DNA of 64,000 bases, taken from the NCBI GenBank assembly GCA_963676515.1, contig OY781061.1:660776-724775 (forward strand). The letters are read 5' to 3'. How positions within the stretch are numbered: the stretch's first letter is position 1; every line of letters begins with the position of its first letter. The notes below the pieces were generated by a model. It was given only the letters and a program-made list of their open reading frames with translations, did no database searches and was not told the origin of the DNA. Source of the stretch: Candidatus Cloacimonadota bacterium. Lineage in GTDB: Bacteria > Cloacimonadota > Cloacimonadia > G963667145. Positions 1 to 64,000 of the stretch are shown piece by piece. The translations under genes were made by a program, and so were the position numbers.

Positions 1-89
1 ACAAGGCGTGCGGTGAGCGGAAATGAGGGCTGGTGGTGTGCTTCCTTGCCTTGCTTCCCTCATCCCCGCGAAAGCGGGGATCCAAGGGC
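1..89. repeat. Tail of the 'BA' intergenic repeat unit (window-truncated copy). It reads acaaggcgtgcggtg...ctggtggtgtgcttccttgccttgcttccctcatccccgcgaaagcggggatccaagggc.
   Basis: Near-identical copies lie at 462-553, 40165-40253, 40870-40970 and 53330-53400. It contains a perfect 8-bp hairpin with a GAAA loop. Confidence 0.8.
62..81 (+). other. Hairpin ATCCCCGC-GAAA-GCGGGGAT (GNRA tetraloop), embedded in the BA repeat.
   Basis: Perfect 8-bp inverted repeat read directly from the sequence. Other copies lie at 527-546, 40221-40240, 40938-40957 and 53462-53481. Confidence 0.7.
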
Positions 90-127
90 AGGGATGGGTG
101 GGCTTCACCAGATTGTCAATTCAATAG

Positions 128-350
128 CCTTCGGCTGGACTCCATCTTTTCTTTGAACGCTCAACGAAAAGATAGAGGAGAAAAGAAAACCGCTCCGCTT
201 CAATCCGCCAGAGGGTTGCGTGAGGTGTTTACGGAGTTCCGTGGTGGAGAACACCTCCGAGATTTATTCTTAGCTGTGCATTTTCGATTGCTAGCTTTGC
301 AATGCCATAGATAAAGGTCTGTGTCTCTGGCTCTGCCCGTGAAGCGGAGG
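128..350. repeat. Repeat module 'D', copy 1 (~220 bp). The second copy is at 40415-40639.
   Basis: About 90% identical by eye to 40415-40639 (gctggactccatcttttctttgaacgctcaacgaaaagatagaggagaaaagaaaaccgctccgcttcaatccgccagag...ctctgcccgtgaagcggag). It contains several short internal stems. Confidence 0.8.
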
Positions 351-553
351 TAAGCCCCTACCCATTGATAGCATCGTGTGGGAGAATGGATTCCCGCTTT
401 CGCGGGAATGAGGGCTGGTGGCGATGCGGAGCTGGTGGTGAATAAACATACTGGCGGGTGGTGACACAAGGCGTGCGGTGTGCAGCTATGAGGACTGGTG
501 GTGTGCTTTCTTGCCTTGCTTCCCTCATCCTCGCGAAAGCGGGGATCCAAGGG
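351..553. repeat. 'BA' repeat unit copy. It contains the TTCCCGC-TTTC-GCGGGAA palindrome and the GNRA hairpin.
   Basis: Shares cattgatagcatcgtgtgggagaatggattcccgc...gcgggaatgagggctggtgg...gaataaacatactgg...acaaggcgtgcggtg...ctcatcctcgcgaaagcggggatccaagggc with 40057-40253, 40661-40970 and 53205-53400. Confidence 0.8.
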
Positions 554-644
554 CGAGAGTGAGTGGGAATGAGGGCTGGTGGCAATGCAAAGCAGGTGAT
601 GAGCAAATACAATGGCTGGTGGGAAAGTGATTACCTGCCTAAGC

Positions 645-1646
645 TCATAATGAGGGCTGAGTGGAGGCAAATCGCCAGGTATCGATACAGATTTGCTCCA
701 TTGTCCGTTTCGCTTTCCAATGCAGGTCTTGCATTGCCTTGCTGGAGTCTGCATAGCAGATAGCAATGTCGCCTGCTCTTCTAGGCTCTATTTTGTAAGG
801 GACTTTAACTCCTACCGCTTTTTCAAAAGTTTTGACTATTTGCAAAACAGACACACCTTGCCCTGTGCCCAAATTGTAAGTGTGCAGCCCTACCCCAAGT
901 TTTTGCAATGCGGCCAAATGCCCATCTGCCAAATCACAGACATGGATATAATCTCTAACTCCAGTACCATCTATAGTTGGATAATCATCACCAAATATGT
1001 TCAGAGACTCTCGCCAACCAATAGCCACCTGCCATACATAGGGCATCAAATTATTCGGGATGCCTTGTGGCAATTCGCCTATCAGCCCACTCTCGTGCGA
1101 ACCTACAGGATTAAAATAACGCAACAGAACAACTGACATACCGGGGGAAGAGTTGACAAAGTCGGTCAAAATCCTCTCGCCCATAGCTTTTGTCTCTGCA
1201 TAGGGGTTGGTTGTTGGTAATAGATCCATAGTTTCGGACATCGGAGAAACATTGTCACCATAAACAGTTGCTGACGAGCTAAATACAATTTTATTTACCT
1301 TGAATTTGTGGCACATTTTAGCCACAACCAAAGTAGCATTCAAATTGTTCTTATAATATTTCAAAGGTTGCTCAACGGAGACCCCTACTGCCTTATAGCC
1401 AGCGAAATGGATTACTGCAGCGAAATTGTGCTTCTCAAAGACAGCTTCCATTCGGGCACTATCCGTAACATCCACTTTATAGAAAGTAGGTCTTTTGCTC
1501 GTGATTTGCTCTATATTGTCTATTACCTTTGCGTGGCTATTGCATAGATTGTCGACAATTACCACTTCATACCCAGCCTGCAAAAGCACCACCGCAGTAT
1601 GCGAACCTATATAGCCGGTACCACCGGTAACTAATATTTTGTTCAT
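645..1646 (-). CDS. galE: UDP-glucose 4-epimerase (GalE).
   Basis: 333 aa. N-terminus MNKILVTGGTGYIGSHT, an NAD-binding Rossmann motif. YxxxK and overall GalE-like sequence throughout. Confidence 0.85.
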   Translation of the reverse strand: MNKILVTGGTGYIGSHTAVVLLQAGYEVVIVDNLCNSHAKVIDNIEQITSKRPTFYKVDVTDSARMEAVFEKHNFAAVIHFAGYKAVGVSVEQPLKYYKNNLNATLVVAKMCHKFKVNKIVFSSSATVYGDNVSPMSETMDLLPTTNPYAETKAMGERILTDFVNSSPGMSVVLLRYFNPVGSHESGLIGELPQGIPNNLMPYVWQVAIGWRESLNIFGDDYPTIDGTGVRDYIHVCDLADGHLAALQKLGVGLHTYNLGTGQGVSVLQIVKTFEKAVGVKVPYKIEPRRAGDIAICYADSSKAMQDLHWKAKRTMEQICIDTWRFASTQPSL

Positions 1647-1727
1647 GTAAGTTCCCTATTTATTGATAATTTTAGAATGACCTCTTGTTCTTTTCCCCTT
1701 TACAAACTTAGTCTTAACAGTAGAATA

Positions 1728-2696
1728 TTATCCAATTTTATGAAGATGAAAGTGTCTTTTTTTTACCACAACATAAACTATTGACATGAATGATAAAATA
1801 GCTATTAAAATAAGTAAAGTATTTAGGATACCATAGTCTGACTGCAAAATATATAGTAATAAAAGATTAATTAAAATCTGGATGACGGCATAAATTGTTG
1901 AAACAACTAGATGAGGAATTTTTGCTTCATTTGCCAAAATTTGATAGAGATGTTTGCGATGTGCTACAAAAATATTCTCTTTTAAAATCAATCTATGTAT
2001 TATTGTTAAAACACTGTCCACTCCATATACCGCAAGTAGCAAAACAATAGCAATATTGGGTTCTAAGACAAGCAATTTGCCTATCATAAAAAGAATGATA
2101 AAAACCATTGCCATAGCCCCAACATCACCCGCAAAACATTTAGCTCTTTTTCTAAAGTTATAGAAATTAAAAACCAGAAGCGAAAGGGCTGCACAATAGA
2201 TGAAGCTATTATCTATGAAATGGATATGAAAGGTATTAATCAACCATAAACCGAGAAGAACTGACAGGCTATAAATTCCCGTGATGCCATTAATTCCATC
2301 CATAAAATTATAAGCATTTGTAATCCCAATAGTTAAAACAAAAGCTAATATAACAATCAAAATATTTAGTTCAAATAGACCTAACTGGAAAAACATTAAT
2401 ATCATAGATAACAGATGAACTGTAAGTCTAATTTTATTAGACAAAGTAAACACATCATCTAAAAAACTAATTAAAGTAATAAGAGTTAAACCTATAAAAA
2501 AATAGGGATATTCAAATCCCGATATAAAAAAATAAGCCAAAGCTCCAAAATAGAAAATCACGCCTCCACCTCGGAGTGTTATCGAGGTATGCGAGCTTCT
2601 TTCGTTTGGTTTATCTATTATATTAAAATGATCTGCTAATTTGAAATAGATGTTTATCACCAAAATTAACGATAGAAAGATTATTAGATATATCAT
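1728..2696 (-). CDS. Polyprenyl-phosphate N-acetylhexosamine-1-phosphate transferase, the initiating glycosyltransferase (GT family 4, MraY/WecA/WbpL-like).
   Basis: 322 aa, multi-TM. Carries the motif IDKPNERSSHTSITLRGGGV characteristic of WbpL/WecA-type transferases. Confidence 0.75.
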   Translation of the reverse strand: MIYLIIFLSLILVINIYFKLADHFNIIDKPNERSSHTSITLRGGGVIFYFGALAYFFISGFEYPYFFIGLTLITLISFLDDVFTLSNKIRLTVHLLSMILMFFQLGLFELNILIVILAFVLTIGITNAYNFMDGINGITGIYSLSVLLGLWLINTFHIHFIDNSFIYCAALSLLVFNFYNFRKRAKCFAGDVGAMAMVFIILFMIGKLLVLEPNIAIVLLLAVYGVDSVLTIIHRLILKENIFVAHRKHLYQILANEAKIPHLVVSTIYAVIQILINLLLLYILQSDYGILNTLLILIAILSFMSIVYVVVKKRHFHLHKIG

Positions 2697-2697
2697 G

Positions 2698-3630
2698 TTA
2701 CTTATTAAAAGATTTAATGGTTTTCATCAATCCATCTTCCGCTAAAATTGAGAATGGACCACCAAGAACCTTAGAGATCTTTTTATTAGAAACTACATAA
2801 TTTTCTGTCAATTTCTGCAATCTTACTGTGTTCAAAGGGAGATGCAAAATCGTTCCAATTTTTGCACCCCAAATAATCAGCGACTTAGGTATTTTTAATA
2901 ATCTAGGTCTGATTCCTATAGCTTTTGAAATTATAGATATTAACTTATTCGTTGAAATAGCTTCATCATCAGCTATATTATAGGTTCCATTGGTTACACT
3001 ATTTTCTATAAAATATTTGAATGCAAAACATAAATTACCTACAGATACAAAAGAGCGACTATTCTCGAAAGAAGCCAAAGGCCAAGGAATACCCTTTGAA
3101 ACAATTTTATATAAAAGATTAAGATTACCTTTATTGCCAGGACCGTGAACCATAGCGGGTCTAAAAATATAGAGACTCTTTTGAGAAGAAATCTCGATTG
3201 AATTAAGATAATCTTCTGCCATTACCTTAGATTTACCATAAGCAGTAACAGGATTAGGCTTTGCCAATTCTGTTAATTCTCCTTCAACAACATCTGCTAC
3301 AGCTTTGACAGAACTCATCATAAAGAATTTGGATGCTGTTGATTGATTATACCAATCAAAGATTTTCTTTGTTAAACCATAATTGACATCAATATAAGCT
3401 TGTTCGTCCGAACTATTTTTTAAATCATGAGCCTTACCAGCTAAATGAATAACAGCATCCATATCTTTAATTGCAGACAAATTCTCCCAAGAGTATGTTT
3501 TTTCAACTCCTTCAATAGGATTTGATATAATGTCTAAACCAAATAATTTAAAATTTTCATTTGAGCTGAAATATTGAACAAGGTTTGTCCCTATAAAACC
3601 AGAAATACCTGTTATTAGTATGTTTTTCAT
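2698..3630 (-). CDS. NAD-dependent epimerase/dehydratase family protein.
   Basis: 310 aa. N-terminal GxxGxxG (ITGISGFIGTNL), an SDR-type extended fold. One-base gap from the downstream gene. Confidence 0.65.
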   Translation of the reverse strand: MKNILITGISGFIGTNLVQYFSSNENFKLFGLDIISNPIEGVEKTYSWENLSAIKDMDAVIHLAGKAHDLKNSSDEQAYIDVNYGLTKKIFDWYNQSTASKFFMMSSVKAVADVVEGELTELAKPNPVTAYGKSKVMAEDYLNSIEISSQKSLYIFRPAMVHGPGNKGNLNLLYKIVSKGIPWPLASFENSRSFVSVGNLCFAFKYFIENSVTNGTYNIADDEAISTNKLISIISKAIGIRPRLLKIPKSLIIWGAKIGTILHLPLNTVRLQKLTENYVVSNKKISKVLGGPFSILAEDGLMKTIKSFNK

Positions 3631-4736
3631 TTATATAAAGCTAATGTTTTTTCTATTACACTATCTATAGAAAATTCTCTTTCTGCCAATTTTCTAGATG
3701 CTTCACCCATTTTAATTCTCATAGATTTATCTTTTGCTAATTTCAAAATTTTATCTGCCAACAGCTCGTGATTCTTAATCGGAACTAAATAACCATTAAT
3801 CGAGTCTTGGACACATTCTCTACAACCTGGAGTATCTGTTGTTACTATGGGTCTCCCAATAGCACAAGCTTCTATCAATGATTTAGGCAAACCTTCGCGA
3901 TATGAAGGTAAAACAACAATATCAGCATTTATATATTCAATACTCATATCGTTACTATATCCTTTCCACTCAACACCACATTCTTTTTCAAATTTGTATA
4001 ACTTATTTGTTGAAACAGAACTAAGATTTTGATCATCATTATCTCCAACTAATATAAATCTGATATTAGAAAATCGCTTATTAACAATTTTCGCTGCTAA
4101 ACAAAATTCTTCAACTCCTTTTGTATAAAGCATTCTTGCTGGAAATAACACAGTTAATATATCCTTTTCTACTATCGGAATTGACTTATATTTATTATGA
4201 ATATCTACTCCTGATCCTTTAATTAAGTATGTTAAAGATTTATCATTTAATATACTTAATTTTTTAAACACATCTAAATCATCAGGATTTTGGAATATTG
4301 ATTTCACACTACCATGAAACCCTAATTTAAGCAATTTAGAAAAGAGTCTTTGTTTTAATGTAATTTTATCTGTAGTGAAAAAATAACCTAATCCACTAAT
4401 TGCATTTATTGTTATACAATTTTTAAAAAACCGAGTTGAAATGCCCCCATAAAGACAAGTTTTTAACGCAACATTATGAACAACATCAGGTTTACATCTA
4501 TTTATTAGTTTGAAAATTGTTATAAAAGTTTTAACTTCAACAACTGGATTAATACCTGAGCGTTGTAATTTAATAGGGATATATTTTAAGCCATAGCTTT
4601 CAATCTCTTCTTTTTTACCAGTATCACCTGCAATTACTGTAACATCGTATCCATCTTTTTTAGCTCTCAAAGCAATTGGTAAACGATGTGATAAAAAAAA
4701 CCAATCAACATTAACAATTATAAATAACTTTTTCAT
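3627..4736 (-). CDS. Glycosyltransferase, GT-B fold (GT4 family, WbuB-like).
   Basis: 369 aa. C-terminal EGLPKSLIEACAIGRPIVTTD matches the GT4 E-x7-E region. Sits next to the fnl genes, as L-FucNAc transferases typically do. Confidence 0.65.
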   Translation of the reverse strand: MKKLFIIVNVDWFFLSHRLPIALRAKKDGYDVTVIAGDTGKKEEIESYGLKYIPIKLQRSGINPVVEVKTFITIFKLINRCKPDVVHNVALKTCLYGGISTRFFKNCITINAISGLGYFFTTDKITLKQRLFSKLLKLGFHGSVKSIFQNPDDLDVFKKLSILNDKSLTYLIKGSGVDIHNKYKSIPIVEKDILTVLFPARMLYTKGVEEFCLAAKIVNKRFSNIRFILVGDNDDQNLSSVSTNKLYKFEKECGVEWKGYSNDMSIEYINADIVVLPSYREGLPKSLIEACAIGRPIVTTDTPGCRECVQDSINGYLVPIKNHELLADKILKLAKDKSMRIKMGEASRKLAEREFSIDSVIEKTLALYK

Positions 4737-4749
4737 TATTTTACTCTTT

Positions 4750-6795
4750 TCAATTTTTATCCAAGATTTCTACGAATCTGTTTTCAAGAAATTTCACAAC
4801 TTTCAAAGAACCAGTTTTAGATAAATGCCCTCCATCACTAAAATATATTTCATTATTCTTCTGTCTTAGACAAACTCCATCTTTGCAAAAAGCATCAGAA
4901 GGGTCAATAAAGATTATGTTCTCATTAGACTGAAAATAATCTTTTAAAAATTTATTAAATAAAATTCGATTATGCTTAAAAGTTGAAATTGTTGGAACAA
5001 GACCTAGTAAATATTTTGGACGAAGCAGCTTTTCTATATAATTCAATTCCGAACTGTTCGATGATGGTGTCTCTCCAATAATTATAAAGACTCTGTCAGA
5101 ACCTGACATATTATGAAATTCCCCAATCTTCCGAGCAATTATTTTCCATCCTGTGGAATCATTTTTAATTTTTTTGTATTTTTTCTCAAATTCATCCCAA
5201 GTTTCACATAAGGCAATTTGATCCACCCAAGAATGGCTTAAAATAACTATAGAAGAAGGATGATTATTAATAAACTCCAAATTCTCTTTAAATAGTTTTT
5301 TACTAGTCTCAGAATATCCATCTCTATCATTACGAATGATTTCAGGAAGTTTTAAAGTAGAAAACCAATTTGATATATATATATTCTGTCTATTTTTTTT
5401 AACCATAACTGAATCCAAACCATATAGATAATGTGCTGCATGAGAATCTCCTAACCAAATCATATCTGGCTCTATTCCCTCTTTTGGTTGTTTTCCTACC
5501 CACCCTACTTTATATCCTGCCCCCCCCCAATTATTTTTATGATAATCTTTAGGTACGCCAATCTTTTCTATAAGCACTAAATTCTCATCACTTAATCGCC
5601 ATAAGCACCCTTGAGCATAATTAACTTTTAGTTTAACAATATAAACAGATAAAATAGCAATAATAAGCATTAATAGTAGTGACCTATTCGATTTAATGCT
5701 AAACTTTGCTGTTTTATACCTTAAAGAATTTTCATAATATTTATAGATCAGCGATGAGAGCAAAATCATGACAACAAACATTGCTATTTGTTCCATTGGG
5801 TTAAATTCTCCATCAAAGAGGTAACGATAAAATACAATAACAACCCAGTGGATTAAATAGAGAGTATAACTTATTTCCCCAATATACCTTAGAAACTTAT
5901 TGTTAAAAATGAATTTCAGGTGTTTTGAGGGAGGAAATAACAAGAGTAAACCTGCTCCTATACATGGAAATAAATTAAGAGAACCTAAATAGGGCGTATT
6001 TTTGTTGAATATCATTGCAAAAGCAACAATCATAGTTAACCCTAATAAATTTAGGCTTAACTTAAAATATTCTGATTTTATTTTTTGCACTTGTACAAGT
6101 GCAATTATGCCTCCTATGAGAAACTCAAACATTCTAAAAGGAAGTAGGTAAAATTGTAATGAAGATACTCCTGATGAAATGTCACCTTTAGGAAGGAAGA
6201 AATTAGCAAAATTACTAGGCACGCCACATTTAGAAGTGTAAATTGTAATAAAAAGACTGAATGCAAATATAGCAGACATACTAATTATCACTCCCCTTTT
6301 CTTTTTTGAAAACAATTTCATTAAAAGAAGCAGTGTGACCGGATAAAGTAGATAAAATTGTTCTTCTATTCCTAAAGACCAGGTATGAAGCAACGGTTTA
6401 AAATGTGATGCAATATCAAAATAATCTGAGAGCCCTAAAAAATGAAAATTTGATAGAGCGACAGAACTCATAAACATTGATTTTGTTGCATTCATAAAGT
6501 CGGAAGGAGAAAACGCCAAAAATGTTAGAATGAATACTAAGGAAATTGTTAAAAAAAGGGTGGGCATGAGTCGCCTAACTCTACGAACATAAAAAGTCTT
6601 AAAATTGATTTTCCCAGTTTGCACAAATTCGTGATTCAACAATCTTGTAATTAAGAAACCACTTATCACAAAAAATACATCAACCCCTATAAATCCACCT
6701 TGGAATAGACTTAAATCAAGATGATATAAAACAACTAATAATACTGCTACTGCTCTTATTGAATCGATATGACTCAAATAACTCATTTTTTTCAT
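4750..6795 (-). CDS. Membrane acyltransferase-3 domain fused to a C-terminal SGNH hydrolase domain (OafA/OatA-like O-acetyltransferase).
   Basis: 681 aa. N-terminal multi-TM AT3 region (VLYHLDLS...GFIGVDVFFVISGFLITR). C-terminal GDSHAAH (SGNH) region. Confidence 0.75.
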   Translation of the reverse strand: MKKMSYLSHIDSIRAVAVLLVVLYHLDLSLFQGGFIGVDVFFVISGFLITRLLNHEFVQTGKINFKTFYVRRVRRLMPTLFLTISLVFILTFLAFSPSDFMNATKSMFMSSVALSNFHFLGLSDYFDIASHFKPLLHTWSLGIEEQFYLLYPVTLLLLMKLFSKKKRGVIISMSAIFAFSLFITIYTSKCGVPSNFANFFLPKGDISSGVSSLQFYLLPFRMFEFLIGGIIALVQVQKIKSEYFKLSLNLLGLTMIVAFAMIFNKNTPYLGSLNLFPCIGAGLLLLFPPSKHLKFIFNNKFLRYIGEISYTLYLIHWVVIVFYRYLFDGEFNPMEQIAMFVVMILLSSLIYKYYENSLRYKTAKFSIKSNRSLLLMLIIAILSVYIVKLKVNYAQGCLWRLSDENLVLIEKIGVPKDYHKNNWGGAGYKVGWVGKQPKEGIEPDMIWLGDSHAAHYLYGLDSVMVKKNRQNIYISNWFSTLKLPEIIRNDRDGYSETSKKLFKENLEFINNHPSSIVILSHSWVDQIALCETWDEFEKKYKKIKNDSTGWKIIARKIGEFHNMSGSDRVFIIIGETPSSNSSELNYIEKLLRPKYLLGLVPTISTFKHNRILFNKFLKDYFQSNENIIFIDPSDAFCKDGVCLRQKNNEIYFSDGGHLSKTGSLKVVKFLENRFVEILDKN
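5520..5528 (-). repeat. Homopolymeric C9 tract on the + strand (G9 on the coding strand) inside the acyltransferase CDS. Candidate slipped-strand phase-variation tract.
   Basis: Read directly: ctgc-ccccccccc-aatt. It encodes W-G-G-A (TGG GGG GGG GCA) at about codon 422. The flanking CDS is only ~30% GC. Confidence 0.7.
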
Positions 6796-6874
6796 TTATA
6801 TACCTAATTAACTAAGCTACATTTTTTTGGGAAAGTATTGTCTTAGCAATTCTTAGTATTTTCATTTTGTCCTC

Positions 6875-6902
6875 TTTCCCAAGCTTAGTAAGGCTTGGGA
6901 AA
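6875..6902. repeat. REP-like hairpin TTTCCCAAGC-ttagtaag-GCTTGGGAAA in the intergenic gap of the operon.
   Basis: Perfect 10-bp arms. The arms match the palindrome TTCCCAAGC..GCTTGGGAA in the 'C' spacer module at 40353-40374, 41069-41090, 52508-52529 and 53173-53194. Confidence 0.65.
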
Positions 6903-7018
6903 ATATGAGTCACAAGCATGTTCTCTGGCAAGCTCTTTATGCTTGCTTATCTTGATAGTCTTTCTTGTCTGCATTTCTAGCCAATTCCCGAGAAACAGTG
7001 CTTTGATTCTGATTAAGA

Positions 7019-8197
7019 TCAAAAAAAATCAAATAATTTTTCAAAATCACTTAAATATTCTGTGTAATTAAAGGTTTTATTCGATTCACATTCTAGTTTC
7101 ATCTCTTTAATTTTATTCTGGTTGCATAAAAAAACTTGATCAAAAGATTCAATTAATGAATCAATAGTAGAAATATCCATCAGAAAACCATTTATGCCAT
7201 TTATTAAATAATCTTTAACATTACTAGATTCATTAGTTAAAACAGGTATACCTGAAGAGATAGCTTCAACAAATTTGGTTGGGAAGCCTGCTCTTGTTAC
7301 AAGATTGTCCTCCCTTATAAATACTGAAAAGTCTGCTTCTTTTAGTTTATTTATAACATCTTGGTTTGAGAGTCTTCCATGAAATCTAATATTCTCTTTT
7401 AATGAAAATGGTACTGGGTTTTCTGCCCATATTTCATTATAGTCTTCAAATGATATCCCAATAATGTCTAAATAAAAATCTCTATTAGATTTATTCTTAA
7501 TAGCACCTAATGCAGAAATAATTATTCCAAGAGAATCTTTCATCTTACCTCCAGGAGAACCAGCATATATAAATTTAATTGCCGTATTATCTTTTTTTGA
7601 ACCCTTGTTTTCCCATTTAGGATTTTTCAAATCAACCAAAGGAGGGACTAATATCACATTGTTATTTTGAATTGAATAAAAATCATATAAAAACTTACTT
7701 ATAGTAATAATGCCATCTAATTTTGGTTGAATAATTTTCATTCTAAAGAACGAGTCTAATCCTTTTATCGATTTAAAAAGAAGATTACCCTCTGCCAGAT
7801 ACCACTCTGTACAATCAGATATAATTTTAATATTGTTCCTTTTACAATATTTAAAAAGCCGATATAGAGCTAGAGCAGGATAATTATATGCAATAACAAT
7901 CTTAATTTTGTTCTGTTCAATTATTTTTATAATTTCTGATATTTTCCCTAAATATTTTAACCAGCCTATTTTACTATTAGGGTATTTAACTTTATAATCA
8001 GTTCCATAATTTGATGTAGATTTTGTCGCAAAAATATCTCTGCTACAACTTTTATTATGAGAGACTCCTATATAGATTATTTTATAACCTAAAGTACTAA
8101 GTATTTTTCCATTTGACAATACCCTATGAGCAGCAGCATTTAGATCAGGCAATTCAAATCCACCAATGTATAATATATTCCCTTTCGTGTTCTTCAT
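7019..8197 (-). CDS. Glycosyltransferase, GT-B fold (GT4-like).
   Basis: 392 aa. C-terminal FPTKFVEAISSGIPVL (E-x7-E-like) motif. Confidence 0.6.
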   Translation of the reverse strand: MKNTKGNILYIGGFELPDLNAAAHRVLSNGKILSTLGYKIIYIGVSHNKSCSRDIFATKSTSNYGTDYKVKYPNSKIGWLKYLGKISEIIKIIEQNKIKIVIAYNYPALALYRLFKYCKRNNIKIISDCTEWYLAEGNLLFKSIKGLDSFFRMKIIQPKLDGIITISKFLYDFYSIQNNNVILVPPLVDLKNPKWENKGSKKDNTAIKFIYAGSPGGKMKDSLGIIISALGAIKNKSNRDFYLDIIGISFEDYNEIWAENPVPFSLKENIRFHGRLSNQDVINKLKEADFSVFIREDNLVTRAGFPTKFVEAISSGIPVLTNESSNVKDYLINGINGFLMDISTIDSLIESFDQVFLCNQNKIKEMKLECESNKTFNYTEYLSDFEKLFDFF

Positions 8198-8203
8198 TCT
8201 AAT

Positions 8204-9334
8204 TTATTTACTCCAAACAACTCGGTTAATATAATCAGTATAAGACAAAATAATCCTCACAACTTTGTCTGAAACATTTGGCATAGAGTAATCGTAAACA
8301 GGACGAAGAGTTCTCTTTTCTCCTCTTTTTTGTTTGTCTATAACTTTCAAGGCTTGCATAATTCGCTCTGGATTCAGCCCAATCATCATAACTGAAGCCT
8401 CTTCCATCGCTTCTGGGCGCTCATGAGCTTCCCTAATATTTAATGCTGGGAAATTCATGATAGATGACTCTTCTGAAATAGTGCCACTATCGGACAAAAC
8501 AACTTTTGCGTATTTCTGCAAGTGGTTATAGTCATGAAAACCGAGTGGTTTCATTAATTGAACCAAAGAATTAAATTGAACACCTGTTACTTTAATTTTA
8601 TTTCTAGTACGAGGATGCGTCGAGACAATGATTGGAAGATTATAAATTTCAGCAATCTTATTTAAAGACTCCACAAGTTTTATAAAATTATCTGAATTAA
8701 TGTTTTCCTCTCTATGAGCCGAAACTAAAAAATATTCCCCTTTTTGTAAATTAAGTTTAGCCAAGACATCAGAAGCATCTATTTTGTCCATATAAGCATG
8801 CACAACCTCATAAATGGGAGAACCCGTTTTGATAATTCTATCGGCAGACAAACCTTCTCTCAACAGATATTCTCTAGCTATATCAGAATAAGTAAGATTA
8901 ATATCACTTATATGATCAACTATTTTTCTATTTGTTTCTTCGGGAACTCTTTGATCAAAACAACGATTTCCTGCTTCCATATGGAATATAGGAATTTCCC
9001 GTTTCTTTGCAGCAATAGCACATAAACAAGAGTTGGTATCTCCTAATACAAGAAAAGCGTCAGGATTAACCTCTTCTAAAACAGGATCAATCTTTATTAA
9101 TATTTGTCCAGCTGTAGTTGTAGCATTTCCACCAGCAGCATTTAAGAAAAAATCTGGCTTTCTAAGACCTAAATCTTTAAAAAACACCTCATTCAATTCA
9201 TAATCGTAATTCTGTCCAGTATGAACAAGTATATGCTCAATACTTTCTGTTTTATCTAATTTCAAAAGCACTCTAGACAATCTAATTATCTCTGGACGAG
9301 TACCTACAACTGTTAAAACTTTTAATTTCTTCAT
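8204..9334 (-). CDS. fnlC: UDP-N-acetylglucosamine 2-epimerase, non-hydrolysing (FnlC/CapG/WecB family).
   Basis: 376 aa. MKKLKVLTVVGTRPEIIRLS N-terminus and HTGQNYD motif. Lies immediately downstream of fnlA/fnlB. Confidence 0.8.
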   Translation of the reverse strand: MKKLKVLTVVGTRPEIIRLSRVLLKLDKTESIEHILVHTGQNYDYELNEVFFKDLGLRKPDFFLNAAGGNATTTAGQILIKIDPVLEEVNPDAFLVLGDTNSCLCAIAAKKREIPIFHMEAGNRCFDQRVPEETNRKIVDHISDINLTYSDIAREYLLREGLSADRIIKTGSPIYEVVHAYMDKIDASDVLAKLNLQKGEYFLVSAHREENINSDNFIKLVESLNKIAEIYNLPIIVSTHPRTRNKIKVTGVQFNSLVQLMKPLGFHDYNHLQKYAKVVLSDSGTISEESSIMNFPALNIREAHERPEAMEEASVMMIGLNPERIMQALKVIDKQKRGEKRTLRPVYDYSMPNVSDKVVRIILSYTDYINRVVWSK

Positions 9335-9343
9335 TTTGTTAAT

Positions 9344-10480
9344 TTAAACCTTTTCAAAATAAGTATCGCCATCCTCTGCATTATACCATTCATTTATCCA
9401 AAACTGAGTATATAGAACATCTTCCCCTACATTAGTAATATTATGAGTGTACCATATTGGCATATCTACATAGGACGGATTCGCTCCATCTAATTCAAAA
9501 TTCAGCACTTCATCTGTGCCTATTTTTCTAAGTTGAATTCTAGCTTTCCCCTTTATAACAGTAAATCTTTCAATTTTTCTAATATGATAATGATTGCCTC
9601 TTGTAATTCCAGGTACAGTTGTTGAAAAAGAGACCTGACCTCCTACACCTAATTTAATAGTCTCGATAAAAGCTCCTCTTTCATCTGTATGTTGAAGAAG
9701 TTTTACTGGGAAATGCTTTGCATTATCTATATAAGAACGAAATGTATTAAAAAGATTTATCTCATTCATATCTTTAAGTGGAGGGATTATACCTTTTTCA
9801 AAATACAACTCTTTGCATAATTCAAAAAATGATAAAATCTCACTTACTTTTTTCTCAAAATCATAGGAAACTTCTTCCCTTTCGATGCTACTATCAGCAT
9901 CTTTAGCAATTACATCAAAAATAAATTTAACCAACGAACCCACATAAATCAAATTAACAAGACCATCAACCTGAATCTGAGGATTTTCCTCATGTGTTAA
10001 CTGATGACAAAATGTAGATATAAAAGAGTTATAATAAGGTCTACCAAAAGGGCCATAAACATTTGGAATTACTAGACCCGAAAATCTTGCTCCTACCTTA
10101 GTAGCCCAATCTTCAAATAGTTTTCTCCCTTCAAGCTTAGATTTACCATAAACACTATCTTTGCTCTCTTGAATAGAAGAAGAAAACAAAATGTGTGGTG
10201 TGGCTTTCTCGGATTCCAGAGTAGCAATTAATTTATTTGTAAGTCCTATATTTGTATCATAAATAACCTGAGGATCTTCATGACGATTCATGGCTGCCAA
10301 ATGAACAATAACATCACATGAACGAACAAATTCGCGTAATTTATTATCATCATCAAAATAATCATCGGCAAAAGGAACCAGATCTACTCCTTCTTGCAAA
10401 GCAAGATAATTATAGAGATGAGTTCCCACAAAACCCGCCTGACCTGTAATACCTATTTTTTTTGAAACTGAATTACCCAT
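9344..10480 (-). CDS. fnlB: FnlB/CapF-like bifunctional reductase/epimerase of the UDP-L-FucNAc pathway (SDR domain + C-terminal cupin).
   Basis: 378 aa. N-terminal GxxGxxG. The C-terminal ~110 aa are cupin-like. Overlaps fnlA by 8 nt. Confidence 0.7.
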   Translation of the reverse strand: MGNSVSKKIGITGQAGFVGTHLYNYLALQEGVDLVPFADDYFDDDNKLREFVRSCDVIVHLAAMNRHEDPQVIYDTNIGLTNKLIATLESEKATPHILFSSSIQESKDSVYGKSKLEGRKLFEDWATKVGARFSGLVIPNVYGPFGRPYYNSFISTFCHQLTHEENPQIQVDGLVNLIYVGSLVKFIFDVIAKDADSSIEREEVSYDFEKKVSEILSFFELCKELYFEKGIIPPLKDMNEINLFNTFRSYIDNAKHFPVKLLQHTDERGAFIETIKLGVGGQVSFSTTVPGITRGNHYHIRKIERFTVIKGKARIQLRKIGTDEVLNFELDGANPSYVDMPIWYTHNITNVGEDVLYTQFWINEWYNAEDGDTYFEKV

Positions 10481-11495
10481 TCTTTATATCCGCTCTAATC
10501 ATTGATAATTTAAGCAATAATTTTTTAGTACCATCTAAATCTAATCTATTAGTATTGTGAGAATGATAATCTTCGATTTTCGAAATATCTTCTTTTCCTT
10601 CAGAAAAATACTTTTCGTAATTCAAATCTCTATTGTCAGCAGGGACTCTGTAATAATCGCCCATATCAATAGCTTTTGCCATCTCTTCTCTGTTTACCAG
10701 AGTTTCATATAGCTTTTCTCCATGCCTTGTTCCAATTACTCTTATGCCCGAATCTGATTTATACAACTCCTTAAGTGCCTGAGCCAAATGTCCAATAGTA
10801 GAAGCTGGTGCTTTTTGAACAAAAATATCCCCATTGCTTCCATGCTCAAAAGCGTATAAAACCAAATCTACGGCATCCTCAAGAGTCATCATAAAACGAG
10901 TCATATTTGGGTCGGTAACAGTTAAGTCTTTGCCTTCTTTCATTAGACCAGCAAAAAGTGGGATTACAGAGCCCCTAGATGCCATGACATTCCCATACCT
11001 TGTTCCACAAAATACAGTATCAATAGATTCTGGAATATTTCTTGATTTTGCGATCATTACTTTTTCCATCATTGCTTTAGAAATTCCCATAGCATTAATC
11101 GGATAACAAGCTTTATCTGTACTGAGCACAACAACTCGTTTAACTCCATTCTCCAAAGCAGAATCTAGTACATTTTCAGTTCCTAAAACATTTGTTTTAA
11201 CCGCTTCCACAGGAAAAAATTCACAAGAAGGTACTTGTTTAAGAGCTGCAGCATGAAAAATATAATCAACACCCCTCATTACAGTATCGACAGAACGCTT
11301 ATCTCTAACATTCCCGATATAAAATTTCACTTTAGGATTGTTTAATTTATGACGCATATCATCTTGCTTTTTCTCATCACGAGAAAAAATGCGAATTTCT
11401 TTTATTTCTGTATCTAAAAATCTTTTCAATACAGCATTACCGAAGGAACCTGTTCCGCCAGTAATTAATAGAATTTTATTTTTGAATAGACTCAT
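10473..11495 (-). CDS. fnlA: UDP-N-acetylglucosamine 4,6-dehydratase/5-epimerase (FnlA/CapE/WbjB).
   Basis: 340 aa. MSLFKNKILLITGGTGSFGNAVLKRFL...IRIFSRDEKKQDD...AALKQVPSCEF...STDKACYPINAMGISKAMMEK is near-identical in pattern to CapE/FnlA enzymes. Confidence 0.85.
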   Translation of the reverse strand: MSLFKNKILLITGGTGSFGNAVLKRFLDTEIKEIRIFSRDEKKQDDMRHKLNNPKVKFYIGNVRDKRSVDTVMRGVDYIFHAAALKQVPSCEFFPVEAVKTNVLGTENVLDSALENGVKRVVVLSTDKACYPINAMGISKAMMEKVMIAKSRNIPESIDTVFCGTRYGNVMASRGSVIPLFAGLMKEGKDLTVTDPNMTRFMMTLEDAVDLVLYAFEHGSNGDIFVQKAPASTIGHLAQALKELYKSDSGIRVIGTRHGEKLYETLVNREEMAKAIDMGDYYRVPADNRDLNYEKYFSEGKEDISKIEDYHSHNTNRLDLDGTKKLLLKLSMIRADIKNG

Positions 11496-11530
11496 TTTAA
11501 TATTATTATTCCCTTATATTTTTATAAAAA

Positions 11531-12580
11531 TTAATCAAAAATTGAAGATAGTGGTAATATCCTAGTAGGCAAGCCTTCTATTGGAGTATTAATTAAACTA
11601 AATACAAAGATTGAAAAAAACACTACTACTACTAATGAATTTATTAATAGACCACGATTATCCCCTTTAATTCTGTATATCTTAGCCAAAAAAGTAAATT
11701 CTATCATTAAAAAAATAAGAAAGAAAAGACTCAACCTTTGAAAAATAAGGTTAGCTCTCGAAATATTATAGAAAAACAAAGATAAAAAACCTAAATTAAA
11801 GACAGCATTTCCATATTTTAATTTTAATATTTCTTTTCTTTTTAATAAACAAAATAGCCAAAGAATATTATAAATTAAAATTAAATATGAAAAACTTGCT
11901 TTTTCATAACTAATTAAATAACCTATATATTTCAAAGGTAAAATTTTGCTGATTATTATAACAATATAACTATTTATAAAGTCATAACATAATGAAAGCA
12001 AATATAAAAGAATGAAAAAGAATGTCGAAATCTGTATTTTGGCATAAAAATAGACCGGAATCAAGATAAAAGATGAAAAGTGGGACGTCATTGCTAGCAA
12101 TATAGATAAAAGATACTTTTTCTTTTGGCTGTTTACAATATATCTAAAGGCAAAAAAGAAAATTGATGACGCAAACATTTGGCGTACAACATTAAAGCTT
12201 TGACCATATAAACTAGAATTAAACAAGTATAACAATATAATAACAAAAGAAGACATAAAAAAATATGAAGATCGAATAAATAAAAAATGTGTTACTGTTG
12301 CAAAAAAAACAAAAAATAATACATAGCTAAAAACCGTGTTTTTAATTATGATGGACAAAATGGCACGCATGGGTTCTAAAAAACTCAAAACTAGGTTATA
12401 ATCTATACTTCTCACATAGTTATGATAATCTTGTCCTAATGCATCTCTAAAACCAGTAAAATATATTGCAGAAAGAATTAATAAAGTAACACCTAACTTT
12501 CTTACAAGTTTATTAGAAGAATAAACTGATAAAAATGCAAAAAAAACATAAGTTAATATAAAAACTATCCAAATTAACAT
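11531..12580 (-). CDS. Integral membrane protein, probably an O-antigen/EPS polymerase (Wzy/EpsG-like).
   Basis: 349 aa, about 10 predicted TM segments, very hydrophobic. Lies inside the polysaccharide operon. No conserved catalytic motif recognised. Confidence 0.45.
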   Translation of the reverse strand: MLIWIVFILTYVFFAFLSVYSSNKLVRKLGVTLLILSAIYFTGFRDALGQDYHNYVRSIDYNLVLSFLEPMRAILSIIIKNTVFSYVLFFVFFATVTHFLFIRSSYFFMSSFVIILLYLFNSSLYGQSFNVVRQMFASSIFFFAFRYIVNSQKKKYLLSILLAMTSHFSSFILIPVYFYAKIQISTFFFILLYLLSLCYDFINSYIVIIISKILPLKYIGYLISYEKASFSYLILIYNILWLFCLLKRKEILKLKYGNAVFNLGFLSLFFYNISRANLIFQRLSLFFLIFLMIEFTFLAKIYRIKGDNRGLLINSLVVVVFFSIFVFSLINTPIEGLPTRILPLSSIFD

Positions 12581-12587
12581 ATCTACT

Positions 12588-13640
12588 TCAAATTTTAATC
12601 AATTTTAAATATTCATTCCACTCACCTATATCCGTCCAAGAATTCTCAGCTACAGGAAATACCCCTACACGTCCTCCTCTCTTCATCACTTTATCTATCA
12701 AATGTGTTATATGAAACATCTTGTTTATTGGAATTTCATCTATTAGATGTGGCTCTAATATATAAATTCCTGTATTAATCTGATAAATATATTCTGGCTT
12801 TTCCTCCATATTTTGCAACAATCCATGATTACTCGTATTGACTATCCCATAAGGAATTTTGTAGTTTTTTAGAGCCGATATAATCGTTATTTCATTATTA
12901 TTCGTCTTATGATATTTATAAACTTCTCTATAATCTTGTTCCACAAGAATGTCACAATTAGAAACAAAGAAAGTTGACTTGATTTTATTTTTTAATAGCG
13001 AAACACTCCCTATTGTACCTAATGGCTTATCCTCCTTAAAATAAGAAATATTGTAATTAAAATCATTCAAGTAGTATTCAAGTATTTCAGACTTGTAATT
13101 TACTGACAAATGAAAGTCAGAACAACCGATAGACTCAAACTTATCTAATATTGTTTCAATGATAGTTTTCTTACCAATAGGGATTAATGGTTTTGGAATA
13201 ACATTTGTTAGTGGCTTTAATCTTGTACCTTGCCCACCAGCCATAATGACCACAGGGATGTTTAATGGTTCATGTATTTCACCTCTCTTTTCTTCAAAAA
13301 GGTCTTTCCAATAAAGAATATTTACAAGTTCTTTATTTTGATTAATAATTGGCATTAATTCAAAACGTTGTTCTAACATTTTATTCTTAATAACGCTTAA
13401 ATCTTCACCCTCATTGGCTATTGTGATATCAGAACGCAATGTGTCTAAAATAGACGAATCTAAAGGCTTTTTATTAATTATTGCTCTTTGCACATCACCA
13501 ATACTTACAATATTGATAAACTTAATTCCATCCACAATAATGAGAACCTTACAGTCCTTATTATCCATAATTTTCAATACAGACAAAATTGTTTCGTTTT
13601 TAGATATAACAGGAGCTGTATTATAATTTATCATTTTCAT
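12588..13640 (-). CDS. Sugar-phosphate nucleotidyltransferase with an N-terminal tandem CBS domain.
   Basis: 350 aa. The N-terminal ~115 aa are CBS-like. Followed by VVIMAGGQGTRLKPLTNVIPKPLIPIG (NTP-transferase G-x-G-T-R-L motif). Confidence 0.7.
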   Translation of the reverse strand: MKMINYNTAPVISKNETILSVLKIMDNKDCKVLIIVDGIKFINIVSIGDVQRAIINKKPLDSSILDTLRSDITIANEGEDLSVIKNKMLEQRFELMPIINQNKELVNILYWKDLFEEKRGEIHEPLNIPVVIMAGGQGTRLKPLTNVIPKPLIPIGKKTIIETILDKFESIGCSDFHLSVNYKSEILEYYLNDFNYNISYFKEDKPLGTIGSVSLLKNKIKSTFFVSNCDILVEQDYREVYKYHKTNNNEITIISALKNYKIPYGIVNTSNHGLLQNMEEKPEYIYQINTGIYILEPHLIDEIPINKMFHITHLIDKVMKRGGRVGVFPVAENSWTDIGEWNEYLKLIKI

Positions 13641-14844
13641 ATTTTTTTAAAACCCTAGAGTAAATTTCAATTAAATTGTCATATATCTTTTGATTACTAA
13701 ATTTTGTATTAATTAAATCAAAAGCATTATTTTTTAATCGATTTTGTATGTCGTTACTTTTGAGAACTTGGAAAATTGAATTCGCAAGCTGATTAACATC
13801 TCCTTTTTCAACTAATTTAACACATTCATGTTCATTATTTAATTCAGGAATACCGCCAACATTATTAGCAATAATTGGGACACCTAATTTCATTGTTTCT
13901 CTTAAACTCCCAGGCATACTATCGAAGTGTGTTGGTAAAACAAAAACTTTAGCACTTGCCACAATTTTATGTGCTTCAGTTTGTGTTTTTTGAAATCCTG
14001 CAAAAGTTACATTATCAGTAATTTTTAATTCCTCACACTTATTTATTAAAAATTCTAAATAAGAGGGATTGGATCCACCAACAATAATTAAAGAAATATT
14101 ATTCAATTTACTTTTCAATATCCCGACGGCATCCAAAAGATCTTCTATACCTTTTTCATAGGTAACTCGTGCAAAAAAAACCAAGTCTTTTTTTTTCTCA
14201 ATCTCATAAAAATCAAAATTTACATCTTCATATGTGGGTATTTGAAAATCATACAATACTGCTTCAGGGTTAAATCTAGACCTCAAAACATTAATTGTAT
14301 CTTCAATACCATCAGCATAGTTTGTACAATACGAATTAATTGATTTTTCATACTTTACACGCTCTTTATGTACTATTTTACTAAGTATATTCCCTTTAGG
14401 AGTCGCAGATGAAATAAAACCTTGGATAGTTATAAGAGATCTATATGTATCTTTCAATTCATTAAATGCAACTGAATACGATGTGTTTTCTGACCCAAAT
14501 AAATGAATTAAAGATGGCTGAATCTTTTCGACTATTTTTTTAACATTGTTTTTCTGATAAGAATAATTAGTTAACAACATTGTTAACTGGTTCTTTATGT
14601 GCCCTGCATCTAATAAGGTATATTTATAAAAAAAATAATTTATCCCTTTTAGAGAAAAGTTAACATTCTTGTTATTATAATAGTTTGGAGAAATTATATA
14701 AACATCAATTTCTTCTTTATTTTCAAATAACTTTATCATATCTGTCATCCAAGGTGCCATACTAGAAGCTTCTCTTCCTCCAATTATATCCCCTATCTCT
14801 GAATTAACAAAATGACAAAGCCAAACAACTTTTATTTTATGCAT
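13621..14844 (-). CDS. Glycosyltransferase, GT4 family.
   Basis: 407 aa. FVLPTHFDSMPGSLRETMKLGVPIIANNVGGIPEL (E-x7-E). Contains A9 and T8 homopolymer runs at 14173-14196. Confidence 0.7.
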   Translation of the reverse strand: MHKIKVVWLCHFVNSEIGDIIGGREASSMAPWMTDMIKLFENKEEIDVYIISPNYYNNKNVNFSLKGINYFFYKYTLLDAGHIKNQLTMLLTNYSYQKNNVKKIVEKIQPSLIHLFGSENTSYSVAFNELKDTYRSLITIQGFISSATPKGNILSKIVHKERVKYEKSINSYCTNYADGIEDTINVLRSRFNPEAVLYDFQIPTYEDVNFDFYEIEKKKDLVFFARVTYEKGIEDLLDAVGILKSKLNNISLIIVGGSNPSYLEFLINKCEELKITDNVTFAGFQKTQTEAHKIVASAKVFVLPTHFDSMPGSLRETMKLGVPIIANNVGGIPELNNEHECVKLVEKGDVNQLANSIFQVLKSNDIQNRLKNNAFDLINTKFSNQKIYDNLIEIYSRVLKKYENDKL

Positions 14845-16042
14845 TATTTAAAATCTTATAATTAAAATAGGTTACTTTATCACTAACAATTTTACCTACA
14901 TTATCTAATATTTTTATATAATCTGATATATTTTCAGCTTGAATGATTACAAAGCCATACCTATCCAAACTTGATTTTATTATAGGTATTTGATCTCCAA
15001 CATTTAAAGAAAAATTAAAATATTTCACTCCCTTAATTTTTGTAATAGCAGACAAATCTCCAATATTTTGAATTAACCCTGGGTTTAATACAAAATATTC
15101 TATACCTGAAACATTCTTTTCAGGTAATAAAATCTTCTCTTTAAAATCTCCCAAACAAATCTGCATTAGAGACTCTTCAACATCTACACCCGTTGATAAT
15201 TGTGTTAGTTTTGATGTAATGTAATCTCCCCCTAAACGAGGACTTGTCTCTATAACAGTTATGCCTTTATGGGATATTTTCAATTCCGTGTGGGATGCAC
15301 AATAACGAAAGTCAAAAGCCTTAGCTATTTTCCTAATAATTTCATAAATCTCTTGCTTAATGCTATATTCAATATTTGCTGGTTGAATATGCCCCAATTC
15401 GACATTATAAGGGAACAATGTAGTCTTTTTTTCTGTAATTTGAATAATATGAGTTCTACTCTCTGTGTGCAAAGCCTCAATACTGTATTCTTTACCTTCA
15501 ATGTATTCCTCAACTAAAATAGATGATTTTTTAGTGTATCTTATAGTCTCTTTAAAAAAATCGTTAAGCTGATTTTTACTTTCACATAAAACAACTCCTC
15601 TACTTCCAGAATTATCTCTTGGTTTAAGAATTATTGGATAATCAATACAGACCTGATCAGGCGAATTAATATCAAATCCTATAGCATGTGGAATCTTATT
15701 TTCAGAAAACCGCTGCTTCATCAAAAATTTGTCGGTGCATAAAATAGCAGTTTCCTCACTGAATAAACACAAATTAAATTCTTGGGCGATTTTTGCCATT
15801 ACAACAAGTGGTTTGTCTGTAGCTGCCGTAACAAAAGCTGACACATTATACTTAATTACCAGATCTCGAGCAACTTCATATTCATTATTTGAAAATGAAA
15901 CAAACAAACTTGCAAATTTACTACAAAATGCATTAGGATTAGGATCGATTACGATCGTAAACAATCCCATGGAATTACAAACATTAATAATTGATTCCTG
16001 TAAAACTCCACCTCCAAAAATAAGTACTGATTTTTGCTTCAT
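14837..16042 (-). CDS. ATP-grasp domain protein (carboxylate-amine ligase type).
   Basis: 401 aa. ILKPRDNSGSRGV plus an ATP-grasp-like central domain. 8-nt overlap with the upstream gene. Confidence 0.65.
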   Translation of the reverse strand: MKQKSVLIFGGGVLQESIINVCNSMGLFTIVIDPNPNAFCSKFASLFVSFSNNEYEVARDLVIKYNVSAFVTAATDKPLVVMAKIAQEFNLCLFSEETAILCTDKFLMKQRFSENKIPHAIGFDINSPDQVCIDYPIILKPRDNSGSRGVVLCESKNQLNDFFKETIRYTKKSSILVEEYIEGKEYSIEALHTESRTHIIQITEKKTTLFPYNVELGHIQPANIEYSIKQEIYEIIRKIAKAFDFRYCASHTELKISHKGITVIETSPRLGGDYITSKLTQLSTGVDVEESLMQICLGDFKEKILLPEKNVSGIEYFVLNPGLIQNIGDLSAITKIKGVKYFNFSLNVGDQIPIIKSSLDRYGFVIIQAENISDYIKILDNVGKIVSDKVTYFNYKILNNA

Positions 16043-16045
16043 AAT

Positions 16046-17179
16046 TTATTCTGACAAAATTTCATTTAAGGTATTTGCAATAAATTCGATGTCTTCATTT
16101 TTTAGTGCAGCAAACATGGGTAATGTGATTTCATTATCAGCAATATACTCAGTAATGGGAAGGTCAACATCTAAATCTTTATACATCGAAAATTTATGAA
16201 CTGCAGGATAATGTACACTTGTTTGAATACCAGCTTTGTGCAATTCATTTCTCACTGCATCCCTTTTTCCCGCGGTAGAATCTTTAAGGACAATAGGCAT
16301 AATATAATTTGACACAAATTCTGTATTAGCCTCAAAAGGAATATAAATACCTTTAATGTTGGATAAACAGTCAACATATTTAGCTCGAACCGACAATCTT
16401 TTTTCCAAATCGGATTGTAATTTATTCATCTGTACAACCCCTATAGAAGCTCTAATATCATCCATCCTATAATTATACCCAAGTTCAACAACATCATATA
16501 CAGTTGCATGCCCCTCAGCTCTCTGATAAGACATCGTCGTCATCCCATGTGACCTTAATAATTTTATTTTATTAGCAATTTTTTCATCAGAAGTAATTAC
16601 CATTCCTCCTTCACCGGTACTGATATTTTTATTCGAGAAAAAACTAAAACATCCAACATCTCCGATGGCACCTAATTTCTCACCTTTATACTCAGACAAA
16701 GGACCATGACAGGAGTCTTCTATTATTTTAAGATTGTATTTTAATGCTAAACTCTTGATAGCATCCATATTACAAGGGAAACCAGCAAAATGTACAACTA
16801 AAATAGCCTTTGTCTTTTTAGTTATTAATGTTTCAATTTTATCGGGATCAATATTAAAATTATCATATCCAACGACATCACAAAAAATAGGGTTGGCGCC
16901 AACATATTTAATAGCATTGGCAGATGCAACAAAAGTTAAAGATGGACAAATTACTTCATCATCGACACCAATATTCATAGCCATTAAGGCCAAATGCAAA
17001 GCTGAGGTACAACTAGAAACACTTATCGCATATCTTGCTCTAAAGTTATCAATAAATATCTGTTCCAACTCTCCACATTTAGGTCCAGTTGAAATCCAAT
17101 TAGATGTAATTGTCTCAGCAACAGCATTTATTTCTTTTTGATCAAAATTAAGATCAAATAAAGGTATTTTATAACTCAT
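16046..17179 (-). CDS. DegT/DnrJ/EryC1/StrS family PLP-dependent sugar aminotransferase.
   Basis: 377 aa. FSFFSNKNISTGEGGMVITSD contains the PLP-lysine region typical of the family. Confidence 0.8.
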   Translation of the reverse strand: MSYKIPLFDLNFDQKEINAVAETITSNWISTGPKCGELEQIFIDNFRARYAISVSSCTSALHLALMAMNIGVDDEVICPSLTFVASANAIKYVGANPIFCDVVGYDNFNIDPDKIETLITKKTKAILVVHFAGFPCNMDAIKSLALKYNLKIIEDSCHGPLSEYKGEKLGAIGDVGCFSFFSNKNISTGEGGMVITSDEKIANKIKLLRSHGMTTMSYQRAEGHATVYDVVELGYNYRMDDIRASIGVVQMNKLQSDLEKRLSVRAKYVDCLSNIKGIYIPFEANTEFVSNYIMPIVLKDSTAGKRDAVRNELHKAGIQTSVHYPAVHKFSMYKDLDVDLPITEYIADNEITLPMFAALKNEDIEFIANTLNEILSE

Positions 17180-18120
17180 AATAATTCCCCTTTAAAACTT
17201 ATTCCCAATAACAGCATTAATCTCTTAATCACAATTTTAATTTTTTCTTTAAGATTTTCTTTAGGATATGATTTTTCTTTTGCTGTAAATATACTTTTAT
17301 CATCAAATAAAGCGTTACCACTATAACTAAAATCAAGATTAACATCTATATTTTGTTTTAAAAACACATCTTCCTTCATTCCATTACAATGGATACCTGA
17401 TCCATCATGGCCATGATTTCTAACTTTAGATATAGTAGGATATAAACAATAAGTATTATCTTTTACCATATCTATTGCAATTGCACCATCACCTACCATA
17501 TCTTTATTTCTTATTATATATGAAAGAATGCCACTATAGAATCTAGGATAATATAATTTGATTTGTTTTAATAATGATTTGTTTTTCACAACCTCTTTTA
17601 ATTGATTTGGCTTATATATAAAAGTCTTAGCTCGATCTCTCCACATTCCATATCCCCATGCTGAAAATCCTTTTAGATAATAATAATTACAAGAATAATC
17701 TAGAGGAACTTTAAATAGGTAACAATGACCACAAATTCCAACAATACGTTTATCATTCTCAAACTTCTCTAATCCCTTGTTGATATATTCCAAAAAATTA
17801 GGGGAAAATTCATTATCGTCTTCTGAAACTATAATTCTATCATATTTCTCAAAAAGAGCTTTTTTCCCTTCTCTACTATTTAATATCGCTCCAAAATTCT
17901 TTTCCCTTTTAATAATGATAACAGATTCAAAACCCTCAATATTATCAACATATTTAAGAATTTTATTATAACCGTCCCAATGTGAATCTTTCAATGGGTA
18001 GTCTAAAGCAATATATAGTTCAGAATCTTTAGCATAACTATTTTTCGCTAAAGACTCAACACATTTTTTAAAGTGTTCATACCTACATAAAGTCAGTATA
18101 AAAATTGGTGCATACCTCAT
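17176..18120 (-). CDS. Hypothetical protein, possibly a GT-A-fold glycosyltransferase.
   Basis: 314 aa. The N-terminus (IFILTLCRYEHFKKCVESLAKN) resembles GT2 openings. A possible DxD motif (VSEDDNEF). Weak assignment. Confidence 0.35.
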   Translation of the reverse strand: MRYAPIFILTLCRYEHFKKCVESLAKNSYAKDSELYIALDYPLKDSHWDGYNKILKYVDNIEGFESVIIIKREKNFGAILNSREGKKALFEKYDRIIVSEDDNEFSPNFLEYINKGLEKFENDKRIVGICGHCYLFKVPLDYSCNYYYLKGFSAWGYGMWRDRAKTFIYKPNQLKEVVKNKSLLKQIKLYYPRFYSGILSYIIRNKDMVGDGAIAIDMVKDNTYCLYPTISKVRNHGHDGSGIHCNGMKEDVFLKQNIDVNLDFSYSGNALFDDKSIFTAKEKSYPKENLKEKIKIVIKRLMLLLGISFKGELL

Positions 18121-19640
18121 TATTTTCTACCTTTTGTCAATAAACTTAATTTATTTTTTACAATTTCTCTTTCTTTTGTTTCAATACCAACTACATATAT
18201 CGAAACCAATATGTACAACCCCGATAAGAACACGAAACTACTAAACCTAAGAAAACTAGATTCTATAAAACTATGAATATAAAACAGGGGCAAAATAGAT
18301 AAACTAACATATAATATTCTAAGATAAGATATCCTTAGCAATTTTTCAATATCAAAATTTACTATTTTTTTCAATAGTATCAAGCGCATAATTGCATTTA
18401 AAACTCCTATACAAATTATAATTACCAGTATAGTATAAGGTTCATATCCATTCTTAAAGAAAACATAGGCTATTGGTAAACTCAACAACATAGCTGAACT
18501 CATTATAATTTGAAACCATTTTATTTTTCCAGTTGCCTGAACGATGGAAACAACTCCATCTCCCAAAGTATCCAATAAAGCTTTAATTATCATCAATTTA
18601 GTAAAAATAACGGTATATTTCGGAACAACTCCTAACCACAATTTAAGTAAATATTCTGTTTCAAGAAAAATAGGTAACCCTAAAATAAGAAGTAAAAAAA
18701 AACAATACTTACTAGTATAACAAACTAGTTGCTCCGTTCTAGCATGATTACCACCACTGTAATTCTTAGTTATTTGTGGAACAACAGCCTGACCTAAATT
18801 ACCAGCAAACATTTTAAGAAAAGCATTAACCTGATTAGCAATACCAAAAGAAGCATTTAAAACAGTACTAAAGAATGAATTAATTATAAGAGCAGAACCT
18901 TGTACTTGCCCAACACTAGCGGCTGCACCAAACATAATCCAACCAGAAAATTGCAACATCTCTTTATATTTTGTTTTATCTCTTTGAAATACCCACCTAA
19001 CCTGCGAATAATAATTCCTTCTACAATAAAAAATAAAAAGAGATGAATAAATAGCCAAAGCACAAGCCATGAATACAGAATATAATCTTAATTTATCACC
19101 ATCATAAATGAACAACAAACAAACCAAAATCAATGTTAAAATACTTTTTATAGTCTCAATAGAAGCCCTTACTAAGAAATTTTCTTTAGCTGTAACTAAT
19201 CCTTGATAAGGAATACTAAAAATATTAAATAGTGTAGCCAAAATTGACATCCTAAAAACAAAAAAAGCGTCATCAATCCTATTTATATCTACATTCAACT
19301 TATTAAAAATATACCATCGCCCAAGGGTTTCTGCCAAAATAATCAATAGTAATGCAATACTAATGTGAATTACCAAGCTAATATTAAATATTTTATTTAT
19401 TCCAATATCACTTCCCTTGCCCATTTCAAAAGCAATAAAACGATAGGTGGTTGATACCATTACTATATTCAGAAATGCCATTAATGTGACAATTCCTCCA
19501 ACAACACTATACAAACCAAAATCATAAACACCAAGATTTTGTAATAGTAAACGAGACACCAATAACCCTACAATAGAAGTTATTATCAATCGGATATATA
19601 ATATTATACTATTTTTAAATATTAGCTTATTGCTATTCAT
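18120..19640 (-). CDS. wzx: Oligosaccharide flippase (Wzx, MOP superfamily).
   Basis: 506 aa, about 12-14 TM helices, polysaccharide-biosynthesis-protein-like. Lies within the operon. Confidence 0.6.
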   Translation of the reverse strand: MNSNKLIFKNSIILYIRLIITSIVGLLVSRLLLQNLGVYDFGLYSVVGGIVTLMAFLNIVMVSTTYRFIAFEMGKGSDIGINKIFNISLVIHISIALLLIILAETLGRWYIFNKLNVDINRIDDAFFVFRMSILATLFNIFSIPYQGLVTAKENFLVRASIETIKSILTLILVCLLFIYDGDKLRLYSVFMACALAIYSSLFIFYCRRNYYSQVRWVFQRDKTKYKEMLQFSGWIMFGAAASVGQVQGSALIINSFFSTVLNASFGIANQVNAFLKMFAGNLGQAVVPQITKNYSGGNHARTEQLVCYTSKYCFFLLLILGLPIFLETEYLLKLWLGVVPKYTVIFTKLMIIKALLDTLGDGVVSIVQATGKIKWFQIIMSSAMLLSLPIAYVFFKNGYEPYTILVIIICIGVLNAIMRLILLKKIVNFDIEKLLRISYLRILYVSLSILPLFYIHSFIESSFLRFSSFVFLSGLYILVSIYVVGIETKEREIVKNKLSLLTKGRK

Positions 19641-19821
19641 GTTTTCCTATATCTCTCTATTAAAATACAACTTCAATATTCATTTTTGCAAATGAAAATT
19701 CTGGAAGCGTTCATCTAACATTACAAATTCCTCTCCATTACTCTTTCTAAACACTGTCTAATATATTTCTCATAATGACAGGCTAAACAGCAAATAATTA
19801 ATGCAATTCGTTCTTACAATT

Positions 19822-20262
19822 TCAGTAATTATATTGCACGATTATTGAAAAATCTCGAGTCTCACTAATAGAAAATCCATGTTTCCTATAAAAAGATCTT
19901 GCTTTAAAATTTACCTTTTTAACTTCCAAATTGACCTTGTAAAACATATTAACTTTACCAAAATCTAAACATAAATTTAAAAGTTTCTTTGCTATTCCAA
20001 TTCCTTCATATTTTTCAAGTACACTTACATTAGTTATAAACATAATTTTTGTTTTATCATTACAATATACAGCCACAAGCCCAATTAAATCTTCACCTTT
20101 CCATGCTTCAAATGTTATGGCTTTTTTAAATAATTTTTCAGAATAATCTTTTAAAACCACATAAGTATTTAAGGCAGGTATAAACAAATCAGAACATTCC
20201 TCCAAATGTGATTTAATTTTAACTTTAGAAGCTAAATTTATTCTGTATTCAATATTATTCAT
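19822..20262 (-). CDS. GNAT family N-acetyltransferase.
   Basis: 146 aa. Acetyl-CoA motif region EGIGIAKKLLNLCLDFGK and ...YRKHGF. Confidence 0.6.
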   Translation of the reverse strand: MNNIEYRINLASKVKIKSHLEECSDLFIPALNTYVVLKDYSEKLFKKAITFEAWKGEDLIGLVAVYCNDKTKIMFITNVSVLEKYEGIGIAKKLLNLCLDFGKVNMFYKVNLEVKKVNFKARSFYRKHGFSISETRDFSIIVQYNY

Positions 20263-20290
20263 GTTTGTATTTTTTAAAAAAAATATATTA

Positions 20291-21589
20291 TTAAAATAAT
20301 GTTTTTATTAATTTAAAATTCTCTTTCGCTTTTTCTTTAGTTTGAGGAATTTTAATATTCAAAATAGATCTATATTCTTGCAAATTATTCCAACATTGAT
20401 CAATTTTTTCTATTAAATCTTTTCCATTTGCAGGATTGGCTACAAAATTTTCTGCTCCAGCTTCGATTGCAAAACCTAATAATTTATGAGCTTTAGGCTC
20501 ATGACCATAATCAATTATTACTGTTGGGACACACTGGCTTAATCCTGAAACAGCAGCATGTATTCTTCCACTTACTAACATATCAAATTTACCAATGATT
20601 GCCTTTGTTGTCCAGCTATCATAAACCCCATCTAAAGCAAATACATTTTTAGCAATTCCCCTTTTCCTAACAACATCTTGTAATTGCTTAGTAATTGGAT
20701 AATCTCTACCATGAATTAATTCAAACGTTTCTTTACCTGGAATAAATCCATTTGAATGGGACATCAAACAAACAGTTGCTCCAAGAGACTCTAGATGTTC
20801 AACAGCTTCTGCAAAAACACAATAGTCTGAGTCATTTCTTGTCCATTTGTCGAAAGGTCCTTCAATAAAATTCCAACCACATAAAATAAAACCAACAATT
20901 GGATTATCTAATTTTTTAATTCCTTCTTCTCCAAAAAATTCATTTGAATTAATTAATTGATTAGGCTCAAATAGAAATGCTGGACATGCCAAATCATGCA
21001 ACTTAGCAATATCAAAACCATTATCTTCAAGTATCTTTCTACTTAAACTTTCTCTATTTGTAATAAGATCAAATCCTTTAAATACTTCTTTAGCAAATTC
21101 AAGATTTTTATTAGGTGAAAATGGGCCTGGAGAACCTGCAATCATTATTGATTTTTTATTTAAAAGTTGAGCCACTCTATCTTTACATAAACCAACATAA
21201 AATCTATCATTCCCAAGAAAATCAGCATTATCTCCCCAAATATCACCACTGAAGTCTATCACTAAGTTGCTTTTCAATACTTCATCAATATATGGTGTAG
21301 TTTTATTTATAACACCTGTAGTGGCATATTCTTTAGCTATATTTAATTCCTTTTCAGCATCAGAAAGATCATTACCTGACCATGAATAATACAAATCCAT
21401 TGGAAGGACACCAACACCTTCTCTATTGCAAAATCCTGATGACATTTGCATAGTTGTATTTATTTCACATTCAGGAAATATTTTTTTCAACTCTCTTACA
21501 AAAGGTTCAATAATGTAATAGTTCCCAATATTTCCAAATTCCATTCTTCCCCAATGTAAAGTACATTGTCCTATTATTAATATTTTCAT
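20291..21589 (-). CDS. Polysaccharide pyruvyl transferase family protein (CsaB/WcaK-like).
   Basis: 432 aa. N-terminal GNIGNYYI and C-terminal SGRIHAAVSGLSQCVPTVIIDYGHEPK resemble PS_pyruv_trans motifs. Confidence 0.5.
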   Translation of the reverse strand: MKILIIGQCTLHWGRMEFGNIGNYYIIEPFVRELKKIFPECEINTTMQMSSGFCNREGVGVLPMDLYYSWSGNDLSDAEKELNIAKEYATTGVINKTTPYIDEVLKSNLVIDFSGDIWGDNADFLGNDRFYVGLCKDRVAQLLNKKSIMIAGSPGPFSPNKNLEFAKEVFKGFDLITNRESLSRKILEDNGFDIAKLHDLACPAFLFEPNQLINSNEFFGEEGIKKLDNPIVGFILCGWNFIEGPFDKWTRNDSDYCVFAEAVEHLESLGATVCLMSHSNGFIPGKETFELIHGRDYPITKQLQDVVRKRGIAKNVFALDGVYDSWTTKAIIGKFDMLVSGRIHAAVSGLSQCVPTVIIDYGHEPKAHKLLGFAIEAGAENFVANPANGKDLIEKIDQCWNNLQEYRSILNIKIPQTKEKAKENFKLIKTLF

Positions 21590-21599
21590 TTCTTTTATA

Positions 21600-22304
21600 T
21601 TATCCTATATTACAAGAATTTAGCATTTTTAAAATTTCATCTTTATGATTAAACATCATAACATCAATAATAGATAGTCCTGGTTTAAACTCATCATCCA
21701 ATTGCTGATATTTAGGCAAACTATGTTCTAAAAACATGAGGTTAACATCGTTCTCTTCAAACTCTTTTTTATCATATAAACTATGTCCTCCAAATGGATT
21801 TATATAACAATCTGCTTTTTGATTTTTATAAATATCAAAAACTCGGTACTTATTCTTTAAATTATGATTCAATGGCAAGTTAGAAGATCTAATTAAATTT
21901 GTTTTAATATTAAGATAATCCAGTATGTTCAATAGAGAATTATATATGTATTCAAATAAATTTTCATTCTGATATTCAAAACATTTTTTAACAATCGGGT
22001 AAGCTTCATTAAAATATTTTGCTTTACTATAATTTAGTTTAATTTTCCTTAATATCTTTGGCATTTCTTTCTCAAAATAAAATGGAGAGATTTTTCTGTC
22101 ACATACATCTAAGTAATCAGAATCCTTAGCTATATTAATTGTAAAATATTCTATTTTATTATTAAACAATAACCTATTTCGGTTAAACCATCCTTTTTTT
22201 GTAAACTGAACATTATCATAAACTATAAAAGTCTCAACTGCATTTATCAGCTGGAAATACCCTATATAAGGGAAAAAATATGGTTGCATTATTGCTAATT
22301 TCAT
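21600..22304 (-). CDS. WbqC-like family protein.
   Basis: 234 aa. N-terminus MKLAIMQPYFFPYIGYFQLI is the signature opening of the WbqC-like family. Confidence 0.75.
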   Translation of the reverse strand: MKLAIMQPYFFPYIGYFQLINAVETFIVYDNVQFTKKGWFNRNRLLFNNKIEYFTINIAKDSDYLDVCDRKISPFYFEKEMPKILRKIKLNYSKAKYFNEAYPIVKKCFEYQNENLFEYIYNSLLNILDYLNIKTNLIRSSNLPLNHNLKNKYRVFDIYKNQKADCYINPFGGHSLYDKKEFEENDVNLMFLEHSLPKYQQLDDEFKPGLSIIDVMMFNHKDEILKMLNSCNIG

Positions 22305-23440
22305 CTTAAAAACACCTTTACAATTCTACAAATTTCATTTATATTTTCTTTCAATAAATCAGGATAAATAGGCAAACAAATAACCTGTTTTGTTACACCT
22401 TCAGCGATTGATAAGTTGCCAAGAGCGGCAGATGGCAAACCACTATAGGTTGGGAATTGCGATATCAGAGGATAAAAATATCTTCTTCCATAGATATTAT
22501 GTTTTTTTAATTCCTCATATAAATCATCTCTTGATTTTCCATACTTCTTTTTATCAATAAATATTGGAAAATAAGCATAATTGTGTTTTACTCCTTCTAT
22601 ATCTTTAAGAAAAGTAATTCCATCAACATCAGTTAATAAATTCCTATACAAATCTGCAATATATTTTCTTTTAGATATTGCTTCATCAATATGTTCTAAT
22701 TGTAGCAAACCATAAGCAGCTTGCAATTCATTCATCTTAGCATTTATACCTGGCGCAATTACTTTTGTCTCTCCCGCAAAACCGAAATTCTTTAGATAGT
22801 CTATTCTCTTCTTAGTCGCTTCATCGTTACAAATTATAGCTCCACCCTCAATAGTATTAAAAACTTTTGTGGCATGAAAACTCAGAATAGACATATCCCC
22901 ATAATTCAAAACAGAATTACCATTTACATCAACATCAAAAGCATGAGCAGCATCGTAAATTACTTTTAGTCCATAAGTATCAGCAATTTCCTTGATTGCT
23001 TCAACATTACAAGGTGTTCCATATACATGAACAGGCATAATAGCCGTGGTTTTTGGTGTTATCGCTGCCTCTATCTTCTTAGGATCAAGATTAAGAGTTA
23101 TAGGATCAATATCTGCAAACACAGGCTTTATACCATTCCAATGCAATGCATGTGTGGTAGCAACAAAACTGTAAGGAGTAGTTATAACTTCACCAGTAAT
23201 TCTCATTACCTGTAAAGCACTAATCAGTGCTAAAGTCCCATTAGAGAACAATGAAACATATTTCACTCCCAAATGTTTAGCTAGAGCTTTTTCAAAATCT
23301 TGATGAAACTGACCATTATTTGTCAACCATTTGCAATCCCAAATCTTTTCAAGGGACTTTACAAACTCTTCCAATGGTGGAAGAACTGGCTGAGTAACTA
23401 ATATTCGTTTTTTATTTTTTCTATTATTTGATTTACACAT
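22301..23440 (-). CDS. DegT/DnrJ/EryC1/StrS aminotransferase (dTDP-4-keto-6-deoxyhexose 4-aminotransferase type).
   Basis: 379 aa. Family-typical sequence (SFHATKVFNTIEGGAI). Lies immediately downstream of rfbB/rfbA. Confidence 0.8.
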   Translation of the reverse strand: MCKSNNRKNKKRILVTQPVLPPLEEFVKSLEKIWDCKWLTNNGQFHQDFEKALAKHLGVKYVSLFSNGTLALISALQVMRITGEVITTPYSFVATTHALHWNGIKPVFADIDPITLNLDPKKIEAAITPKTTAIMPVHVYGTPCNVEAIKEIADTYGLKVIYDAAHAFDVDVNGNSVLNYGDMSILSFHATKVFNTIEGGAIICNDEATKKRIDYLKNFGFAGETKVIAPGINAKMNELQAAYGLLQLEHIDEAISKRKYIADLYRNLLTDVDGITFLKDIEGVKHNYAYFPIFIDKKKYGKSRDDLYEELKKHNIYGRRYFYPLISQFPTYSGLPSAALGNLSIAEGVTKQVICLPIYPDLLKENINEICRIVKVFLR

Positions 23441-23475
23441 ATAATGTTTTTTAACCTTTTAATTATTAATCAAAT

Positions 23476-24363
23476 CTATTTTATTAAACTTAATAAATAT
23501 TGCCCATATTCATTTTTACACATTGATTTTGCAATCTCTTTTATTCTTTCAGACGATATCCAACCCTTTTCAAAAGCTATCTCTTCTAAGCAAGCAATCT
23601 GTAATCCTTGGCGTTTTTCAATTGTTTCAATAAAATTAGAAGCTAACGCTAAAGATTCATGAGTCCCTGTATCTAGCCACGCAAAACCACGACCCAACAA
23701 CTGCATCTTCAAATTACCCTGCTCTAAATATTCGCGATTTACAGTTTTTATTTCCAACTCTCCCCTCTCAGAAGGTTTTATATTTTTAGCTATATTAATT
23801 ACAGAATTAGGATAAAAATAAAGCCCAACTACAGCATAATTTGACTTTGGATTTTTAGGCTTTTCCTCTAAACTCAAAACTTTGCCATTCTCGTTAAATT
23901 CAGCCACACCAAAATCTTCTGGCTGACTAACTCTATAACCAAAAACTGTAGCTTTATTTTCTTCTTCCGCCATTCTCAAAGATTCCTCAAGCATTGGACT
24001 AAAGCCTTGTCCATAAAAAACATTGTCGCCTAAAACCAAGCAGACAGCATCATTACCGATGAACTCCTCTCCAATTATAAAAGCTTGAGCCAATCCATCA
24101 GGGGAAGGTTGTTCTGCATAAGTAAATTCAACACCATAATTTGAACCATCACCCAAAAGTCTTTTGAACCCAGGTAAATCATCAGGTGTGGAAATTATTA
24201 ATATATCTCTTATTCCTGCCAACATCAAAACAGATATTGGATAATAAATCATTGGTTTATCATATATAGGAAGCAACTGTTTAGATACGCCTTTTGTTAT
24301 TGGATATAGTCTCGTGCCGCTACCACCTGCTAATACTATTCCTTTCATCTTATTTGTCCCCAT
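23476..24363 (-). CDS. rfbA: Glucose-1-phosphate thymidylyltransferase.
   Basis: 295 aa. [37 protein letters not shown] is canonical RfbA/RmlA. Confidence 0.9.
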
Positions 24364-25402
24364 ACATATCTTTATAATAATCTTGATAATCGCCTGATGT
24401 AATGTTATCCATCCACTCTTGATTATCCATATACCAATCGATTGTTTTTTCTATTCCCTCTTCAAATTGAAGGGATGGTTTCCAACCCATTTCGTTAGAT
24501 AATTTTGTGGAATCTATTGCATAACGCATATCGTGACCCAATCTATCTTTAATAAAAGTGATAAGTTTCTCAGAAGTTCCAACTTCTCGTCCAAGTTTCT
24601 TATCCATTGTTTTACAAATAGTTTTAATTAAATCGATGTTAGTCCACTCGTTAAAGCCACCAATGTTATATGTTTCCCCTACTTTCCCATTGTGAAAAAC
24701 CACATCTATAGCTTTGGCATGGTCTTCAACATATAACCAATCTCTAATATTTAATCCCTCTCCATAAACAGGTAAAGGCTTGTTATTTCTGATATTGTTG
24801 ATAAATAGAGGTATCAGCTTTTCTGGAAATTGATTAGCTCCATAGTTATTTGAGCAGTTTGTAATAACTGTAGGCAGGTTAAAAGTATTGTTATAAGCTC
24901 GAACAAAGTGGTCAGAACTCGCTTTTGCAGCTGAGTAAGGAGACTTTGGATCATAAGGAGTCTCTTCTAAGAAAAAACCTTCTTCTCCCAAAGAACCGTA
25001 AACTTCGTCTGTTGAAATATGATAGAAAAGTTTACCATCAAGATTATCTTTCCAGCTCTCTTTCGCTTGGTTCAAAAGTGTTAAAGTTCCCATAATATTT
25101 GTTTGAGCAAACTCAAAAGGATTAGTTATAGAACGGTCAACATGAGATTCTGCTGCCAAATGAATAACAGCGTCTATTGAATATTTCTCGAAGATTCCTT
25201 TTACTTTTTCAATATCACAGATATCAGCTTTAACAAATTCATAATTAGAAGCATTTTCAACCTCTTTTAAATTTTCAAGATTACCTGCATAAGTAAGACT
25301 ATCCATGTTAATAATCCTGTAATTAGGGTATTTATTAACAAATAATTTCACCACATGGCAACCAATAAATCCAGCTCCACCAGTTATTAAAACATTTTTC
25401 AT
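24350..25402 (-). CDS. rfbB: dTDP-glucose 4,6-dehydratase.
   Basis: The track ORF extends to 25531 (393 aa). The conserved RmlB N-terminus [18 protein letters not shown] begins at the internal Met (codon 44). The 43-aa extension has no homology pattern, so 25402 is chosen as the start. The alternative start is 25531. Confidence 0.8.
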
Positions 25403-25545
25403 CTCTAGGCATTCGTTTACATTTTTTTTCTCTTCCCCCGCAAAAATTGGAGCATGAAGAGGGATAAAAGCCTTAGGGGTTTTATATAAAATTCTTATAA
25501 AGTCTATTATTGTATTATATTTTATTTTCATTATGTTTTATCCGT

Positions 25546-26745
25546 TTACATCTTTGAATCTAGAGTCTTATCCAACTCTTTGTGGTTAAAGTTAACTAAA
25601 AAATCTTTCATAATTTTAACTATATCAGATTTTGATGTTTCCATTGAATCGAAAGCTTTTTCAAATTTCTGTAAAAGTGTTTCAATTTCTGAAATTGGTT
25701 TGATATTAAGATCTGAAACAACTCCTAAAGCACTATATCTATCCATAGAGACTTTTTCGGTATTAGTATAAAACTCCTCGTAAGGTTTCTCACCTGTTGT
25801 ATTACTTTCCGAGAAATGGACTGGATATTTCTCCATTTTTTGCACGCTTTTATCTAAAGCTTCTTCATCAGAACAACACAAATCCAAATCATAACCAACT
25901 TCATTTAAAAGTTTTTCTGCCATGTTAGAGAAAGTCATCACCTGCTCTTTTTGCAACTTGGGAAAATAGATTTCGCCACTATTTCCTAAAATACAGGCTA
26001 GAAGACAAATTTGTCCACTTTCACTTGGTGAAACAAAATAACGAATCACATCACTAGGTGCCGAAATAGGTTGTTTCTTAGAGATTCGCTCAAGAAATCC
26101 TGCTGGCAGAGACCCATTCGAGAAAGCCACATTTGCAAAACGCGCCGTTGTTATAGGATATTTTGTGGAGTATGTCATTATCATCTCCTCCATAATCTTC
26201 TTAGAGCCGCCCATAATATTTACAGGATTGGCAGCTTTGTCCGTTGAAACACAGAAAAAATGCTTCGGTGGAAATTGCTCTAGAAGATCTAATAATATTT
26301 TAGCATTCATAACATTATTACGAATAAGAGCCTCAACAGAATATTTATCTTTCTCACTGCGCACATGTTTGTGTGCCGAGAAATTTGCAACGATATCAAA
26401 ACCTCCCTTGCTTATAAACATCTTCTTAAAAACTGAATCGGCGTAACTCATTGGGTAAGTTACAAATTCATCCGACACAAACAGCCCCTTTGTGCTTCTT
26501 AAATCTCTTACTAATTCTGTAAGCCCATTTTCATTAATGTCTACTACTGTTAAAGATTTTGGCTTAAATGGCAATAAAGCTCTAATATAAGAGCTCCCAA
26601 TAGTTCCAGCACCGCCAATTACCAAAACTGATCTTCCTTCAATCTCTTTTAAAAGTTGTTCTCCATTTTTTTCTAAATCTTCAAAAAACATACTCTGATC
26701 ACGCTTAGTCACATACTTTGAAATAAAATCATTTATATTTATCAT
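25546..26745 (-). CDS. CapD/PglF/WbpM-family NDP-sugar 4,6-dehydratase (polysaccharide biosynthesis protein), soluble catalytic domain.
   Basis: 399 aa. VLVIGGAGTIGSS Rossmann motif and FISKGGFDIVANFSAHKHV region. Confidence 0.6.
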   Translation of the reverse strand: MININDFISKYVTKRDQSMFFEDLEKNGEQLLKEIEGRSVLVIGGAGTIGSSYIRALLPFKPKSLTVVDINENGLTELVRDLRSTKGLFVSDEFVTYPMSYADSVFKKMFISKGGFDIVANFSAHKHVRSEKDKYSVEALIRNNVMNAKILLDLLEQFPPKHFFCVSTDKAANPVNIMGGSKKIMEEMIMTYSTKYPITTARFANVAFSNGSLPAGFLERISKKQPISAPSDVIRYFVSPSESGQICLLACILGNSGEIYFPKLQKEQVMTFSNMAEKLLNEVGYDLDLCCSDEEALDKSVQKMEKYPVHFSESNTTGEKPYEEFYTNTEKVSMDRYSALGVVSDLNIKPISEIETLLQKFEKAFDSMETSKSDIVKIMKDFLVNFNHKELDKTLDSKM

Positions 26746-26894
26746 ATAATCCCTAAATTTAGAATTTATTGTGAAAATTAAAAGTTCTTTTAATTTTACT
26801 CTTATTTAATGCCTACTAACAATGTCTTTTAGCTTTGGTATATAATCTTTTGTCTCTACAAGTTTAATATAACACCCTCTATTATAACTAAAGA

Positions 26895-27905
26895 CTATTT
26901 CTTTTGCAAATTCTCCCAATACCACTCACAAGCTTCTTCTAAACCTTGCTTAACACTATATTGTGGATTGTAATTTAATGTCTCTCTTGATTTGTTTATA
27001 TTTGCCAAAGAATGAGGGATATCCCCTGCTCTATTTGAGCCATGAACTATGTCAACATTAGCAATTCTTGAATCAAATTTTGAAAGATTTCTTTTCAAGA
27101 TTTCAACCAATTCATTCAAATTTGTTCGTTCTCCGAAAGCTACATTAAAGACAGAAAAGCTGTTTTTTTCTACAGATTTCACCTTTTCATAATCAACTAA
27201 TCCTGCACATTGATTTGCTTGAAGAACATTCTCAATGTAAGTAAAATCTCTTGAATAGCTTCCATCACCATTAATCACAGGATTTTCATGCTTCATCAAT
27301 TGCATTACAAATTTAGGAATAACAGCGGCATAAGCTCCATTAGTGTCCTGTTTTCTTCCAAAGACATTAAAGTATCTTAATCCAATAGTTTCAATTCCAT
27401 AGGTATTGTAAAAGTTTTCTGCAATAAGTTCGTCAGTATATTTTGTGATTGCATAAGGAGATAGTGGCTTGCCAATAACATGTTCAACCTTAGGCATATT
27501 TGTTGAATCTCCATAAGTTGAAGAACTTGCAGCATAAACAAATCTTTTTACACCAGCCTCTTTAGCAGCAAAAAGTATTTTTACAAATCCTCCAATATTC
27601 ACATCCGTACTTGTTATAGGATCCACAATAGAACGAGGAACAGAACCTAACGCTGCCTCATGGAAAACAAGATCACAGCCTTCTACAGCCTTTACACAAT
27701 CCTCATAATTTCTAATATCACCTTCTATTAGAGTGAAATTTGAATTAGTTAAAAAAGATTCTACATTATATCTATGACCAGTTGCAAAATTATCTAAACA
27801 AACAACTCTATTATTTTGTTCTAAAAGTTTATTACATAGATTAGATCCAATAAATCCAGCACCACCAGTAACTAAAATCTTTTTATTTTTTATTTCTAAA
27901 CTCAT
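26895..27905 (-). CDS. UDP-GlcNAc(A) C4-epimerase (WbpP/TviC-like SDR).
   Basis: 336 aa. [44 protein letters not shown] is typical WbpP/TviC. Paired with the adjacent dehydrogenase. Confidence 0.75.
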   Translation of the reverse strand: MSLEIKNKKILVTGGAGFIGSNLCNKLLEQNNRVVCLDNFATGHRYNVESFLTNSNFTLIEGDIRNYEDCVKAVEGCDLVFHEAALGSVPRSIVDPITSTDVNIGGFVKILFAAKEAGVKRFVYAASSSTYGDSTNMPKVEHVIGKPLSPYAITKYTDELIAENFYNTYGIETIGLRYFNVFGRKQDTNGAYAAVIPKFVMQLMKHENPVINGDGSYSRDFTYIENVLQANQCAGLVDYEKVKSVEKNSFSVFNVAFGERTNLNELVEILKRNLSKFDSRIANVDIVHGSNRAGDIPHSLANINKSRETLNYNPQYSVKQGLEEACEWYWENLQKK

Positions 27906-27934
27906 AAAAATTACACTCTAAAATTAATAAACAT

Positions 27935-29236
27935 TTACAATCTTCCGTCAACCTTTTGTCTATCCCAAAGTCCTTTTATATCATAAATTATTGAATCTTT
28001 ACTTTTACTGTATTTATCAATATTAAAATCAATAAATTCATTATGAGATACAGCTAAGACAATGCTATCATACTTGTTTTCTTTAGGTTTATCTATCAAA
28101 TCTAAATTATATTCATGCTTAACTTCATCAACACTAGCCCATGAATCATAAACATCAACATCACATCCAAACGCTTTTAATTCATTAATTACATCTACAG
28201 CTTTTGTATTACGAATATCAGGACAATTTTCCTTAAAAGTAATACCAAGAACTAAAATCTTAGCTTTTTTAACCTTAAGCTCTTTATTAATCATTAATTT
28301 GATAATCTCTGAAACTACCCATTCACCCATACCATCATTCATTCTTCTACCTGCTAATATAATCTCTGGATTATACCCTACTTCCTGCGCCTTTTGAGCA
28401 AGATAATATGGATCAACACCAATACAATGTCCTCCAACCAAACCTGGTTTAAACGGCAAAAAATTCCATTTTGTACCCGCAGCCTCAAGAACATCACTAG
28501 TATCTATTTCAAGTTTATTAAAAATTTTGGAAAGTTCATTTACAAAAGCAATATTTATATCTCTTTGAGAATTTTCAATAACCTTAGCAGCCTCAGCAAC
28601 TTTGATTGAAGAAGCCTTGTGAGTTCCTGCAACAATAACTGATTTATAAATATTATCAACCAATTCTGCAATTTCAGGAGTTGATCCTGAGGTAACTTTC
28701 AAAATTTTTGTAACGGTATGTTCTTTATCTCCTGGGTTTATTCTTTCTGGCGAATATCCCACAAAAAAATCCACATTATATTCCAATCCAGAGACTTTTT
28801 CTAAAACAGGCACACATTCGTCTTCTGTAGCTCCTGGATAAACAGTAGATTCATAAACAACCACATCTCCATTTTTTAAAACTTTACCAACTGTTTCACT
28901 TGCTTTATAAAGTGGAGTTAAAACTGGCCTATTATTCTTATCTGTAGGCGTAGGAACTGTAACTATATAAAAATTAGAATTTTTAATATCCTCAATATCT
29001 GTAGAAAATTTAATCCCTACTTTCTCATTAGATTCTTCAACAACCTTTTTGAGATATGAATCAGAGATTTCAAGAGTGGAATCTTTCCCACTTTTTAACT
29101 CATCAACTCTAGCTTTATTAATATCAAATCCAATAGTTTTGAATTTTCTTCCAAATTCAACCGCTAACGGTAAACCAACATAACCTAATCCTATTACTGC
29201 TATTTTTGGTTCTTTATTTGCTACTTTATTGGTCAT
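27935..29236 (-). CDS. UDP-N-acetyl-D-glucosamine 6-dehydrogenase (WbpO/TviB-like nucleotide-sugar dehydrogenase).
   Basis: 433 aa. KIAVIGLGYVGLPLAVEF N-terminus. Central GGHCIGVDPYY-type catalytic Cys region. Confidence 0.8.
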   Translation of the reverse strand: MTNKVANKEPKIAVIGLGYVGLPLAVEFGRKFKTIGFDINKARVDELKSGKDSTLEISDSYLKKVVEESNEKVGIKFSTDIEDIKNSNFYIVTVPTPTDKNNRPVLTPLYKASETVGKVLKNGDVVVYESTVYPGATEDECVPVLEKVSGLEYNVDFFVGYSPERINPGDKEHTVTKILKVTSGSTPEIAELVDNIYKSVIVAGTHKASSIKVAEAAKVIENSQRDINIAFVNELSKIFNKLEIDTSDVLEAAGTKWNFLPFKPGLVGGHCIGVDPYYLAQKAQEVGYNPEIILAGRRMNDGMGEWVVSEIIKLMINKELKVKKAKILVLGITFKENCPDIRNTKAVDVINELKAFGCDVDVYDSWASVDEVKHEYNLDLIDKPKENKYDSIVLAVSHNEFIDFNIDKYSKSKDSIIYDIKGLWDRQKVDGRL

Positions 29237-29255
29237 TTTTTATTCCTTATTTTTT

Positions 29256-29588
29256 TTATCGGCAAAACTGAAGATCCGCCTTAACTTCTTGGATTTCTTT
29301 GTGCAACTCGTTATACTCAAGTTCCTTAATTTGCAAAAAAGCTTTAGTTATTCTCATTTTTTCTGTTATCCCTATCGGTGTTAACACATAAAGATAATTA
29401 CTCTTATTATCACTTTCGGCAAAATTGTGTAGTTTTAGAAATCCTTTCTTCCCAAGTTCCTTAAGTAAAAAATTCACTTTGCCCAAACTGAAACCTAAGC
29501 TATGAGCTAAAGACCTTTGGTTATGGTGTGGCTCTCTTTCTATTGCACTCAAAACCTTATAACTATTTTCTATTTCATTCTTGTTCAT
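29256..29588 (-). CDS. Small winged-helix DNA-binding protein (MarR/PadR-like). First gene of the polysaccharide operon.
   Basis: 110 aa. HNQRSLAHSLGFSLGKVNFLLKELGKKGFL resembles a wHTH recognition helix plus wing. Function inferred only from position. Confidence 0.45.
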   Translation of the reverse strand: MNKNEIENSYKVLSAIEREPHHNQRSLAHSLGFSLGKVNFLLKELGKKGFLKLHNFAESDNKSNYLYVLTPIGITEKMRITKAFLQIKELEYNELHKEIQEVKADLQFCR

Positions 29589-29703
29589 GGGTTGAACGAA
29601 AAAGGAAAGTATTTAATGTCAATAAAAAGTCTTCATAATAAAAAATGAGAGCAAAGAAATCCTCCGCTTACTACCAGAACTCTCTGGATGGTAAATGCTG
29701 AAC

Positions 29704-29740
29704 ATAAAAAAAGTGGACACGAACTCTATCGTATCCACTT
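29704..29740 (-). terminator. Rho-independent terminator of giant gene 1 (module E variant).
   Basis: On the minus strand: AAGUGGAUACGAUAGAGUUCGUGUCCACUU followed by U7. Lies 30 bp past the stop codon. Confidence 0.75.
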
Positions 29741-29770
29741 CTTCTTTAAAATTTACTTTTCATATATAAT

Positions 29771-32700
29771 TTAAAAAGGTTTATAAGAATCCCACCATTT
29801 TTCAGCACCCAAGTCATAGTTAGCATACCTTTCTTCATCAAGACTAGTTAGCTTACTCTTCCAACCACTAAGGTTTATATTGAAAGCTTTAGCAAACATA
29901 AACATAGCACTCATCCATTCAACATTGCCTACATTCCAAGCAGAAATATTACCATTAAATTTCGTTGCCCCAGCAAACATATAATTCATATTGGTGACAC
30001 TGTCTACATCCCAAGAGTTTAAATCCTTATTAAAAGCTTTTGCTCCATCAAACATATAACTCATATTGGTAACGCTACTAACATCCCAGCCATTAATGTC
30101 GCCGTTAAACATGGTATCATTAAAAAACATAAAGCTCATATTTGTAACACTGCCTACTTCCCAAGAATTCAAATTCTGATTAAAAGTTTCTGCTCCGGAA
30201 AACATATGAAGCATATTTTCAACTTTACTTACATTCCAATTAGAAATATTACTATTAAATAAAATTGCATTAGAAAACATACCTTGCATAGTCTGCACAT
30301 TGCTCACATCCCAGCCACTGATATCCCCATTAAATTCCTTAGCTCCACTAAACATATAATTCATAATCGTTACATTGCTTACATCCCAGCCACTGATATC
30401 TTGATTGAATGTTGAATCACTACTAAATAAAGATTCCATATTAGTGATCCCAGCTGTATTGACCTGAGTGACATCATCGCGATCGGCTATCATAGCTTTC
30501 AAGGTGTTTAGCGTGATATATGTCGTGGCACTGTCGATACTGGAGAAAGCAGATTGCCCAGCGTCGCTATAAGCTGCTATTTTGTAGAAGCGTTTGCTGT
30601 TTTCACTGAGGCTGGTGATGCTGTAGTTGGAGACAAGCCCCACGGTTGTCGTGTCATAGCTCCCTTCACTACTGGTGGCTGTACACAGGTAATAACCTGT
30701 AGCTCCAGCGACTTCGCTCCAAGATATGTCTATTTGTGTAGGGCTCGCGGCACTATCGGACAAAATGGTAGGAGTAGCAACAATTGTGGTAACACTTACG
30801 CTATCAGAAAGACTGGATGTATCCACAGCGTTATAAGCTTGGATCTTGTAAAAATGCTTGGAGTTGGCATTAAGTCCTTTGTTTTGGTAAATGATGTCAT
30901 CAATATCACCGATTGGACTGAAATTTTCACCACTAGAGTCTGCATGATATATCGTGTATCCTTCTGCCCCGCTAACTTTGTCCCACGATATGTCTATTTG
31001 GGAAAAGCTCTTGGCTTCCGCAAAAACATTGGCAGGAGCGTTTACATTTATTTTCCCTATTACAACTGCAGAGAAATCGGATACACCGCGTCCATGATAG
31101 GATCGTACCTTGTAATAATACTCTGTGTCTGAATTGAGTCCCATGCTGCTGTAGAATGTATCGGTTCTAACAATTGAGTCGCCATAGTGCTCTCCATCGT
31201 CTGATATGTAGAGATAATAGCCATCTGCTCCCGCGGCTGTGCTCCACGATATTCTTATTTGGGAAGAGTCTACCGCACTCGCCTTTAGGTCAGCTGGAGC
31301 GGCGACAATCGTGGTGTCGCTCAATATGTCAGAGAAAACGCTGTAACCGTTGCCGTTGTAAGCCTTCAGCTTGTAAGTGTAGACTGTGTAAGCGGAAAGC
31401 CCTGTGTCGCTGTAAGAGTTGCTACTGATGTCGCCAACACTACCGTATTCTCCATTAGTGGTATCTAATCGATAAATCTTGTATCTGGCTGCTCCAGGGA
31501 CGGTGTCCCATCGCAAATCTATGCGTGATGCACTAACGACACTGCTCTCAAGATTGCTCGGAGCTAAGACGATTGTGGTGTCGCTTATTCCGCTGGAGAA
31601 CGCACTGTAACCGCTACCATTATAAGCCTTCACCTTGTAAAAGTACTCTGTGTTTGCGGCGAGTCCTGTGCTGTAATAAGTGGTGCTATTGGTGTCGCCG
31701 ATTGAAATGTAGTCTCCACTAATGGTATCTAATCGGTATATTGCATAGCTGGTTGCTCCAGCGACTGCGTGCCAACTCAGGTTTATCTGTGATGCACTCA
31801 CGACACTGTCGGTGAGATTCGTGGGAGACGCGACAATCGTGAAAATCCTCAATGTGTCGGAGAAATCACTATAGCCTTTCGTATTATGAGCACTCACTCT
31901 GTAGAAATACTTCGTGTTTGCAGTGAGACCTGTGTCGCTGTAGGTGGTGACATTCCCCAAAGTTGTGTCGCTGTATGTCCGCCCGCTGTCTACAGAGAAC
32001 GAGAGGCGATAGCCTGCCGCTCCATCTACTTCGCTCCATTTCAAATCTATGCGTGAAGCACTCACGACGCTGTCGGTGAGATTGCTCGGAGCTAAGACGA
32101 TTGTGGTGTCGCACAATATGTCGGAGAAGGCACTATTGCCTTTCCCGTTACGGGCTAACACCTTGTAGTAATGCACACTGTTTGCAGCGAGTCCTGTGTC
32201 GCTGTAGGAAGTGTCATTGCCAAGAATTGTGTCGCTGTAAGCAGTGCCATCTTCTGAGTAAGAGAGAGAATAGCTCGTTGCTCCATCGACTGTGTTCCAA
32301 AACAGCTTTATCTGTGATGAACTAATGACACTGTCGGTGAGGCTCTTAGGAGCATCAATAATCGTTGTGTCGCTCACGGTGTTCGAGAAAATACTGTAGC
32401 CGTTGTTATTATAAGCTAGTACCTTGTAGGAATAGACGGTGAAAGCGGAAAGCCCTGTGTCGCTGTAAGAATTGCTATTGGCAACACCAACACTGTCGTA
32501 GTCTCCACTAGTGGTATCTAATCGGTAAATCTTATAGCTGGCTGCTCCAGGAACGGTGTCCCATCGCAAATCTATGCGTGAAGCACTGACGACGCTGTCG
32601 ACAAGGTTAGCAGGAGCGGCAACGATTGTGGTGTCGCACAATATGTCGGAGAAGGCACTATTGCCTTTCCCGTTACGGGCTAACACCTTGTAGTAGTGCA

Positions 32701-35700
32701 CACTATTTGCAGTGAGTCCTGTGTGGCTATAGGTGGTGACATTGCCCAATGCTGTGTCGCTGTAGTTTGTGCCATCGCCTGAGTAAGAGAGAGAATAGCT
32801 CGTTGCTCCATCGACTGAGTTCCAAAACAGTTTTATCTGTGATGAACTAATGACACTGTCGGTGAGGCTCTTAGGAGCATCGACAATCGTGGTATCGCTC
32901 AATATGTCAGAGAATTCACTGTCGCCATTTCCATTGTAAGCTAAAACTTTGTAATAATGCACACTATTTGCAGCGAGTCCCTTGTCGCTGTAGGTGGTGA
33001 CATCCCCCAAAGTTGTGTCGCTGTATGTCCGCCCGCTGTCTATAGAGAACGCGAGGCGATAGCCTGTCGCTCCCTCTACTTCGCTCCATTTCAAATCTAT
33101 GCGTGACGCACTGACGACGCTGTCGGCTAGATTACTCGGAGCTGCGACGATTGTGGTGTCACTCAATGTGCCGGAGAATTCGCCAAAGCCTTTTGTATTA
33201 TAGGCTCGCACTTTGTAGAAATACTCTGTGTTTGCGGTGAGCCCTGTGCTGTAATAAGTGGTGCTATTGGTGTCGCCGATTGAAATATAGTCTCCACTAA
33301 TGGTATCTAATCGGTATATTGCATAGCTGGTTGCTCCAGCGACTGTGTTCCAAAACAGTTTTATCTGTGATGAGCTGATGACACTGTCGGTGAGGTTGCT
33401 CGGAGCATCGACCTTCGTGGTGTCGCTCAATGTGTCAGAGAATTTGCTTTCGCCGTTGTTATTATAAGCTAGTACCTTGTAGGAATAGACGGTGTAAGCG
33501 GAAAGCCCTTTGTCGCTGTAGGAGTTGATACTGGCAACGCCAACACTGTCGTATTTTTTACTAGTGGTGTCTAATCGGTAAATCTTGTAGCTGGCTGCTC
33601 CGGGGACGGTGTCCCATTTCAAATCTATCTGTGACGCACTCATGACACTGTCACTGAGGTTGCTCGGATGTGTGACGATTGTGGTGTCGCTTATTACGCT
33701 GGAGAACGCACCGAAGCCTTTTGTATTATAGGCTTGCACCTTGTAGAAATACTCTGTGTTTGCGGTGAGTCCTGTGCTCAGATAATTAGTTTCATTGGTT
33801 GCTCCGATTTTGTTGTCGCCTACATTTATAATTGTGTCCCTATAAATATAATAGCTATCTGCACCAGCGACTGTGTTCCAGTATAGATTTATCTGTGACT
33901 TACTCACGACACTGTCGGTGAGGTTGCTCGGAGCATCGACAATAGTGGTGTCGCTCAATATGTCAGAGAAAATACTATAGCCGTTGCCATTGTGAGCCTT
34001 CAGCTTGTAGAAGTAAGCTGTGTTAGCGGAGAGGTTTTCGATACTAAATGTGGTGCCATCTGTTGTTTCTTTTCGGTCATAATTTCCGCTTATAATTGTG
34101 TCTATATAAACGACATAGCCTGCCGCTCCCTCTACTTCGCTCCAGCTCAAATCTATGCGTGAAGCACTAACGACGCTGTCGGTGAGATTCCTTGGAGGTG
34201 CAACGATTGTGGTGTCGCACAATGTGCTAGAGAACTCTCCGTCGCCTTTGCCATTGTAGGCTAGCACTTTGTAGTAGTGCACGCTATTTGCGAAAAGTCC
34301 TGTGTCGCTGTAGAAAGTGTCGGTTGCCTCTTTCATTGAAGCATATGCTCCATCGCTGATTGTGTCCATGTAGACATAATAGCCAGATGCACCAGCGACT
34401 GTGTTCCAGAAAAGTTTTATCTGTGATGCACTGATGACACTGTCGGTGAGGTTGCTCGGAGCATCGACAATAGTGGTGTCGCTCAATATGTCAGAGATTT
34501 CACTGTCGCCATTGTTATTATAAGCTAGTACCTTGTAGGAATAGACGGTGTTCGCACTGAGGCTTTCGATACTAAAGACGGTGTCTTCTGCGTTCTCTTC
34601 TCGGGTATAGTTCCCATCTCCACTTGTGTCTATATAAACGACATAGCCTGCCGCTCCATCTACTTCGCTCCATTTCAAATCTATGCGTGAAGCACTCACG
34701 ACACTGTCGGTGAGATTGCTCGGAGCTAAGACGATTGTGGTGTCGCTTATTACGCTGGAGAACGCACCGAAGCCTTTTGTATTATAGGCTAGCACCTTGT
34801 AGAAATACTCTGTGTTTGCGGTGAGTCCTGTGCTCAGATAAATAGTGTCATCGGTTGCCCCGATTTTGTTGTCGCCTACATTTATAACTGTGTCCCTATA
34901 AATATAATAGCTATCTGCACCAGCGACTGTGTTCCAATATAGATTTATCTGTGACTTACTCACGACACTGTCGGTGAGGTTGCTCGGAGCGGCGACAATC
35001 GTGGTATCGCTCAATATGTCAGAGAATTCACTGTCGCCATTGTTATTATAAGCTAGTACCTTGTAGGAATAGACGGTGTAAGCGGATAGCCCTGTGTCGC
35101 TGTAGAAATTGCTACTGATGTCGCCAACACTACCGTATTCTCCATTAGTAGTATCTAATCGGTAAATCTTGTAGCTGGCTGCTCCAGGGACGGTGTCCCA
35201 TTGCAAATCTATGCGTGACGCACTGACGACGCTGTCGGTGAGATTGCTCGGATGTGTGACGATTGTGGTGTCGCTTATTACGCTGGAGAACGCACCGAAG
35301 CCTTTTGTATTATAGGCTTTCACCTTGTAGTAATGCACACTGTTTGCGGCGAGTCCTGTGTCGCTGTAGGTGGTGACATTGCCAAGAATTGTGTCGCTGT
35401 AAGCAGTGCCATCTTCTGAGTAAGAAAGAGAATAGCTCGTTGCACCAGCGACTGAGTTCCAATATAGATTTATCTGTGATTTACTCACGACACTGTCGGT
35501 GAGGTTGCTCGGAGCAGCAACCTTCGTGGTGTCGCTCACGGTTTTCGAGAAAATACTGTAGCCGTTGCCATTATAAGCCTTCAGCTTGTAAGAATAGACT
35601 GTGTAAGCAGTGAGACCTGTGTCGCTGTAGGTGGTGACATTCCCCAAAGTTGTGTCACTGTATGTCTGCCCGCTGTCTATAGAGAACGCGAGGCGATAGC

Positions 35701-38700
35701 CTGCCGCTCCCTCTACTTCGCTCCATTTCAAATCTATCTGTGACGCACTGACGACACTGTCGGTGAGATTTCTCGGAGCTAAGACGATTGTGGTGTCGCT
35801 CAGTACGCTAGAGAACTCTCCGTTGCCTTTGCCGTTGTAGGCTAGCACTTTGTAATAGTGCACACTATTTGCGGCGAGACCTGTGTCGCTGTAGGAAGTG
35901 TCATTGCCAAGAATTGTGTCGCTGTAAGCAGTGCCATCTTCTGAGTAAGAGAGAGAATAGCTCGTTGCTCCATCGACTGTGTTCCAGAACAGCTTTATCT
36001 GTGATGAACTAATGACACTGTCGGTGAGGCTCTTAGGAGCATCGACCTTCGTGGTGTCGCTCAATATGTCAGAGAATTCACTGTAGCCGTTGCCATTGTG
36101 AGCCTTCAGCTTGTAGAAGTAAGCTGTGTTAGCGGAGAGACCTGTGTCGCTGTAGGAGTTGATGCTGGCAACGCCAACACTGTCGTAACCTCCTCCAATG
36201 GTGGTATCTCTATAAATTGTGTAGCTGGCTGCTCCAGGGACGGTGTCCCATTGCAAATCTATGCGTGACGCACTCACGACACTGTCGGTGAGGTTGCTCG
36301 GATATGTGACGATTGTGGTGTCGCTTATTACGCTGGAGAACACACCGAAGCCTTTTGTATTATAGGCTTGCACCTTATAGAAATGCACACTATTTGCGAA
36401 AAGACCTGTGTGGCTGTAGGTGGTGACATTGCCCAATGCTGTGTCGCTATAGTTTGTGCCATCGCCTGAGTAAGAGAGAGAATAGCTCGTTGCACCAGCG
36501 ACTGAGTTCCAAAACAGTTTTATCTGTGATGAACTGATGACACTGTCGGTGAGGGTGCTCGGAGCGGCGACCATCGTGGTGTCGCTCAATATGTTAGAGA
36601 ATTCACTGTCGCCATTTCCGTTGTAAGCTAAAACTTTGTAGTAATGCACACTATTTGCAGCGAGTCCCTTGTCGCTGTAGGTGGTGACATCCCCCAAAGT
36701 TGTGTCGCTGTATGTCTGCCCGCTGTCTATAGAGAACGCGAGGCGATAGCCTTTCGCTCCATCAACTGCGTTCCATCTCAAATCTATTTGTGATGCACTA
36801 ACGACGCTGTCGGTGAGATTGCTCGGATGTGTGACGATTGTGGTGTCGCTCAGTGTGCTAGAGAACTCTCCGTTGCCTTTGCCATTGTAGGCTAGCACTT
36901 TGTAATAGTGCACGCTATTTGCGGCGAGTCCTGTGTCGCTGTAGGTGGTGACATTGCCCAATGCTGTGTCGCTGTAGTTTGTGCCATCGCCTGAGTAAGA
37001 GAGAGAATAGCCGTCTGCTCCAGCGACTGTGTTCCAGAAAAGTTTTATCTGTGATGCGCTGATGACACTGTCGGTGAGATTCTTAGGAGCATCAACCTTC
37101 GTGGTGTCAAATAATATGCCAGAAAATTCGCTATTACCGTTACCATTGTAAGCCTTTAGCTTGTAAGTGTAGACGGTGTAAGCGGAAAGGGCTGTGTCGC
37201 TGTAGGAGTTGATACTGGCAACGCCAACACTGTCGTATTTTTTACTAGTGGTATTTAATCGGTAAATCTTGTAGCTGGCTGCTCCGGGGACTGTGTCCCA
37301 TTGCAAATCTATGCGTGACGCACTCACGACACTGTCACTGAGGTTGCTCGGAGCGGCGACGATTGTGGTGTCGCTTACGATGCTAGAAGCTTTACTCTCT
37401 CCGACTGTATTATAAGCTGTCACTTTGTAGAAATATTCTGTGTTTGCGGCGAGACCTGTGTTGCAGTAGGAAGTGCTACTGGTGTCAACTAATAAGTTGT
37501 TGCTGCCTACATTTCCCGTTGTGTCCATGTAAACTCTATAGCGTTCTGCTCCTTCCACTTCGTCCCACGATATGTCGATTCGGGAAGAGCTTTTGGATTT
37601 GGCGGATACATTCGTCGGAGCAGCGACGATCGTGAAGAGACTCAATGTGTCGGAGTAATCACTATAGCCTTTGTAATTGTAGGCTCGCACTGTGTAGAAA
37701 TACTTCGTATTTGCGTTGAGACCTGTGCTGTAGTAGAAAGTGTCCGTGCCGACAGAGGTGTCTATATAAGTTCGCCCGCTGTCTATAGAGTAAGAGACAT
37801 AATAACATGATGCACCATCGACTGAGCTCCAGAACAAGTTTATTTGAGAAGAGTCTACGACACTATCGCAGAAATTGGCAGGAGCGGCGACCATAGTGGT
37901 GTCGCACAATGTGTCCGAGAAGCCAGATTCCCCTGCGTCACTATAAGCTGTGACTTTGTAGGTATAGCTTGTGAAAGCGGTGAGTCCTGTGTCATTGCAA
38001 GAAGTAACCTCGCCAATAAGCGTATGCTTGTAATCGGCACTACTTGGGGATGAGCGATATATTGTGTAGCCATCTGCTCCCTCGACTGAGTTCCAAGATA
38101 AATTTATTTGTGATGCACTGATGACAATGTCGGCGAGACCAGTCGGAGCTAAGACCTTTGTGGTGATGATCAATGTGTCGGAAAATTCACTGTCGCCGTT
38201 GCCATTGTAAGCTAGTATTTTATAGTAATATTTACTATTTGCCGTGAGACCTGTGTCGCTGTAGGAAGTGACCTTCTCGATTGCTGTGTCGCAATAGTTA
38301 TTGCCATCGTCTGCAGATATATAGAGGCGATAGCCTGCTGCTCCATCGACTGCGTCCCATTGCAAATCTATCTGAGAAAAGCTGACGACAGTATCGGAGA
38401 AACCAGCTGGAGGTGCGACGATGGTGGTGTCGCTTGCGATGTTAGCGTAATCTATATTACTACTACCAGCTTTGTTAAAAGCTATTACCTTGTAAAAATA
38501 CTCGGTGTTTGCGGCAAGCTCATTGCTACGATAAGCGGTGTCAGCGGTCTCTCCAATTTTGGTGTAAGTCCCATTACTAAAGTTTGGTGACATGAATACT
38601 CTGTAGCTATCTGCTCCACTGACTACATCCCAAGACAAATCTATCTCTGAGGCGCTTATGGATTTGGCTGTTAGGTTTTCAGGGTTAGTTACATGTATTC

Positions 38701-39847
38701 TTCCTTTTACGATTTGGGAAAACTCGGATGTGTCCACAGCGTTATAGGCTTTTATTTTATAATAATACATTGTATCTGCAGAGGCAACTTTATGACTGTA
38801 AGAGGTGACATTCTCAATAGTTGTAGGGGAATAATTATTGCCATCGTCTGAGATATAGAGGTAATAGCCTGCCGCTCCACAAGTTACAGTCCAAGACAAA
38901 CCTATCTGTGTCGAGTTCAGAACTCTAAGTGAGAGCCCTTCTGGATCCAAGAGTTTTACTCTCGATTTTACGGTGGCAGAAAAGTCTGAACTCCTAGAGG
39001 ATCTATAAGCTTTTAGTTTGTAGGAATATTCTATGTGTGGATCGGACACTGTGTCCGTGTAAAAGAGAACATTGCCGACATCTATCTGAGCGTAAGCCTC
39101 AATGCTGGCAGTATCTTTGTAGAGAGTGTAGCCATCGGCACCATCGACAGCATCCCACGACAAAAATATTTGTGAAATACTTACAGCTTTAGCGGCTAAA
39201 TTGCTGGGAGCTGCGACTATCGTGGTGTCACCTGCGATGTTGGAATATTCACTCTCACCACTTTCGTTATACGCTTTCACCTTATAGAAACAAGCTGTGT
39301 TTGCCTTGAGTCCTGTGTTACTATAAAAATTGCTGTTGACATTTCCAATAGGGTTGTAAGCTCCGCCCAGCGAAGATGATTTGTATATTCTGTAGTTTGC
39401 TTCTCCACTCACTGCGTTCCATGATAAATCTATTCGAGAAGAGCTTATAGCTTTTGCCGTTAGGTTGGTAGGAGTGGAAACAATCGTGATGGCACTTACG
39501 ATATCGGAAAATTCGCTATAACCATCAGCATTATAAGCTGTCACTTTGTAGTAATATTTTGTGTTTGCACTAAGCCCCGTGCTGGAACATAAATTGCTAC
39601 TGACATTGTTAATTTCGCTGTAATCTCCATCAAGAGCTGTTGCTTGGTGTACTTTATAACCTGTGGCTGTGCTCACGACATACCAAGACAAATCTATTTG
39701 CGAAGAATCTACGACAGTCGCCTCTAGATTGGTAGGAGCAGCTGGGAGAATCAGTTCCTCTGCATCGTCGTTTCCAGAAGGGCTGGTGCAGGTGACGAAA
39801 ATGACCAAGCTAAATATGATCGCTAAAAGTTTGAAACAATTCTTCAC
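29771..39847 (-). CDS. Giant surface lipoprotein. Signal peptide with lipobox, then about 30 tandem fibronectin-type-III-like modules, then a C-terminal block of 25-residue BspA/DUF285-type LRR repeats (~7 copies, 29771-30500).
   Basis: ORF 29771-39880 in the track. A GTG at 39847 is preferred as the start. It is preceded by AGAGGA 7 nt upstream and gives MKNCFKLLAIIFSLVIFVTC, parallel to paralog 2 (MKNWLKILVIIFSSVVFVTC). The repeats carry FN3 hallmarks (P-x-L...W...Y-x-[VI]-Y...Y-x-Y-x-V-x-A-x-N). The C-terminus is FNQDISGWDVSNVTIMNYMFSGA x7. Confidence 0.8.
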   Translation of the reverse strand: MKNCFKLLAIIFSLVIFVTCTSPSGNDDAEELILPAAPTNLEATVVDSSQIDLSWYVVSTATGYKVHQATALDGDYSEINNVSSNLCSSTGLSANTKYYYKVTAYNADGYSEFSDIVSAITIVSTPTNLTAKAISSSRIDLSWNAVSGEANYRIYKSSSLGGAYNPIGNVNSNFYSNTGLKANTACFYKVKAYNESGESEYSNIAGDTTIVAAPSNLAAKAVSISQIFLSWDAVDGADGYTLYKDTASIEAYAQIDVGNVLFYTDTVSDPHIEYSYKLKAYRSSRSSDFSATVKSRVKLLDPEGLSLRVLNSTQIGLSWTVTCGAAGYYLYISDDGNNYSPTTIENVTSYSHKVASADTMYYYKIKAYNAVDTSEFSQIVKGRIHVTNPENLTAKSISASEIDLSWDVVSGADSYRVFMSPNFSNGTYTKIGETADTAYRSNELAANTEYFYKVIAFNKAGSSNIDYANIASDTTIVAPPAGFSDTVVSFSQIDLQWDAVDGAAGYRLYISADDGNNYCDTAIEKVTSYSDTGLTANSKYYYKILAYNGNGDSEFSDTLIITTKVLAPTGLADIVISASQINLSWNSVEGADGYTIYRSSPSSADYKHTLIGEVTSCNDTGLTAFTSYTYKVTAYSDAGESGFSDTLCDTTMVAAPANFCDSVVDSSQINLFWSSVDGASCYYVSYSIDSGRTYIDTSVGTDTFYYSTGLNANTKYFYTVRAYNYKGYSDYSDTLSLFTIVAAPTNVSAKSKSSSRIDISWDEVEGAERYRVYMDTTGNVGSNNLLVDTSSTSYCNTGLAANTEYFYKVTAYNTVGESKASSIVSDTTIVAAPSNLSDSVVSASRIDLQWDTVPGAASYKIYRLNTTSKKYDSVGVASINSYSDTALSAYTVYTYKLKAYNGNGNSEFSGILFDTTKVDAPKNLTDSVISASQIKLFWNTVAGADGYSLSYSGDGTNYSDTALGNVTTYSDTGLAANSVHYYKVLAYNGKGNGEFSSTLSDTTIVTHPSNLTDSVVSASQIDLRWNAVDGAKGYRLAFSIDSGQTYSDTTLGDVTTYSDKGLAANSVHYYKVLAYNGNGDSEFSNILSDTTMVAAPSTLTDSVISSSQIKLFWNSVAGATSYSLSYSGDGTNYSDTALGNVTTYSHTGLFANSVHFYKVQAYNTKGFGVFSSVISDTTIVTYPSNLTDSVVSASRIDLQWDTVPGAASYTIYRDTTIGGGYDSVGVASINSYSDTGLSANTAYFYKLKAHNGNGYSEFSDILSDTTKVDAPKSLTDSVISSSQIKLFWNTVDGATSYSLSYSEDGTAYSDTILGNDTSYSDTGLAANSVHYYKVLAYNGKGNGEFSSVLSDTTIVLAPRNLTDSVVSASQIDLKWSEVEGAAGYRLAFSIDSGQTYSDTTLGNVTTYSDTGLTAYTVYSYKLKAYNGNGYSIFSKTVSDTTKVAAPSNLTDSVVSKSQINLYWNSVAGATSYSLSYSEDGTAYSDTILGNVTTYSDTGLAANSVHYYKVKAYNTKGFGAFSSVISDTTIVTHPSNLTDSVVSASRIDLQWDTVPGAASYKIYRLDTTNGEYGSVGDISSNFYSDTGLSAYTVYSYKVLAYNNNGDSEFSDILSDTTIVAAPSNLTDSVVSKSQINLYWNTVAGADSYYIYRDTVINVGDNKIGATDDTIYLSTGLTANTEYFYKVLAYNTKGFGAFSSVISDTTIVLAPSNLTDSVVSASRIDLKWSEVDGAAGYVVYIDTSGDGNYTREENAEDTVFSIESLSANTVYSYKVLAYNNNGDSEISDILSDTTIVDAPSNLTDSVISASQIKLFWNTVAGASGYYVYMDTISDGAYASMKEATDTFYSDTGLFANSVHYYKVLAYNGKGDGEFSSTLCDTTIVAPPRNLTDSVVSASRIDLSWSEVEGAAGYVVYIDTIISGNYDRKETTDGTTFSIENLSANTAYFYKLKAHNGNGYSIFSDILSDTTIVDAPSNLTDSVVSKSQINLYWNTVAGADSYYIYRDTIINVGDNKIGATNETNYLSTGLTANTEYFYKVQAYNTKGFGAFSSVISDTTIVTHPSNLSDSVMSASQIDLKWDTVPGAASYKIYRLDTTSKKYDSVGVASINSYSDKGLSAYTVYSYKVLAYNNNGESKFSDTLSDTTKVDAPSNLTDSVISSSQIKLFWNTVAGATSYAIYRLDTISGDYISIGDTNSTTYYSTGLTANTEYFYKVRAYNTKGFGEFSGTLSDTTIVAAPSNLADSVVSASRIDLKWSEVEGATGYRLAFSIDSGRTYSDTTLGDVTTYSDKGLAANSVHYYKVLAYNGNGDSEFSDILSDTTIVDAPKSLTDSVISSSQIKLFWNSVDGATSYSLSYSGDGTNYSDTALGNVTTYSHTGLTANSVHYYKVLARNGKGNSAFSDILCDTTIVAAPANLVDSVVSASRIDLRWDTVPGAASYKIYRLDTTSGDYDSVGVANSNSYSDTGLSAFTVYSYKVLAYNNNGYSIFSNTVSDTTIIDAPKSLTDSVISSSQIKLFWNTVDGATSYSLSYSEDGTAYSDTILGNDTSYSDTGLAANSVHYYKVLARNGKGNSAFSDILCDTTIVLAPSNLTDSVVSASRIDLKWSEVDGAAGYRLSFSVDSGRTYSDTTLGNVTTYSDTGLTANTKYFYRVSAHNTKGYSDFSDTLRIFTIVASPTNLTDSVVSASQINLSWHAVAGATSYAIYRLDTISGDYISIGDTNSTTYYSTGLAANTEYFYKVKAYNGSGYSAFSSGISDTTIVLAPSNLESSVVSASRIDLRWDTVPGAARYKIYRLDTTNGEYGSVGDISSNSYSDTGLSAYTVYTYKLKAYNGNGYSVFSDILSDTTIVAAPADLKASAVDSSQIRISWSTAAGADGYYLYISDDGEHYGDSIVRTDTFYSSMGLNSDTEYYYKVRSYHGRGVSDFSAVVIGKINVNAPANVFAEAKSFSQIDISWDKVSGAEGYTIYHADSSGENFSPIGDIDDIIYQNKGLNANSKHFYKIQAYNAVDTSSLSDSVSVTTIVATPTILSDSAASPTQIDISWSEVAGATGYYLCTATSSEGSYDTTTVGLVSNYSITSLSENSKRFYKIAAYSDAGQSAFSSIDSATTYITLNTLKAMIADRDDVTQVNTAGITNMESLFSSDSTFNQDISGWDVSNVTIMNYMFSGAKEFNGDISGWDVSNVQTMQGMFSNAILFNSNISNWNVSKVENMLHMFSGAETFNQNLNSWEVGSVTNMSFMFFNDTMFNGDINGWDVSSVTNMSYMFDGAKAFNKDLNSWDVDSVTNMNYMFAGATKFNGNISAWNVGNVEWMSAMFMFAKAFNINLSGWKSKLTSLDEERYANYDLGAEKWWDSYKPF

Positions 39848-39914
39848 TTTTATTCCTCTATTTCCAAAACAATTTCCCAAATAATGTCAACTTTGTTACA
39901 CTTTTGGAATTTGT

Positions 39915-39922
39915 CAAATATA
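39915..39922 (-). promoter_or_regulatory. Candidate promoter element TATATTTG(ACAA) (minus strand), 68 bp upstream of the giant gene 1 start.
   Basis: The same TA(A/T)ATTTGACAA motif sits at an equivalent distance (66 bp) upstream of giant gene 2 (52193-52200). It matches the TAnnTTTG (-7) consensus of Bacteroidota and also contains a TTGACA hexamer. Confidence 0.35.
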
Positions 39923-40056
39923 GTTATGGATTTTTAACTGAAAAATCAAAACAAGTTTGAAAGAGCAGAGCAAAAGTGTCTAGGATTTGGGGTTCATATC
40001 AGGATGTAAGGAAACAGAAACCGCAGATAGACACAGATGACTACAGATGACTGCCC

Positions 40057-40253
40057 CTTTTGTGCATCGTGTGGGAGAATGGATTCCCGCTTCCGCGGGA
40101 ATGAGGGCTGGGTGGCGATGCAGAGCTGGTGGTGAATAAACATACTGGCTGATGAAGGCACAAGGCGTGCGGTGTGCAGGAATGGGGACTGGTGGTGTGC
40201 TTCCTTGCCTTGCTTGCCTCATCCTCGCGAAAGCGGGGATCCAAGGGCGGGTG
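40057..40253. repeat. 'BA' repeat unit copy.
   Basis: Contains the TTCCCGC-TTCC-GCGGGAA palindrome, two Chi-like GCTGGTGG octamers and the GNRA hairpin at 40221-40240. Confidence 0.8.
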
Positions 40254-40384
40254 TAAACACCAGCAGAAATTTTGCGTCTTCAGCGTGCGAGGTAGGTTTA
40301 GATTTTAGATTTCGGCTTTGGTTTTTTGACTGTATGCTTTGTTTCGTATGCATTCCCAAGCTGGAGCTTGGGAACGAGGGGAAA
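40254..40384. repeat. 'C' repeat module copy.
   Basis: cagcagaaattttgcgtcttc...tttgactgtatgctttgtttcgtatgcaTTCCCAAGCTGGAGCTTGGGAAcgagggg. Copies lie at 40971-41099 and 52410-52530, with a variant at 53040-53200. Confidence 0.8.
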
Positions 40385-40414
40385 TCCCTCTGATAAGAGA
40401 AGATACCTGCTTTT

Positions 40415-40639
40415 TAGCTTTCAGCTGGACTCCATCTTTTCTTTGAACGCTCAACGAAAAGATAGAGGAGAAAAGAAAACCGCTCCGCTTCAATCCGCCA
40501 GAGAGATGGCGTGAGGTGTGTAGGCTGTCCGTGGTGGAGAGCACCTCCGATATTTGTTCTTAGCTGTGCATTTTCAATTGCTGGCATTGCAGTGCCATAG
40601 ATAAAGGTCTGTGTCTCTGGCTCTGCCCGTGAAGCGGAG
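40415..40639. repeat. Repeat module 'D', copy 2.
   Basis: About 90% identical to 128-350. Confidence 0.8.
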
Positions 40640-40660
40640 AAATTCCCCATCCTAGCTAGC

Positions 40661-40970
40661 AGGTAAGACCGCCCTTCCCTACCCATTGATAGCATCGTGT
40701 GGGAGAATGGATTCCCGCTTCCGCGGGAATGAGGGCTGGTGGCGATGCAGAGCTGGTGGTGAATAAACATACTGGCTGATGAAGGCACAAGGCGTGTGGT
40801 GTGCAGGAATGGGGACTGGAGGGAACACAGAGGAGACAGTAACCGCAGATGGACACAGATGAGGGCGGGTGGTGACACAAGGCGTGCGGTGTGCAGGAAT
40901 GGGGACTGGTGGTGTGCTTCCTTGCCTTGCTTGCCTCATCCTCGCGAAAGCGGGGATCCAAGGGCGGGTG
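40661..40970. repeat. 'BA' repeat unit copy with an internal ~48-bp partial duplication (40821-40868).
   Basis: Aligns to 40057-40253 except for the inserted segment gggaacacagaggagacagtaaccgcagatggacacagatgagggcgggtggtgac, which is itself related to 40012-40050. Confidence 0.75.
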
Positions 40971-41099
40971 CTAAACACCAGCAGAAATTTTGCGTCTTCG
41001 GCGTGCGGATCGTTTAGAATTTAGCTTACAGCTTTGGTTTTTTGACTGTATGCTTTGTTTCGTATGCATTCCCAAGCTGGAGCTTGGGAACGAGGGGAA
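40971..41099. repeat. 'C' repeat module copy.
   Basis: Aligns to 40254-40384. Palindrome at 41069-41090. Confidence 0.8.
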
Positions 41100-41137
41100 A
41101 AAAATCCTTGCTGCCCAAACAGAAATGAACGAAGCAT

Positions 41138-41173
41138 AAAAAAAGTGAACACGGTCTCTAGTCGTATCCACTT
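41138..41173 (-). terminator. Rho-independent terminator of giant gene 2 (module E).
   Basis: Hairpin agtgaacacggtctctagtcgtatccact with an A7 run on the + strand (U-tract on the minus strand), about 20 bp past the stop codon. Near-identical copy at 53567-53603. Confidence 0.75.
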
Positions 41174-41192
41174 CTTCTTCTAAATTTAAAAT

Positions 41193-44100
41193 CTAGTCAC
41201 TAAAGTAAGGTTGATAATACACATTCCACGCTGGATAAGTATTGAGAGAAAAACTATCGTGACTGGTTACCTTGCTCACATCCCAATTTCCAAGATTTTG
41301 GAAAAAGAGTTTTGCTCCGTTAAACATATGAGCCATATCTGTGACACTACTCACATTCCAATCACTGATGTCTTGGTTAAAAATATATGCAGAAAAAAAC
41401 ATCTTAACCATTTTTGTGACACTACTCACATTCCAACCACGGATGGGTTGGTTAAAAGCATATGCATTACTAAACATATAACTCATGTCTGTGACATTGC
41501 TTACATCCCAATAATTTATGTTTTGGTTAAATGCTTCAGCCTGACAAAACATATTTTTCATAGTGGTGACATTATATACATGCCAACTACCTATGTGTTT
41601 GTTAAAAGAAAGTGCCTTATAAAACATATAACTCATATCTGTGACATTCTTTGTTTCCCAGAAATTTAAGGTTTGGTTAAAAGAAGTTGCACTATAAAAC
41701 ATATAACTCATATCTTTAACATTGCTTACATCCCAACCACCTATGTCTTGGTTAAAAGCACCTGCATAATAAAACATATAACTCATATCTTTGACATTGC
41801 TTACGACCCAACCACCTATGTCTTGGTTAAAAGCACTTGCACCATAAAACATTTGATTCATATCAGTAACATTGCTCACATCCCAACCACTGATATCTTG
41901 ATTGAATGTTGTGTTATTTAAAAACAAGCTAGACATATCTGTAATCATGCCTGTATTTACTTCGCTAACATCATTATCAGCAGTTATCCTAGCCCGCAAA
42001 ACAGTTTTCGAGATATATGGCTTTTTGTATACGGCAGTAGAGTAGTCAGATAGCCCTGCATCGCTATAAGCTTTCACTTTGTAATAATAATTTTGGGTTA
42101 CTCCAATCCCTGTGTCGTCGTAGGTGGTGCTAGTGACACTAGTAATTAACTCATAAGAATCATAGAGAGAGGTTGCTCGGTATATGTTGTATTTTGTAGC
42201 TCCACTGACTGAGTTCCAAGATAAGTCTATTTGCTCAAAGGTTGTAGTTTTAGCTGATAAATTAGTCGGAGCGAGCACATTCGTGGTGACACTCAATAAG
42301 TTAGAATACCCACTTTCGCCGTTTGCATCGCAAGCTGTTACTTTGTAATAATAGGTTGTATTGGCGGAGAGTCCTTTGCTCGCGCCAGACTCGCTAGTGA
42401 CACTAGTGACATAAGTGTCAGGTCCACCACTAGAGGTTGATCTGTATATCTTGTAGCTAGTGGCACCGGCAACTGAGCTCCAGCTCAGGGTTATTTGAGA
42501 AGAGCTGGAATAATCTTTAGCTAGATTGATGGGAGCTGCCAGAATCGTGGTCGCACTTACTTGGCTAGAACTCTCAGATTCCCCTACATCACTGTAGGCT
42601 GTCACCTTGTAGTAATAGGTTGTGCTCACACTGAGCCCTGTGTTAGAGTAAGACTCGCTACTGACACTAATTAGGAGAGTGAGAGTCTCACCACTAGAGG
42701 TTGACCTGTATATCTTGTAACCTTTTGCTCCTGCGACTTTGCCCCACGATAAGTTTATTTGTGAAGAGTTCGTGGCTGTAGCAGAGAAACCCGTGGGAGC
42801 GGCGACGATAGTGGTAGCACTCACCGTGTCGGAGTATTCACTGTTGCCATTTGTGTTGTAGGCTCGCACTGTGTAGAGGTACTCTGTGCCTGCACTGAGC
42901 CCTGTGCTGTGGCAGAGAGTGTCTGTGACAATTTCAGTTTTGAGGTAACTCCCATCGCTATCTAGTCGGTCAACTTTGTAACCTGTAGCTCCTGCGACTG
43001 AGTCCCACGCTATGTCTATCTTAAAGGAGCTGATGACATTACTGGTGAGGTTAGTAGGTGCTAAGACTATCGTGGTGTCCTTCAGGATGTCAGAGTAATC
43101 CGATTCCCCTGCATCATTCTGGGCAGTCACTTTGTAATAATACTCCGTATTTGCAGTGAGCCCTGTGTCGCTGTAAGAGGTGTCCATGCCCACAGCTGTG
43201 TCGAGATAATCTACACCATCTGCAGAGTAATAGAGGCAATAGCTCGTCGCACCAACGACTGAGTCCCATCGCAAATCTATGCGTGATGCACTGACGACGC
43301 TGTCGGTAAGATTGGCTGGAGCTAAGACTCTAGTGGTAGCAATCAGTGTGTCGGAGTATTCGCCATCGCCCTTCGCATTGCGAGCCTTCACCTTGTAATA
43401 GTACTCTGTGTTTGCGGCTAGCCCTGTGCTGTAGTAGGTGGTAACAGTCGTATCGCCAATCTTGGCATACTCTCCATCACGAGAGGGTGCTCGGTATATT
43501 GCGTAGCTCGTCGCTCCAGCGACTGCCTCCCAGCTCAAATCTATGCGTGATGAGCTAAATGCACTGCTGGTGAGGTTAGCAGGAGCTGCGACCATCGTGG
43601 TGTCTGTGAGTATGGCAGAGTATTGACTATAGCCGCCTACATTGTGTGCCCTCACTTTGTAATGATACACCGTGTAAGCTGTGAGTCCCGTGTCGCTGTA
43701 GGAGGTGACATCGCCCACTGCTGTGTCGCTGTAGTGTGTGCCATCTGTGGAGTAAGAGAGGTAATAGCTCGTCGCACCAGCGACTGCCTCCCATTTCAAA
43801 TCGATGCGTGACTCGCTCACGACACTGTCGGTGAAATTGGCAGGAGCGAGGAAAATCGTGGTATCGCTCACTACGCTGGAGAATACGGACTCTCCAGAAG
43901 CACTGTAAGCTAGCACCTTGTAAGAGTAGACTGTATTTGCCGTGAGCCCTGTGCTGTAGTAGGGGGCATCGCTGGTATCGCCGATTTCGCTGTAAGTTCC
44001 ATCACTCTGTAATTGGTGTATGCGATAACCTGTCGCTCCCTCGACTTCGCTCCAAGCTATGTCAATTTGGGAAGAGCTAGTGGCAGTAGCAGAAACGGTA

Positions 44101-47100
44101 GCAGGAGCTAGCACTCTTGTGGTCGCACTAATTGTGTCGGACTCTTCACTGTCGCCATTTCCATTGTGAGCTTTCACCTTGTAAATATACCTTGTGGCTG
44201 CGGCGAGTTCTGTGCTGTGATAGGTAGTAGCAGTTGTGTCGCCTATTTCAGTGTAATACTTGTCACTAAAGAGTGCACGAGATATTTTGTAGCTGGTAGC
44301 CCCGGGGACTGTGTCCCACGATACATCTATCTGTGAGGCACTAACGATGCTGTCCGTGAGGTTACTCGGAGCTACAACGATGGTGGTGTCGCTGGCTACG
44401 CTAGAGAGTGCAGACTGCCCTGCATCACTATAAGCAGATACTTTGTAGAAATACTCTGTGTTTGCGACGAGATTTTTGCTGTGGTAAACTAGCGTTGCAT
44501 AAAGGTCAGTTTCGTCGTAAGTTCCATCACTCTGTAGTTGGTGTATCTTGTAACCTGTCGCTCCTTTAACTTCGCTCCAAGTTATGTCAATTTGGGAAGA
44601 GCTCGTGGCAGTGGCAGAAACATCGGCAGGAACTAACACTCTTGTGGTCACTTTTTTGGCTTGCGAGGCTTCACTATCGCCATTTCCATTGCAAGCTGTT
44701 ACCTTGTAAAGATACTCTGTGTCTGCGATGAGCCCTTTGCTGTCGTCGTAGGACTCACTACTGGCGACACCAACACTGTCGTAATCTCCATCACTAGCGA
44801 GTGCTCGGTATATTTTGTAGCTGGTAGCTCCAGCGACTTCTTGCCAGCTCAGATTCGTCTGTGTAGCACCAGAGGCAATGACTGTGAGACTCGTGGGAGG
44901 CAAGAGTCTCGTGGTGTCGCTCACTACGCTAGAGAGTGCAGATTCGCCTGCATCGCTGTGGGCACTCACTTGGTAATAATACTCTGTGTTTGAAGCAAGC
45001 TCTGTGCTGTGATAGATGAGGCTGTCGGTTGTGCCAAGCTCGCTGTAAATCCCATCACTGCCCAAAATATAGATGCTATAATCTGTCGCTCCCTCTACGA
45101 GAGCCCAAGAGATGTCAATTTGGGAGGAACTCTGAGGCGTAGCCAAAACGCTACTCGGAGCTACGACAATGGTCGTCACTCTCAATGAATCAGAAAATTC
45201 GCTGTCGCCCTTTGTGTTGTGGGCTTTCACCTTGTAGAGGTAGGTTGTGTTTGCGGTGAGCCCTGTGCTGTAGTAGTAGGCAGTGGTCGTATCGCCAATC
45301 TCGGTGTAATCCCCGCCACTAGCGAGTGCTCGGTATATTTTGTAGCTTGTCGCTCCATCTACTTTGCCCCAGCTCAGATCTATGCGTGACTCACTGATGA
45401 CACTGTCGGTAAGTCCCTTCGGAGCTGCGACTATAGTGGTGTCGCTTAAAATTTGGGAAGGCTCGCTCTCGCCGCTTCCATTATCAGCTGTCACTTTGTA
45501 ATAATAAACTGTGTTTGGAGCAAGCTCTGTGCTCTGGTAAGAAGTGTCAGAGGTCGAGTCAATCCCAGCGTAATCTCCATCGATAGAGGAGGCTCGGTAT
45601 ATTTTGTAAATCTGGGCTCCATCGACTTCGTTCCAACTTAGATTTATTTGTGAGGAGCTGACAACACTATCGGTGAGATCGGCAGGAGCTAACACTCTTG
45701 TGGTCGCTTTGATTTCTGAGGCTGCACCATCGCCGTTTACATTGGTAGCTATCACCTTGTAAGAATACTTCGTGTTTGCACTGAGCCCCATGCTCCCATA
45801 GGAAGTTGTATAAACCTCAACTACTCTGCCGTCACTAGAAGGCGTTCGAGATATTTTGTAGCTGGTAGCTCCAAACACTGAGTCCCATTGCAAATCTATG
45901 CGTATCGCACTCACGACATCGTAGGCAAGATTAGCAGGAGTTGCCACTCTTGTGGTCGCACTTTTGCTTTCGGAGGAGTCACTCTCGCCGCCTACATTGT
46001 GAGCGGTTACTCTGTAATAATACTCCGTGTGTGCTGTAAGTCCTACGCTGTCCTCGTAGGACTCGCTACTGGCACTATCCACATAATTGTAATCCCCAAC
46101 CATCGAGAGTGCTCGGTATATTCTGTAGCTCGTGGCTCCATCGACTGAGCTCCAAGATAAACCTATTCGTGAGGAGCTTTCGCTGGTCACTAAAAGATTA
46201 GCAGGAGCCAAGAAAATCGTGGTGTCACTTGCGACATCAGAAGGTACACTCTCACCGCTGGCACTACTAGCACTCACCATATAGAAGTACTCTTTGTTTG
46301 CTGCGAGTCCAGTGCTATCATTGTAATACTCGCTACTGGTCACGCCGACACTGTCGTAGTCTCCATCACTAGAGGATGCTCGGTATATTGCGTAGCTCGT
46401 GGCTCCGCCGACTTCGCCCCAAGCTAAGTCTATTTGGTAAAAGCTTTTGGCAGTAGCTACTAAATTTACAGGAGCTAACACTCTTGTGGTCACTTCTATA
46501 ATTTCTGAGTCTTTGCTGCTACCCTTTGCGTTGTGAGCGTTCAGCTTATAGAAATAAGCTGTGTTCGCACTGAGTCCTGAGTTGTCGAAGTAAACCAAGC
46601 CAGTGCCTCCACCCATTTGCCAATAATCTCCGCCAATAGTGGATGCTCGATGAATTGTGTAGTTGGTAGCTCCAGCCACTAAGTCCCAGCTCAGCTTTAT
46701 TTGTGATGAGCTGATGGCTCTGTCGATGATGTTACTAGGAGCTGCCACCATCGTGGTGTCGGTAGCTATCTCAGAGTATGCGGACTTCCCTGCATCGCTG
46801 TAGGCTTTCACCATGTAAGAGTAGCCTGTGTATGGGCTAAGCCCAGTGCTGTCAGCGTAAAAATCGCTGCTGTCCACGCCAATGCTGTCGTAAGCTCCAC
46901 CAGCAGAGGGTGCTCGGTATATTATATAGCTCGATACTCCGGGGACGGTGTCCCATGCCAAATCTATGCGTGAGGCACTTTTGGTAATGGCTGTCAGATT
47001 ATCAGGGGCTAACACTCTTGTCCTCACAGTCGATACGCCAGAGGCTTCGCTCTCGCCGTTTCCATTGTATGCTGTTACTTTGTAGGAATAATCCGTATCT

Positions 47101-50100
47101 GCACTGAGTCCTGTGCTGTCATCGTAGGACTCGCTACTGACATCCCCAATTGGCTTGTATTCCCCATCACTAGGGTCTAATCGGTACACTTTGTAGTCTG
47201 TGGCTCCATCGACTTTGTCCCAAGATAAATTTATTTGTAATGCACTGAAAGCACTACCGCTAAGATTCGTGGGAGCTAAGACGATCGTGGTATCGCTTGC
47301 CATATCAGAGTAATCGGACTCCCCTACTCCGTTATAAGCTCGGACTTTGTAGTAATACTTTTTGTTTGCGATGAGCTCTATACTGTCCTCGTAGGACTCG
47401 CTACTGGCAACGCCCACACTGTCGTAAGGTCCACTAATATGGGATGCTCGGTATATTTTGTAGCCCTCTATTCCAGCGACTGTGTCCCAAACTAAGTCTA
47501 TTTGTGATGAACTTTTGGCTATGGTAGATAAACCCGTGGGCACAGCGACAATCGTGGTTGCTCTCAAGGTGTCGGAAAAGTCACCCTCGCCGTTTGCATT
47601 TTTAGCTCGGACATAGTAAAAATATTCCTCGTTTGCATCGAGTTCTTTGCTGTCGTAGGTAGTACTCGTGGAGACAAATATAGAAGAGTAATCTGTATCC
47701 TTATTTTTGGAGTAAAAGATATAATAGCCAGTTGCTCCCTTGACTGGGTCCCAAGACAGATTTATCTGTGATGCACTCACGACACTGTAAGAGAAATTGC
47801 TAGGAGCGGCGACGAGCGTGGTTTTGCTCACGGTGCTAGAGGCTTCCGACTCTCCCGCATCGCTATAGGCGGTGACTTTGTAGGAGTAATCTGTGTATGG
47901 GCTGAGCCCTGTGCTCTCGTAAGCGAGCTCCCCAATAACATCGCCGATTTCAGTGCTATCTCCAACACTATTTAGTTGGTAAATTTTGTAGCCTGTAGCT
48001 CCAGCGACTTCGCCCCAAGCTAGGTCAATCTGAGAGGAGCTTTCGACTGTGGCAGACAAACTCGTCGGGGCTGCGACGAGTGTGGTGACAATCAATGTGT
48101 AAGAAAATTCGCTGTCGCCTTTGCCATTGTAGGCTAGCACTTTGTAGTAATGCTCGCTATTTGCGGCGAGTCCTGTGTTGCTGTAGGTGGTGACATTGCC
48201 TACTGCTATCTCGCTGTAAGATTGACCGCTGTCTGCAGAGAAAGCGAGGCGATAGCCCGTTGCTCCGTCGACTTCGTCCCAGCTCAGGTCTATCTGCGAT
48301 GAGCTAACTACACTGTCGCTGAGGTTGCTCGGAGCGGCGACCTTCGTGGTGTCGCTCAGTGTGTCGGAAAACACGCTGTAGCCGTTGCCATTGTAAGCCA
48401 GCACCTTGTAGAAGTAGGCTGTGTTTGCACTAAGCCCTGTGCTGTGGTAGATGAGGCTGTTGGTGTCGCCGATTACCTTGTACTCCCCACCAATGGCGGG
48501 TGCTCGGTAAATTGCGTAGCTGGCTGCTCCAGCGACTGAGTCCCATCGCAAATCTATGCGTGATGCACTGACGACGCTGTCGGCAAGATTGGTTGGAGCT
48601 AGGACGATTGTGGTGTCGCACAATGTGCTAGAGAACGCACCATCGCCTTTGCCATTGTAGGCTAGCACTTTGTAGTAGTGCACGCTATTTGCGGTGAGTC
48701 CCGCGTGGCTGTAGGTGGTGACGGCACAATCTACTGTGTCGCCATAAGTTACGCCGTCTGCCGAGATTGCGAGGAGATAACCATCTGCTCCGTCCACTGC
48801 GTCCCAGCTCAGGTCTATCTGCGATGAGCTGACGACACTGTCGGTGAAATTACTCGGCGCGGCGACGATAGTGATGTCACTCACGACGCTAGAGGTGTCT
48901 GATTCCCCTGCTCCGCTGTAGGCTGTCACCTTGTAGAAGTAGGTTGTGTTTGGGCTGAGTCCTATGCTGTGGTAGAGAGTGTCTGCGATAAGGTCAATGC
49001 CAACATAAGTCCCAGCACTATTTAATTGGTAAACTTTGTAGCCTGTCGCTCCAGCAACTTTGCCCCAAGATAAGTCTATTCGCTCAGAACTTCGGGTTGT
49101 GGCAGCTAGCTTACTCGGAGCGGCGACAATCGTGGTGTCGCTCAGTATGGCAGAGAAATTGCTGTAACCTTTTGTGTTGTATGCCCTTACCTTGTAGTAA
49201 TGCACGCTATTTGCGGCGAGTCCTGTGTCGCTGTAGGTGGTGACATTGCCCACTGCTGTGTCGCTGTATGTCCGCCCGCTGTCTACAGAGAACGAGAGGC
49301 AATAGCCATTAGCACCAGTGACTGCATCCCAATAGAGATCAATCTGTGATGCACTGCTGACACCATTGGTGAGATTGCTCGGAGCGGCGACGATTGTGGT
49401 GTCGCTCAGTGTGCTAGAAAATTCGCTATAACCATTGCTATTGTAAGCCTTTAGCTTGTAGATGTAGACTGTGAAAGCGGCGAGTCCTGTGTCGCTGTAG
49501 AAGTTGCTACTGGCAACGCCGACACTGTCGTTCACTCCACCACTGGCGGGTGTGCGGTATATTGTGTAGCTGGCAGCTCCGGGGACTGTGTCCCATCGCA
49601 AATCTATGCGTGATGCACTCACGACGCTGTCACTGAGGTTGCTCGGCGGTGCAACGATGGTGGTGTCGCTCACCGTGCTGGAGGCTTTGCTGTCGCCAAC
49701 TGCACTGTATGCCCTCACCCTGTAGAAGTACTCGGTGTTTGCGGTGAGTCCTGTGCTTTGGTAGGCGGTGACATTGCCTAGAATGGTGTCAAACTGGATA
49801 CCAGCAGTGGTGGACTGGGTTAGTTTATAGCCGTCTGCTCCTTCCACTTCGCTCCACGATATGTCGATTCGAGATGAGCTCTTGCTTTTGGCGGAGATAT
49901 TTTTCGGTGTCAAGACCATCGTGTAGGTGCTCAAGGTGTCCGAGAATTCGCTATAGCCTCTCAGATTGTAGGCTCGCACTGCGTAGAAATACTTCGTGTT
50001 TGCCTCGAGACCTGTGCTGGGGTAGAGAGTGTCCGTGCCGATAGGTGTGTCGCTGTAAGTTTGACCGTTGTCGGCAGAGAAAGAAAGATAATATTCAGTT

Positions 50101-52127
50101 GCTCCATCGACTTTGCTCCACGACAAATCTATCTTTGAAGAATCTACAACACGATAGGAGAAATTGGCAGGGACTGCGACCATCGTGGTGTCGCTCACGA
50201 TGTCAGAGGCATCAGATTCCCCAGCGGCACTGTAAGCTGCCACTTTGTAGTAGTAGCCTGTGTTCGCGGTAAGCCCTTTGCTCTGGTAAAAAGTAGCTTT
50301 GCCAAGGTCAACGCCGCTGTAAACTCCACTGCTAGAGTCTGATGTGTATATTATGTAGCCAGTAGCTCCAGCGACTGAGTTCCAAGACAAATTTATTTGT
50401 GCTGCACTGACGACACTATCGGTGAGGTTCGTCGGAGCGAGGACCTTTGTGGTGACTATCAATGTGTCAGAAAATTCGCTATCGCCCTTTTCATTGTAAG
50501 CCATAACTTTGTAGCGGTAGGCTTTGTCGGCGGTGAGCCCTGTAGAGTGATAAGTGGTGAGCTTGCCAACTGCTGTGTCGCTGTAAGAGAGCCCATCGTT
50601 TGCGGAGAAATAGAAATAATAGCCATCTGCACCCTCGACTGCATGCCAAGATATGTCTATTTGAGAAGAACTGACAACCGTGTCGGACAAACCAGCAGGA
50701 GCTGCGACCACCGTGGTTTCAGTCACTATGCTAGAAAATTCACTATTGTGGGCATTATTATAAGCTTGAATCTTGTAGGAATACTCTGTATTTGCTTTGA
50801 GCCCTGTGCTGTGGTGAAAGGTATCGTTGACTATGGTTATGTCATCAAATTTTACACCGTCTGTTGATCTGTGGAGGTAATAGCCTCGTGCTCCATCGAC
50901 TGCATCCCAAGATAGGTCTATTAGCGAAGAGCTTTTGGTTTCCGCCGTTAAATTCTCAGGGGTGTTTACATTTATTTTCCCCTTTACTATTTCGGAGAAC
51001 TCAGATGTGTCCACAGCGTTATAAGCTTCTATCTTGTAAAAATACTCTATCTCTCGCTCGGAGACGACATCACTGTAAGAGAGGACATTACCAATATCTC
51101 TGGCGATATAACTATTGCCCTGGTTTGCGGATCTATGGAGGAAATAACCCGTCACTCCACTGGATTTATACCAAGACAAACTTATATGTATCGAGTCTTG
51201 AACGAAAAGGGAAAGTCCTTCTGGTTTCAATAGACTCAATCTCACATCTACGGTATTAGAAAAATCCGAAATCTTAGTAGATCTATAAGCTTTTAATTTG
51301 TAAAAATATTTTATTTGTGGGTTGGAAACTGTGTCTGTGTAGCAAGTAGCACTGCCGTCATATATCTGGATGTACTCATCGCTGATGGTAGAAGATCTGT
51401 AGAGATAATAGCCTTCTGCACCCTCGACAGTGTCCCACGACAGATATATTTGTGATAAACTTGTAGCTGCAGCGGCTAGATTGGTAGGATCTGTGACAAT
51501 GGTGGTGTCGCTCGCGATGTTAGAGTAATCGCCATTGCCACCAGTGTTGTACGCTTTTACCTTGTAATAATAGACGGTGTTTGGTTTGAGTCCTGTGTTA
51601 CTATAAAAATTGTCACTGCCATCACCAATTTTATTGTAAGTCCCATATAGAGAAGAGGACTTGTATATTCTATAGTTTGCTTCCCCATTCACTGCACCCC
51701 AAGATAGATCTATTTGAGAAGAGCTCACAGAAGTAGCCGTTAAGTTGCTAGGAGTAGAAACAAATGTGAGAGCACTTGCGACATTCGAAAATTCACTCTC
51801 CCCGTTAACATTATACGCTTTCACCTTGTAATAATATTCTGTGTTCGAACTGAGTCCAATGTTGGTATAGGAGTTGCTACTAATATTGTTAATTTCGCTG
51901 TAAACGCCATCAATGATTGTTGATCGATATACTTTATAACCTGTCGCTCCACTGACTACATACCAAATTATATCTATTTGAGAAGAATCTACGGCAGTCA
52001 CGACGAGATTTGTAGGAACAGCTGGAAGAGGGATTTCCTCTGTATCTTCATCCTCATAGGTGGTGGTGCAGGTCACAAAGACCACCGAACTAAATATGAT
52101 AACTAAAATTTTTAACCAGTTTTTCAA
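41193..52127 (-). CDS. Giant surface lipoprotein paralog 2 (3,644 aa). Lipoprotein signal, about 32 FN3-like modules and a C-terminal BspA/DUF285-type LRR block (~10 repeats, 41193-41990).
   Basis: Uninterrupted 10.9-kb ORF. N-terminus MKNWLKILVIIFSSVVFVTC-TTTYEDEDTEE, a lipobox Cys followed by an acidic stretch. Same module pattern as paralog 1. Large blocks are near-identical to paralog 3. Confidence 0.85.
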   Translation of the reverse strand: MKNWLKILVIIFSSVVFVTCTTTYEDEDTEEIPLPAVPTNLVVTAVDSSQIDIIWYVVSGATGYKVYRSTIIDGVYSEINNISSNSYTNIGLSSNTEYYYKVKAYNVNGESEFSNVASALTFVSTPSNLTATSVSSSQIDLSWGAVNGEANYRIYKSSSLYGTYNKIGDGSDNFYSNTGLKPNTVYYYKVKAYNTGGNGDYSNIASDTTIVTDPTNLAAAATSLSQIYLSWDTVEGAEGYYLYRSSTISDEYIQIYDGSATCYTDTVSNPQIKYFYKLKAYRSTKISDFSNTVDVRLSLLKPEGLSLFVQDSIHISLSWYKSSGVTGYFLHRSANQGNSYIARDIGNVLSYSDVVSEREIEYFYKIEAYNAVDTSEFSEIVKGKINVNTPENLTAETKSSSLIDLSWDAVDGARGYYLHRSTDGVKFDDITIVNDTFHHSTGLKANTEYSYKIQAYNNAHNSEFSSIVTETTVVAAPAGLSDTVVSSSQIDISWHAVEGADGYYFYFSANDGLSYSDTAVGKLTTYHSTGLTADKAYRYKVMAYNEKGDSEFSDTLIVTTKVLAPTNLTDSVVSAAQINLSWNSVAGATGYIIYTSDSSSGVYSGVDLGKATFYQSKGLTANTGYYYKVAAYSAAGESDASDIVSDTTMVAVPANFSYRVVDSSKIDLSWSKVDGATEYYLSFSADNGQTYSDTPIGTDTLYPSTGLEANTKYFYAVRAYNLRGYSEFSDTLSTYTMVLTPKNISAKSKSSSRIDISWSEVEGADGYKLTQSTTAGIQFDTILGNVTAYQSTGLTANTEYFYRVRAYSAVGDSKASSTVSDTTIVAPPSNLSDSVVSASRIDLRWDTVPGAASYTIYRTPASGGVNDSVGVASSNFYSDTGLAAFTVYIYKLKAYNSNGYSEFSSTLSDTTIVAAPSNLTNGVSSASQIDLYWDAVTGANGYCLSFSVDSGRTYSDTAVGNVTTYSDTGLAANSVHYYKVRAYNTKGYSNFSAILSDTTIVAAPSKLAATTRSSERIDLSWGKVAGATGYKVYQLNSAGTYVGIDLIADTLYHSIGLSPNTTYFYKVTAYSGAGESDTSSVVSDITIVAAPSNFTDSVVSSSQIDLSWDAVDGADGYLLAISADGVTYGDTVDCAVTTYSHAGLTANSVHYYKVLAYNGKGDGAFSSTLCDTTIVLAPTNLADSVVSASRIDLRWDSVAGAASYAIYRAPAIGGEYKVIGDTNSLIYHSTGLSANTAYFYKVLAYNGNGYSVFSDTLSDTTKVAAPSNLSDSVVSSSQIDLSWDEVDGATGYRLAFSADSGQSYSEIAVGNVTTYSNTGLAANSEHYYKVLAYNGKGDSEFSYTLIVTTLVAAPTSLSATVESSSQIDLAWGEVAGATGYKIYQLNSVGDSTEIGDVIGELAYESTGLSPYTDYSYKVTAYSDAGESEASSTVSKTTLVAAPSNFSYSVVSASQINLSWDPVKGATGYYIFYSKNKDTDYSSIFVSTSTTYDSKELDANEEYFYYVRAKNANGEGDFSDTLRATTIVAVPTGLSTIAKSSSQIDLVWDTVAGIEGYKIYRASHISGPYDSVGVASSESYEDSIELIANKKYYYKVRAYNGVGESDYSDMASDTTIVLAPTNLSGSAFSALQINLSWDKVDGATDYKVYRLDPSDGEYKPIGDVSSESYDDSTGLSADTDYSYKVTAYNGNGESEASGVSTVRTRVLAPDNLTAITKSASRIDLAWDTVPGVSSYIIYRAPSAGGAYDSIGVDSSDFYADSTGLSPYTGYSYMVKAYSDAGKSAYSEIATDTTMVAAPSNIIDRAISSSQIKLSWDLVAGATNYTIHRASTIGGDYWQMGGGTGLVYFDNSGLSANTAYFYKLNAHNAKGSSKDSEIIEVTTRVLAPVNLVATAKSFYQIDLAWGEVGGATSYAIYRASSSDGDYDSVGVTSSEYYNDSTGLAANKEYFYMVSASSASGESVPSDVASDTTIFLAPANLLVTSESSSRIGLSWSSVDGATSYRIYRALSMVGDYNYVDSASSESYEDSVGLTAHTEYYYRVTAHNVGGESDSSESKSATTRVATPANLAYDVVSAIRIDLQWDSVFGATSYKISRTPSSDGRVVEVYTTSYGSMGLSANTKYSYKVIATNVNGDGAASEIKATTRVLAPADLTDSVVSSSQINLSWNEVDGAQIYKIYRASSIDGDYAGIDSTSDTSYQSTELAPNTVYYYKVTADNGSGESEPSQILSDTTIVAAPKGLTDSVISESRIDLSWGKVDGATSYKIYRALASGGDYTEIGDTTTAYYYSTGLTANTTYLYKVKAHNTKGDSEFSDSLRVTTIVVAPSSVLATPQSSSQIDISWALVEGATDYSIYILGSDGIYSELGTTDSLIYHSTELASNTEYYYQVSAHSDAGESALSSVVSDTTRLLPPTSLTVIASGATQTNLSWQEVAGATSYKIYRALASDGDYDSVGVASSESYDDSKGLIADTEYLYKVTACNGNGDSEASQAKKVTTRVLVPADVSATATSSSQIDITWSEVKGATGYKIHQLQSDGTYDETDLYATLVYHSKNLVANTEYFYKVSAYSDAGQSALSSVASDTTIVVAPSNLTDSIVSASQIDVSWDTVPGATSYKISRALFSDKYYTEIGDTTATTYHSTELAAATRYIYKVKAHNGNGDSEESDTISATTRVLAPATVSATATSSSQIDIAWSEVEGATGYRIHQLQSDGTYSEIGDTSDAPYYSTGLTANTVYSYKVLAYSASGESVFSSVVSDTTIFLAPANFTDSVVSESRIDLKWEAVAGATSYYLSYSTDGTHYSDTAVGDVTSYSDTGLTAYTVYHYKVRAHNVGGYSQYSAILTDTTMVAAPANLTSSAFSSSRIDLSWEAVAGATSYAIYRAPSRDGEYAKIGDTTVTTYYSTGLAANTEYYYKVKARNAKGDGEYSDTLIATTRVLAPANLTDSVVSASRIDLRWDSVVGATSYCLYYSADGVDYLDTAVGMDTSYSDTGLTANTEYYYKVTAQNDAGESDYSDILKDTTIVLAPTNLTSNVISSFKIDIAWDSVAGATGYKVDRLDSDGSYLKTEIVTDTLCHSTGLSAGTEYLYTVRAYNTNGNSEYSDTVSATTIVAAPTGFSATATNSSQINLSWGKVAGAKGYKIYRSTSSGETLTLLISVSSESYSNTGLSVSTTYYYKVTAYSDVGESESSSQVSATTILAAPINLAKDYSSSSQITLSWSSVAGATSYKIYRSTSSGGPDTYVTSVTSESGASKGLSANTTYYYKVTACDANGESGYSNLLSVTTNVLAPTNLSAKTTTFEQIDLSWNSVSGATKYNIYRATSLYDSYELITSVTSTTYDDTGIGVTQNYYYKVKAYSDAGLSDYSTAVYKKPYISKTVLRARITADNDVSEVNTGMITDMSSLFLNNTTFNQDISGWDVSNVTDMNQMFYGASAFNQDIGGWVVSNVKDMSYMFYYAGAFNQDIGGWDVSNVKDMSYMFYSATSFNQTLNFWETKNVTDMSYMFYKALSFNKHIGSWHVYNVTTMKNMFCQAEAFNQNINYWDVSNVTDMSYMFSNAYAFNQPIRGWNVSSVTKMVKMFFSAYIFNQDISDWNVSSVTDMAHMFNGAKLFFQNLGNWDVSKVTSHDSFSLNTYPAWNVYYQPYFSD

Positions 52128-52192
52128 TTTTTCCTTCTCTTTTTAAAAAAATCCCAAGTTAAGTTCCACAGTACTAGACTTTTAAAAGTTGT

Positions 52193-52200
52193 CAAATTTA
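52193..52200 (-). promoter_or_regulatory. Candidate promoter element TAAATTTG(ACAA), 66 bp upstream of the giant gene 2 start.
   Basis: Shared motif and spacing with 39915-39922. Confidence 0.35.
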
Positions 52201-52309
52201 GAAGTAATTTTTTCTCTAAAAAAGACAAAAATGAGCTTGGAATTTCACTGAAAAAAAGAAAAGAGGATTTTATTCACAAATAAAAAATAGTAGTTAAAAT
52301 GGGACACCG

Positions 52310-52390
52310 CCCTTTCCTGCCCATTGAAGGCATCGTGTGGGGGAATGGATTCCCGCTTCCGCGGGAATGAGGGCTGGTGGGAACGCAAGG
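52310..52390. repeat. Head fragment of the 'BA' unit.
   Basis: cattgaaggcatcgtgtgggggaatggattcccgcttccgcgggaatgagggctggtgg. Confidence 0.7.
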
Positions 52391-52409
52391 CGAGTGGTGA
52401 GCGGAGAAC

Positions 52410-52530
52410 TGTAGAGACGCAAAATTTTGCGTCTTCGGTGTGCGGGGTTGGTTTAGAATTTAGCTTTCGACTTTGGTATTTTGACTGTATGCTTTGTTTC
52501 GTATGCATTCCCAAGCTGGAGCTTGGGAAC
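52410..52530. repeat. 'C' repeat module copy.
   Basis: Contains an 18-bp perfect palindrome GACGCAAAATTTTGCGTC (52416-52433) and TTCCCAAGCTGGAGCTTGGGAA (52508-52529). Confidence 0.8.
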
Positions 52531-52544
52531 GAGGGGAAAGGGGA

Positions 52545-52610
52545 CTGCCCTGCCCTGCCCCTTTTGTGCATCGTGTGGGAGAATGGATTCCCGCTTCCGC
52601 GGGAATGAGG
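52545..52610. repeat. Head fragment of the 'BA' unit.
   Basis: ctgccctgccccttttgtgcatcgtgtgggagaatggattcccgcttccgcgggaatgagg. Confidence 0.7.
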
Positions 52611-53039
52611 ATGAAAAACTAAAACCTGAAAAACTTACCTATTACTGTGGTTTCTCTTACCAGAGTGGTTTTCATTTTTCTTTTGTAACCAAAGGAAAAA
52701 CCGAAACAAAAAGAAAAGTTCCTTTTGGCATAAACTCGCTATAAGGGCGGCGAGAGGAGAGTGAGGCAAACCAACGGAGTAGAGCTCCTTCCGTGTAATG
52801 TCCATAAGCTTTGTTGTTATCTGGAGGTGTCGTCTGACGGTGAATAGATACTGGTTTTTTCTTATGCTCAAACTTATGCCAAAAGTGATACCACCCAGCC
52901 CCAGAGCGTGCTAAGGGGAAAGTTGGGCTAGCAAATACTTAAAGCAGGAAGCGTGAAATTCGTTAACCGCCCAGAGCTACGCTGACGACGAAGTGCTATA
53001 TCACCTATAAAATGACAGATGAGATTCATAGCACGAGGC

Positions 53040-53200
53040 TGAGAGCGTGCGAGGTCGGTTTAGAATTTAGATTTCGGCTTTGGTATTTTGATTTTTTCTT
53101 TCGTTACATTTATTTTTGCTCAGGCAAAAAGAAAGGTAAATCCCTCTGATAAGAGAGGATACAGAGTATGCATTCCCAAGCTGGAGCTTGGGAACGAGGA
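53040..53200. repeat. 'C' module variant with about 60 bp of inserted unique sequence.
   Basis: ggtttagaatttagatttcggctttggtattttg...atgcaTTCCCAAGCTGGAGCTTGGGAAcgagg. Shares aaatccctctgataagaga with 40381-40400. Confidence 0.65.
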
Positions 53201-53204
53201 GAAA

Positions 53205-53490
53205 GGGGGCTGCCCCTGCCCTGCCCCTTTTGTGCATCGTGTGGGAGAATGGATTCCCGCTTCCGCGGGAATGAGGGCTGGGTGGCGATGCAGAGCTGGT
53301 GGTGAATAAACATACTGGCTGATGAAGGCACAAGGCGTGCGGTGTGCAGAAATGGGGGCTGGTGGTGTGCTTCCTTGCCTTGCTTCCCTCATCCTCGCGT
53401 AAGCGGGAATGAGGGCTGGTGGGAACGCAGAGCGTGTGGTGCTTCTTGCTTCTCTTGCCTCATCCTCGCGGAAGCGGGGATCCAAGGACA
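53205..53490. repeat. 'BA' unit plus a partial tail duplication.
   Basis: Aligns to 40057-40253. At 53391-53410 the A-hairpin 5' arm is fused to the B-palindrome 3' arm (cctcgcgtaagcgggaatgagggctggtgg), a module chimera. A second hairpin with a GGAA loop lies at 53462-53481. Confidence 0.75.
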
Positions 53491-53566
53491 AGAGCGAGTG
53501 GGCTTCGCTCGGTTATCAGCTGACACCTCCAGCGTGTGAGGAAATGAACAAAGCATAAAAAAAAGT

Positions 53567-53603
53567 GAACACGGTCTCTGGTCGTATTCACTTCTTCTTC
53601 TAA
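53567..53603 (-). terminator. Rho-independent terminator of giant gene 3 (module E).
   Basis: An A8 run on the + strand (U8 on the minus strand) follows a 10-bp imperfect stem. Lies 10 bp past the stop codon. Confidence 0.75.
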
Positions 53604-53612
53604 ATTTAAAAT

Positions 53613-56600
53613 CTAGTCACTAAAGGGAGGTCTCTTTTGAAAAGACCAATTATAAGCTCCTACATCATAATCTTCATGACTGGTAACTTTTTCTACATCC
53701 CATCCACTTAAGTCAAAAATAAAACAAGATACACCATAAAACATATAATCCATATCCGTGACACTACTCACATCCCAACCACCTATGTCTCGGTAAAAAG
53801 CAACTGCACTATAAAACATGCCTTCCATATCTGTGACCTTATTCACCGTCCAATCACTTATGTCTTGATTAAAATCTTTTGCTGCACAAAACATATAACG
53901 CATATTTGTGACACTACTCACATTCCAACCACCTATGTCTTGGTTAAAAGCATCTGCCCCATAAAACATATAACTCATATTTGAGGCACTACTAACAGCC
54001 CAATCACCTATGTCTTGGTTAAAAGCATCTGCCCCATAAAACATATAACTCATATTTGAGGCACTATTAACAGCCCAACCACCTATGTCTTGGTTAAAAG
54101 CAGATGCCTCATAAAACATATGACTCATATCTGTGACCATCAACATTCTCCAACTATATATACTCTTATTAAATGCATATGCACGATAGAACATATAACT
54201 CGTATTTGTGAGCTTCTCTGTATCCCAGCCACCTATATATTGGTTAAAAACAGATGCCTCAGAAAACATATAACTCATATCCGTGACATTAGACACTTTC
54301 CAACCACCTATATATTGGTTAAAAGCAGATGCCCCAGAAAACATATACCTCATAGTTGTGACATTACCTACGACCCAATCACCTATGTCTTGGTTAAAAG
54401 CAGATGCATTACAAAACATAAAACTCATATTTGTGACTTTGCTCACATTCCAGCCACCTATGTCTTGGTTAAAAGCAAATGCAGACTGAAACATAGAATT
54501 CATATTTGTGACATTATTAACATCCCATCCACCTATGTCTTGGTTAAAAGCTTTTGCGAAAAAAAACATTTTTTCCATATTCGTGACACTATTCATTTGC
54601 CAACCACCTATGTCTTGGTTAAAAGCATCTGCTGCATAAAACATCTCGCTCATATCCGTAACTTTACTCACATCCCACTTGCTTATATCTTGATTGAATT
54701 TTGTTTTATCATAAAACAAACCAGACATATCTGTAATTCCGCCTGTATTGACTAGGGTGACATCATCACCAGCAGCTACCTTACTCCGCAAAGTAGCTTC
54801 CGTGATATATGTCGTGGCATTTGCGATATTGGAGTCGGCAGATTCCCCTGCTGCTGCAGTATAAGCTTTCACTTTGTAATAATACTCTTGGTTTTCGCTA
54901 AGCCATGTATCGTTGTAGGAAGTGCCAGCGACATTACCGATTGGGGAGTAACTGCTATATTCAGAGTCTGCTCGGTATATGTAGTATTGTGTAACTCCTT
55001 GCACTGAGCTCCAAGATAAGTTTATTTGCCCAAAGGTTGTGGTTTTAGCTGATAAATTAGTCGGAGCATCAACTTTTGTGGTGACAATCAATGTATTCGA
55101 TACTTCACTATCCCCCTTCTCATTATAAGCTATCACCTTGCAGTGATAGATTGTGTTTGAGGTGAGTTCTTTTTTTGTGCAGGAAGTAACATTCCCAACG
55201 CTTGTGCCGGCGAAACTTAGATTGCCGTCTGCGAAGTAGAAATAATAGCCTGTAGCTCCCTCGACTTTGTTCCAAGATATCGTTATTTGGGAAGAGGTAG
55301 CAGATGTTTTGGTTAGATTAGTCGGAGCAGCTACCATCGTGGTTTCACTCGCCTTGCTAGAGTACTCAGATTCCCCTGCATCGCTGTAGGCTGTCACTTT
55401 GTAGTAGTAGGTTGTATTGGCGGAGAGTTCTTTGCTCTGGTAAGTTGTATCCGTGATATCGTCAATTTCGCTGTAAGTTCCATCACTAGAGGCTGATCTG
55501 TATATTTTATAGCCAGTCTTCCCTTCAACTTCGCTCCAAGATAAATCTATTTGGAAAGCACTTTTGGTAGTAGCGGAAAAGCCCGTTGGAGCTAACACTC
55601 TTGTGGTCGCCCTCAATTCGTCAGAAAATTCGCTATTGCCCTTTGTATTGTGAGCTAGCACCTTGTAATAATACTCTGTGTCAGCAATGAGTCCTGTGTG
55701 GCTGTAAGAAGTGACATTGCCGACTGCTGTGTCGGTGTATGTCTTGCCGCTATCGGCAGAGTAAGCGAGGTAATAATCTGTCGCTCCGACGACTGTGTCC
55801 CAATATATGTCTATCTGTGAGGAACTGGTGATAGTGTCGATTAGGTTGACTGGAGCTGCAACGATGGTGGTGTCGCTCAGTGTGTCAGAAAATTCACTCT
55901 CACCGTTCCCATTGTGTGCTAGCACCTTGTAAAAATACACGGTATTCGCAATAAGGCTTTCGATGCTAAAGCTGGTGTCAGTGGTAGCCTCTTTTCGGGT
56001 ATAGTTTCCGTCTCTGCTTGTGTCTATATAAATATCGTAGCCTGCTGCTCCAGCGACTAGACTCCAGCTCAAATCTATCTGCGATGCACTGATGACGCTG
56101 TCGGTGAGATTAGCAGGAGCTGCAACGATGGTGGTATCGAGCAATGTGCTGGAGAACTCACTCTTGCCGTTCCCATTGTGAGCTTGCACCTTGTAATAGT
56201 GCTCTGTGTTTGCACTGAGCCCTGTGTGGCTGTAGGTAGTGACATCGCCCACTGCTGTGTCGGTGTAGCTACTACCATCGACTGAGTAAGAGAGGTAATA
56301 ACTTGTAGCTCCAACGACTGTGTCCCAGCTCAGATCGATGCGTGACTCGCTCACGACACTATCGGCTAAATTGGTAGGAGCTGCAACGATGGTGGTGTCA
56401 CTGGCGAATATAGAGTAATCACTCTCGCCGCTTGCATTCTTGGCTGTCACTTTGTAGAAATACTCTTTGTTTGCGGCTAGCCCTGTGGTGTCCTCGTAGG
56501 ACTCGCTACTGGCAACACCAACATCTATGTATTCGCCATCTCTAGTGGGTGCTCGGTATATTTTATAGTCATCAGCATCCGTGACTGCATCCCAAGCTAA

Positions 56601-59600
56601 GTCTATTTGTGTGGAGCTTTGGGAAGTAGCTACAAGGTTAGCCGGAGCTAGCACTTTTGTGGTGGCACCCAGCGAATCAGAAAATCCACTCTCGCTGTTT
56701 GCATCGTAAGCTTTCACCTTGTAATAATACTCTTTGTTTGCAATGAGTCCTGAGTGAAAGTAGAAAGTATCATTGCCAACTGTTGCATCTCTATAAGTTT
56801 GACCACCGTCTATGGAAAAATAGCACCTGTAGCTTGTTGCTCCAGCGACTTTGTTCCAATATATGTTTATTTGTTTTGCACTGACGATACTGTCGGTGAG
56901 ATGCGTAGGAGTTGCGACAATAGTGAAATCGCTCACTATGAGAGAGAACTCAGACTTTCCAGCATTACTATAAGATTTCACCTTGTAGAAATACTCTGTG
57001 CTAGAAGTGAGATCTGTGCTGTCATAGTAAAAGTCGCTACTGCTAACGCCAACACTGTCGTAAGCCCCATCAGTAGTGGTGGCTCTGTAGATTATGTAGC
57101 TCTTAGCTTGCTCCACTTCGTTCCAAGCTAAGTCTATTCGAGAGGAACTCTTAGCTATAGCGGAGACATTGGTGGGAGCTTGCACTATTATGGTCACTTC
57201 TTTAGCTTGCGAGTATTCACTCTCGCCATTCCCATTGTTAGCGGTTACTTTGTAGAGGTAAGCTGTGTTTGCGGCTAGCCCTGTGCTATAGTAGTAGGCA
57301 GTGGTCGTATCGCCGATGGGCTGGTAAACTCCATTACTAGCGAGTGCTCGATATATCGTGTAGCTGGTAGCTCCAGCGACCTTGCTCCAGCTCAGATTTA
57401 TCTGCGAGGAGCTGACGATGCTGTCGGCTAGATTCGTGGGAGCTAAGACTCTCGTGGTGTCACTGGCTCTGCTAGAGAATGCAGACTCGCCTGCATCATT
57501 ATTAGCTGTTACTTTGTAAAAATATTTTGTGTTCGCACTGAGCCCTGTGCTGTCCTCATAGGACTCGCTAGTGGCACTATCAATATAGGCGTAAGTGCCA
57601 GTACTAGTGAGTGCTCGGTATATTTTGTAGCTCATGACATCCGTGACGGGGTCCCAAGTTAAATCTAATTGTGAGGAGCTTTTGGGGGTAACTAACAGAC
57701 TAGTCGGAGCGTTCAGCCTTGTGGTCGCTGTCAACACACTAGAGGCTTCGCTCTCGCCGTTTGTATTGATAGCTGTCACCTTATAGACATACTCTGTATT
57801 CGGGGTGAGTCCTTGGATATTATGGAAAGTGTCCTTTATCCCTTTAGTCTCGATATCGCCACTAGAGGATGACTGATATACCTTGTAGGTCGTGGCTCCC
57901 TGCACGGTGCTCCAGCTCAGGTCTATCTGCTTAGCACTCGCTACACTGTCGGCAAAATTAGTAGGAGCTGCGACGATTGTGGTGTCGCTTGCCATATTAG
58001 AGTATTCGGACTTCCCTGCTCCGCTGTAGGCTTTCACCATATAATAATAAACCGTATTTGGAGCGAGCCCTGTGCTGTCTTCGTAACTCTTGGTAGTGGC
58101 AACGCCGACACTGTCGTAAACTCCATTACTAGAGGGTGCTCGGTATATTATGTAGCCATCTTTCCCCATGACTTCGTCCCAAGCCAAAGCAATTTTGGAG
58201 GAGCTTTTGGAAGTAGCTGACAGATTAGCAGGAGCTAACACTCTTGTGGTCACTTTGATTTCTGAGGCAGCACCATCGCCGTTTGCATTAGTAGCTGTTA
58301 CCTTGTAGGAATACTCTGTATTTGCACTGAGCCCTGTGCTCTCATAGTAATTTGTGCTAATCTTAATTACGCTAACATCGCTGGAAGGTTCGCGAGATAT
58401 TTTGTAGCTGGTAGCTCCAACCACTGAGTCCCATTTCAGATTTATCTGCTTAGCACTCACGACTTCGTAGGTAAGATTAGCAGGAGCAGCCACTATTGTG
58501 GTCGCACTTTGGGTTTCGGAGGAGTCACTCTCGCCGCCAGCATTGTAAGCGGTTACTCTGTAAAAATACTCCGTGTGTGCACTGAGTTCTGTATTATCCT
58601 CGTAGGAGTCGCTACTGGCAGTCCCTGCTGGCTGGTAGTCTCCATTACTAGCGGTTGCTCGGTATATATTGTAGCTCGTAGCTCCAGCCACTGAGCTCCA
58701 AGATAAGCCTATTTGCGAAGAGCTTTGGGCAGTAACTACCAGATTGGTAGGAGCTAAGAAAATCGTGGTGTCGCTTGCGACATCAGAAAGCACACTCTCG
58801 CCACTGGCACTGCTAGCTGTCACCTTGTAAAAATACTCTATATTTGCTGTGAGCCCTGTGCTGTCATTGTACTGCTCGCTGCTGGTCACGCCGACACTGG
58901 AATAATCTTTATCACTAGAAAGTGACCTGTAGATTATGTAGTCATCTGCTCCTTTGACTTTGCTCCAAGCTAAGTCTATTTGAGAAGGACTTTTGGCAGT
59001 AGCCACTAGATCGGTAGGAGCGAGCACTCTTGTGGTCACTTTTATAATTTCTGAGTCTTCACTATCGCCTTTTGCGTTGTGAGCTTTCACCTTATAGAAA
59101 TAATCTGTAGCTGCGATAAGTTCGGAGTAGTCGCTGTAGGATTCTTCAGTGACTCGCCCAATTTGGCTATAATCTCCACCAATAGTGGATGCTCGATGTA
59201 TTGTGTAGTTGATAGCTCCAGGCACTAAGTCCCAGCTCAGTTTTATTTGTGTAGCACTGATGACACTGTCGATGATATTACTAGGAGCTGCCACCATCGT
59301 GGTGTCCATTGCCATATTAGAGTATGCGGACTTCCCTGCATCGCTGTAGGCTTTCACCTTGTAGTAATAAGATGTGTATGAGCTGAGTCCAGTGCTGTCA
59401 GCGTAAAACTCGCTGCTGTCCACGCCAATGCTATCGTAAGCTCCACCAATAGCAGGTGCTCGGTATATTGCGTAGCTCGATGCTCCCGATACTTCGTCCC
59501 ATGCCAAATCTATGCGTGAGGCACTTTGGGTAGTAGCTGTTAGACCAGCAGGAGCTAACACTCTTGTTCTCGTAGTCAATACGCTAGAGGCTTCACTCTC

Positions 59601-62600
59601 GCCGTTTCCATTGTAAGCTATTACTTTGTAGGAATACTCCGTATCTGCAGTGAGTCCCAAGATGTCAGCGTAGAAGTTGCTACTAATGTCACTAGCTATC
59701 TTGTATTTTGTACTGCTCGCGGCTCGACGATACACTTTGTAGTCTGTGGCGCCATCGACTTCGCCCCAAGATAAATTTATTTGTGATGAGCTAACGACAC
59801 TGTCAGTGAGATTCTCAGGAGGCGAAACAACTGTGGTGTCACTTGCGATATTAGAGTAATCGGACTCCCCTACTCCGTTATAAGCTCGGATTTTGTAGTA
59901 ATACTCTGTGTTTGCGATGAGTCCTGTGCTGTCACTGTAGGACTCGCTACTGGCAACGCCCACACTGTCGTAAATCCCACTAGCGGAGAGTGATCTGTAT
60001 ATTTTGTAGCCGTCTATTCCAGCGACTGGTCCCCAAACTAAGTCTATTTGCGAAGAGCTTTTGGATGTGGCAGACAAGCCCGCAGGTGCTGAGACAATCG
60101 TGGTTGCTCTCAAGGTGTCGGAATATTCACCATCGCCGTTTACATTGTAAGCTAGCACTTTGTAACTATACTCCTTGTTTGCGTGGAGCTCTGTGCTTTG
60201 CCAGGTAGTGCTCGTGCCGAGAGTTGTGATGTTAAAAGTATTACCGTCGTCTGCAGAGAACCAGACGCGATAACCAGTCGCTCCCTTGACTGAGTCCCAA
60301 GACAGGTTTATTTGAGAAGAGTCTACAACACTATCGGTGAAATTGAGCGGAACTGCGACGAGCGTGGTCTTGCTCACGGTGCTAGAGGCTTCCGACTCTC
60401 CCGCATCGCTATAGGCGGTCACTTGGTAGGAGTACTCGGTGTCTGCTACAAGCTCTTTGCTTTCGTAAGCGAGCTCCCCAGTAACATCGCCGATTTCAGT
60501 GCTATCTCCAGCACTATTTAATAGGTAAATTTTGTAACCCTTAGCTCCAGCGACTTCGCTCCAAGCTAGGTCAATCTGAGAGGAGCTTTCGGCTGTGGCA
60601 GTCACGCTTGCTGGGGTTGCGACGATTGTGGTGACAATCAATGTGTAAGAAAATTCGCTGTCGCCTTTGCCATTGTAGGCTAGCACTTTGTAATGGTAGG
60701 TCGCGTTCGGAGCAAGTCCCGTGCTCTGGTAGGTGGTGACATTGCCTACTGCTATCTCGCTGTAAGATTGACCGCTGTCTGCAGAGAAAGCGAGGCGATA
60801 GCCCGTTGCTCCAGCGACCGAGCTCCAGCTCAGGTCTATCTGCGATGAGCTGATAACACTGTCGGTGAGGTTGCTCGGAGCGGCGACCTTCGTGGTGTCG
60901 CTCAGTGTGTCGGAAAATTCACTCTCGCCGTTGCCATTGTAAGCCAGCACCTTGTAGAAGTAAGCTGTATTCGCACTGAGCCCTGTGCTGTGGTAGATGA
61001 GGCTGTTGGTGTCGCCGATTACCTTGTACTCTCCACCAATGGCGGGTGCTCGGTATATTGCATAGCTGGCTGCTCCAGCGACGATATTCCATCGCAAATC
61101 TATGCGTGATGCACTCACGACGCTGTCGGTGAGATTACTCGGAGCTAGGACGATTGTGGTGTCGCACAATGTGCTAGAGAACGCACCATCGCCTTTGCCA
61201 TTGTAGGCTAGCACTTTGTAGTAGTGCACGCTATTTGCGGTGAGTCCCGCGTGGCTGTAGGTGGTGACGACACAATCTACTGTGTCGTCATAAGTTACGC
61301 CGTCTGCAGAGATTGCGAGACGATAGCCATCTGCTCCGTCGACTTTGCCCCAAAACAGCTTTATCTGTGATGAGCTGACGACACTGTCGATAAAATTACT
61401 CGGCGCGGCGACGATAGTGATGTCACTCACGACGCTAGAGGTGTCTGACTCTCCTGCTCCGCTGTAGGCTGTCACCTTGTAGGAGTAGGTTGTGTTTGGG
61501 CTGAGCCCTGTGCTGTGGCAAATCGTATCTGTGACAAGGTCAACTTCGGTGTAACCTCCATCGCTATTTAATTGGTAAATTTTGTAGCCTGTCGCTCCAG
61601 CGACTTTGCCCCAAGATAAGTCTATTCGCTCAGAACTTCGGGTTGTGGCGAAAACGGAACTCGGAGCGACAACAATAGTGGTATCGCTCAGTATGGCAGA
61701 GAATTTGCTGTAACCTTTTGTATTATATGCCCTTACCTTGTAGTAATGCACGCTATTTGCGGCAAGTCCTGTGTCGCTGTAGGTGGTTACATTGCCTACT
61801 GCTGTGTCGCTGTATGTCCGCCCGCTATCTACAGAGAACGAGAGGGAGTAGCCGTCTGCACCAGTGACTGCATCCCAATAGAGATCAATCTGCGATGCAC
61901 TGCTGACACTATTGGTGAGATTGCTCGGAGCGGCGACGATTGTGGTGTCGCTCACTATGCTGGAATATTTGCTATCGCCATTACCATTCGAGGCTTTCAC
62001 CTTGTAGGAATAGACTGTGTTCGCCGTGAGCCCTGTGTCGCTGTAGAAGTTGCTACTGATACCGCCGACACTGTCGTTCACTCCACCACTGGCGGGTGTG
62101 CGGTATATTGTGTAGCTGGCAGCTCCGGGGACTGTGTCCCATCGCAAATCTATGCGTGAAGCACTCACGACGCTGTCACTGAGATTGCTCGGCGGTGCGA
62201 CGATGGTGGTGTCGCTCACTGTGCTGGAGGCTTTGCTGTCGCCGACTGCACTGTATGCTCTCACCCTGTAGAAGTACTCGGTATTTGCAGTGAGTCCTGT
62301 GCTTTGGTAGGCGGTGACATTGCCCAGAATGGTGTCTAGGTAATTTATATCATCGTCTGAGAAAGAGAGAGAATAGCCGTCTGCTCCATCCACTTCGCTC
62401 CACGATATGTCGATTCGAGATGAGCTCTTGCTTTTGGCAGTTACATTCCTCGGTGTCAAGACCATCGTGTAGGTGCTCAAGGTGTCCGAGAATTTGCTAT
62501 AGCCTCTCAGATTGTAGGCTCGCACTGCGTAGAAATACTTCGTGTTTGCCTCGAGACCTGTGCTGTGGTAGAGAGTGTCCGTGCCGACAGGTGTGTAACT

Positions 62601-64000
62601 GTAAGTTTGACCGCTGTCGGCAGAGAAAGAAAGATAATATTCTGTGGCACCAGCGACTTTGCTCCACGACAAATCTATCTTTGAAGAGTCTACAACTTTA
62701 TAGGAAAAATTGGCAGGTACTGCGACAATCGTGGTGTCGCTCACGATGTCAGAGAAGCCAGATTCCCCAGCGGCACTGTAAGCTGTCACTTTGTAGTAGT
62801 AGCCTGTGTTCGCTGCGAGTCCCGTGCTCTGGTAGGAAGTAACTTTGCCAAGGTCAACTCCGCTGTAAACTCCACTGCTAGAGTCTGATGTGTATATTAT
62901 GTAGCCAGTAGCTCCAGCGACTTTGCCCCATGATATGTTTATTTGAGTTGAGCTTTTAGTTTTCGCTAATACACTAGTCGGAGCTAAGACCTTTGTGGTG
63001 ACTATAAATCTGTCAGAAAATTCGCTATAGCCGTTATTATTGTATGCCTGAACCTTGTAGTGGTAGGCTTTATTGGCGGTGAGTCCTGTGAAGTGATAAG
63101 TGGTGGTGCTATCGACCACAGGGGTGATACTGTAAGTTTCCCCATCGTCTGCAGATAAATAGAGAGAATAGCCCTCTGCTCCCGCGACTGTATCCCAAGA
63201 TATGTTTATTTGAGAAGAACTAACGACAGTATCGGATAAACCAGTAGGAGCGGCTACAATCGTGGTTTTACTTATTATGCTAGAGTTTCCACTGGTGTGG
63301 GCATTATTAGAAGACTGCACCTTGTAAAAATACTTCGTGTTTGCACTGAGCAATGTGTCGTGGTAAACTGTATCTTTGACTATAACTATATCGCTAAAAG
63401 TTACGCTGTCTTTTGATGCGTGGAGACGATATTCCGCTGCACCACTGACTGCGTCCCAAGATATGTCTATTTGAGAGGAGCTTTTGGCTATGGCAGTTAC
63501 ATTTTCAGGGGTAATTACATTTATTCTCCCTTTTACTACTTCCGAGAACTCCGATGTGTCCGCAGCGTTATAAGCTTCCAACTTGTAAAAATATTCTATA
63601 TCCGGATAGGAAACAAGGTCATTGTAAGAAAGAACACTGCCAATATTTTTAGCGGTATAGCTCTTGCCATTGTCTGCCGATTTATAGAGAAAATAACCTG
63701 TTACTCCACTGGCGATATCCCAAGACAATCTTATATGTGTCTGGTCCTGAACGACAAGAGAAAGTCCTTCTGGTTTCAATAGACTCAATCTCACATCTAC
63801 GGTATTTGAAAAATCCGAAACTTTAGTCGCCCTATAAGCTTTTAATCTGTAAAAATATTTTATGTATGAATTGGAAATTATATCTGTGTAGGAAATCTCA
63901 CTGCCGACATCTATCTGGGTGTATATCTCGCTGGTGGTAGAATGTCTGTAGAGATAGTAACCTTCTGCACCATCGACAGCGTCCCACGACAAAGATATTT
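53613..64000 (-). CDS. Giant surface lipoprotein paralog 3, 5'-truncated by the window edge (more than 3,460 aa visible). FN3-like modules and a C-terminal BspA/DUF285-type LRR block (~16 repeats, 53613-54800).
   Basis: The ORF is open to the window end; the 'M' given in the track is only the first in-frame Met. It is co-linear with paralog 2 and locally ~90% DNA-identical to it (e.g. 60900-61380 vs 48360-48840). Confidence 0.8.
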   Translation of the reverse strand, partial: ISLSWDAVDGAEGYYLYRHSTTSEIYTQIDVGSEISYTDIISNSYIKYFYRLKAYRATKVSDFSNTVDVRLSLLKPEGLSLVVQDQTHIRLSWDIASGVTGYFLYKSADNGKSYTAKNIGSVLSYNDLVSYPDIEYFYKLEAYNAADTSEFSEVVKGRINVITPENVTAIAKSSSQIDISWDAVSGAAEYRLHASKDSVTFSDIVIVKDTVYHDTLLSANTKYFYKVQSSNNAHTSGNSSIISKTTIVAAPTGLSDTVVSSSQINISWDTVAGAEGYSLYLSADDGETYSITPVVDSTTTYHFTGLTANKAYHYKVQAYNNNGYSEFSDRFIVTTKVLAPTSVLAKTKSSTQINISWGKVAGATGYIIYTSDSSSGVYSGVDLGKVTSYQSTGLAANTGYYYKVTAYSAAGESGFSDIVSDTTIVAVPANFSYKVVDSSKIDLSWSKVAGATEYYLSFSADSGQTYSYTPVGTDTLYHSTGLEANTKYFYAVRAYNLRGYSKFSDTLSTYTMVLTPRNVTAKSKSSSRIDISWSEVDGADGYSLSFSDDDINYLDTILGNVTAYQSTGLTANTEYFYRVRAYSAVGDSKASSTVSDTTIVAPPSNLSDSVVSASRIDLRWDTVPGAASYTIYRTPASGGVNDSVGGISSNFYSDTGLTANTVYSYKVKASNGNGDSKYSSIVSDTTIVAAPSNLTNSVSSASQIDLYWDAVTGADGYSLSFSVDSGRTYSDTAVGNVTTYSDTGLAANSVHYYKVRAYNTKGYSKFSAILSDTTIVVAPSSVFATTRSSERIDLSWGKVAGATGYKIYQLNSDGGYTEVDLVTDTICHSTGLSPNTTYSYKVTAYSGAGESDTSSVVSDITIVAAPSNFIDSVVSSSQIKLFWGKVDGADGYRLAISADGVTYDDTVDCVVTTYSHAGLTANSVHYYKVLAYNGKGDGAFSSTLCDTTIVLAPSNLTDSVVSASRIDLRWNIVAGAASYAIYRAPAIGGEYKVIGDTNSLIYHSTGLSANTAYFYKVLAYNGNGESEFSDTLSDTTKVAAPSNLTDSVISSSQIDLSWSSVAGATGYRLAFSADSGQSYSEIAVGNVTTYQSTGLAPNATYHYKVLAYNGKGDSEFSYTLIVTTIVATPASVTATAESSSQIDLAWSEVAGAKGYKIYLLNSAGDSTEIGDVTGELAYESKELVADTEYSYQVTAYSDAGESEASSTVSKTTLVAVPLNFTDSVVDSSQINLSWDSVKGATGYRVWFSADDGNTFNITTLGTSTTWQSTELHANKEYSYKVLAYNVNGDGEYSDTLRATTIVSAPAGLSATSKSSSQIDLVWGPVAGIDGYKIYRSLSASGIYDSVGVASSESYSDSTGLIANTEYYYKIRAYNGVGESDYSNIASDTTVVSPPENLTDSVVSSSQINLSWGEVDGATDYKVYRRAASSTKYKIASDISSNFYADILGLTADTEYSYKVIAYNGNGESEASSVLTTRTRVLAPAGLTATTQSASRIDLAWDEVSGASSYAIYRAPAIGGAYDSIGVDSSEFYADSTGLSSYTSYYYKVKAYSDAGKSAYSNMAMDTTMVAAPSNIIDSVISATQIKLSWDLVPGAINYTIHRASTIGGDYSQIGRVTEESYSDYSELIAATDYFYKVKAHNAKGDSEDSEIIKVTTRVLAPTDLVATAKSPSQIDLAWSKVKGADDYIIYRSLSSDKDYSSVGVTSSEQYNDSTGLTANIEYFYKVTASSASGESVLSDVASDTTIFLAPTNLVVTAQSSSQIGLSWSSVAGATSYNIYRATASNGDYQPAGTASSDSYEDNTELSAHTEYFYRVTAYNAGGESDSSETQSATTIVAAPANLTYEVVSAKQINLKWDSVVGATSYKISREPSSDVSVIKISTNYYESTGLSANTEYSYKVTATNANGDGAASEIKVTTRVLAPANLSATSKSSSKIALAWDEVMGKDGYIIYRAPSSNGVYDSVGVATTKSYEDSTGLAPNTVYYYMVKAYSGAGKSEYSNMASDTTIVAAPTNFADSVASAKQIDLSWSTVQGATTYKVYQSSSSGDIETKGIKDTFHNIQGLTPNTEYVYKVTAINTNGESEASSVLTATTRLNAPTSLLVTPKSSSQLDLTWDPVTDVMSYKIYRALTSTGTYAYIDSATSESYEDSTGLSANTKYFYKVTANNDAGESAFSSRASDTTRVLAPTNLADSIVSSSQINLSWSKVAGATSYTIYRALASNGVYQPIGDTTTAYYYSTGLAANTAYLYKVTANNGNGESEYSQAKEVTIIVQAPTNVSAIAKSSSRIDLAWNEVEQAKSYIIYRATTTDGAYDSVGVSSSDFYYDSTDLTSSTEYFYKVKSYSNAGKSEFSLIVSDFTIVATPTHLTDSIVSAKQINIYWNKVAGATSYRCYFSIDGGQTYRDATVGNDTFYFHSGLIANKEYYYKVKAYDANSESGFSDSLGATTKVLAPANLVATSQSSTQIDLAWDAVTDADDYKIYRAPTRDGEYIDVGVASSESYEDTTGLAANKEYFYKVTAKNASGESDYSIFASDTTIVAAPTNLADSVVSESRIDLSWDTVVGATSYYLSYSVDGSSYTDTAVGDVTTYSHTGLSANTEHYYKVQAHNGNGKSEFSSTLLDTTIVAAPANLTDSVISASQIDLSWSLVAGAAGYDIYIDTSRDGNYTRKEATTDTSFSIESLIANTVYFYKVLAHNGNGESEFSDTLSDTTIVAAPVNLIDTITSSSQIDIYWDTVVGATDYYLAYSADSGKTYTDTAVGNVTSYSHTGLIADTEYYYKVLAHNTKGNSEFSDELRATTRVLAPTGFSATTKSAFQIDLSWSEVEGKTGYKIYRSASSDGTYSEIDDITDTTYQSKELSANTTYYYKVTAYSDAGESEYSSKASETTMVAAPTNLTKTSATSSQITISWNKVEGATGYYFYFADGNLSFAGTSVGNVTSCTKKELTSNTIYHCKVIAYNEKGDSEVSNTLIVTTKVDAPTNLSAKTTTFGQINLSWSSVQGVTQYYIYRADSEYSSYSPIGNVAGTSYNDTWLSENQEYYYKVKAYTAAAGESADSNIANATTYITEATLRSKVAAGDDVTLVNTGGITDMSGLFYDKTKFNQDISKWDVSKVTDMSEMFYAADAFNQDIGGWQMNSVTNMEKMFFFAKAFNQDIGGWDVNNVTNMNSMFQSAFAFNQDIGGWNVSKVTNMSFMFCNASAFNQDIGDWVVGNVTTMRYMFSGASAFNQYIGGWKVSNVTDMSYMFSEASVFNQYIGGWDTEKLTNTSYMFYRAYAFNKSIYSWRMLMVTDMSHMFYEASAFNQDIGGWAVNSASNMSYMFYGADAFNQDIGDWAVSSASNMSYMFYGADAFNQDIGGWNVSSVTNMRYMFCAAKDFNQDISDWTVNKVTDMEGMFYSAVAFYRDIGGWDVSSVTDMDYMFYGVSCFIFDLSGWDVEKVTSHEDYDVGAYNWSFQKRPPFSD

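Follow-up and report, generated by a model that had tools for sequence, protein, structure and literature searches.

A low-GC polysaccharide operon appears to occupy a repeat-rich spacer of a giant-gene array in a Cloacimonadota bacterium

A 29-kb polysaccharide operon appears to be embedded in one of the repeat-rich spacers that separate giant surface-protein genes in a Cloacimonadota bacterium. The window (the whole 64-kb stretch of DNA analyzed, 64,000 nucleotides) would represent a variable cell-surface region of this small-genome (1.58 Mb) organism. We lean slightly toward an explanation in which the operon lies within a spacer, is the incoming DNA, and is followed to the left of the window by another gene with FN3 and DUF285 domains. 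The position of the operon is read from gene and repeat order; that it is the incoming part, how it was inserted, and what lies to the left are points that we infer.

All open reading frames of ≥ 150 amino acids (aa) in the 64-kb window that make sense are on the minus strand. From high to low coordinates, the order is giant gene 3, spacer S3, giant gene 2, spacer S2, giant gene 1, a gap, a regulator, the polysaccharide genes, galE and a terminal block, S0 (1-644). Giant gene 1 (29771-39847, minus strand) encodes a protein of 3358 aa with a signal peptide, ~ 30 FN3 domains and C-terminal DUF285/BspA-type repeats (Pfam). It is an exact match to database protein P0364, which places its GTG start at 39847. 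Giant gene 2 (41193-52127, minus strand) encodes 3644 aa with 34 FN3 domains plus DUF285 (Pfam; exact match to P0363), and giant gene 3 (53613-64000, minus strand) continues past the right edge at its 5' end, so that the > 3461 aa seen here are only part of its product. The C-terminal DUF285 repeats are 25-residue units, and the Pfam family PF03382 scores 311 and 314 bits for giant genes 1 and 2, respectively (cut-off 25). When the C-terminal part was used as query, the top database homologs were titled ‘BspA family leucine-rich repeat surface protein’, and the proteins returned were all ≤ about 1216 aa. At protein identities of 52.6% (1 vs 2), 64% (2 vs 3) and 45% (1 vs 3), the three giant genes are, to judge from their sequences, paralogs in tandem, and their products are probable lipoproteins.

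The spacers between the giant genes are 1.3-1.5 kb each. In the direction of the genes, S2 (39848-41192) reads E, C, A, x, partial A, B, D, C, A, B, x and an AT-rich promoter region. S3 (52128-53612) reads E, A', A, B, long C, a unique part, B', C, B and a promoter region, and is without D. Generalized, each spacer would open with an intrinsic terminator (module E), pass through a GC-rich palindromic mosaic of A, B, C and sometimes D, and close in an AT-rich promoter region. A, B and C each have a short perfect palindrome as core: ATCCCCGC-GAAA-GCGGGGAT for A (inverted-repeat search), the hairpin ATTCCCGCTTTCGCGGGAAT for B, and TTCCCAAGCT..AGCTTGGGAA for C.

Module A occurs in five copies that are 88-95% identical (blastn of four intergenic blocks against the window). 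The copy at 1-102, truncated by the window end, matches those at 40160-40251 (91%), 40877-40968 (91%) and 53330-53410 (93%), and the copy at 466-567 is 95% identical to 40864-40966 (blastn, pairwise alignment). A B copy at 357-461 contains an exact ATTCCC-N8-GGGAAT match at 390-409. A partial B-like module, B'' (565-622; 81-82% identical to the second half of B copies by blastn), abuts the galE stop at 645. Module E occurs once directly past each giant-gene stop (n = 3), with copies at 41135-41188 and 53558-53608 (blastn) and a third at 29703-29755 (minus strand), which belongs to giant gene 1. The latter folds as a 17-bp hairpin followed by U7 (-23.4 kcal/mol, z -6.2), and lies on the far side of the operon from S0, next to the stop of giant gene 1, as the initial annotation had it. 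Because all E modules form 16-17 bp hairpins followed by U-runs (z -3.2 to -6.2) right after the stops, they can be assigned as intrinsic terminators. They were detected by folding and were missed in a scan with a simple terminator consensus. A second terminator-like hairpin at 29650-29668 was rejected (z -0.8, not significant).

The left end of the window resembles S2 over most of its length. Bases 1-567 of S0 are collinear with 40160-40970 of S2 in the order A-[C]-D-B-[x]-A, with about 91-95% identity in shared blocks (pairwise alignment), and the D and B modules at 125-501 match 40415-40822 at 85% over 409 columns (blastn, E 1e-136). Four deletions distinguish S0 from S2, covering module C (~ 150 nt), 31 nt at the D/B junction and ~ 90 nt of partial A plus x. 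Beyond the last A copy, C, E and the giant gene 2 stop come next in S2; in S0, 75 nt that include the partial B-like module lead to the galE stop. On this collinearity, bases 1-644 duplicate the A-D-B-A core of a spacer and are paralogous to it, in line with the original proposal that this region reproduces half of a spacer.

Module D is a ~ 230-nt structured non-coding element. A profile search (nhmmer) recovers exactly two full copies in the window, at 120-349 (E 9e-66) and, collinear with it, at 40411-40639 (E 6e-65), both on the minus strand; the two copies of the initial annotation, at 128-350 and 40415-40639, are thus the only ones. In the related genome L107 there are three close copies (79-84% identical to the window copies by blastn) and three divergent full-length copies (D'), and L108 has one copy. 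Within clade sequence, seven full D copies occur in about 47 kb with DUF285 clusters and none in about 106 kb outside them, where the only trace is a partial D-like 3' fragment upstream of a DUF1329 gene in L114. Loci of other lineages, about 0.7 Mb in total, had no D, and scans of JGI metagenome and viral sequences with D cores gave 0, 0 and one match, the last a chance match inside a coding region. Rfam gave no gathering-threshold match for D in the window and, at E ≤ 1, just chance snoRNA-like matches outside D; the spacers had no match under gathering or E-value thresholds. In L107, DUF285 genes start 133 and 313 nt downstream of two of the three close copies and share their orientation. 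Given that S3 has no D, that convergent genes come after D in L108, and that the L114 fragment precedes a DUF1329 gene, D is not a reliable marker of a downstream DUF285 gene.

The D copies keep five helices via compensatory changes among the window copies, L107, L108 and D', a sample of about four independent lineages of copies. In P1 (CUCCGCUUCA / UGAAGCGGAG in the window copies), U:A is replaced by C:G in L108. P2 (GCCAGAG / CUCUGGC in the window copies) has C:G replaced by G:C in L108 and A:U by U:A in D', with U-G in one copy, and P4 (GAGGUG / CACCUC in the window copies) has G:C replaced by A:U in L107. P5 is a long 3' hairpin with two length forms, and the 4-bp hairpin P6 (AGCC/GGCU) is elsewhere AGCU/AGCU, CACC/GGUG or UGCU/AGCA. 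The alignment was made with hmmalign and the helices were read by hand; for the L107 copies, which have a 24-26-nt insertion after the 5' arm of P1, the covariance model R1 and MAFFT misplaced that arm. As indels in D are not multiples of three, D is non-coding. Folding does not discriminate between the strands (z -3.3 for the gene strand vs -4.0 for the other), and G-U vs A-C cases favor the gene strand weakly, 3 to 1. Overall, D seems to be a structured element that is conserved in these variable regions, and is a candidate new non-coding element.

The operon itself comprises about 24 co-directional polysaccharide-synthesis genes (1728-29236, minus strand, GC 24-35%; Pfam scans and composition) and ends with a galE-like UDP-glucose 4-epimerase gene (645-1646, minus strand; Pfam; 100% identical to P0001). 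Pfam assigns a WecA-like GT4 (PF00953), four GT1, an EpsG/Wzy-like protein (PF14897), CapE/F/G-like proteins, two DegT aminotransferases, RmlA/B-like proteins, a pyruvyl transferase, an AT3-SGNH acyltransferase and a UDP-glucose dehydrogenase, a content typical of surface-polysaccharide clusters. The flippase candidate is a 506-aa protein with a weak MatE match (E 4e-4), and neither Wzz nor Wza was recognized in the operon by Pfam. At the head of the operon is a gene for a 110-aa winged-helix (MarR/HTH_24-like) regulator (29256-29588, minus strand; Pfam). From the start of this gene to terminator E is a gap of 114 bp. The initial annotation, which gave the operon an upstream region of only ~ 110 bp, is corrected on these two points.

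The galE gene provides a link to other genomes. The best relatives of the source protein are 68% identical, and two of the genomes that encode them (L001, L106) are about 30% GC throughout and have flagellar genes. The galE of OY762940.1 falls into the same 90%-identity cluster as that of this unrelated, ~ 30%-GC flagellated lineage, for which one of two contigs is from the same sample as OY762940.1; therefore, polysaccharide genes move horizontally here. Gene content of the locus varies among relatives, with CapE/F/G-like genes and galE conserved. The source galE has a GC3 of 0.43, unlike the rest of the operon, and may be native or ameliorated.

What is the native composition of the source genome? 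The window holds no core gene, so backbone composition was inferred from relatives. The chromosome (1,581,858 bp) belongs to a small-genome Cloacimonadota clade: its FtsH (P0244) is 92.8% identical to that of L108 (1,555,846 bp), 89% to L107 (1,563,548 bp) and 86% to OY762940.1 (L090; 'Candidatus Cloacimonadota bacterium'; 1,587,896 bp). Further FtsH matches are at 73% and then ≤ 63%, with the names Cloacimonetes or Cloacimonas on several of the lower ones. Outside this FtsH group are the flagellated genomes of ~ 30% GC, and a native GC of ~ 30%, considered on the basis of the galE relatives L001 and L106, was rejected on those grounds. Core genes of four relatives with 86-93% identical FtsH have GC3 values of 0.40-0.63.

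Exact computation gives 30.8% GC and a GC3 of 0.217 for the operon genes, and 45.6-47.1% GC and GC3 of 0.47-0.49 (0.484 overall) for the giant genes, so the contrast that had been estimated by eye (~ 30% vs ~ 45-50%) is real. The spacers had been put at 50-60% GC; S0 is at 54.2%, and S2 and S3 are overall at 48.9% and 46.3%, slightly lower than that estimate, with higher values in their repeat-rich parts. The giant-gene GC3 matches the clade core genes and the operon GC3 does not, making the operon, relative to the relatives, the compositional outlier, as polysaccharide loci often are. Accordingly, of the two directions of horizontal acquisition originally left open, operon or giant genes, composition points to the operon. 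A polysaccharide locus beside a core gene in OY762940.1 is also low in GC3 (0.16-0.27). We conclude that the 29-kb operon, low in GC, was probably acquired horizontally.

Related genomes show where such gene families reside. In L107 and L108, DUF285 clusters are flanked by atpB on one side and a conserved block (a 254/255-aa gene, HhH-GPD, hydrolase, LptD, MlaD, FtsH) on the other, and in OY762940.1 and a 1.54-Mb relative a single Big_2/FGE-sulfatase gene fills that atpB-side gap. It is also at this gap that a JGI contig of the clade breaks. These differences indicate that the gene family sits in a hot spot of the clade.

So, was the operon inserted into a spacer? In a canonical spacer, what stands between two giant genes is, in order, E, C, A, (x), B, D, C, A, B and the promoter. 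Here, giant gene 1 is followed by E, regulator and operon, B'', A, B, D, A and the window end. Thus, the operon fills a slot that is bounded on one side by the terminator E of giant gene 1 and on the other by the (C)-A-B-D-A core, a placement well supported by the architecture and by comparative composition. An insertion event, as suggested in the initial annotation, would be a further step. None of the relatives examined has an unbroken spacer in the corresponding place, nor does any carry this operon at a different location. There is no tRNA in the island. Pfam scans of every operon ORF and of giant genes 1 and 2 recognized no integrase or transposase (other ORFs of ≥ 150 aa overlap those genes or repeats), and no 8-mer is common to the two borders (540-760 and 29560-29790). 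Among the features of a classical integrative island, deviating composition (relative to the relatives) is present, and integrase, tRNA/att and direct border repeats are not. Site-specific integration of the operon is unlikely. Instead, the operon would have arrived, or been exchanged, by recombination, with repeat blocks or adjoining sequences as homology. Recombination via or beside the repeat blocks is the most economical route, and the most likely one.

If S0 follows the order of S2, module B, a promoter and another FN3-DUF285 gene would come next, to the left of the window. The obvious candidate is P0366, a protein of 2302 aa with 18 FN3 stretches, a DUF285 score of 587 bits and the same architecture as the giant-gene products. 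It emerged when the first 300 aa of giant gene 2 were searched against a library of representatives at 50% identity, a search that also returned P0363 and P0364. A cluster look-up places P0366 on the 1,581,858-bp chromosome of the source, and its best match in the window is only 42-45%, hence it is encoded outside the window. The N-terminal 150 aa of P0366 are 51.6% identical to giant gene 1 vs 42.5% to giant gene 2, and the C-terminal 60 aa are 58% identical to giant gene 1 vs 40-43% to giant genes 2 and 3, with a ...SYKPF tail in common with giant gene 1. Termini closest to those of giant gene 1, the gene beside the operon, are as expected of a former neighbor in a tandem array, but do not by themselves give chromosomal position. 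On balance, we consider an FN3-DUF285 gene directly left of position 1, for which P0366 is one independent and indirect line of support, to be moderately probable.

The most serious competing reading is that bases 1-644 are one more dispersed cluster of REP/NIME-like repeats, in which case the array would end at giant gene 1 with the operon beside it, an ordinary gene would lie to the left and there would have been no insertion. Some of the module cores are widespread. The 26-nt core of module B occurs verbatim in > 103 loci of unrelated phyla among the matches listed (Dehalococcoidia, Pseudomonadota, Actinomycetota, Binatia, CPR bacteria and others), where the likeness to the window extends over only about 30-60 nt. 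Hairpins of the A, B and C types also occur in ordinary intergenic DNA of OY762940.1, beside an FMN riboswitch. As the palindromic cores are generic, hairpins alone say nothing about the giant-gene array; the ordered 560-nt series A-D-B-A does, and it is this series, not isolated hairpins, that matches S2. The modules are 91-97% identical in DNA and the adjoining giant genes only 45-64% identical in protein, which indicates that the spacers were homogenized (gene conversion) or that the modules spread recently, and that they are not passive relics of duplication. This fits mobile or homogenized elements better than the remains of a split spacer, and weakens any split-spacer argument that is based on age. 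The D copy of L108, without a co-directional gene, and the D-like fragment of L114 point the same way. However, full D copies are confined to DUF285 clusters in the clade sequence surveyed, and the chromosome does encode a fourth paralog that is most like giant gene 1. We therefore regard dispersed repeats without insertion as a possible explanation that is appreciably less probable than an operon within a spacer.

A reversal of roles, in which the giant-gene array and its GC-rich spacers came in beside a native polysaccharide locus, would suit the variability of DUF285 clusters, which are present in L107 and L108 and replaced by the single Big_2/FGE-sulfatase gene in OY762940.1 and the 1.54-Mb genome. 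It would also suit the finding that in three other genomes the locus ends with galE beside non-repeat genes (GT2 and flagellar genes, or asd). However, the giant-gene GC3 (0.48) is within the range of clade core genes and that of the operon (0.22) is not. Furthermore, the genomes with the most similar FtsH, L108 and L107, also have this gene family and the D and long-C modules, so the system is old in the subclade. An incoming array is thus improbable. An assembly artefact, with a low-GC segment of another organism joined in at repeats, would fit the sharp GC steps at both borders, which adjoin repeats; moreover, metagenome assemblies in which relatives of the source occur also contain a ~ 30%-GC lineage whose galE and CapE genes are similar. 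It is very improbable, however, given that the low-GC genomes lack these repeats beside galE, that protein identity between the operon and their genes is only 33-75%, that OY762940.1 too has a low-GC polysaccharide locus beside a core gene, and that the two borders have no sequence in common.

Should the operon truly lie in a spacer, an uncultured small-genome lineage would concentrate giant adhesin-like lipoproteins and a surface polysaccharide in one recombination-prone region built on repeat blocks, much like the NIME arrays of Neisseria. A surface-variation mechanism of one pathogen genus would then extend to a distant environmental phylum.

How do these parts compare with known systems? 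Clusters for O-antigen and capsule synthesis are low-GC, serotype-variable cassettes between conserved flanks. The operon is similar in having a long set of sugar-nucleotide, glycosyltransferase, Wzy-like and flippase-like genes on one strand, with GC well under that of the backbone, but differs in that one flank consists of the repeat blocks of a giant-gene array and not of housekeeping genes. The giant genes share their C-terminal repeats with BspA-family surface proteins (DUF285, PF03382), and differ from them in the ~ 30-34 FN3 domains that precede these repeats, the length of 3300-3600 aa, the tandem order and the conserved spacers. REP/BIME units of Enterobacteria are short GC-rich imperfect palindromes that form mosaics between convergent or co-directional genes, often past stop codons. 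The spacers here likewise contain clustered GC-rich palindromes; however, their modules are longer (about 100 nt) and ordered, and no RAYT-type transposase was seen in the window.

The closest parallel is with the NIMEs of Neisseria meningitidis, in which dRS3 inverted repeats flank RS elements (PMC1797815). NIME arrays are proposed to promote the exchange of adjacent genes, and acquired genes that are flanked by arrays may be inserted into chromosomal arrays (PMC1797815), which is the scenario that the initial annotation envisaged for the operon. The window spacers are similarly non-coding arrays of many short repeat modules that flank surface-protein genes. The dRS3 consensus ATTCCC-N8-GGGAAT has 6 exact matches in the window vs 0.01 expected, all in spacer blocks, although these are copies of one module and so are not independent. 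Only one of the three palindrome types fits dRS3. The B hairpins are 240-660 nt apart, with A-type (ATCCCCGC..GCGGGGAT) and C-type palindromes between them, forming a mosaic and not a regular dRS3-RS(50-150 bp)-dRS3 array. NIMEs occur in Neisseria and are tied to a recombinase that targets dRS3; the host here is from a different phylum, Cloacimonadota, as indicated by its FtsH relatives, and neither a recombinase ORF nor a phage of that kind was seen in the window. Given the B 26-mer in many phyla, the resemblance may reflect a generic hairpin and not homology with Neisseria.

At the speculative end, the mosaic spacers could constitute a NIME-like recombination system outside Neisseria, in which portable landing-pad blocks swap cassettes of giant genes and the 29-kb operon and D is a new structured RNA or single-stranded DNA component. 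At least one hairpin type is found verbatim across a dozen phyla, and D has five helices with compensatory changes, three subfamilies, several copies per locus and no Rfam match. We consider this proposal doubtful. For the most part, the region is of a known kind, a low-GC polysaccharide cassette combined with NIME/REP-like arrays around surface genes; what is new is the phylum in which it occurs and, possibly, the structured element D.

The interval between atpB and a gene of 254 or 255 aa is a hot spot in this clade. It spans 1651-14656 in L107 and 1-14055 in L108 (loci from the closest relatives of the source genome), 17184-18972 in L109, 17188-18950 in L112, and the end of L114, another clade locus. 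In two genomes it holds DUF285 clusters with spacers that carry module D, the structured non-coding element of ~230 nt; in two others the same interval holds a single Big_2/FGE-sulfatase gene only, and one short-read contig breaks there.

In spacer S3 of the window (52933-53204), module C is present in a long form of ~270 nt. This form is kept at 72-74% in both closest relatives (L107 14433-14648; L108 1139-1391), where it adjoins D copies. Besides D, long module C could be another conserved non-coding element. L114 carries at 114-180 a fragment resembling the 3' part of D', the divergent full-length copies of D in L107, with the P1 3' arm, a hairpin and GCCCUCCGCAGGAG; a DUF1329 gene follows 240 nt downstream. 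Here too the hairpin differs in sequence from other copies, yet pairing is still possible; the 5' part differs.

The module B hairpin extends into other phyla. Its 26-mer, GGATTCCCGCTTYCGCGGGAATGAGG, occurs in the window at 384-413, 40077-40106, 40705-40734, 52343-52372, 52581-52610 and 53247-53276, and verbatim in more than 103 loci (L002-L104 among the matches listed). Among these listed matches, hosts include Dehalococcoidia, Pseudomonadota, Actinomycetota, Binatia, Gracilibacteria, Peribacteria, Verrucomicrobiia and others, some genomes (for example, OZ243973.1 and ESF1.bin.113) have many copies, and the hairpin is the sole sequence shared with the window. The E. coli Chi octamer, GCTGGTGG, is present 16 times in the window versus 1.0 expected, as a sequence match only. 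Twelve of the 16 fall within repeat blocks. Every one of these twelve reads on the plus strand, and they belong to a G-rich sub-repeat of ~17-20 nt in modules A and B. Octamers are located at 29-36, 414-421, 431-438, 575-582, 615-622, 40125-40132, 40735-40759, 52373-52380 and 53295-53422.

Within every giant gene (29771-63998), the FN3 repeat core has a GC3 of 0.46-0.60, against 0.34-0.39 in the N-terminal and DUF285 ends; homogenisation driven by the repeats, or biased gene conversion, may account for this. Visual inspection shows an AT-rich motif around TTTGACAA in the upstream regions of giant genes 1 and 2 (39883-39917 and 52188-52193) and of both L107 DUF285 genes (~2700 and ~9930). The motif may be a candidate -35 box in the promoters of these genes.

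In the Cloacimonadota relative OY762940.1, an FMN riboswitch (111 bits; L090 2103-2229) adjoins generic hairpin repeats. The galE of this relative (L105 10001-11002) falls into one 90%-identity cluster with that of an unrelated, flagellated lineage of ~30% GC (L001 10001-11008 and L106 10001-11008), and one of the two contigs of that lineage comes from the same sample as OY762940.1. This is a sign that polysaccharide genes have recently been transferred horizontally. In the low-GC lineage, the flagellar hook protein FlgE is 1447 aa long (L001 15746-20089; L106 15782-20125); usual flagellar hook proteins are far shorter.

Follow-up and report, generated by a model that had tools for sequence, protein, structure and literature searches.

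A palindromic DNA repeat, probably of the NTS/SRM/dRS3 family, borders the modules of NIME-like arrays beside giant genes in a Candidatus Cloacimonadota bacterium

Introduction

The 28-nt Neisseria transformation sequence (NTS), CGTCATTCCCGCGMAVGCGGGAATCYRG, is bound by SsnA, a 94-aa single-domain GIY-YIG protein (cd10448) that cuts a few nucleotides upstream of it; the substrate must be single-stranded DNA (ssDNA) of the forward strand, and RNA is neither bound nor cut (Chenal et al., Nat Commun 2025, PMC11893778). Binding by SsnA depends most on the C right after the palindrome, and cleavage on the three nucleotides upstream; binding and cleavage confined to forward-strand ssDNA are known for four pairs of Ssn proteins and motifs (PMC11893778). 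The original NTS search tolerated one mismatch, and a degenerate Ssn-related motif (SRM) was found to cluster around genes and to flank ssnA homologs across phyla (PMC11893778). The dRS3 repeat of neisserial intergenic mosaic elements (NIMEs) flanks repeat units of ~50–150 bp (range 19–214 bp) beside variable surface-protein genes; arrays of NIMEs have been proposed to promote recombination (PMC1797815).

Here, we describe a recurrent hairpin in a 64-kb stretch of DNA from a Candidatus Cloacimonadota bacterium (the whole analysed stretch is called the window below). A first-pass annotation of the window had read this hairpin as a structured RNA expressed from the plus strand. We conclude that it is probably a palindromic DNA repeat of the NTS/SRM/dRS3 family, which borders the modules of NIME-like arrays and whose forward strand, folded as an ssDNA hairpin, would be cut by an Ssn nuclease.

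Two mirrored hairpin types and a hybrid

All five hairpins listed by the first-pass annotation, with the general form ATCCYCGC-GRAA-GCGGGGAT, are present on the plus strand. The copy at 62–81 reads ATCCCCGCGAAAGCGGGGAT (ATCCCCGC-GAAA-GCGGGGAT), those at 527–546, 40221–40240, and 40938–40957 read ATCCTCGCGAAAGCGGGGAT (ATCCTCGC-GAAA-GCGGGGAT), and the one at 53462–53481 reads ATCCTCGCGGAAGCGGGGAT (ATCCTCGC-GGAA-GCGGGGAT). The annotation was also right that a single copy, that at 62–81, has a C-G pair where the other four have T opposite G. It overlooked six mirrored copies (plus-strand starts at 390, 40083, 40711, 52349, 52587, and 53253), which read ATTCCCGCTTYCGCGGGAAT on the plus strand (ATTCCCGC-TTYC-GCGGGAAT) and ATTCCCGC-GRAA-GCGGGAAT on the minus strand, as well as a hybrid copy at 53391–53410 (ATCCTCGC-GTAA-GCGGGAAT) that combines a C/A mismatch with the T.G pair. 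A search with the degenerate hairpin pattern, allowing up to three mismatches, gave 13 matches in the window compared with 0.01 expected from shuffled sequences.

Copies of the listed type (R) lie on the plus strand within CCCTCAT-stem-loop-stem-ATCCA, while the mirrored type (L) forms an inverted repeat of 27–28 nt, TGGAT-...-ATGAGGG. The two stems differ at pair 3, which is T-A in L and C-G in R (a compensated change), and at pair 5, where L has C and R has T; L copies form perfect stems on both strands. The oriented flanks CCTCAT-stem-loop-stem-ATCC, including the C directly after the palindrome, are present in 11 of the 12 copies, the hybrid lacking that C. In the forward orientation (from CCTCAT to ATCCA), six copies lie on the plus strand and six on the minus strand (n = 12). 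The copies with their flanks are the following:

57–84, plus strand: R hairpin, the sole copy with a perfect C-G at pair 5 (CCCTCATCCCCGCGAAAGCGGGGATCCA)
387–414, minus strand: L hairpin, TGGATTCCCGCTTTCGCGGGAATGAGGG on the plus strand and CCCTCATTCCCGCGAAAGCGGGAATCCA on the minus strand; an exact dRS3 that agrees with the NTS of N. meningitidis at 26/28 positions
522–549, plus strand: the R hairpin in focus here, CCCTCAT-CCTCGC-GAAA-GCGGGG-ATCCA; right end of unit 387–549, forward on the plus strand
40080–40107, minus strand: L hairpin, loop GGAA, in forward orientation on this strand; left end of unit 40080–40243
40216–40243, plus strand: R hairpin; right end of unit 40080–40243
40708–40735, minus strand: L hairpin; left end of unit 40708–40960
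40933–40960, plus strand: R hairpin, tandem-duplicate partner of 40216–40243; right end of the interrupted unit 40708–40960
52346–52373, minus strand: L hairpin with just ~30 nt of the unit interior after it (52346–52400)
52584–52610, minus strand: solitary L hairpin; unrelated sequence begins right after ...GGGAATGAGG, a module border
53250–53277, minus strand: L hairpin; left end of unit 53250–53410
53386–53416, no strand assigned: hybrid hairpin CCCTCAT-CCTCGC-GTAA-GCGGGA-ATGAGGG, with an R-type 5' arm and an L-type 3' arm and flank
53457–53484, plus strand: R hairpin, loop GGAA; closes the short unit 53403–53484 on the right

With its mixed flanks, the hybrid folds on either strand into an imperfect stem of 13 bp. 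The copies are not independent of one another, since those at 40221 and 40938 lie inside a 717-bp tandem duplication and extended flanks are common to all; thus, the four copies with T probably represent one inherited variant.

Hairpins border the modules of three mosaic arrays

All 12 hairpins are confined to three intergenic arrays that adjoin the giant genes of the window:

1–644, no strand assigned: mosaic array I, downstream of a galE-like gene (645–1646, minus strand); extends past the window start
39881–41192, no strand assigned: mosaic array II, between the giant genes 29771–39880 and 41193–52127 (both minus strand); holds the 717-bp tandem duplication
52128–53612, no strand assigned: mosaic array III, between the giant genes 41193–52127 and 53613–63992 (both minus strand)

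The three giant genes form a tandem on the minus strand and encode proteins of 3369, 3644, and 3459 aa of the fn3/DUF285 type, the first with ~23 fn3 domains plus DUF285. The remainder of the window is a surface-polysaccharide cluster, and neither a transposase nor a nuclease or cas gene was detected in the 64 kb. No hairpin was found in the intergenic gaps of this 28-kb cluster (645–29236) or in the gap at 29237–29770. Within the window, the repeat therefore displays a feature that we took as a mark of family membership, namely many copies clustered in intergenic regions near particular genes.

Pairs of L and R hairpins enclose a repeat unit, for which the following copy served as reference:

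40080–40243, no strand assigned: 164-nt unit with a GGTGG-rich interior of ~110 nt between an L and an R hairpin

The L and R hairpins of this unit are inverted repeats of 27–28 nt with their CCTCAT sides facing inward. Other full copies are located at 387–549 (92% identical to the reference) and 53250–53410 (97%), and an interrupted copy (40708–40822 plus 40876–40960, 97–100% identical) carries a 53-bp insert between its halves. Partial copies are found at 1–84, 565–622, 52346–52400, and 53403–53484. Between the hairpins, modules measure ~45–640 nt, with start-to-start spacings of 72–666 nt. Sequence continuity is lost at the hairpins or no more than ~6 nt from them, as at 52610/52611 or in the divergent continuations after each R copy, and the hairpins are thus the borders of the modules. 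The units are 92–100% identical to one another, whereas the first two giant paralogs share only 53% identity at the protein level, which places the spread or homogenisation of the repeats after the duplication of the genes. A separate palindrome, headed by GTAG, lies at 52410–52437.

Relationship to NTS, SRM, and dRS3

Read on the minus strand, the six L copies differ from the NTS at only 2–3 positions (25–26 of 28 identical), giving six matches at up to three mismatches compared with 0.00 expected. R copies are identical to the NTS at 23 of 28 positions, which leaves five mismatches for the copy at 522–549, and no copy in the window qualifies at the limit of one mismatch. The published SRM pattern, HGTCWYN(0-2)YYVSBRHN(0-5)WNVSBRGN(0-2)RNCYNB, has no match in the window, because position 2 is C and not G in these copies; after relaxing position 2 to S and the last base to N, we obtained six matches compared with 0.37 in shuffled sequences. 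The 20-bp inverted repeat of dRS3, ATTCCCNNNNNNNNGGGAAT (ATTCCC-N8-GGGAAT), has six exact matches (0.01 expected), which are the L copies, while the R copy at 522–549 (ATCCTC...GGGGAT) does not fit it. By sequence, the hairpins of the window are members of this repeat family.

Conservation of the stem across genomes

We scanned one genome per species (185,579 species) with the pattern CCTCATNCNCGCNNNNGCGNGNATCCA, in which pair 3, pair 5, and the loop were left free. At least 115 loci in many phyla matched; among the matches listed are loci from Neisseria, many other Pseudomonadota, Dehalococcoidia, Planctomycetota, Bacteroidota, Cloacimonadota, Armatimonadota, Elusimicrobia, and others. The nearest repeat relatives come from Cloacimonadota MAGs (L010/L100 and L051). 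What other genomes share is the hairpin and not the unit interior. The 164-nt unit had no match in a plasmid BLAST search, and its interior (ACAAGGCGTGYGGTGTGCAG) matched two loci in a metagenome scan, which lack further similarity and are chance matches.

Among the matches listed, free pair 3 is T-A in 64, C-G in 30, A-T in 14, G-C in 13, and not Watson–Crick in 11, and free pair 5 is C-G in 110, T.G in 14, and C.A in 3. The scan pattern fixed part of the stem, and the matches are not phylogenetically independent. To control for the bias of the pattern, we searched the same loci again by their flanks only ([CG]TCAT-N16-ATCC). Six of six inner pairs were Watson–Crick in 36 of the 60 unselected copies, and ~15 of the copies look like background. 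Several of the 36 have doubly compensated stems (CCGGC/GCCGG, CCTGC/GCAGG, CCAGC/GCTGG, and CCCAC/GTGGG), and CGTCAT and CCTCAT forms occurred together in the same loci. In 103 distinct sequences, the named structure was paired at 90%, compared with 23–46% when the partner was slid. Compensatory changes were found at six stem pairs, with 76 cells changed on both sides compared with 21.7 in shuffles (0/500 shuffles). This compensatory covariation across genomes indicates that the stem is selected.

The first-pass annotation had proposed a selected hairpin that functions on the plus strand. Its view of selection agrees with the covariation, and its view that the wobble orients the hairpin agrees with the excess of T.G over C.A. 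A hand tally of genomes gave 10–11 with T.G and 3 with C.A (one-sided p ~0.03–0.05, for matches that are not independent), and this excess suggests that folding takes place on the forward strand. The assignment to the plus strand of the window is not supported, with six forward copies on either strand. The wobble argument is chemically right, but it is true of ssDNA too: folded as ssDNA, the T-containing hairpin reaches −6.4 kcal/mol on the plus strand and −4.9 kcal/mol on the minus strand.

Association with Ssn-like genes

In other genomes, CCTCAT hairpins are found near Ssn-like genes that encode proteins of 95–99 aa with PF01541 as the only domain. The Ssn-like gene of locus L037 lies between inverted CCTCAT hairpins and is accompanied by the exact T.G subtype, CCTCATCCTCGCGAAGGCGGGGATCCA. 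The same arrangement is seen at L118, whose protein is 78% identical to that of L037, and at L086 (Dehalococcoidia), whereas the gene at L047 has one CCTCAT hairpin ~130 nt downstream. Homologs with ~60% identity to the L037 protein, at L122 and L123, are flanked by TGTCAT hairpins of the strict SRM form. Judged from these gene neighbourhoods, the variant with C for G is a genuine Ssn-associated form, and it includes a T.G subtype that spans phyla. In at least three other lineages, this variant flanks Ssn-like genes on both sides; the published SRM pattern misses it, and censuses of Ssn target repeats are therefore probably underestimates. The hairpins around ssn genes have their CCTCAT sides facing outward, opposite to those of the 164-nt unit.

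Within the 64-kb window, neither a GIY-YIG gene nor a remnant of one was detected by tblastn and a motif regex, including in the intervals of 300–460 bp from R to L hairpins. As no ssn gene lies in the window, the enzymatic step, with a cognate Ssn in this organism and any cleavage or recombination at the locus, is inferred.

Proposed mechanism and alternative explanations

The preferred reading, that of a palindromic DNA repeat of the NTS/SRM/dRS3 family, would work as follows. Whenever the DNA becomes single-stranded, be it in replication, DNA uptake, or repair, the forward strand would take up the hairpin fold. It would then be recognised, through stem sequence and flanks, by a small Ssn-family nuclease with a single GIY-YIG domain, which would nick it a few nucleotides 5' of the motif. 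In this way, the arrays would become hot spots for recombination, rearrangement, or ssDNA restriction around the giant genes. Several points speak against this reading: the window lacks GIY-YIG, transposase, nuclease, and cas genes, the published SRM pattern has no match there owing to a change among the upstream nucleotides to which SsnA cleavage is sensitive, and the unit interior was not found in the plasmid and metagenome collections scanned.

A bolder version, which we put forward tentatively and regard as unlikely, is that an Ssn-bracketed mobile unit (hairpin-ssn-hairpin) gave rise to the inverted-hairpin doublets and the arrays as non-autonomous derivatives, which the cognate GIY-YIG ssDNA nuclease moves or homogenises around the giant adhesin-like genes. 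The ATCCTCGC...GCGGGGAT subtype with its conserved G.T wobble might then be the specificity determinant of one Ssn clade. If true, this would be a GIY-YIG-driven counterpart of REPIN/RAYT in a non-Neisseria anaerobe, promoting surface-protein diversification.

It is quite unlikely that the 164-nt unit is a non-autonomous element like a MITE or REPIN, moved in trans by a RAYT/IS200-like or IS110/Piv-like enzyme or by Ssn. Near-perfect inverted termini, and four full and four partial copies with 92–100% identity in three arrays next to far more diverged genes, are what such an element might leave behind. Moreover, in other genomes inverted hairpins of this kind enclose Ssn-like genes much as in an insertion sequence, and the idea of a mobile unit has been raised before (PMC11893778). 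However, the outer flanks (CATCGTGTGGGAGAA and AGGGC) are identical in all unit copies, which thus show neither separate insertion sites nor target-site duplications; a classical MITE that makes such duplications was rejected on this ground. Further points against an element of this kind are the opposite facing of the CCTCAT sides in the unit and around ssn genes, the absence of the unit interior from the plasmid and metagenome collections scanned, the sharing of hairpins but not interiors with other genomes, and the 64-kb window itself, in which we found no transposase.

The structured RNA of the first-pass annotation, a small RNA or cis-regulatory element transcribed from the plus strand antisense to the giant genes and carrying a GNRA-capped 8-bp hairpin, is in our view very unlikely. 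The T.G pair of the R copies does pair only on the plus strand, T.G outnumbers C.A on the forward strand among the matches listed (14 vs. 3), and the forward-strand loops in the window are all GNRA. The six mirrored copies, however, place the forward GRAA hairpin on the minus strand, and because the forward orientation is found six times on each strand, the argument from GNRA loop and wobble applies equally to the sense strand. The claim that the loop varies only within GNRA does not extend to the family either, where loops are GAAA in 48, GAAG in 22, and GCAG in 22 cases and GNRA in 56 of 132 (42%) among the matches listed. Furthermore, GCGNNAGC, the core of the window hairpins, is an extraordinarily stable DNA mini-hairpin motif (PMC13037366); the GNRA-like loop is thus no argument for RNA.

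Folding of the full unit points both ways. As RNA, the 164-nt unit folds well on the plus strand (−76.6 kcal/mol, z −4.2) but equally well on the minus strand (z −4.0), and in both folds L pairs with R, replacing the local hairpins. The Rfam 15 covariance models gave no match in the whole window at the gathering score and only chance-level matches in the three arrays at E ≤ 1. Array II has no more promoter-like or terminator-like sites than shuffled sequences, and none of them adjoins a hairpin. Stem changes that stay uncompensated, which the annotation itself had held would speak against its reading, do occur: the C/A mismatch of the hybrid at 53391–53410 is one. SsnA, finally, binds the NTS as ssDNA and does not interact with NTS RNA (PMC11893778). 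The antisense-RNA reading was most likely a false lead, which is now removed.

We consider it highly improbable that the hairpins serve as transcription terminators or as REP-like 3' hairpins that stabilise the mRNAs of the minus-strand genes. In position, the arrays do follow immediately on the stop codons of galE (645) and two giant genes (41193 and 53613), and the L hairpins are perfect on the sense strand. Yet no copy is followed by a run of T/U on either strand, the only site returned by a terminator scan of array II is unrelated and below the shuffle expectation, and the hairpins occur in both orientations with several copies per array.

The hairpins are almost certainly not a degenerate CRISPR array: the stem, CCCCGCG...CGCGGGGAT, may resemble the type I-E repeat of E. 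coli, which is the sole point in favour, and the array reading is refuted by the architecture, with irregular spacing (72–666 nt), both orientations, and intervening "spacers" that are themselves repeated, in a 64-kb window devoid of cas genes.

Implications and comparison with known systems

With the hairpin read as a DNA repeat of the NTS/SRM/dRS3 family, NIME-like arrays of NTS/dRS3 type, long held to be a peculiarity of Neisseria, occur in a distant lineage as well, where they bracket giant surface-protein genes. Should this organism encode a cognate nuclease, its arrays would provide a natural test case of Ssn/hairpin systems outside naturally competent pathogens.

Among described systems, GNRA-tetraloop RNA hairpins resemble the window repeat in the C-G-closed GAAA or GGAA loop on an 8-bp stem but differ in that the loop of the repeat's family is not conserved as GNRA. 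REP/BIME sequences and REPIN-RAYT systems have in common with it that they are short extragenic palindromes, often inverted doublets that fold into one long hairpin, and are recognised as ssDNA. In contrast to these, the window hairpin has no 5' tetranucleotide of the GTAG type, its 5' flank being CCTCAT, and the enzyme associated with hairpins of this type is a GIY-YIG protein and not an HUH/Y1 transposase; no RAYT or Y1/HUH gene was found in the 64-kb window.

The dRS3/NIME system is matched in its architecture, with inverted repeats bounding modules in arrays that lie beside surface-protein genes and are more dynamic than these genes. The differences are that half of the window hairpins (R type, ATCCYC...GGGGAT) fail the strict dRS3 pattern and that the modules are few in kind and interspersed with other palindromes, while NIMEs have been described as Neisseria-specific. 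Compared with NTS/SRM, the window copies carry C instead of G three nucleotides before the palindrome, where SsnA cleavage is sensitive to the nucleotides present, and the R copies have C-G at pair 3 and the T.G wobble at pair 5. The likeness to NTS/SRM comprises the stem core ATTCCCGCG..CGCGGGAAT, the flanks with TCAT upstream and C followed by C/T after the palindrome, and the occurrence in multiple copies that cluster by particular genes and are identical to the NTS at 23–26 of 28 positions.

Ssn-like genes bracketed by CCTCAT hairpins

The CCTCAT-type hairpins are found in other genomes bracketing Ssn-like genes, which encode relatives of the small GIY-YIG nucleases known to cut NTS hairpins as ssDNA, and they escape the published search pattern for the Ssn-related motif (SRM; HGTCWY...). 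Three loci have this arrangement:

L037, 7132-7556: Ssn-like gene bracketed by CCTCAT hairpins, uncultured proteobacterial MAG
L086, 686-1151: Ssn-like gene bracketed by CCTCAT hairpins, Dehalococcoidia MAG
L118, 2941-3330: Ssn-like gene bracketed by CCTCAT hairpins, metagenome contig

Homologs ~60% identical to the L037 protein (L122, L123) are bracketed by TGTCAT hairpins, and the -3 nucleotide, the third base before the palindrome, may co-vary with the Ssn clade. At the Dehalococcoidia locus (L086, OZ243973.1), the Ssn-like gene adjoins ~118-bp tandem units, each ending in CCTCATGCCCGCGAAAGCGGGCATCCA, at 1100-1400 and 6100-6900. The many matches that this genome yielded in the species-genome scan indicate a large motif expansion.

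The subtype with T opposite G at stem pair 5, ATCCTCGC...GCGGGGAT, is seen in the R copies of the window (forward on the + strand) and recurs across several phyla, in no fewer than eight further genomes (L016, L021, L024, L037, L047, L062, L082, and L084). Among the matches listed, T.G at pair 5 occurs in 9 of 30 copies with a C-G pair 3 vs. 3 of 64 with T-A. Such conservation of a G.T wobble within hairpin DNA could reflect a role in recognition, or the subtype could represent a lineage that spread horizontally.

Other palindromes in the arrays

A second palindromic repeat, TTCCCAAGC-TGGA-GCTTGGGAA, has four exact copies in the window (0.00 expected) and is not matched by the SRM pattern. Its minus-strand reading, CCTCGT-TCCCAAGC-TCCA-GCTTGGGA-ATGC, has a layout identical to that of the CCTCAT hairpin, of which it may be a diverged relative.

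40353-40374, 41069-41090, 52508-52529, 53173-53194: second palindromic repeat
52410-52437: GTAG-headed palindrome, GTAGAGACGC-AAAATTTT-GCGTCTTC

Similar GTAGAGACGC...GCGTCT hairpins are carried by a Cloacimonadales MAG (L010, 7838-7865 and 7884-7908). The REP-like look of the window copy (GTAG plus palindrome) hints at a separate RAYT-type repeat family within the same arrays.

Giant genes and array composition

The arrays lie beside three paralogous giant genes in tandem, adjoined by a 28-kb polysaccharide biosynthesis cluster (645-29236). Giant genes 1 and 2 share 53% identity across 3142 aa, and the products are probably cell-surface proteins.

29771-39880, minus strand: giant gene 1, 3369 aa, ~23 fn3 domains, with DUF285 (BspA-like) repeats at the C-terminus
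41193-52127, minus strand: giant gene 2, 3644 aa
53613-63992, minus strand: giant gene 3, 3459 aa

In array II, the L-to-R repeat unit 40708-40960 is split by a 53-bp insert (40823-40875). A 32-nt repeat, AGGARACAGWAACCGCAGATRGACACAGATGA, is present both in this insert and near the array start (40009-40040). Array III contains a ~430-bp stretch (52611-53046) that is unique within the window, having no convincing ORF, Rfam match, or repeat partner there. Arrays I and II have in common a conserved ~300-bp module (at 85-386 and 40414-40700, respectively) containing an AT-rich hairpin, CTCCATCTTTTC...GAAAAGATAGAG; tblastn found no GIY-YIG remnant in this module, and an Rfam search gave no match. 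The module extends from an R hairpin to the next L hairpin, the same polarity as that of the hairpins bracketing ssn genes in other genomes.

Follow-up and report, generated by a model that had tools for sequence, protein, structure and literature searches.

Phase variation by poly-G tracts and other simple-sequence repeats (SSRs) is textbook knowledge in Neisseria, Haemophilus, Campylobacter, and Helicobacter. The Neisseria that carry PglI are obligate human mucosal bacteria. PglI itself has a fused AT3-SGNH architecture (PMC9558356) and in N. meningitidis is phase variable via a polyG repeat (PMC10425976). PglI of N. meningitidis and N. gonorrhoeae resembles the acyltransferase gene in the window analyzed here (the whole stretch of DNA under study, 64,000 nucleotides) in its fused AT3-SGNH layout, its intragenic polyG tract, and its role in surface-glycan modification, the sequence relationship being assumed at the family level. 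The PglI acceptor is a pilin-linked, and hence protein-linked, diNAcBac glycan, whereas the setting in the window is that of a Wzx/Wzy polysaccharide.

H. influenzae oafA is likewise phase variable (PMC9558356), and the portion of that source citing Fox et al. 2005 gives its switch as a tetranucleotide repeat. OafA of H. influenzae, a lipooligosaccharide (LOS) heptose-III O-acetylase, is like the window gene product in being a phase-variable AT3 acyltransferase for a surface glycolipid, but its gene is unlike the window gene in carrying a tetranucleotide repeat rather than a homopolymer, and the enzyme acts on LOS, not on a polymerized polysaccharide. Salmonella enterica OafA and OafB, which acetylate O antigen, share with the window protein the layout of AT3 domain, 11th transmembrane helix (TMH), structured linker, and SGNH domain, together with the motifs R-X10-H, GG-F/Y-XGV-D, FFXISG, RXXR, GDS, and DxxH, although sequence identity is low. 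Switching of Salmonella OafB is epigenetic: signature sequences of phase variation lie upstream of its gene, and a coding repeat plays no part (PMC9558356).

In Campylobacter, a poly-G/C cutoff of at least 7 is used for phase-variable genes, and all tracts of 8 or more in NCTC 11168 vary (PMC6321876). The capsule, LOS, and flagellar glycosylation genes of Campylobacter resemble the window gene in that they are AT-rich surface-glycan genes with intragenic G/C homopolymers and frameshift ON/OFF control (PMC6321876). Their enzymes differ from the one encoded here, however, and Campylobacter genomes carry dozens of tracts compared with one in 64 kb of the window, where the host core GC content is about 47 to 50%.

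Acyltransferase gene and surrounding polysaccharide cluster

The features of the locus are as follows.

645 to 29236, minus strand: co-oriented surface-polysaccharide gene cluster
4750 to 6795, minus strand: AT3-SGNH fused O-acyltransferase gene, 681 aa, OafA/OafB/PglI-type architecture
5743 to 6768, minus strand: AT3 membrane domain (Acyl_transf_3, PF01757), residues 10 to 351, E = 6.7e-36
5623 to 5679, minus strand: last hydrophobic helix, residues 373 to 391, LLLMLIIAILSVYIVKLKV, from hydropathy only
5520 to 5528, minus strand: G9 homopolymer, candidate slippage tract, with G9 as the proposed ON length
5510 to 5512, minus strand: TAA stop after G10 (+1 G), product of 428 aa ending WGGGRI
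5505 to 5507, minus strand: TAG stop after G8 (-1 G), product of 429 aa ending WGGQDIK
4786 to 5475, minus strand: SGNH domain (PF19040), residues 441 to 670, E = 1.5e-21
5440 to 5451, minus strand: block I GDSH, G449 D450 S451 H452, presumed catalytic serine
4825 to 4836, minus strand: block V D654-G-G-H657 (DxxH), presumed catalytic Asp/His

The encoded protein contains the features expected of fused AT3-SGNH O-acyltransferases, namely, PF01757, the TMH1 and loop motifs, an extra helix with a linker, and an SGNH domain with GDS and DxxH. The AT3 motifs are R14-X10-H25, GGFIGVD (33 to 39), FFVISG (41 to 46), and RRVRR (71 to 75; RXXR is R72-V-R-R75), and the residues of all four are at least 90% conserved in the homologue alignment; the motif definitions for fused proteins (R/K-X10-H, FFXISG, RXXR, and the fused-specific GG-F/Y-XGV-D loop) follow PMC7448272. 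About 50 residues separate the helix at 373 to 391 from the Pfam SGNH match. This helix is a proposed 11th TMH; the C-terminal domain would then be extracytoplasmic. The subfamily profile matches the OafB SGNH structure 6SE1 (E = 4e-8), and a single-sequence phmmer search of the PDB returned no match. Its domain architecture and its place within a polysaccharide cluster suggest that the enzyme transfers acyl groups to an extracytoplasmic glycan.

The cluster encodes TviB/TviC-like proteins, FnlA, FnlB-like, and WecB (FnlC-like) proteins, several GT4 glycosyltransferases, a pyruvyl transferase, and an aminotransferase. It also includes genes for a WecA-like initiating transferase, a polymerase of the EpsG family, GalE, and a weak MatE-fold (Wzx-like) protein. 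The best homologue of GalE has 68% identity, with Firmicutes-type matches among those at 62 to 66%. Between about 1.2 and 30 kb the GC content is 27 to 35%, compared with 40 to 54% in the 3' flank and 51% in the first kilobase. The acyltransferase gene is flanked by two glycosyltransferase genes. No tRNAs and no Rfam matches were found in the 64-kb window.

The G9 tract and the gain or loss of one G

On the plus strand, positions 5520 to 5528 read as C9 (CCCCCCCCC), bordered by G (5519) and A (5529). The coding-strand frame at the tract is AAT AAT TGG GGG GGG GCA GGA (N N W423 G424 G425 A426 G427), with the G9 made up of the last two bases of TGG (W423), both GGG codons (G424 and G425), and the G of GCA (A426). 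The tract thus lies in the linker between the two domains, since the AT3 domain ends at 351, the last helix spans 373 to 391, and the SGNH domain starts at 441. At nine bases, the run in codons 423 to 426 exceeds the length of at least 7 taken for a mutable intragenic poly-G/C repeat.

With G9 the gene encodes 681 aa, whereas both G8 and G10 lead to stops within 3 to 4 codons, upstream of GDSH (449 to 452), a block that lies 23 codons 3' of the tract end. Both frameshifted states lose the entire SGNH domain and keep the AT3 domain, the helix at 373 to 391, and about 35 linker residues. In OafA and OafB both domains are needed, and mutants of the SGNH triad are inactive (PMC7448272); by analogy, the truncated G8 and G10 products would be inactive.

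The acyltransferase gene has a GC content of 30.5% and the whole window one of 39.3%. The G9 is the sole run of G or C of at least 6 in 64 kb, the second longest being 5, and the expected number of runs of C9 or longer is 0.03 under an independent-bases model and 0.04 under a first-order Markov model. Simulating the 28.8-kb low-GC locus with a first-order Markov model, a conservative procedure because the tract was kept in the training data, gave P = 0.02 for a longest G/C run of at least 9. An order-5 simulation was dropped as circular, having learned its G-run transitions from the tract itself. No further candidate SSR was found in the 64-kb window. A preliminary description of this DNA had reported a coding-strand G9 at 5520 to 5528, near codon 422 of 681 and between the membrane AT3 and SGNH domains, in a gene of about 30% GC. 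The letters, the codons (W423 to A426), the Pfam borders (351 and 441), and the computed GC content agree with that account, and the same is true of its statements that slippage by one unit would truncate the enzyme ahead of the SGNH domain (at 429 or 428 aa) and that the tract is an outlier for its base composition.

The tract site in homologues

The tract site was compared in 12 homologue lineages, out of roughly 30 homologues with at least 50% identity. The closest homologue, L001 (JGI 3300033146, contig Ga0366841_1027125; 77.7% nucleotide and 75% amino acid identity), carries a G8 in the corresponding position, at L001 positions 5268 to 5275, and its gene is called as two open reading frames of 432 and 262 aa that are split exactly at the tract. 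Adding one G to L001 yields an open reading frame of 684 aa with no other stop or lesion. Comparison with L001 gave dN/dS values of 0.14 for the N-terminal part and 0.20 for the C-terminal part, with dS of about 1, indicating purifying selection on both halves. The lesion in L001 would thus appear to be recent or reversible rather than a sign of decay, since one G restores the reading frame and both parts are constrained. The L001 G8 is a single OFF example from a metagenome assembly, in which a homopolymer sequencing error is possible.

A second lineage, L098 (ENA ERZ23498500, scaffold_119241; metagenomic), stands on a separate deep branch at 61 to 62% amino acid identity; its gene is intact, with G9 in frame at this site. 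A third, L102, has G7. In 8 of the 12 lineages other bases break up the run (for example, TGGGGAGGTG), and the tract is therefore not general to the subfamily. Interruption in relatives, which the preliminary description had named as the outcome that would count against a switch, was thus found in most lineages but not in L001 or L098. The comparison of tract lengths among relatives that it had called for gave, in L001 (a G8 frameshift) and L098 (an in-frame G9), what a phase-variable tract would predict, with the eight interrupted lineages on the other side. The lengths compared (G9 in the window and L098, G8 in L001) are those of orthologues, at 75% identity in the case of L001, and not of strains. 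The window proteins looked up were all singletons from a single 1.58-Mb contig. The mucosal framing of the preliminary description was not borne out, as the nearest named relatives of the gene are marine Flavobacteriaceae/Maribacter, together with metagenomic contigs, and the bacterium is apparently an environmental one.

Recent local recombination was considered as an explanation for the tract being shared and was rejected: identity between the window and L098 near the tract is 0.85 to 0.87, among the highest values for this pair, which fits a locally conserved peptide in a region too short for transfer to be called. A search with the SGNH half for more split genes returned only the second L001 open reading frame and P0245, and the latter is broken by a stretch of N where its scaffold has a gap, not by a frameshift, and is interrupted at the tract site. 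Among the matches listed in a profile scan of genome contigs with full-length alignment, all relatives had at most 43% identity, and a scan of metagenome contigs with alignment of the linker region gave only relatives of at most 42%. A scan of viral contigs gave three distant matches only, tblastn against plasmids gave matches all at or below 29% identity, and megablast of the gene against E. coli genomes gave no match.

Readings of the tract

Taken together, these observations make it fairly probable that the G9 is a slipped-strand ON/OFF switch for O-acetylation of the Wzx/Wzy-type surface polysaccharide. The G9 would be a hypermutable SSR prone to slipped-strand mispairing and would represent the ON state, in which the full 681-aa enzyme decorates the polysaccharide of the surrounding cluster. 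A replication slip to G8 or G10 would shift the frame and terminate translation 3 to 4 codons on, the OFF product would lack the SGNH catalytic domain so that the glycan is no longer O-acylated, and another slip of one unit would return the gene to ON. A clonal population would in this way always be a mixture of acetylated and nonacetylated cells, a bet hedge against phages or other glycan-recognizing agents. A frame-locked ON version of the tract would read TGGGGAGGTGCA, and G8 would serve as the locked OFF version.

The proposed switch is supported by the outlier length of the tract, no other G/C run in the 64 kb exceeding 5, by both one-unit changes stopping upstream of GDSH, and by G8 in L001, G9 in L098, and G7 in L102 where synonymous sites are otherwise randomized. 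The gene is a surface-modification gene in a polysaccharide locus, a typical class of contingency gene, and both the polyG-controlled PglI and the phase-variable H. influenzae oafA are precedents. We infer that slippage occurs at a useful rate in the host, that the locus polysaccharide is the acceptor, and that selection maintains the tract. Of the candidate switch in the preliminary description, the anatomy, the outlier status, and the tracts in L001 and L098 thus stand; the eight interrupted lineages weaken it, as does the lack of any other candidate repeat in the window.

It is possible, although we consider it somewhat unlikely, that the homopolymer is incidental, a mutational hot spot that is not under selection and does not work as a switch. 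The peptide W-G-G-A-G, which is conserved in the subfamily (G424 invariant and G425 at least 90% conserved), forces TGGGGNGGNG; the sequence TGG GGN GGN G leaves only two third positions free, and codon drift could have put G at both. The tract is two synonymous changes from the common sequence, so that drift could suffice. From Gly codon usage, the probability of G at both third positions is about 0.016 to 0.06 per gene, the upper value reflecting the window gene, in which GGG makes up 24% of the other Gly codons. In favor of the switch, GGG accounts for only 12.5% of codons at the 11 other invariant Gly columns and is in no case common to the window and L001, and the probability that a double GGG recurs in two or more of 11 independent clades is about 0.01 to 0.04. 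At the highest per-gene probability, that from the window's own high GGG usage, it rises to a nonsignificant 0.13, a value on the side of an incidental run. OFF variants would, if the run is incidental, be deleterious or neutral mutants and the L001 G8 a sequencing error or a fresh pseudogene, and interruption of the run in most homologues and the lack of another SSR in the window are in keeping with this. Against it, the tract occurs in two separate branches, with G7 in a third, despite saturated synonymous sites (dS of about 1); G/C runs are otherwise avoided in the window (maximum of 5 versus a typical longest run of 6 to 7 in the simulations), which makes a merely tolerated G9 unusual; and the sole length variant differs by exactly one unit in an otherwise intact and constrained gene.

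It is improbable that the tract alters function other than by a plain ON/OFF switch. Slippage at the DNA or RNA level might leave an AT3-only protein that can transfer acyl groups as stand-alone AT3 enzymes do, or the stop might have a polar effect on the glycosyltransferase, epimerase, WecA-like, and GalE genes farther downstream, those at 3627 to 4736 and 1728 to 2696 among the downstream genes, and so change the amount or structure of the polysaccharide. The O-antigen acetyltransferases Oac and WbaK function as AT3-only enzymes without a fused SGNH domain (PMC9558356), which makes the inactivity of the truncated product an assumption and to that extent weakens the proposed switch. The next same-strand gene begins 13 bp past the acyltransferase stop with no terminator-like site between them, an arrangement compatible with cotranscription. 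Fused enzymes, however, require both domains (PMC7448272), transcriptional slippage and polarity are without support in the sequence data, and promoter and terminator scans around the gene performed no better than shuffled sequence. An assembly or sequencing artifact concealing a run of another length or an interrupted one is most improbable: long-read assemblies err most often in homopolymers, but the G9 length keeps the 681-aa frame open with all catalytic motifs, an independent metagenomic homologue (L098) has the same in-frame G9, and an error would more likely break the frame.

The homology between the window and L001 begins and ends exactly at the gene borders, and the surrounding polysaccharide loci are otherwise unrelated. 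The acyltransferase gene is absent from the comparable position of other loci. To judge from this and from its place between glycosyltransferase genes in a low-GC polysaccharide cluster, the acyltransferase appears to be an accessory, dispensable surface-modification function. A more tentative suggestion, and one that we regard as rather doubtful, is that the gene is a horizontally mobile plug-in cassette with its own poly-G switch. It draws on the limitation of homology to the gene borders, on the tract at the same codon across lineages with saturated synonymous sites, and on a second tract, G5AG8, directly downstream of the L001 gene at L001 positions 6070 to 6083 in a 26%-GC locus; the absence from other loci would follow from its being such a cassette. 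If so, free-living, probably marine, bacteria would use SSR-driven switching of glycan O-acetylation as a trait that can be transferred, likely against phages, and such switching would not be a specialty of host-adapted pathogens.

If the tract switches, acetylated and nonacetylated polysaccharide would always both be present, and recognition by phage, antibody, or lectin would be altered without regulation. The mechanism is a known one; what is mildly new is the setting, in a gene whose nearest relatives belong to marine Flavobacteriaceae, and the recurrence of the tract at one and the same codon in gene copies that have diverged and seem to have been shuffled horizontally, which offers an entry point to the frequency of SSR contingency loci outside pathogens. 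For annotation, a switching tract would mean that "split" AT3 and SGNH gene pairs at the tract site are OFF alleles and not two genes.

The G9 tract and the acyltransferase that carries it

The sole long open reading frame spanning the tract (4750-6795) encodes a fused AT3-SGNH O-acyltransferase. The preliminary description, which had proposed a phase-variation switch operating by ±1 slippage, was right to place the run of nine G residues inside this gene (codons 423-426 of 681), after the AT3 domain ends at residue 351 and before the SGNH domain starts at residue 441. The coding strand at the tract reads AAT AAT TGG GGG GGG GCA GGA (N-N-W423-G424-G425-A426-G427). The gene has a GC content of 30.5%, compared with 39.3% for the window. 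Across the 64 kb, G or C runs of 6 or more are otherwise absent, and the next in length has 5. Its length was also correctly described as unlikely by chance: 0.03 runs of at least nine C are expected in the window with independent bases and 0.04 under a first-order Markov model, and when the 28.8-kb low-GC locus was simulated with a first-order Markov model, 2% of trials contained a G/C run of 9 or more, although the model had been trained on DNA that includes the tract. An order-5 Markov simulation was circular and was disregarded. As a candidate switch identified from sequence, the tract probably turns polysaccharide O-acetylation ON and OFF through slipped-strand mispairing; G9 would be the length that keeps the full reading frame (ON).

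Features of the acyltransferase gene and its locus
5520-5528, C9 on + strand, G9 on coding (-) strand: homopolymer tract, read directly from the window sequence
4750-6795, - strand: acyltransferase gene, 681 aa
Residues 10-351, - strand gene: Acyl_transf_3 (AT3) domain, Pfam, E = 7e-36
Residues 441-670, - strand gene: SGNH domain of the type fused to AT3 (PF19040), Pfam, E = 1.5e-21
R14-X10-H25: R-X10-H motif
G33-G34-F35-x-G37-V38-D39: GG-F-x-GV-D motif
F41-F42-V-I-S45-G46: FFVISG motif
Residues 72-75: RXXR motif (R69/R72 in OafA)
G449-D-S451-H: SGNH block I
D654-x-x-H657: SGNH block V
~1.2-30 kb: co-oriented polysaccharide cluster, 27-35% GC

The window protein shows all the AT3-SGNH features that can be judged from sequence. 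The motifs described in OafA by Pearson et al. (PMC7448272) occur in it, several with identical residue numbering, and a strongly hydrophobic helix C-terminal of the AT3 domain (residues 373-391) is consistent with the 11th TMH and linker that fused enzymes have. The W-G-G motif lies 32 residues past the last helix and 23 codons ahead of the catalytic serine block; since the subfamily profile matches the OafB SGNH crystal structure (6SE1, E = 4e-8), the alignment starting at profile position 438 and chain residue 38, the motif falls in the equivalent of the structured linker ("SGNH-extension").

Tract state in relatives and the case for chance

The host lineage is poorly sampled. The exact protein occurs once among ~15 billion sequences, on one 1.58-Mb contig, and its other relatives are at most 65% identical, except for one fragment (P0029); the named ones belong to Flavobacteriaceae/Maribacter. 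The window proteins encoded at 645-1646, 4750-6795, 7019-8197, 26895-27905, and 27935-29236 are each singleton clusters, all on one contig, and the best non-self match of GalE is 68% identical.

P0029 (432 aa, AT3 only, 77% identical) comes from JGI metagenome contig Ga0366841_1027125 (L001), where the gene was called as two open reading frames, AT3 (432 aa) and SGNH (262 aa), that overlap at the tract site. The DNA there reads AAC AAT T-GGGGGGGG-CAGG, a G8 run where the window has G9, and adding one G gives a single 684-aa frame with no other stop. Measured against the window gene (dS ~1), dN/dS is 0.14 for the part before the tract and 0.20 for the part after it. This OFF allele is therefore otherwise intact, with purifying selection on both halves, the pattern expected of a reversible switch; a sequencing error would leave the same pattern.

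Tract state at the orthologous site (12 homologue lineages, roughly 55-75% identity)
G9, intact gene: window; L098 (P0006, 61-62% aa identity)
G8, frameshifted: L001
G7 (TGGGGGGGAGCG): L102
Interrupted (TGGGGAGGTG, TGGGGCGGGG, TGGGGTGGTG, and similar): L096, L097, L099/L100, L101, L103, L104, L105/L106, L110/L111

The preliminary description had taken interruption of the tract in relatives as evidence against a switch, and the comparison divides: G9 recurs in L098 and L001 differs by one unit, but the run is interrupted in eight lineages. A neighbor-joining tree placed the window and L001 as sisters and L098 on a separate deep branch. A Spirochaetota MAG (L003, JBNKTL010000011.1, 33% identity) reads TAT GGG GGG GCT, G7 at the same Gly-Gly position, and the site may be prone to homopolymer formation far outside the close subfamily. 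In L103 (ENA ERZ650157 NODE_40882, coverage ~2x), protein P0025 was called ~100 aa short N-terminally on a contig that extends upstream, probably owing to a frameshift or misassembly at another place on this very low-coverage contig, with no relation to the tract.

The main rival, an incidental, unselected homopolymer arising from the Gly-Gly motif, is possible but somewhat unlikely. The W-G-G-A-G peptide is conserved (G424 invariant, G425 at least 90% conserved), so TGG GGN GGN G is forced and two third positions alone separate tract from no tract, which favors chance. Of the codons at the 11 remaining invariant glycine columns, 12.5% are GGG, and the window and L001 share GGG at none of these columns, so synonymous sites are effectively randomized. 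For double GGG to occur in two or more of the 11 independent clades, P is then 0.01-0.04, taking 0.016-0.03 as the probability of both being GGG per lineage, which argues against an incidental origin, whereas P is 0.13 with 0.058, the value from the GGG-rich codon usage of the window gene itself. Recurrence of the tract across clades is suggestive without being overwhelming. Further weight comes from the rest of the 64 kb, where G/C runs reach 5 at most although simulating the low-GC part with a Markov model usually yields 6-7; this genome seems to avoid G/C homopolymers.

Consequences of slippage and known switches

Slippage by ±1 is predicted, as first proposed, to truncate the enzyme before the SGNH domain: G8 gives 429 aa ending in WGGQDIK* (stop at 5507-5505) and G10 gives 428 aa ending in WGGGRI* (stop at 5512-5510), G7 acting like G10 and G11 like G8. 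Both alternative frames terminate at once, leaving a product that lacks the entire SGNH domain. In the SGNH triad of OafA, activity is lost with S412A or H590A and lowered with D587A, and fused enzymes need both domains (PMC7448272), so that frameshifting would be expected to cause loss of function, although not with certainty because stand-alone AT3 enzymes exist (PMC9558356). A tract that changes function or polarity instead of switching ON/OFF is improbable, and an assembly artefact very improbable.

Switching of glycan O-acetyltransferases by intragenic repeats is already established. PglI of N. meningitidis, which contains a polyG repeat and is phase variable (PMC10425976), has the fused AT3-SGNH architecture of the window protein (PMC9558356). 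H. influenzae oafA is phase variable via tetranucleotide repeats, and Salmonella oafB is switched epigenetically (PMC9558356), whereas the candidate switch here is a coding G9 homopolymer. In Campylobacter, poly-G/C of at least 7 is the cutoff for calling phase-variable genes, and every such tract of at least 8 in NCTC 11168 varies (PMC6321876). The window gene fits this pattern as a candidate: it has the structural features of a contingency gene, and tract length differs between orthologues, with a single OFF allele, that of L001.

The polysaccharide locus and apparent mobility of the gene

The polysaccharide cluster is flanked by DNA of higher GC content (3' flank, 40-54%; first kb, 51%), and this low-GC island with sharp edges suggests a horizontal origin of the entire locus. 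It encodes TviB/TviC-like UDP-sugar dehydrogenase and epimerase, FnlA, an FnlB-like reductase, a WecB-type 2-epimerase, several GT4 glycosyltransferases, an EpsG-family polymerase, a 506-aa membrane protein (weakly MatE-like), pyruvyl transferase, aminotransferase, an ATP-grasp enzyme, a WecA-like initiating transferase, and GalE. Because glycosyltransferase genes lie on both sides of the acyltransferase gene, its product, judged from architecture and context, most likely performs extracytoplasmic O-acylation of the cluster's polysaccharide. Three giant open reading frames (~3,400-3,600 aa; 29771-39880, 41193-52127, and 53613-63992, all - strand) adjoin the locus and resemble very large surface adhesins or proteins of an S-layer-like type. 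The first contains 23 fibronectin type III repeats, with DUF285 (BspA-like) repeats at its C-terminus.

L001 3998-6036 matches window 6798-4759 with 77.7% nucleotide similarity over 2,040 bp. The match coincides exactly with the extent of the acyltransferase gene, whereas the glycosyltransferases on either side show no relationship or reach just ~30% protein identity, so the gene appears to move as a unit, behaving as an exchangeable cassette between polysaccharide loci. The mechanism is familiar; the setting is an apparently environmental bacterium, with the tract traveling with a mobile gene cassette. The L001 locus (26% GC) carries a second G-rich tract, GGGGGAGGGGGGGG (G5AG8, 6070-6083), in intergenic DNA downstream of the frameshifted acyltransferase gene and ~90 bp before the start of the GT4 gene that follows; this tract might act as another repeat switch, of promoter type, and hints at repeated use of poly-G tracts by that host.

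Follow-up and report, generated by a model that had tools for sequence, protein, structure and literature searches.

A 64,000-nucleotide stretch of DNA from a Candidatus Cloacimonadota bacterium (called the window in the following) contains three neighbouring genes, G1, G2 and G3, with reading frames that stay open over 10 kb, and it raises the question of what kind of protein is encoded on such a scale. Surface fibrils or adhesins, as suggested in a preliminary description, are still the most economical reading. We estimate a probability of roughly 0.6 that the three genes and a fourth paralogue encode giant fibrillar adhesins of the cell surface and that each of them is transcribed on its own.

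Extent and domain content of the giant genes

As first described, the three ORFs lie next to each other on one strand, the minus strand (29771..39880, 41193..52127 and 53613..>64000). The G1 ORF comprises 3369 aa if read from a TTG and 3358 aa in the public gene call P0335, which starts with the GTG at 39847. For G2, the public gene call P0332 matches in length. The coding sequences are:

29771..39847, minus strand: G1 coding sequence, 3358 aa, GTG start after AGAGGA, stop at 29771-29773
41193..52127, minus strand: G2 coding sequence, 3644 aa, TTG start after GAAGGA
53613..>64000, minus strand: G3 coding sequence, N-terminal part beyond the edge of the window, 3461 aa or more visible

The G3 frame is open up to the window edge. 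Its module 1 pairs with module 3 of G2 in the alignment, and we thus conclude that about two modules and the signal peptide are missing from the visible part of G3. The fourth paralogue, P0336, is encoded elsewhere on the same 1.58-Mb contig. The proteins have masses of 362-392 kDa and a pI of 4.4-4.5, with a very acidic, Ser/Thr-rich composition. All three frames are intact in DNA of 46% GC, and dN/dS is 0.10-0.63 for all paralogous module pairs. Due to this combination of intact frames and purifying selection, the giant ORFs are not chance.

Two domain types make up the proteins. Pfam searches (hits at E <= 0.01 for G1 and G2 and at E <= 1e-5 for G3) returned fn3 (PF00041; E 2.5e-211, 3.6e-248 and 1.3e-240 for G1, G2 and G3) and DUF285 (PF03382; E 4.4e-94, 3.7e-95 and 6e-148) and no further domain in any of the three, just as the preliminary description had it. 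The NCBIfam model TIGR02167 (“PARCEL repeat”) matches with 76-79 bits against a cut-off of 30, so that the proposed FN3 and DUF285/TIGR02167 assignments are confirmed by all three profiles. The FN3 modules score above the PF00041 gathering score and have the FN3 beta-sandwich fold. They recur every 87-91 aa (mode 88) rather than every ~97 aa, and they number 35 in G1, 38 in G2 and at least 35 in G3, where ~30 each had been counted before. Neighbouring modules are joined by minimal linkers (...SDTT followed by IVAAPxNL...). From the N-terminal stalk to the C-terminal head, the parts are arranged as follows:

30524..39751, minus strand: G1 stalk, 35 FN3 modules of ~88 aa
42021..52031, minus strand: G2 stalk, 38 FN3 modules
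54816..63998, minus strand: G3 stalk, 1 partial FN3 module, then 34 complete ones
29774..30523, minus strand: G1 linker and PARCEL/DUF285 head, ~8 repeats of 25 aa, ending ...SYKPF
41196..42020, minus strand: G2 linker and PARCEL/DUF285 head, ~10 repeats of 25 aa, predicted LRR solenoid
53616..54815, minus strand: G3 linker and PARCEL/DUF285 head, ~14 repeats of 25 aa

Evolution of the stalk and nature of the head

Modules 10-32 of G1 have been amplified as a block and recur with a period of 2 and 4 modules (even lags); each module of this block is 78-96% identical in DNA to its best match. In P0336, modules 4-16 are 73-100% identical to one another in protein sequence. Within one protein, most modules share only 43-49% identity with each other, and the mean DNA identity between modules is only ~57% in the G2 and G3 stalks. 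Between the genes, modules 1-9 of G2 are collinear with G1, and modules 3-24 of G2 are collinear with modules 1-22 of G3 at a DNA identity of 67-94% and a dS of 0.12-0.72. This module amplification and mosaic similarity bear out the view of the genes as tandem paralogues. An avoidance of similar neighbouring domains was non-significant over whole proteins (P 0.18-0.92) and weakly significant only within the G1 block (P 0.025).

From these comparisons we propose that units of 2 and 4 modules are duplicated in this family and that patchy gene conversion acts on it as well. The membrane-proximal stalk is conserved among the paralogues, and the distal stalk, the head sequence and the number of head repeats differ. 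With its conserved proximal stalk, its 2- and 4-module amplification and its mosaic gene conversion, the family clearly displays the evolution of giant repeat genes. To call the system probably variable, as was done before, is an overstatement, since the basis is a comparison of paralogues only; these all come from one contig, and each is a singleton in the 90% clustering.

Repeats of such similarity also bring up the possibility that the genes are assembly artefacts, or decaying pseudogenes, that arose from mis-assembled repeats. The tracts of highest identity (up to 96% in DNA for G1 and up to 100% in protein for P0336) are of the kind that is prone to mis-assembly from short reads. However, we give this explanation almost no credence: dN/dS is below 1 everywhere, the frames are open for 10 kb in all three genes, most modules differ from each other as much as stated above, and the public gene calls agree with the ORFs. 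In addition, the length of the source contig (1.58 Mb) suggests a long-read or high-quality assembly.

In the head, the repeats start exactly 25 aa apart in all units, which fits the PARCEL/DUF285 family and agrees with the 25-residue C-terminal repeats reported before. They carry the signature FNQDIxxWDVSxVTxMxxMF and are present in 8, 10, 14 or 19 copies in the four paralogues. The heads are acidic and Cys-poor, and they are 47-56% identical between paralogues. Structure prediction gives an LRR-type solenoid with high confidence, and the idea of an LRR cap is thus retained. Its designation as BspA-type is correct only in the loose sense of the NCBI naming, in which DUF285 proteins are called “BspA family LRR surface protein”; the repeat is PARCEL/DUF285, and LRR_5/TpLRR (PF13306) has no match in G1 or G2 at E <= 0.01 or in G3 at E <= 1e-5. 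The antisense frame of the head DNA is likewise open and 25-aa periodic. A solved DUF285 structure was not detectable by sequence search, and to our knowledge no DUF285 domain has a known ligand.

Probable membrane anchor and gene neighbourhood

All three proteins had been described as lipoproteins with a signal, a Cys and an acidic stretch. For the N-termini of G1 and G2, Cys20 and the acidic patch are indeed present, but the Thr at -1 does not comply with [AGS]-C:

39788..39847, minus strand: G1 signal peptide, ends F-V-T-C (Cys20), acidic NDDAEE at +7 to +12; N-terminus MKNCFKLLAIIFSLVIFVTC followed by TSPSGNDDAEE
52068..52127, minus strand: G2 signal peptide, ends F-V-T-C (Cys20), then acidic EDEDTEE; N-terminus MKNWLKILVIIFSSVVFVTC followed by TTTYEDEDTEE

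Compared with the lipobox pattern [LVI][ASTVI][GAS]-C, G1 (...VIFVTC) and G2 (...VVFVTC) deviate at -1, whereas P0336 (...LSITAC) is canonical. Lipidation of G1 and G2 is therefore less certain. One could argue that these are not lipoproteins at all, and that an ordinary signal peptide or a signal anchor leaves the protein to be released or held by another mechanism. We regard this as distinctly improbable. In each of the three N-termini that are visible (G1, G2 and P0336), the Cys keeps its place right behind the hydrophobic core despite their divergence, no other anchor motif was found, and the Mollicutes PARCEL proteins are typically lipoproteins (PMC2996958). The giant proteins are thus probably lipid-anchored at the N-terminus, and we assume that they are exposed on the outer leaflet of the cell surface.

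The acidic residues after the Cys are located at +8/+9/+11/+12 in G1, at +6 to +9 and +11/+12 in G2 and at +7/+8/+10/+13 in P0336. The lipoprotein export signal (LES) of Bacteroidota consists of a polar or basic residue followed by at least two acidic residues at +3 to +5, and its position is critical (PMC5080379). The patch is LES-like in character, but not in position, and the assignment was rejected. The T9SS, sortase and RTX/T1SS routes were also discarded, as Pfam and a reading of the C-termini (...WWDSYKPF in G1, ...YYQPYFSD in G2 and ...KRPPFSD in G3) gave no T9SS C-terminal domain (PF18962), no LPXTG plus transmembrane segment, no RTX and no beta-barrel.

The signals around the genes are compatible with separate transcription units:

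29708..29736, minus strand: G1 terminator, hairpin and T-run after the stop, -10.9 kcal/mol, z -3.6
41138..41178, minus strand: G2 terminator hairpin, -17.4 kcal/mol, z -4.9
53557..53599, minus strand: G3 terminator hairpin, -18.9 kcal/mol, z -6.4
39897..39923, minus strand: G1 conserved upstream block CTATATTTGACAAATTCCAAAAGTGTA, promoter-like, contains TTGACA
52175..52201, minus strand: G2 conserved upstream block CTAAATTTGACAACTTTTAAAAGTCTA, promoter-like
39881..41192, no strand assigned: G1-G2 spacer, two composite REP-like unit copies ~717 bp apart, no credible gene
52128..53612, no strand assigned: G2-G3 spacer, REP-like modules as in the G1-G2 spacer, no credible gene, no Rfam family

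The TTGACA-containing upstream blocks may act as promoters. A search of the spacers for accessory genes, RNAs and invertible-promoter signatures yielded only REP-like repeats and no Rfam family, and a phase-variation device was not found there. The term “dedicated system” is not warranted: each gene has its own strong and conserved terminator, the spacers hold only the REP-like repeats, and genes for accessory, secretion or regulatory functions are absent.

The array does adjoin a surface-polysaccharide locus, as had been noted. This biosynthesis locus of ~26 genes occupies 1..29236 and begins with its own MarR_EPS regulator at 29256..29588. GC3 is 0.47-0.49 in the giant genes and 0.16-0.25 in the sampled genes of the polysaccharide locus, and a difference of this size argues for different histories. 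It also bears on the proposal that the giant proteins are polysaccharide-related scaffolds, with FN3 arrays comparable to those of cellulases and chitinases and an LRR tip that organises or binds either an external glycan substrate or what the adjacent locus produces. Besides the position of the genes, such a role could draw on the best structural matches of the FN3 modules, which are Fn3 modules of Clostridium thermocellum (33-35% identity), and on partial NCBIfam matches to the exoglucanase CbhB, which derive from its FN3 region and reach 328-417 bits against a cut-off of 1950. However, Pfam shows no catalytic, CBM, dockerin or cohesin domain, and a terminator and the separate MarR_EPS-led unit stand between G1 and the locus. 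Together with the GC3 values, this makes the scaffold proposal very unlikely.

Proposed function and known systems

In the fibrillar adhesin reading, each protein (~360-390 kDa) most likely forms a surface fibre of 120-150 nm with a binding head. A Sec signal peptide would end in the conserved Cys, and lipid modification of this residue would hold the N-terminus in the membrane. An FN3 domain adds ~3.5-4 nm, and the 35-38 tightly linked domains would form a rod with an estimated length of 120-150 nm. At its far tip the rod would carry the acidic, Cys-poor LRR solenoid of 8-19 PARCEL repeats, and the tip could reach a ligand beyond the polysaccharide layer of the cell itself. Because the distal stalk, the head sequence and the head repeat number differ between the paralogues, these probably offer different reach and binding specificities.

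Long acidic rods could also serve without adhesion, as a dense surface brush or spacer that shields the cell sterically or electrostatically, acts as an antigenic decoy or keeps distances in the envelope, with LRR tips that self-associate. The low pI and the Ser/Thr-rich composition would suit such a role, as would the similar stalks of several paralogues, the location next to a capsule/O-antigen-like locus and a plasticity of repeat number, which is typical of periscope proteins competing for surface space (PMC9704523). Still, we consider a mere brush unlikely. The heads are under purifying selection and yet only 47-56% identical, with unequal repeat numbers, which is more typical of specificity-bearing domains, and LRR solenoids are classic ligand-binding modules.

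The fibrillar adhesin reading can be taken further. If the 1.58-Mb contig is approximately the whole genome, a small-genome bacterium would devote ~2.5% of its DNA (~39 kb) to four lipid-anchored FN3 fibres of 120-150 nm with divergent PARCEL heads. Obligate attachment to particular partner or host cells, in episymbiosis or predation, could then rely on these fibres as a set of long-range “grappling” adhesins. Module amplification would adjust the length of the stalk so that it clears the capsule, and the partner specificity would depend on how many repeats the head has (8, 10, 14 or 19). We offer this scenario as speculation that is probably wrong in its full form. If it were true, it would provide the first functional handle on the widespread DUF285/PARCEL domain. 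In this family the domain unambiguously occupies the far end of a long stalk, and it does so in four diverged copies from one genome. This is strong architectural evidence that PARCEL is a distal binding module, and the four diverged heads are a natural set for binding studies. In Lactococcus, adhesion fell when a DUF285-containing wall protein was deleted, a phenotype that is not assignable to DUF285 itself (PMC5071367).

The preliminary description could not place the proteins in a characterised family. This is correct for the whole architecture of FN3 stalk and PARCEL head, for which no close homologue, characterised or not, was found, but not for its parts, since both domain families and the class of fibrillar and periscope proteins are known. 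When genomes and metagenomes were scanned with an N-terminal query of 471 aa, the matches were only generic FN3 arrays of at most 43% identity, with no close relative among them. GalE has a 100% identical match on a 1,581,858-bp contig; its next-best match (68%) is on circular contigs of 1.6-2.1 Mb (ERZ21862645) with flagellar genes and ~30% GC, which were not accepted as relatives because Bacillota reach 64-66%. FN3 and PARCEL were combined in one ORF in none of the 161 fetched loci (L001-L161, scan matches included). The homology searches with shorter queries covered proteins up to ~1.75x the query length. A query of two FN3 modules plus the head was matched by 120,892 representative proteins at E <= 0.001, many of them with a length of 2,000-6,000 aa.

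For the head, the closest comparison is with the PARCEL lipoproteins of Mollicutes (LppQ and LppC of Mycoplasma mycoides and the Mbov_0838 family). PARCEL repeats of 25 aa occur there in expressed surface lipoproteins such as Mycoplasma LppQ (Roske et al. 2010, PMC2996958). Both groups share the 25-residue repeat (PF03382/TIGR02167) in tandem tracts of variable number, an N-terminal targeting of the lipoprotein type, several diverged paralogues per genome and the lack of an assigned function. The Mollicutes proteins, however, have a few hundred residues and no stalk, whereas here the anchor and the PARCEL tract are set apart by 35-38 FN3 domains. The coding DNA of PARCEL repeats has been described as having dyad symmetry (PMC2996958); in the head DNA of G2 and G3, a simple search for inverted repeats (12 nt or longer, within 80 nt) gave no match, although this is a crude test that may miss weak symmetry. 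With 173.7 and 213.7 bits against a curated cut-off of 500, the proteins fall outside the Mbov_0838 family (NF045896) and have only the repeats in common with it. BspA of Tannerella forsythia and other TpLRR (LRR_5, PF13306) proteins are also surface located and implicated in adhesion, but the proteins described here have the 25-aa FNQDIxxWDVSxVTxMxxMF repeat and no PF13306, Big_2 or T9SS C-terminal domain.

The stalk-plus-head layout is that of fibrillar adhesins, which combine tandem stalk domains, an anchor and an adhesive domain (Monzon et al. 2021, PMC8286594); of these, the stalk is shown here, the anchor is probable and the PARCEL head is a putative adhesive domain. Like the fibrillar and periscope proteins SasG, Rib, SiiE and the RTX adhesins (PMC8286594; Whelan 2022, PMC9704523), G1, G2 and G3 are giant genes for single polypeptides of tandem Ig- or FN3-like domains that would form rods and hold a functional domain away from the cell, and tracts of high-identity repeats expand and contract in this class. 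Only modules 10-32 of G1 and 4-16 of P0336 resemble such repeats. The anchor would here be an N-terminal lipid instead of a sortase, T1SS or T5SS device, and the head is a PARCEL LRR. Among other giant FN3-array lipoproteins, P0391 (3835 aa) has a lipobox, 35 FN3 domains and an LRR_4/LRR_8 tail; P0432 (4571 aa) and P0337 (5597 aa) also combine a lipobox and tens of FN3 domains with a different C-terminal head, and the lipid-anchored stalk-plus-head design thus recurs. P0372 is a DUF285-dominant giant with 7 C-terminal FN3 domains. In none of these four does a long FN3 stalk end in a PARCEL head at the C-terminus, and their modules have only generic similarity to those of the window proteins. 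What the window contains is thus most likely a striking but conceptually ordinary fibrillar adhesin that joins known parts in a way not encountered elsewhere; it is no new category of biology, as the design principle of anchor, rod and head is well established.

The three giant genes and their domains

The preliminary description had reported three giant co-oriented open reading frames, and these were confirmed on the minus strand (P0335 and P0332 are the public gene calls for G1 and G2; a module is one FN3 domain).

29771..39880, minus strand: G1, 3358 aa from a GTG at 39847 with an AGAGGA Shine-Dalgarno sequence, the same start as in P0335
41193..52127, minus strand: G2, 3644 aa, TTG start after GAAGGA; corresponds to P0332
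53613 to the window edge, still open at 63998, minus strand: G3, at least 3461 aa visible

The N-terminus of G3 is cut off by the window edge; because its first partial module aligns with G2 module 3, the visible part is short of about two modules and the signal peptide. Open frames of 10 kb in DNA of 46% GC are not due to chance. Collinear module pairs gave dN/dS values (Nei-Gojobori) of 0.10-0.60 for G2 versus G3 and 0.16-0.63 for G1 versus G2, which argues that the modules are under purifying selection. An assembly artefact is the less well supported explanation. A conserved hairpin with a T-run (AGAAGAAGUGGAUACG...CGUGUUCACUUUUUUU) lies within 20-40 nt of each of the three stop codons on the downstream side, with folding energies of -10.9, -17.4 and -18.9 kcal/mol for G1, G2 and G3 (z -3.6 to -6.4), and both visible upstream regions (G1, G2) share a CTA(T/A)ATTTGACAA..AAAAGT block. 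Since each gene has its own hairpin and T-run and the upstream block is shared, the three look like separate transcription units.

The N-termini read MKNCFKLLAIIFSLVIFVTC followed by TSPSGNDDAEE in G1 and MKNWLKILVIIFSSVVFVTC followed by TTTYEDEDTEE in G2. The Cys directly after the hydrophobic core and the acidic stretch, on which the proposed lipoprotein signal was based, are thus present in both, but the residue preceding the Cys is Thr, which places the signal outside the classical lipobox. Even so, secretion without lipidation is less well supported than a lipid anchor. The giant proteins are acidic (pI 4.4-4.5), with abundant Ser, Thr, Ala and Tyr and little Cys.

All three match Pfam fn3 (E 2.5e-211, 3.6e-248 and 1.3e-240 for G1, G2 and G3) and DUF285 (E 4.4e-94, 3.7e-95 and 6e-148), as expected from the first reading of the sequence. 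Other Ig/FN3-like Pfam families gave weaker matches overlapping fn3, so that Pfam shows two kinds of domain in all. NCBIfam names the head repeat "PARCEL repeat" (TIGR02167); below threshold, it also gave matches to the Mbov_0838 family of PARCEL lipoproteins from Mycoplasma bovis and to exoglucanase CbhB, in the FN3 part of the latter. With module boundaries anchored on the conserved [IL]x[ILV]xW motif, the period is 87-91 aa (mode 88) rather than about 97 aa, and instead of about 30 modules there are 35 in G1, 38 in G2 and 34 complete plus one partial in G3. A conserved linker, YI(S/T)xxxLxxxIxxxDDVTxVNTxGITDMSxLF, joins the last module to the head repeats, whose units start exactly 25 residues apart (approximately 8, 10 and 14 units in G1, G2 and G3).

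Module history and a fourth paralogue

All modules of G1, G2 and G3 were compared with one another at the DNA level. Modules 1-9 of G1 and G2 are collinear (68-78% identity), as are G2 modules 3-24 and G3 modules 1-22 (67-94%); beyond this tract the G2 and G3 stalks diverge, the last module excepted. Between collinear G2 and G3 modules dS ranges from 0.12 to 0.72, a mosaic best explained by patchy gene conversion. The best matches of G1 modules 10-32 are one another (78-96%), and similarity in this block is 0.61-0.68 at even lags against 0.51-0.54 at odd ones, which indicates an amplified unit of two or four modules. The heads, at 47-56% identity to one another, have diverged further than large parts of the G2/G3 stalk.

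When 1.84 billion representative proteins were searched with the G2 head and the two FN3 modules preceding it, G2, G1 and a further protein of 2302 aa, P0336, were recovered. These three are singleton 90% clusters on one contig of 1,581,858 bp, which also holds the window's GalE at 100% identity; the four paralogues together occupy about 39 kb, or 2.5% of it. P0336 begins with MKTGFKLFVFGLILTLSITAC followed by NIFGNDDGDPPE, a canonical lipobox, and has 19 FN3 modules, about 19 PARCEL repeats and the C-terminus ...SYKPF, as in G1. Its modules 4-16 (13 modules) are mutually 73-100% identical. P0336 is the family's best candidate for periscope-type length variation by repeat number. It is also the member most exposed to assembly error.

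Predicted head fold and genomic surroundings

No PDB chain matched the head by sequence. The last FN3 module and head of G2 were modelled with AlphaFold2 from an alignment of 53 sequences (mean pLDDT 87.5, pTM 0.79; repeat region pLDDT 94-99), and the head is predicted to be an LRR solenoid. Foldseek recognised only the FN3 domain of this model, for which the best matches were Fn3 of Clostridium thermocellum and FN3 of titin. The proposed "LRR cap" thus holds at the level of the predicted fold, but membership in the BspA/TpLRR family is unsupported, because the PF13306 model gives no match. PARCEL-coding DNA also contains long antisense ORFs (41211-41669 and 54090-54755, plus strand), whose peptide is periodic at 25 aa (...HIPTTYVLVKSxCxxKHxTHICD...). 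They are probably a by-product of the repeat codon pattern; they recall the two-strand property from which PARCEL takes its name, but no DNA palindromes were detected.

The giant genes adjoin a polysaccharide locus:

1..29236, co-oriented: polysaccharide locus, about 26 genes
29256-29588, minus strand: MarR_EPS regulator, 110 aa (TIGR04176, 126 bits; cut-off 88)

The regulator gene, too short for our 150-aa ORF listing and hence absent from it, is the true start of the locus and lies downstream of the G1 terminator. Products of the locus include a UDP-glucose/GDP-mannose dehydrogenase-family enzyme, several epimerases and dehydratases, a glucose-1-phosphate nucleotidyltransferase, DegT aminotransferases, WbqC, a pyruvyl transferase, an ATP-grasp ligase, GT1/GT4 transferases, EpsG, an AT3-SGNH acyltransferase and GalE. 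Two genes of the locus (17176-19640, minus strand; 506 and 314 aa) are matched by neither Pfam nor NCBIfam and may encode Wzx/Wzy-type membrane proteins, and about 650 bp of untranslated DNA (19641-20290) splits the locus. The second-best GalE match lies on a circular 2.13-Mb contig (ERZ21862645 ctg38492c, L160), which at 15746-20089 carries a fliK-flgD-flgE cluster with an unusually large FlgE hook protein (1447 aa).

GC content is 28-33% in the locus (1700-29700), 44% in galE and 46-47% in the giant genes (29771-64000); GC3 is 0.16-0.25 in four sampled locus genes (wecA-like GT4, ugd, rmlA, AT3) and 0.47-0.49 in the giant genes. The two blocks therefore have different compositional histories, and one of them was probably acquired horizontally. 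Their adjacency is no evidence for a functional link; a glycan-related scaffold is less well supported than an adhesin, and the giant genes stand alone, which leaves the claim of a "dedicated system" unsupported.

The 1.3-1.5 kb spacers (39881-41192 and 52128-53612) are mainly a mosaic of hairpin-forming repeats, with neither a credible ORF nor an Rfam family in them. One REP- or MITE-like family (hairpin modules such as ATTCCCGCTTCCGCGGGAATGAGG and TTCCCAAGCTGGAGCTTGGGAA), likewise without an Rfam match, occurs in both spacers and at 58-81 and 390-413; as there are also copies downstream of galE, it is probably genome-wide. The G1-G2 spacer also holds a composite repeat unit in two copies about 717 bp apart.

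Proposed function and comparison systems

The most economical reading is that these proteins are lipid-anchored fibrillar adhesins. The N-terminal Cys would be acylated and followed by a short acidic tether, then by a rod of 35-38 FN3 domains, and the distal LRR head, exposed at the surface, would bind a ligand. In titin, fibronectin and similar FN3 arrays each domain spans about 3.5-4 nm, so the stalk would be about 120-150 nm long. A non-adhesive surface brush is less well supported than such an adhesin. Stalk length may also vary between strains. Overall, the initial observation was confirmed with corrected numbers, and its interpretation is supported in part.

Among the best 150 representatives, scanned with HMMs built from the window modules, no protein from another source united a lipobox with a long FN3 array and a PARCEL head at the C-terminus. 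GTDB species genomes and JGI/ENA metagenomes, searched with the N-terminal 471 aa, yielded only generic FN3 arrays (at most 43% identity), and none of the 161 fetched loci, genome and metagenome matches included, had FN3 and PARCEL in one ORF. Two shorter homology searches listed proteins up to about 1.75 times query length, and giants missing there do not signify absence. The combination of FN3 stalk, PARCEL head and lipid anchor in four paralogues is new; giant surface proteins as a kind are well known. Its main value lies in a clean natural system for giving DUF285/PARCEL a function and in four genes (G1, G2, G3 and P0336) in which the evolution of giant repeat genes can be studied.

Of the other giants compared, P0391 has a lipobox, 35 FN3 domains and a tail of classical LRR_4/LRR_8 type; P0432 (4571 aa) and P0337 (5597 aa) are FN3 lipoproteins of related design; and P0372 has the reverse order, with 7 FN3 domains after about 2,850 aa of PARCEL. 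Mollicutes provided the first description of the PARCEL repeat, in surface lipoproteins that are expressed and variable (PMC2996958). In Lactococcus, cells adhered less to mucin and polystyrene after deletion of a DUF285-containing wall protein, which carries other domains too (PMC5071367). The acidic patch behind the Cys is reminiscent of the lipoprotein export signal of Bacteroidota, but that signal is position-critical and the patch lies farther from the Cys than it allows (PMC5080379). The proposed model follows the same logic as fibrillar adhesins and periscope proteins (PMC8286594, PMC9704523).
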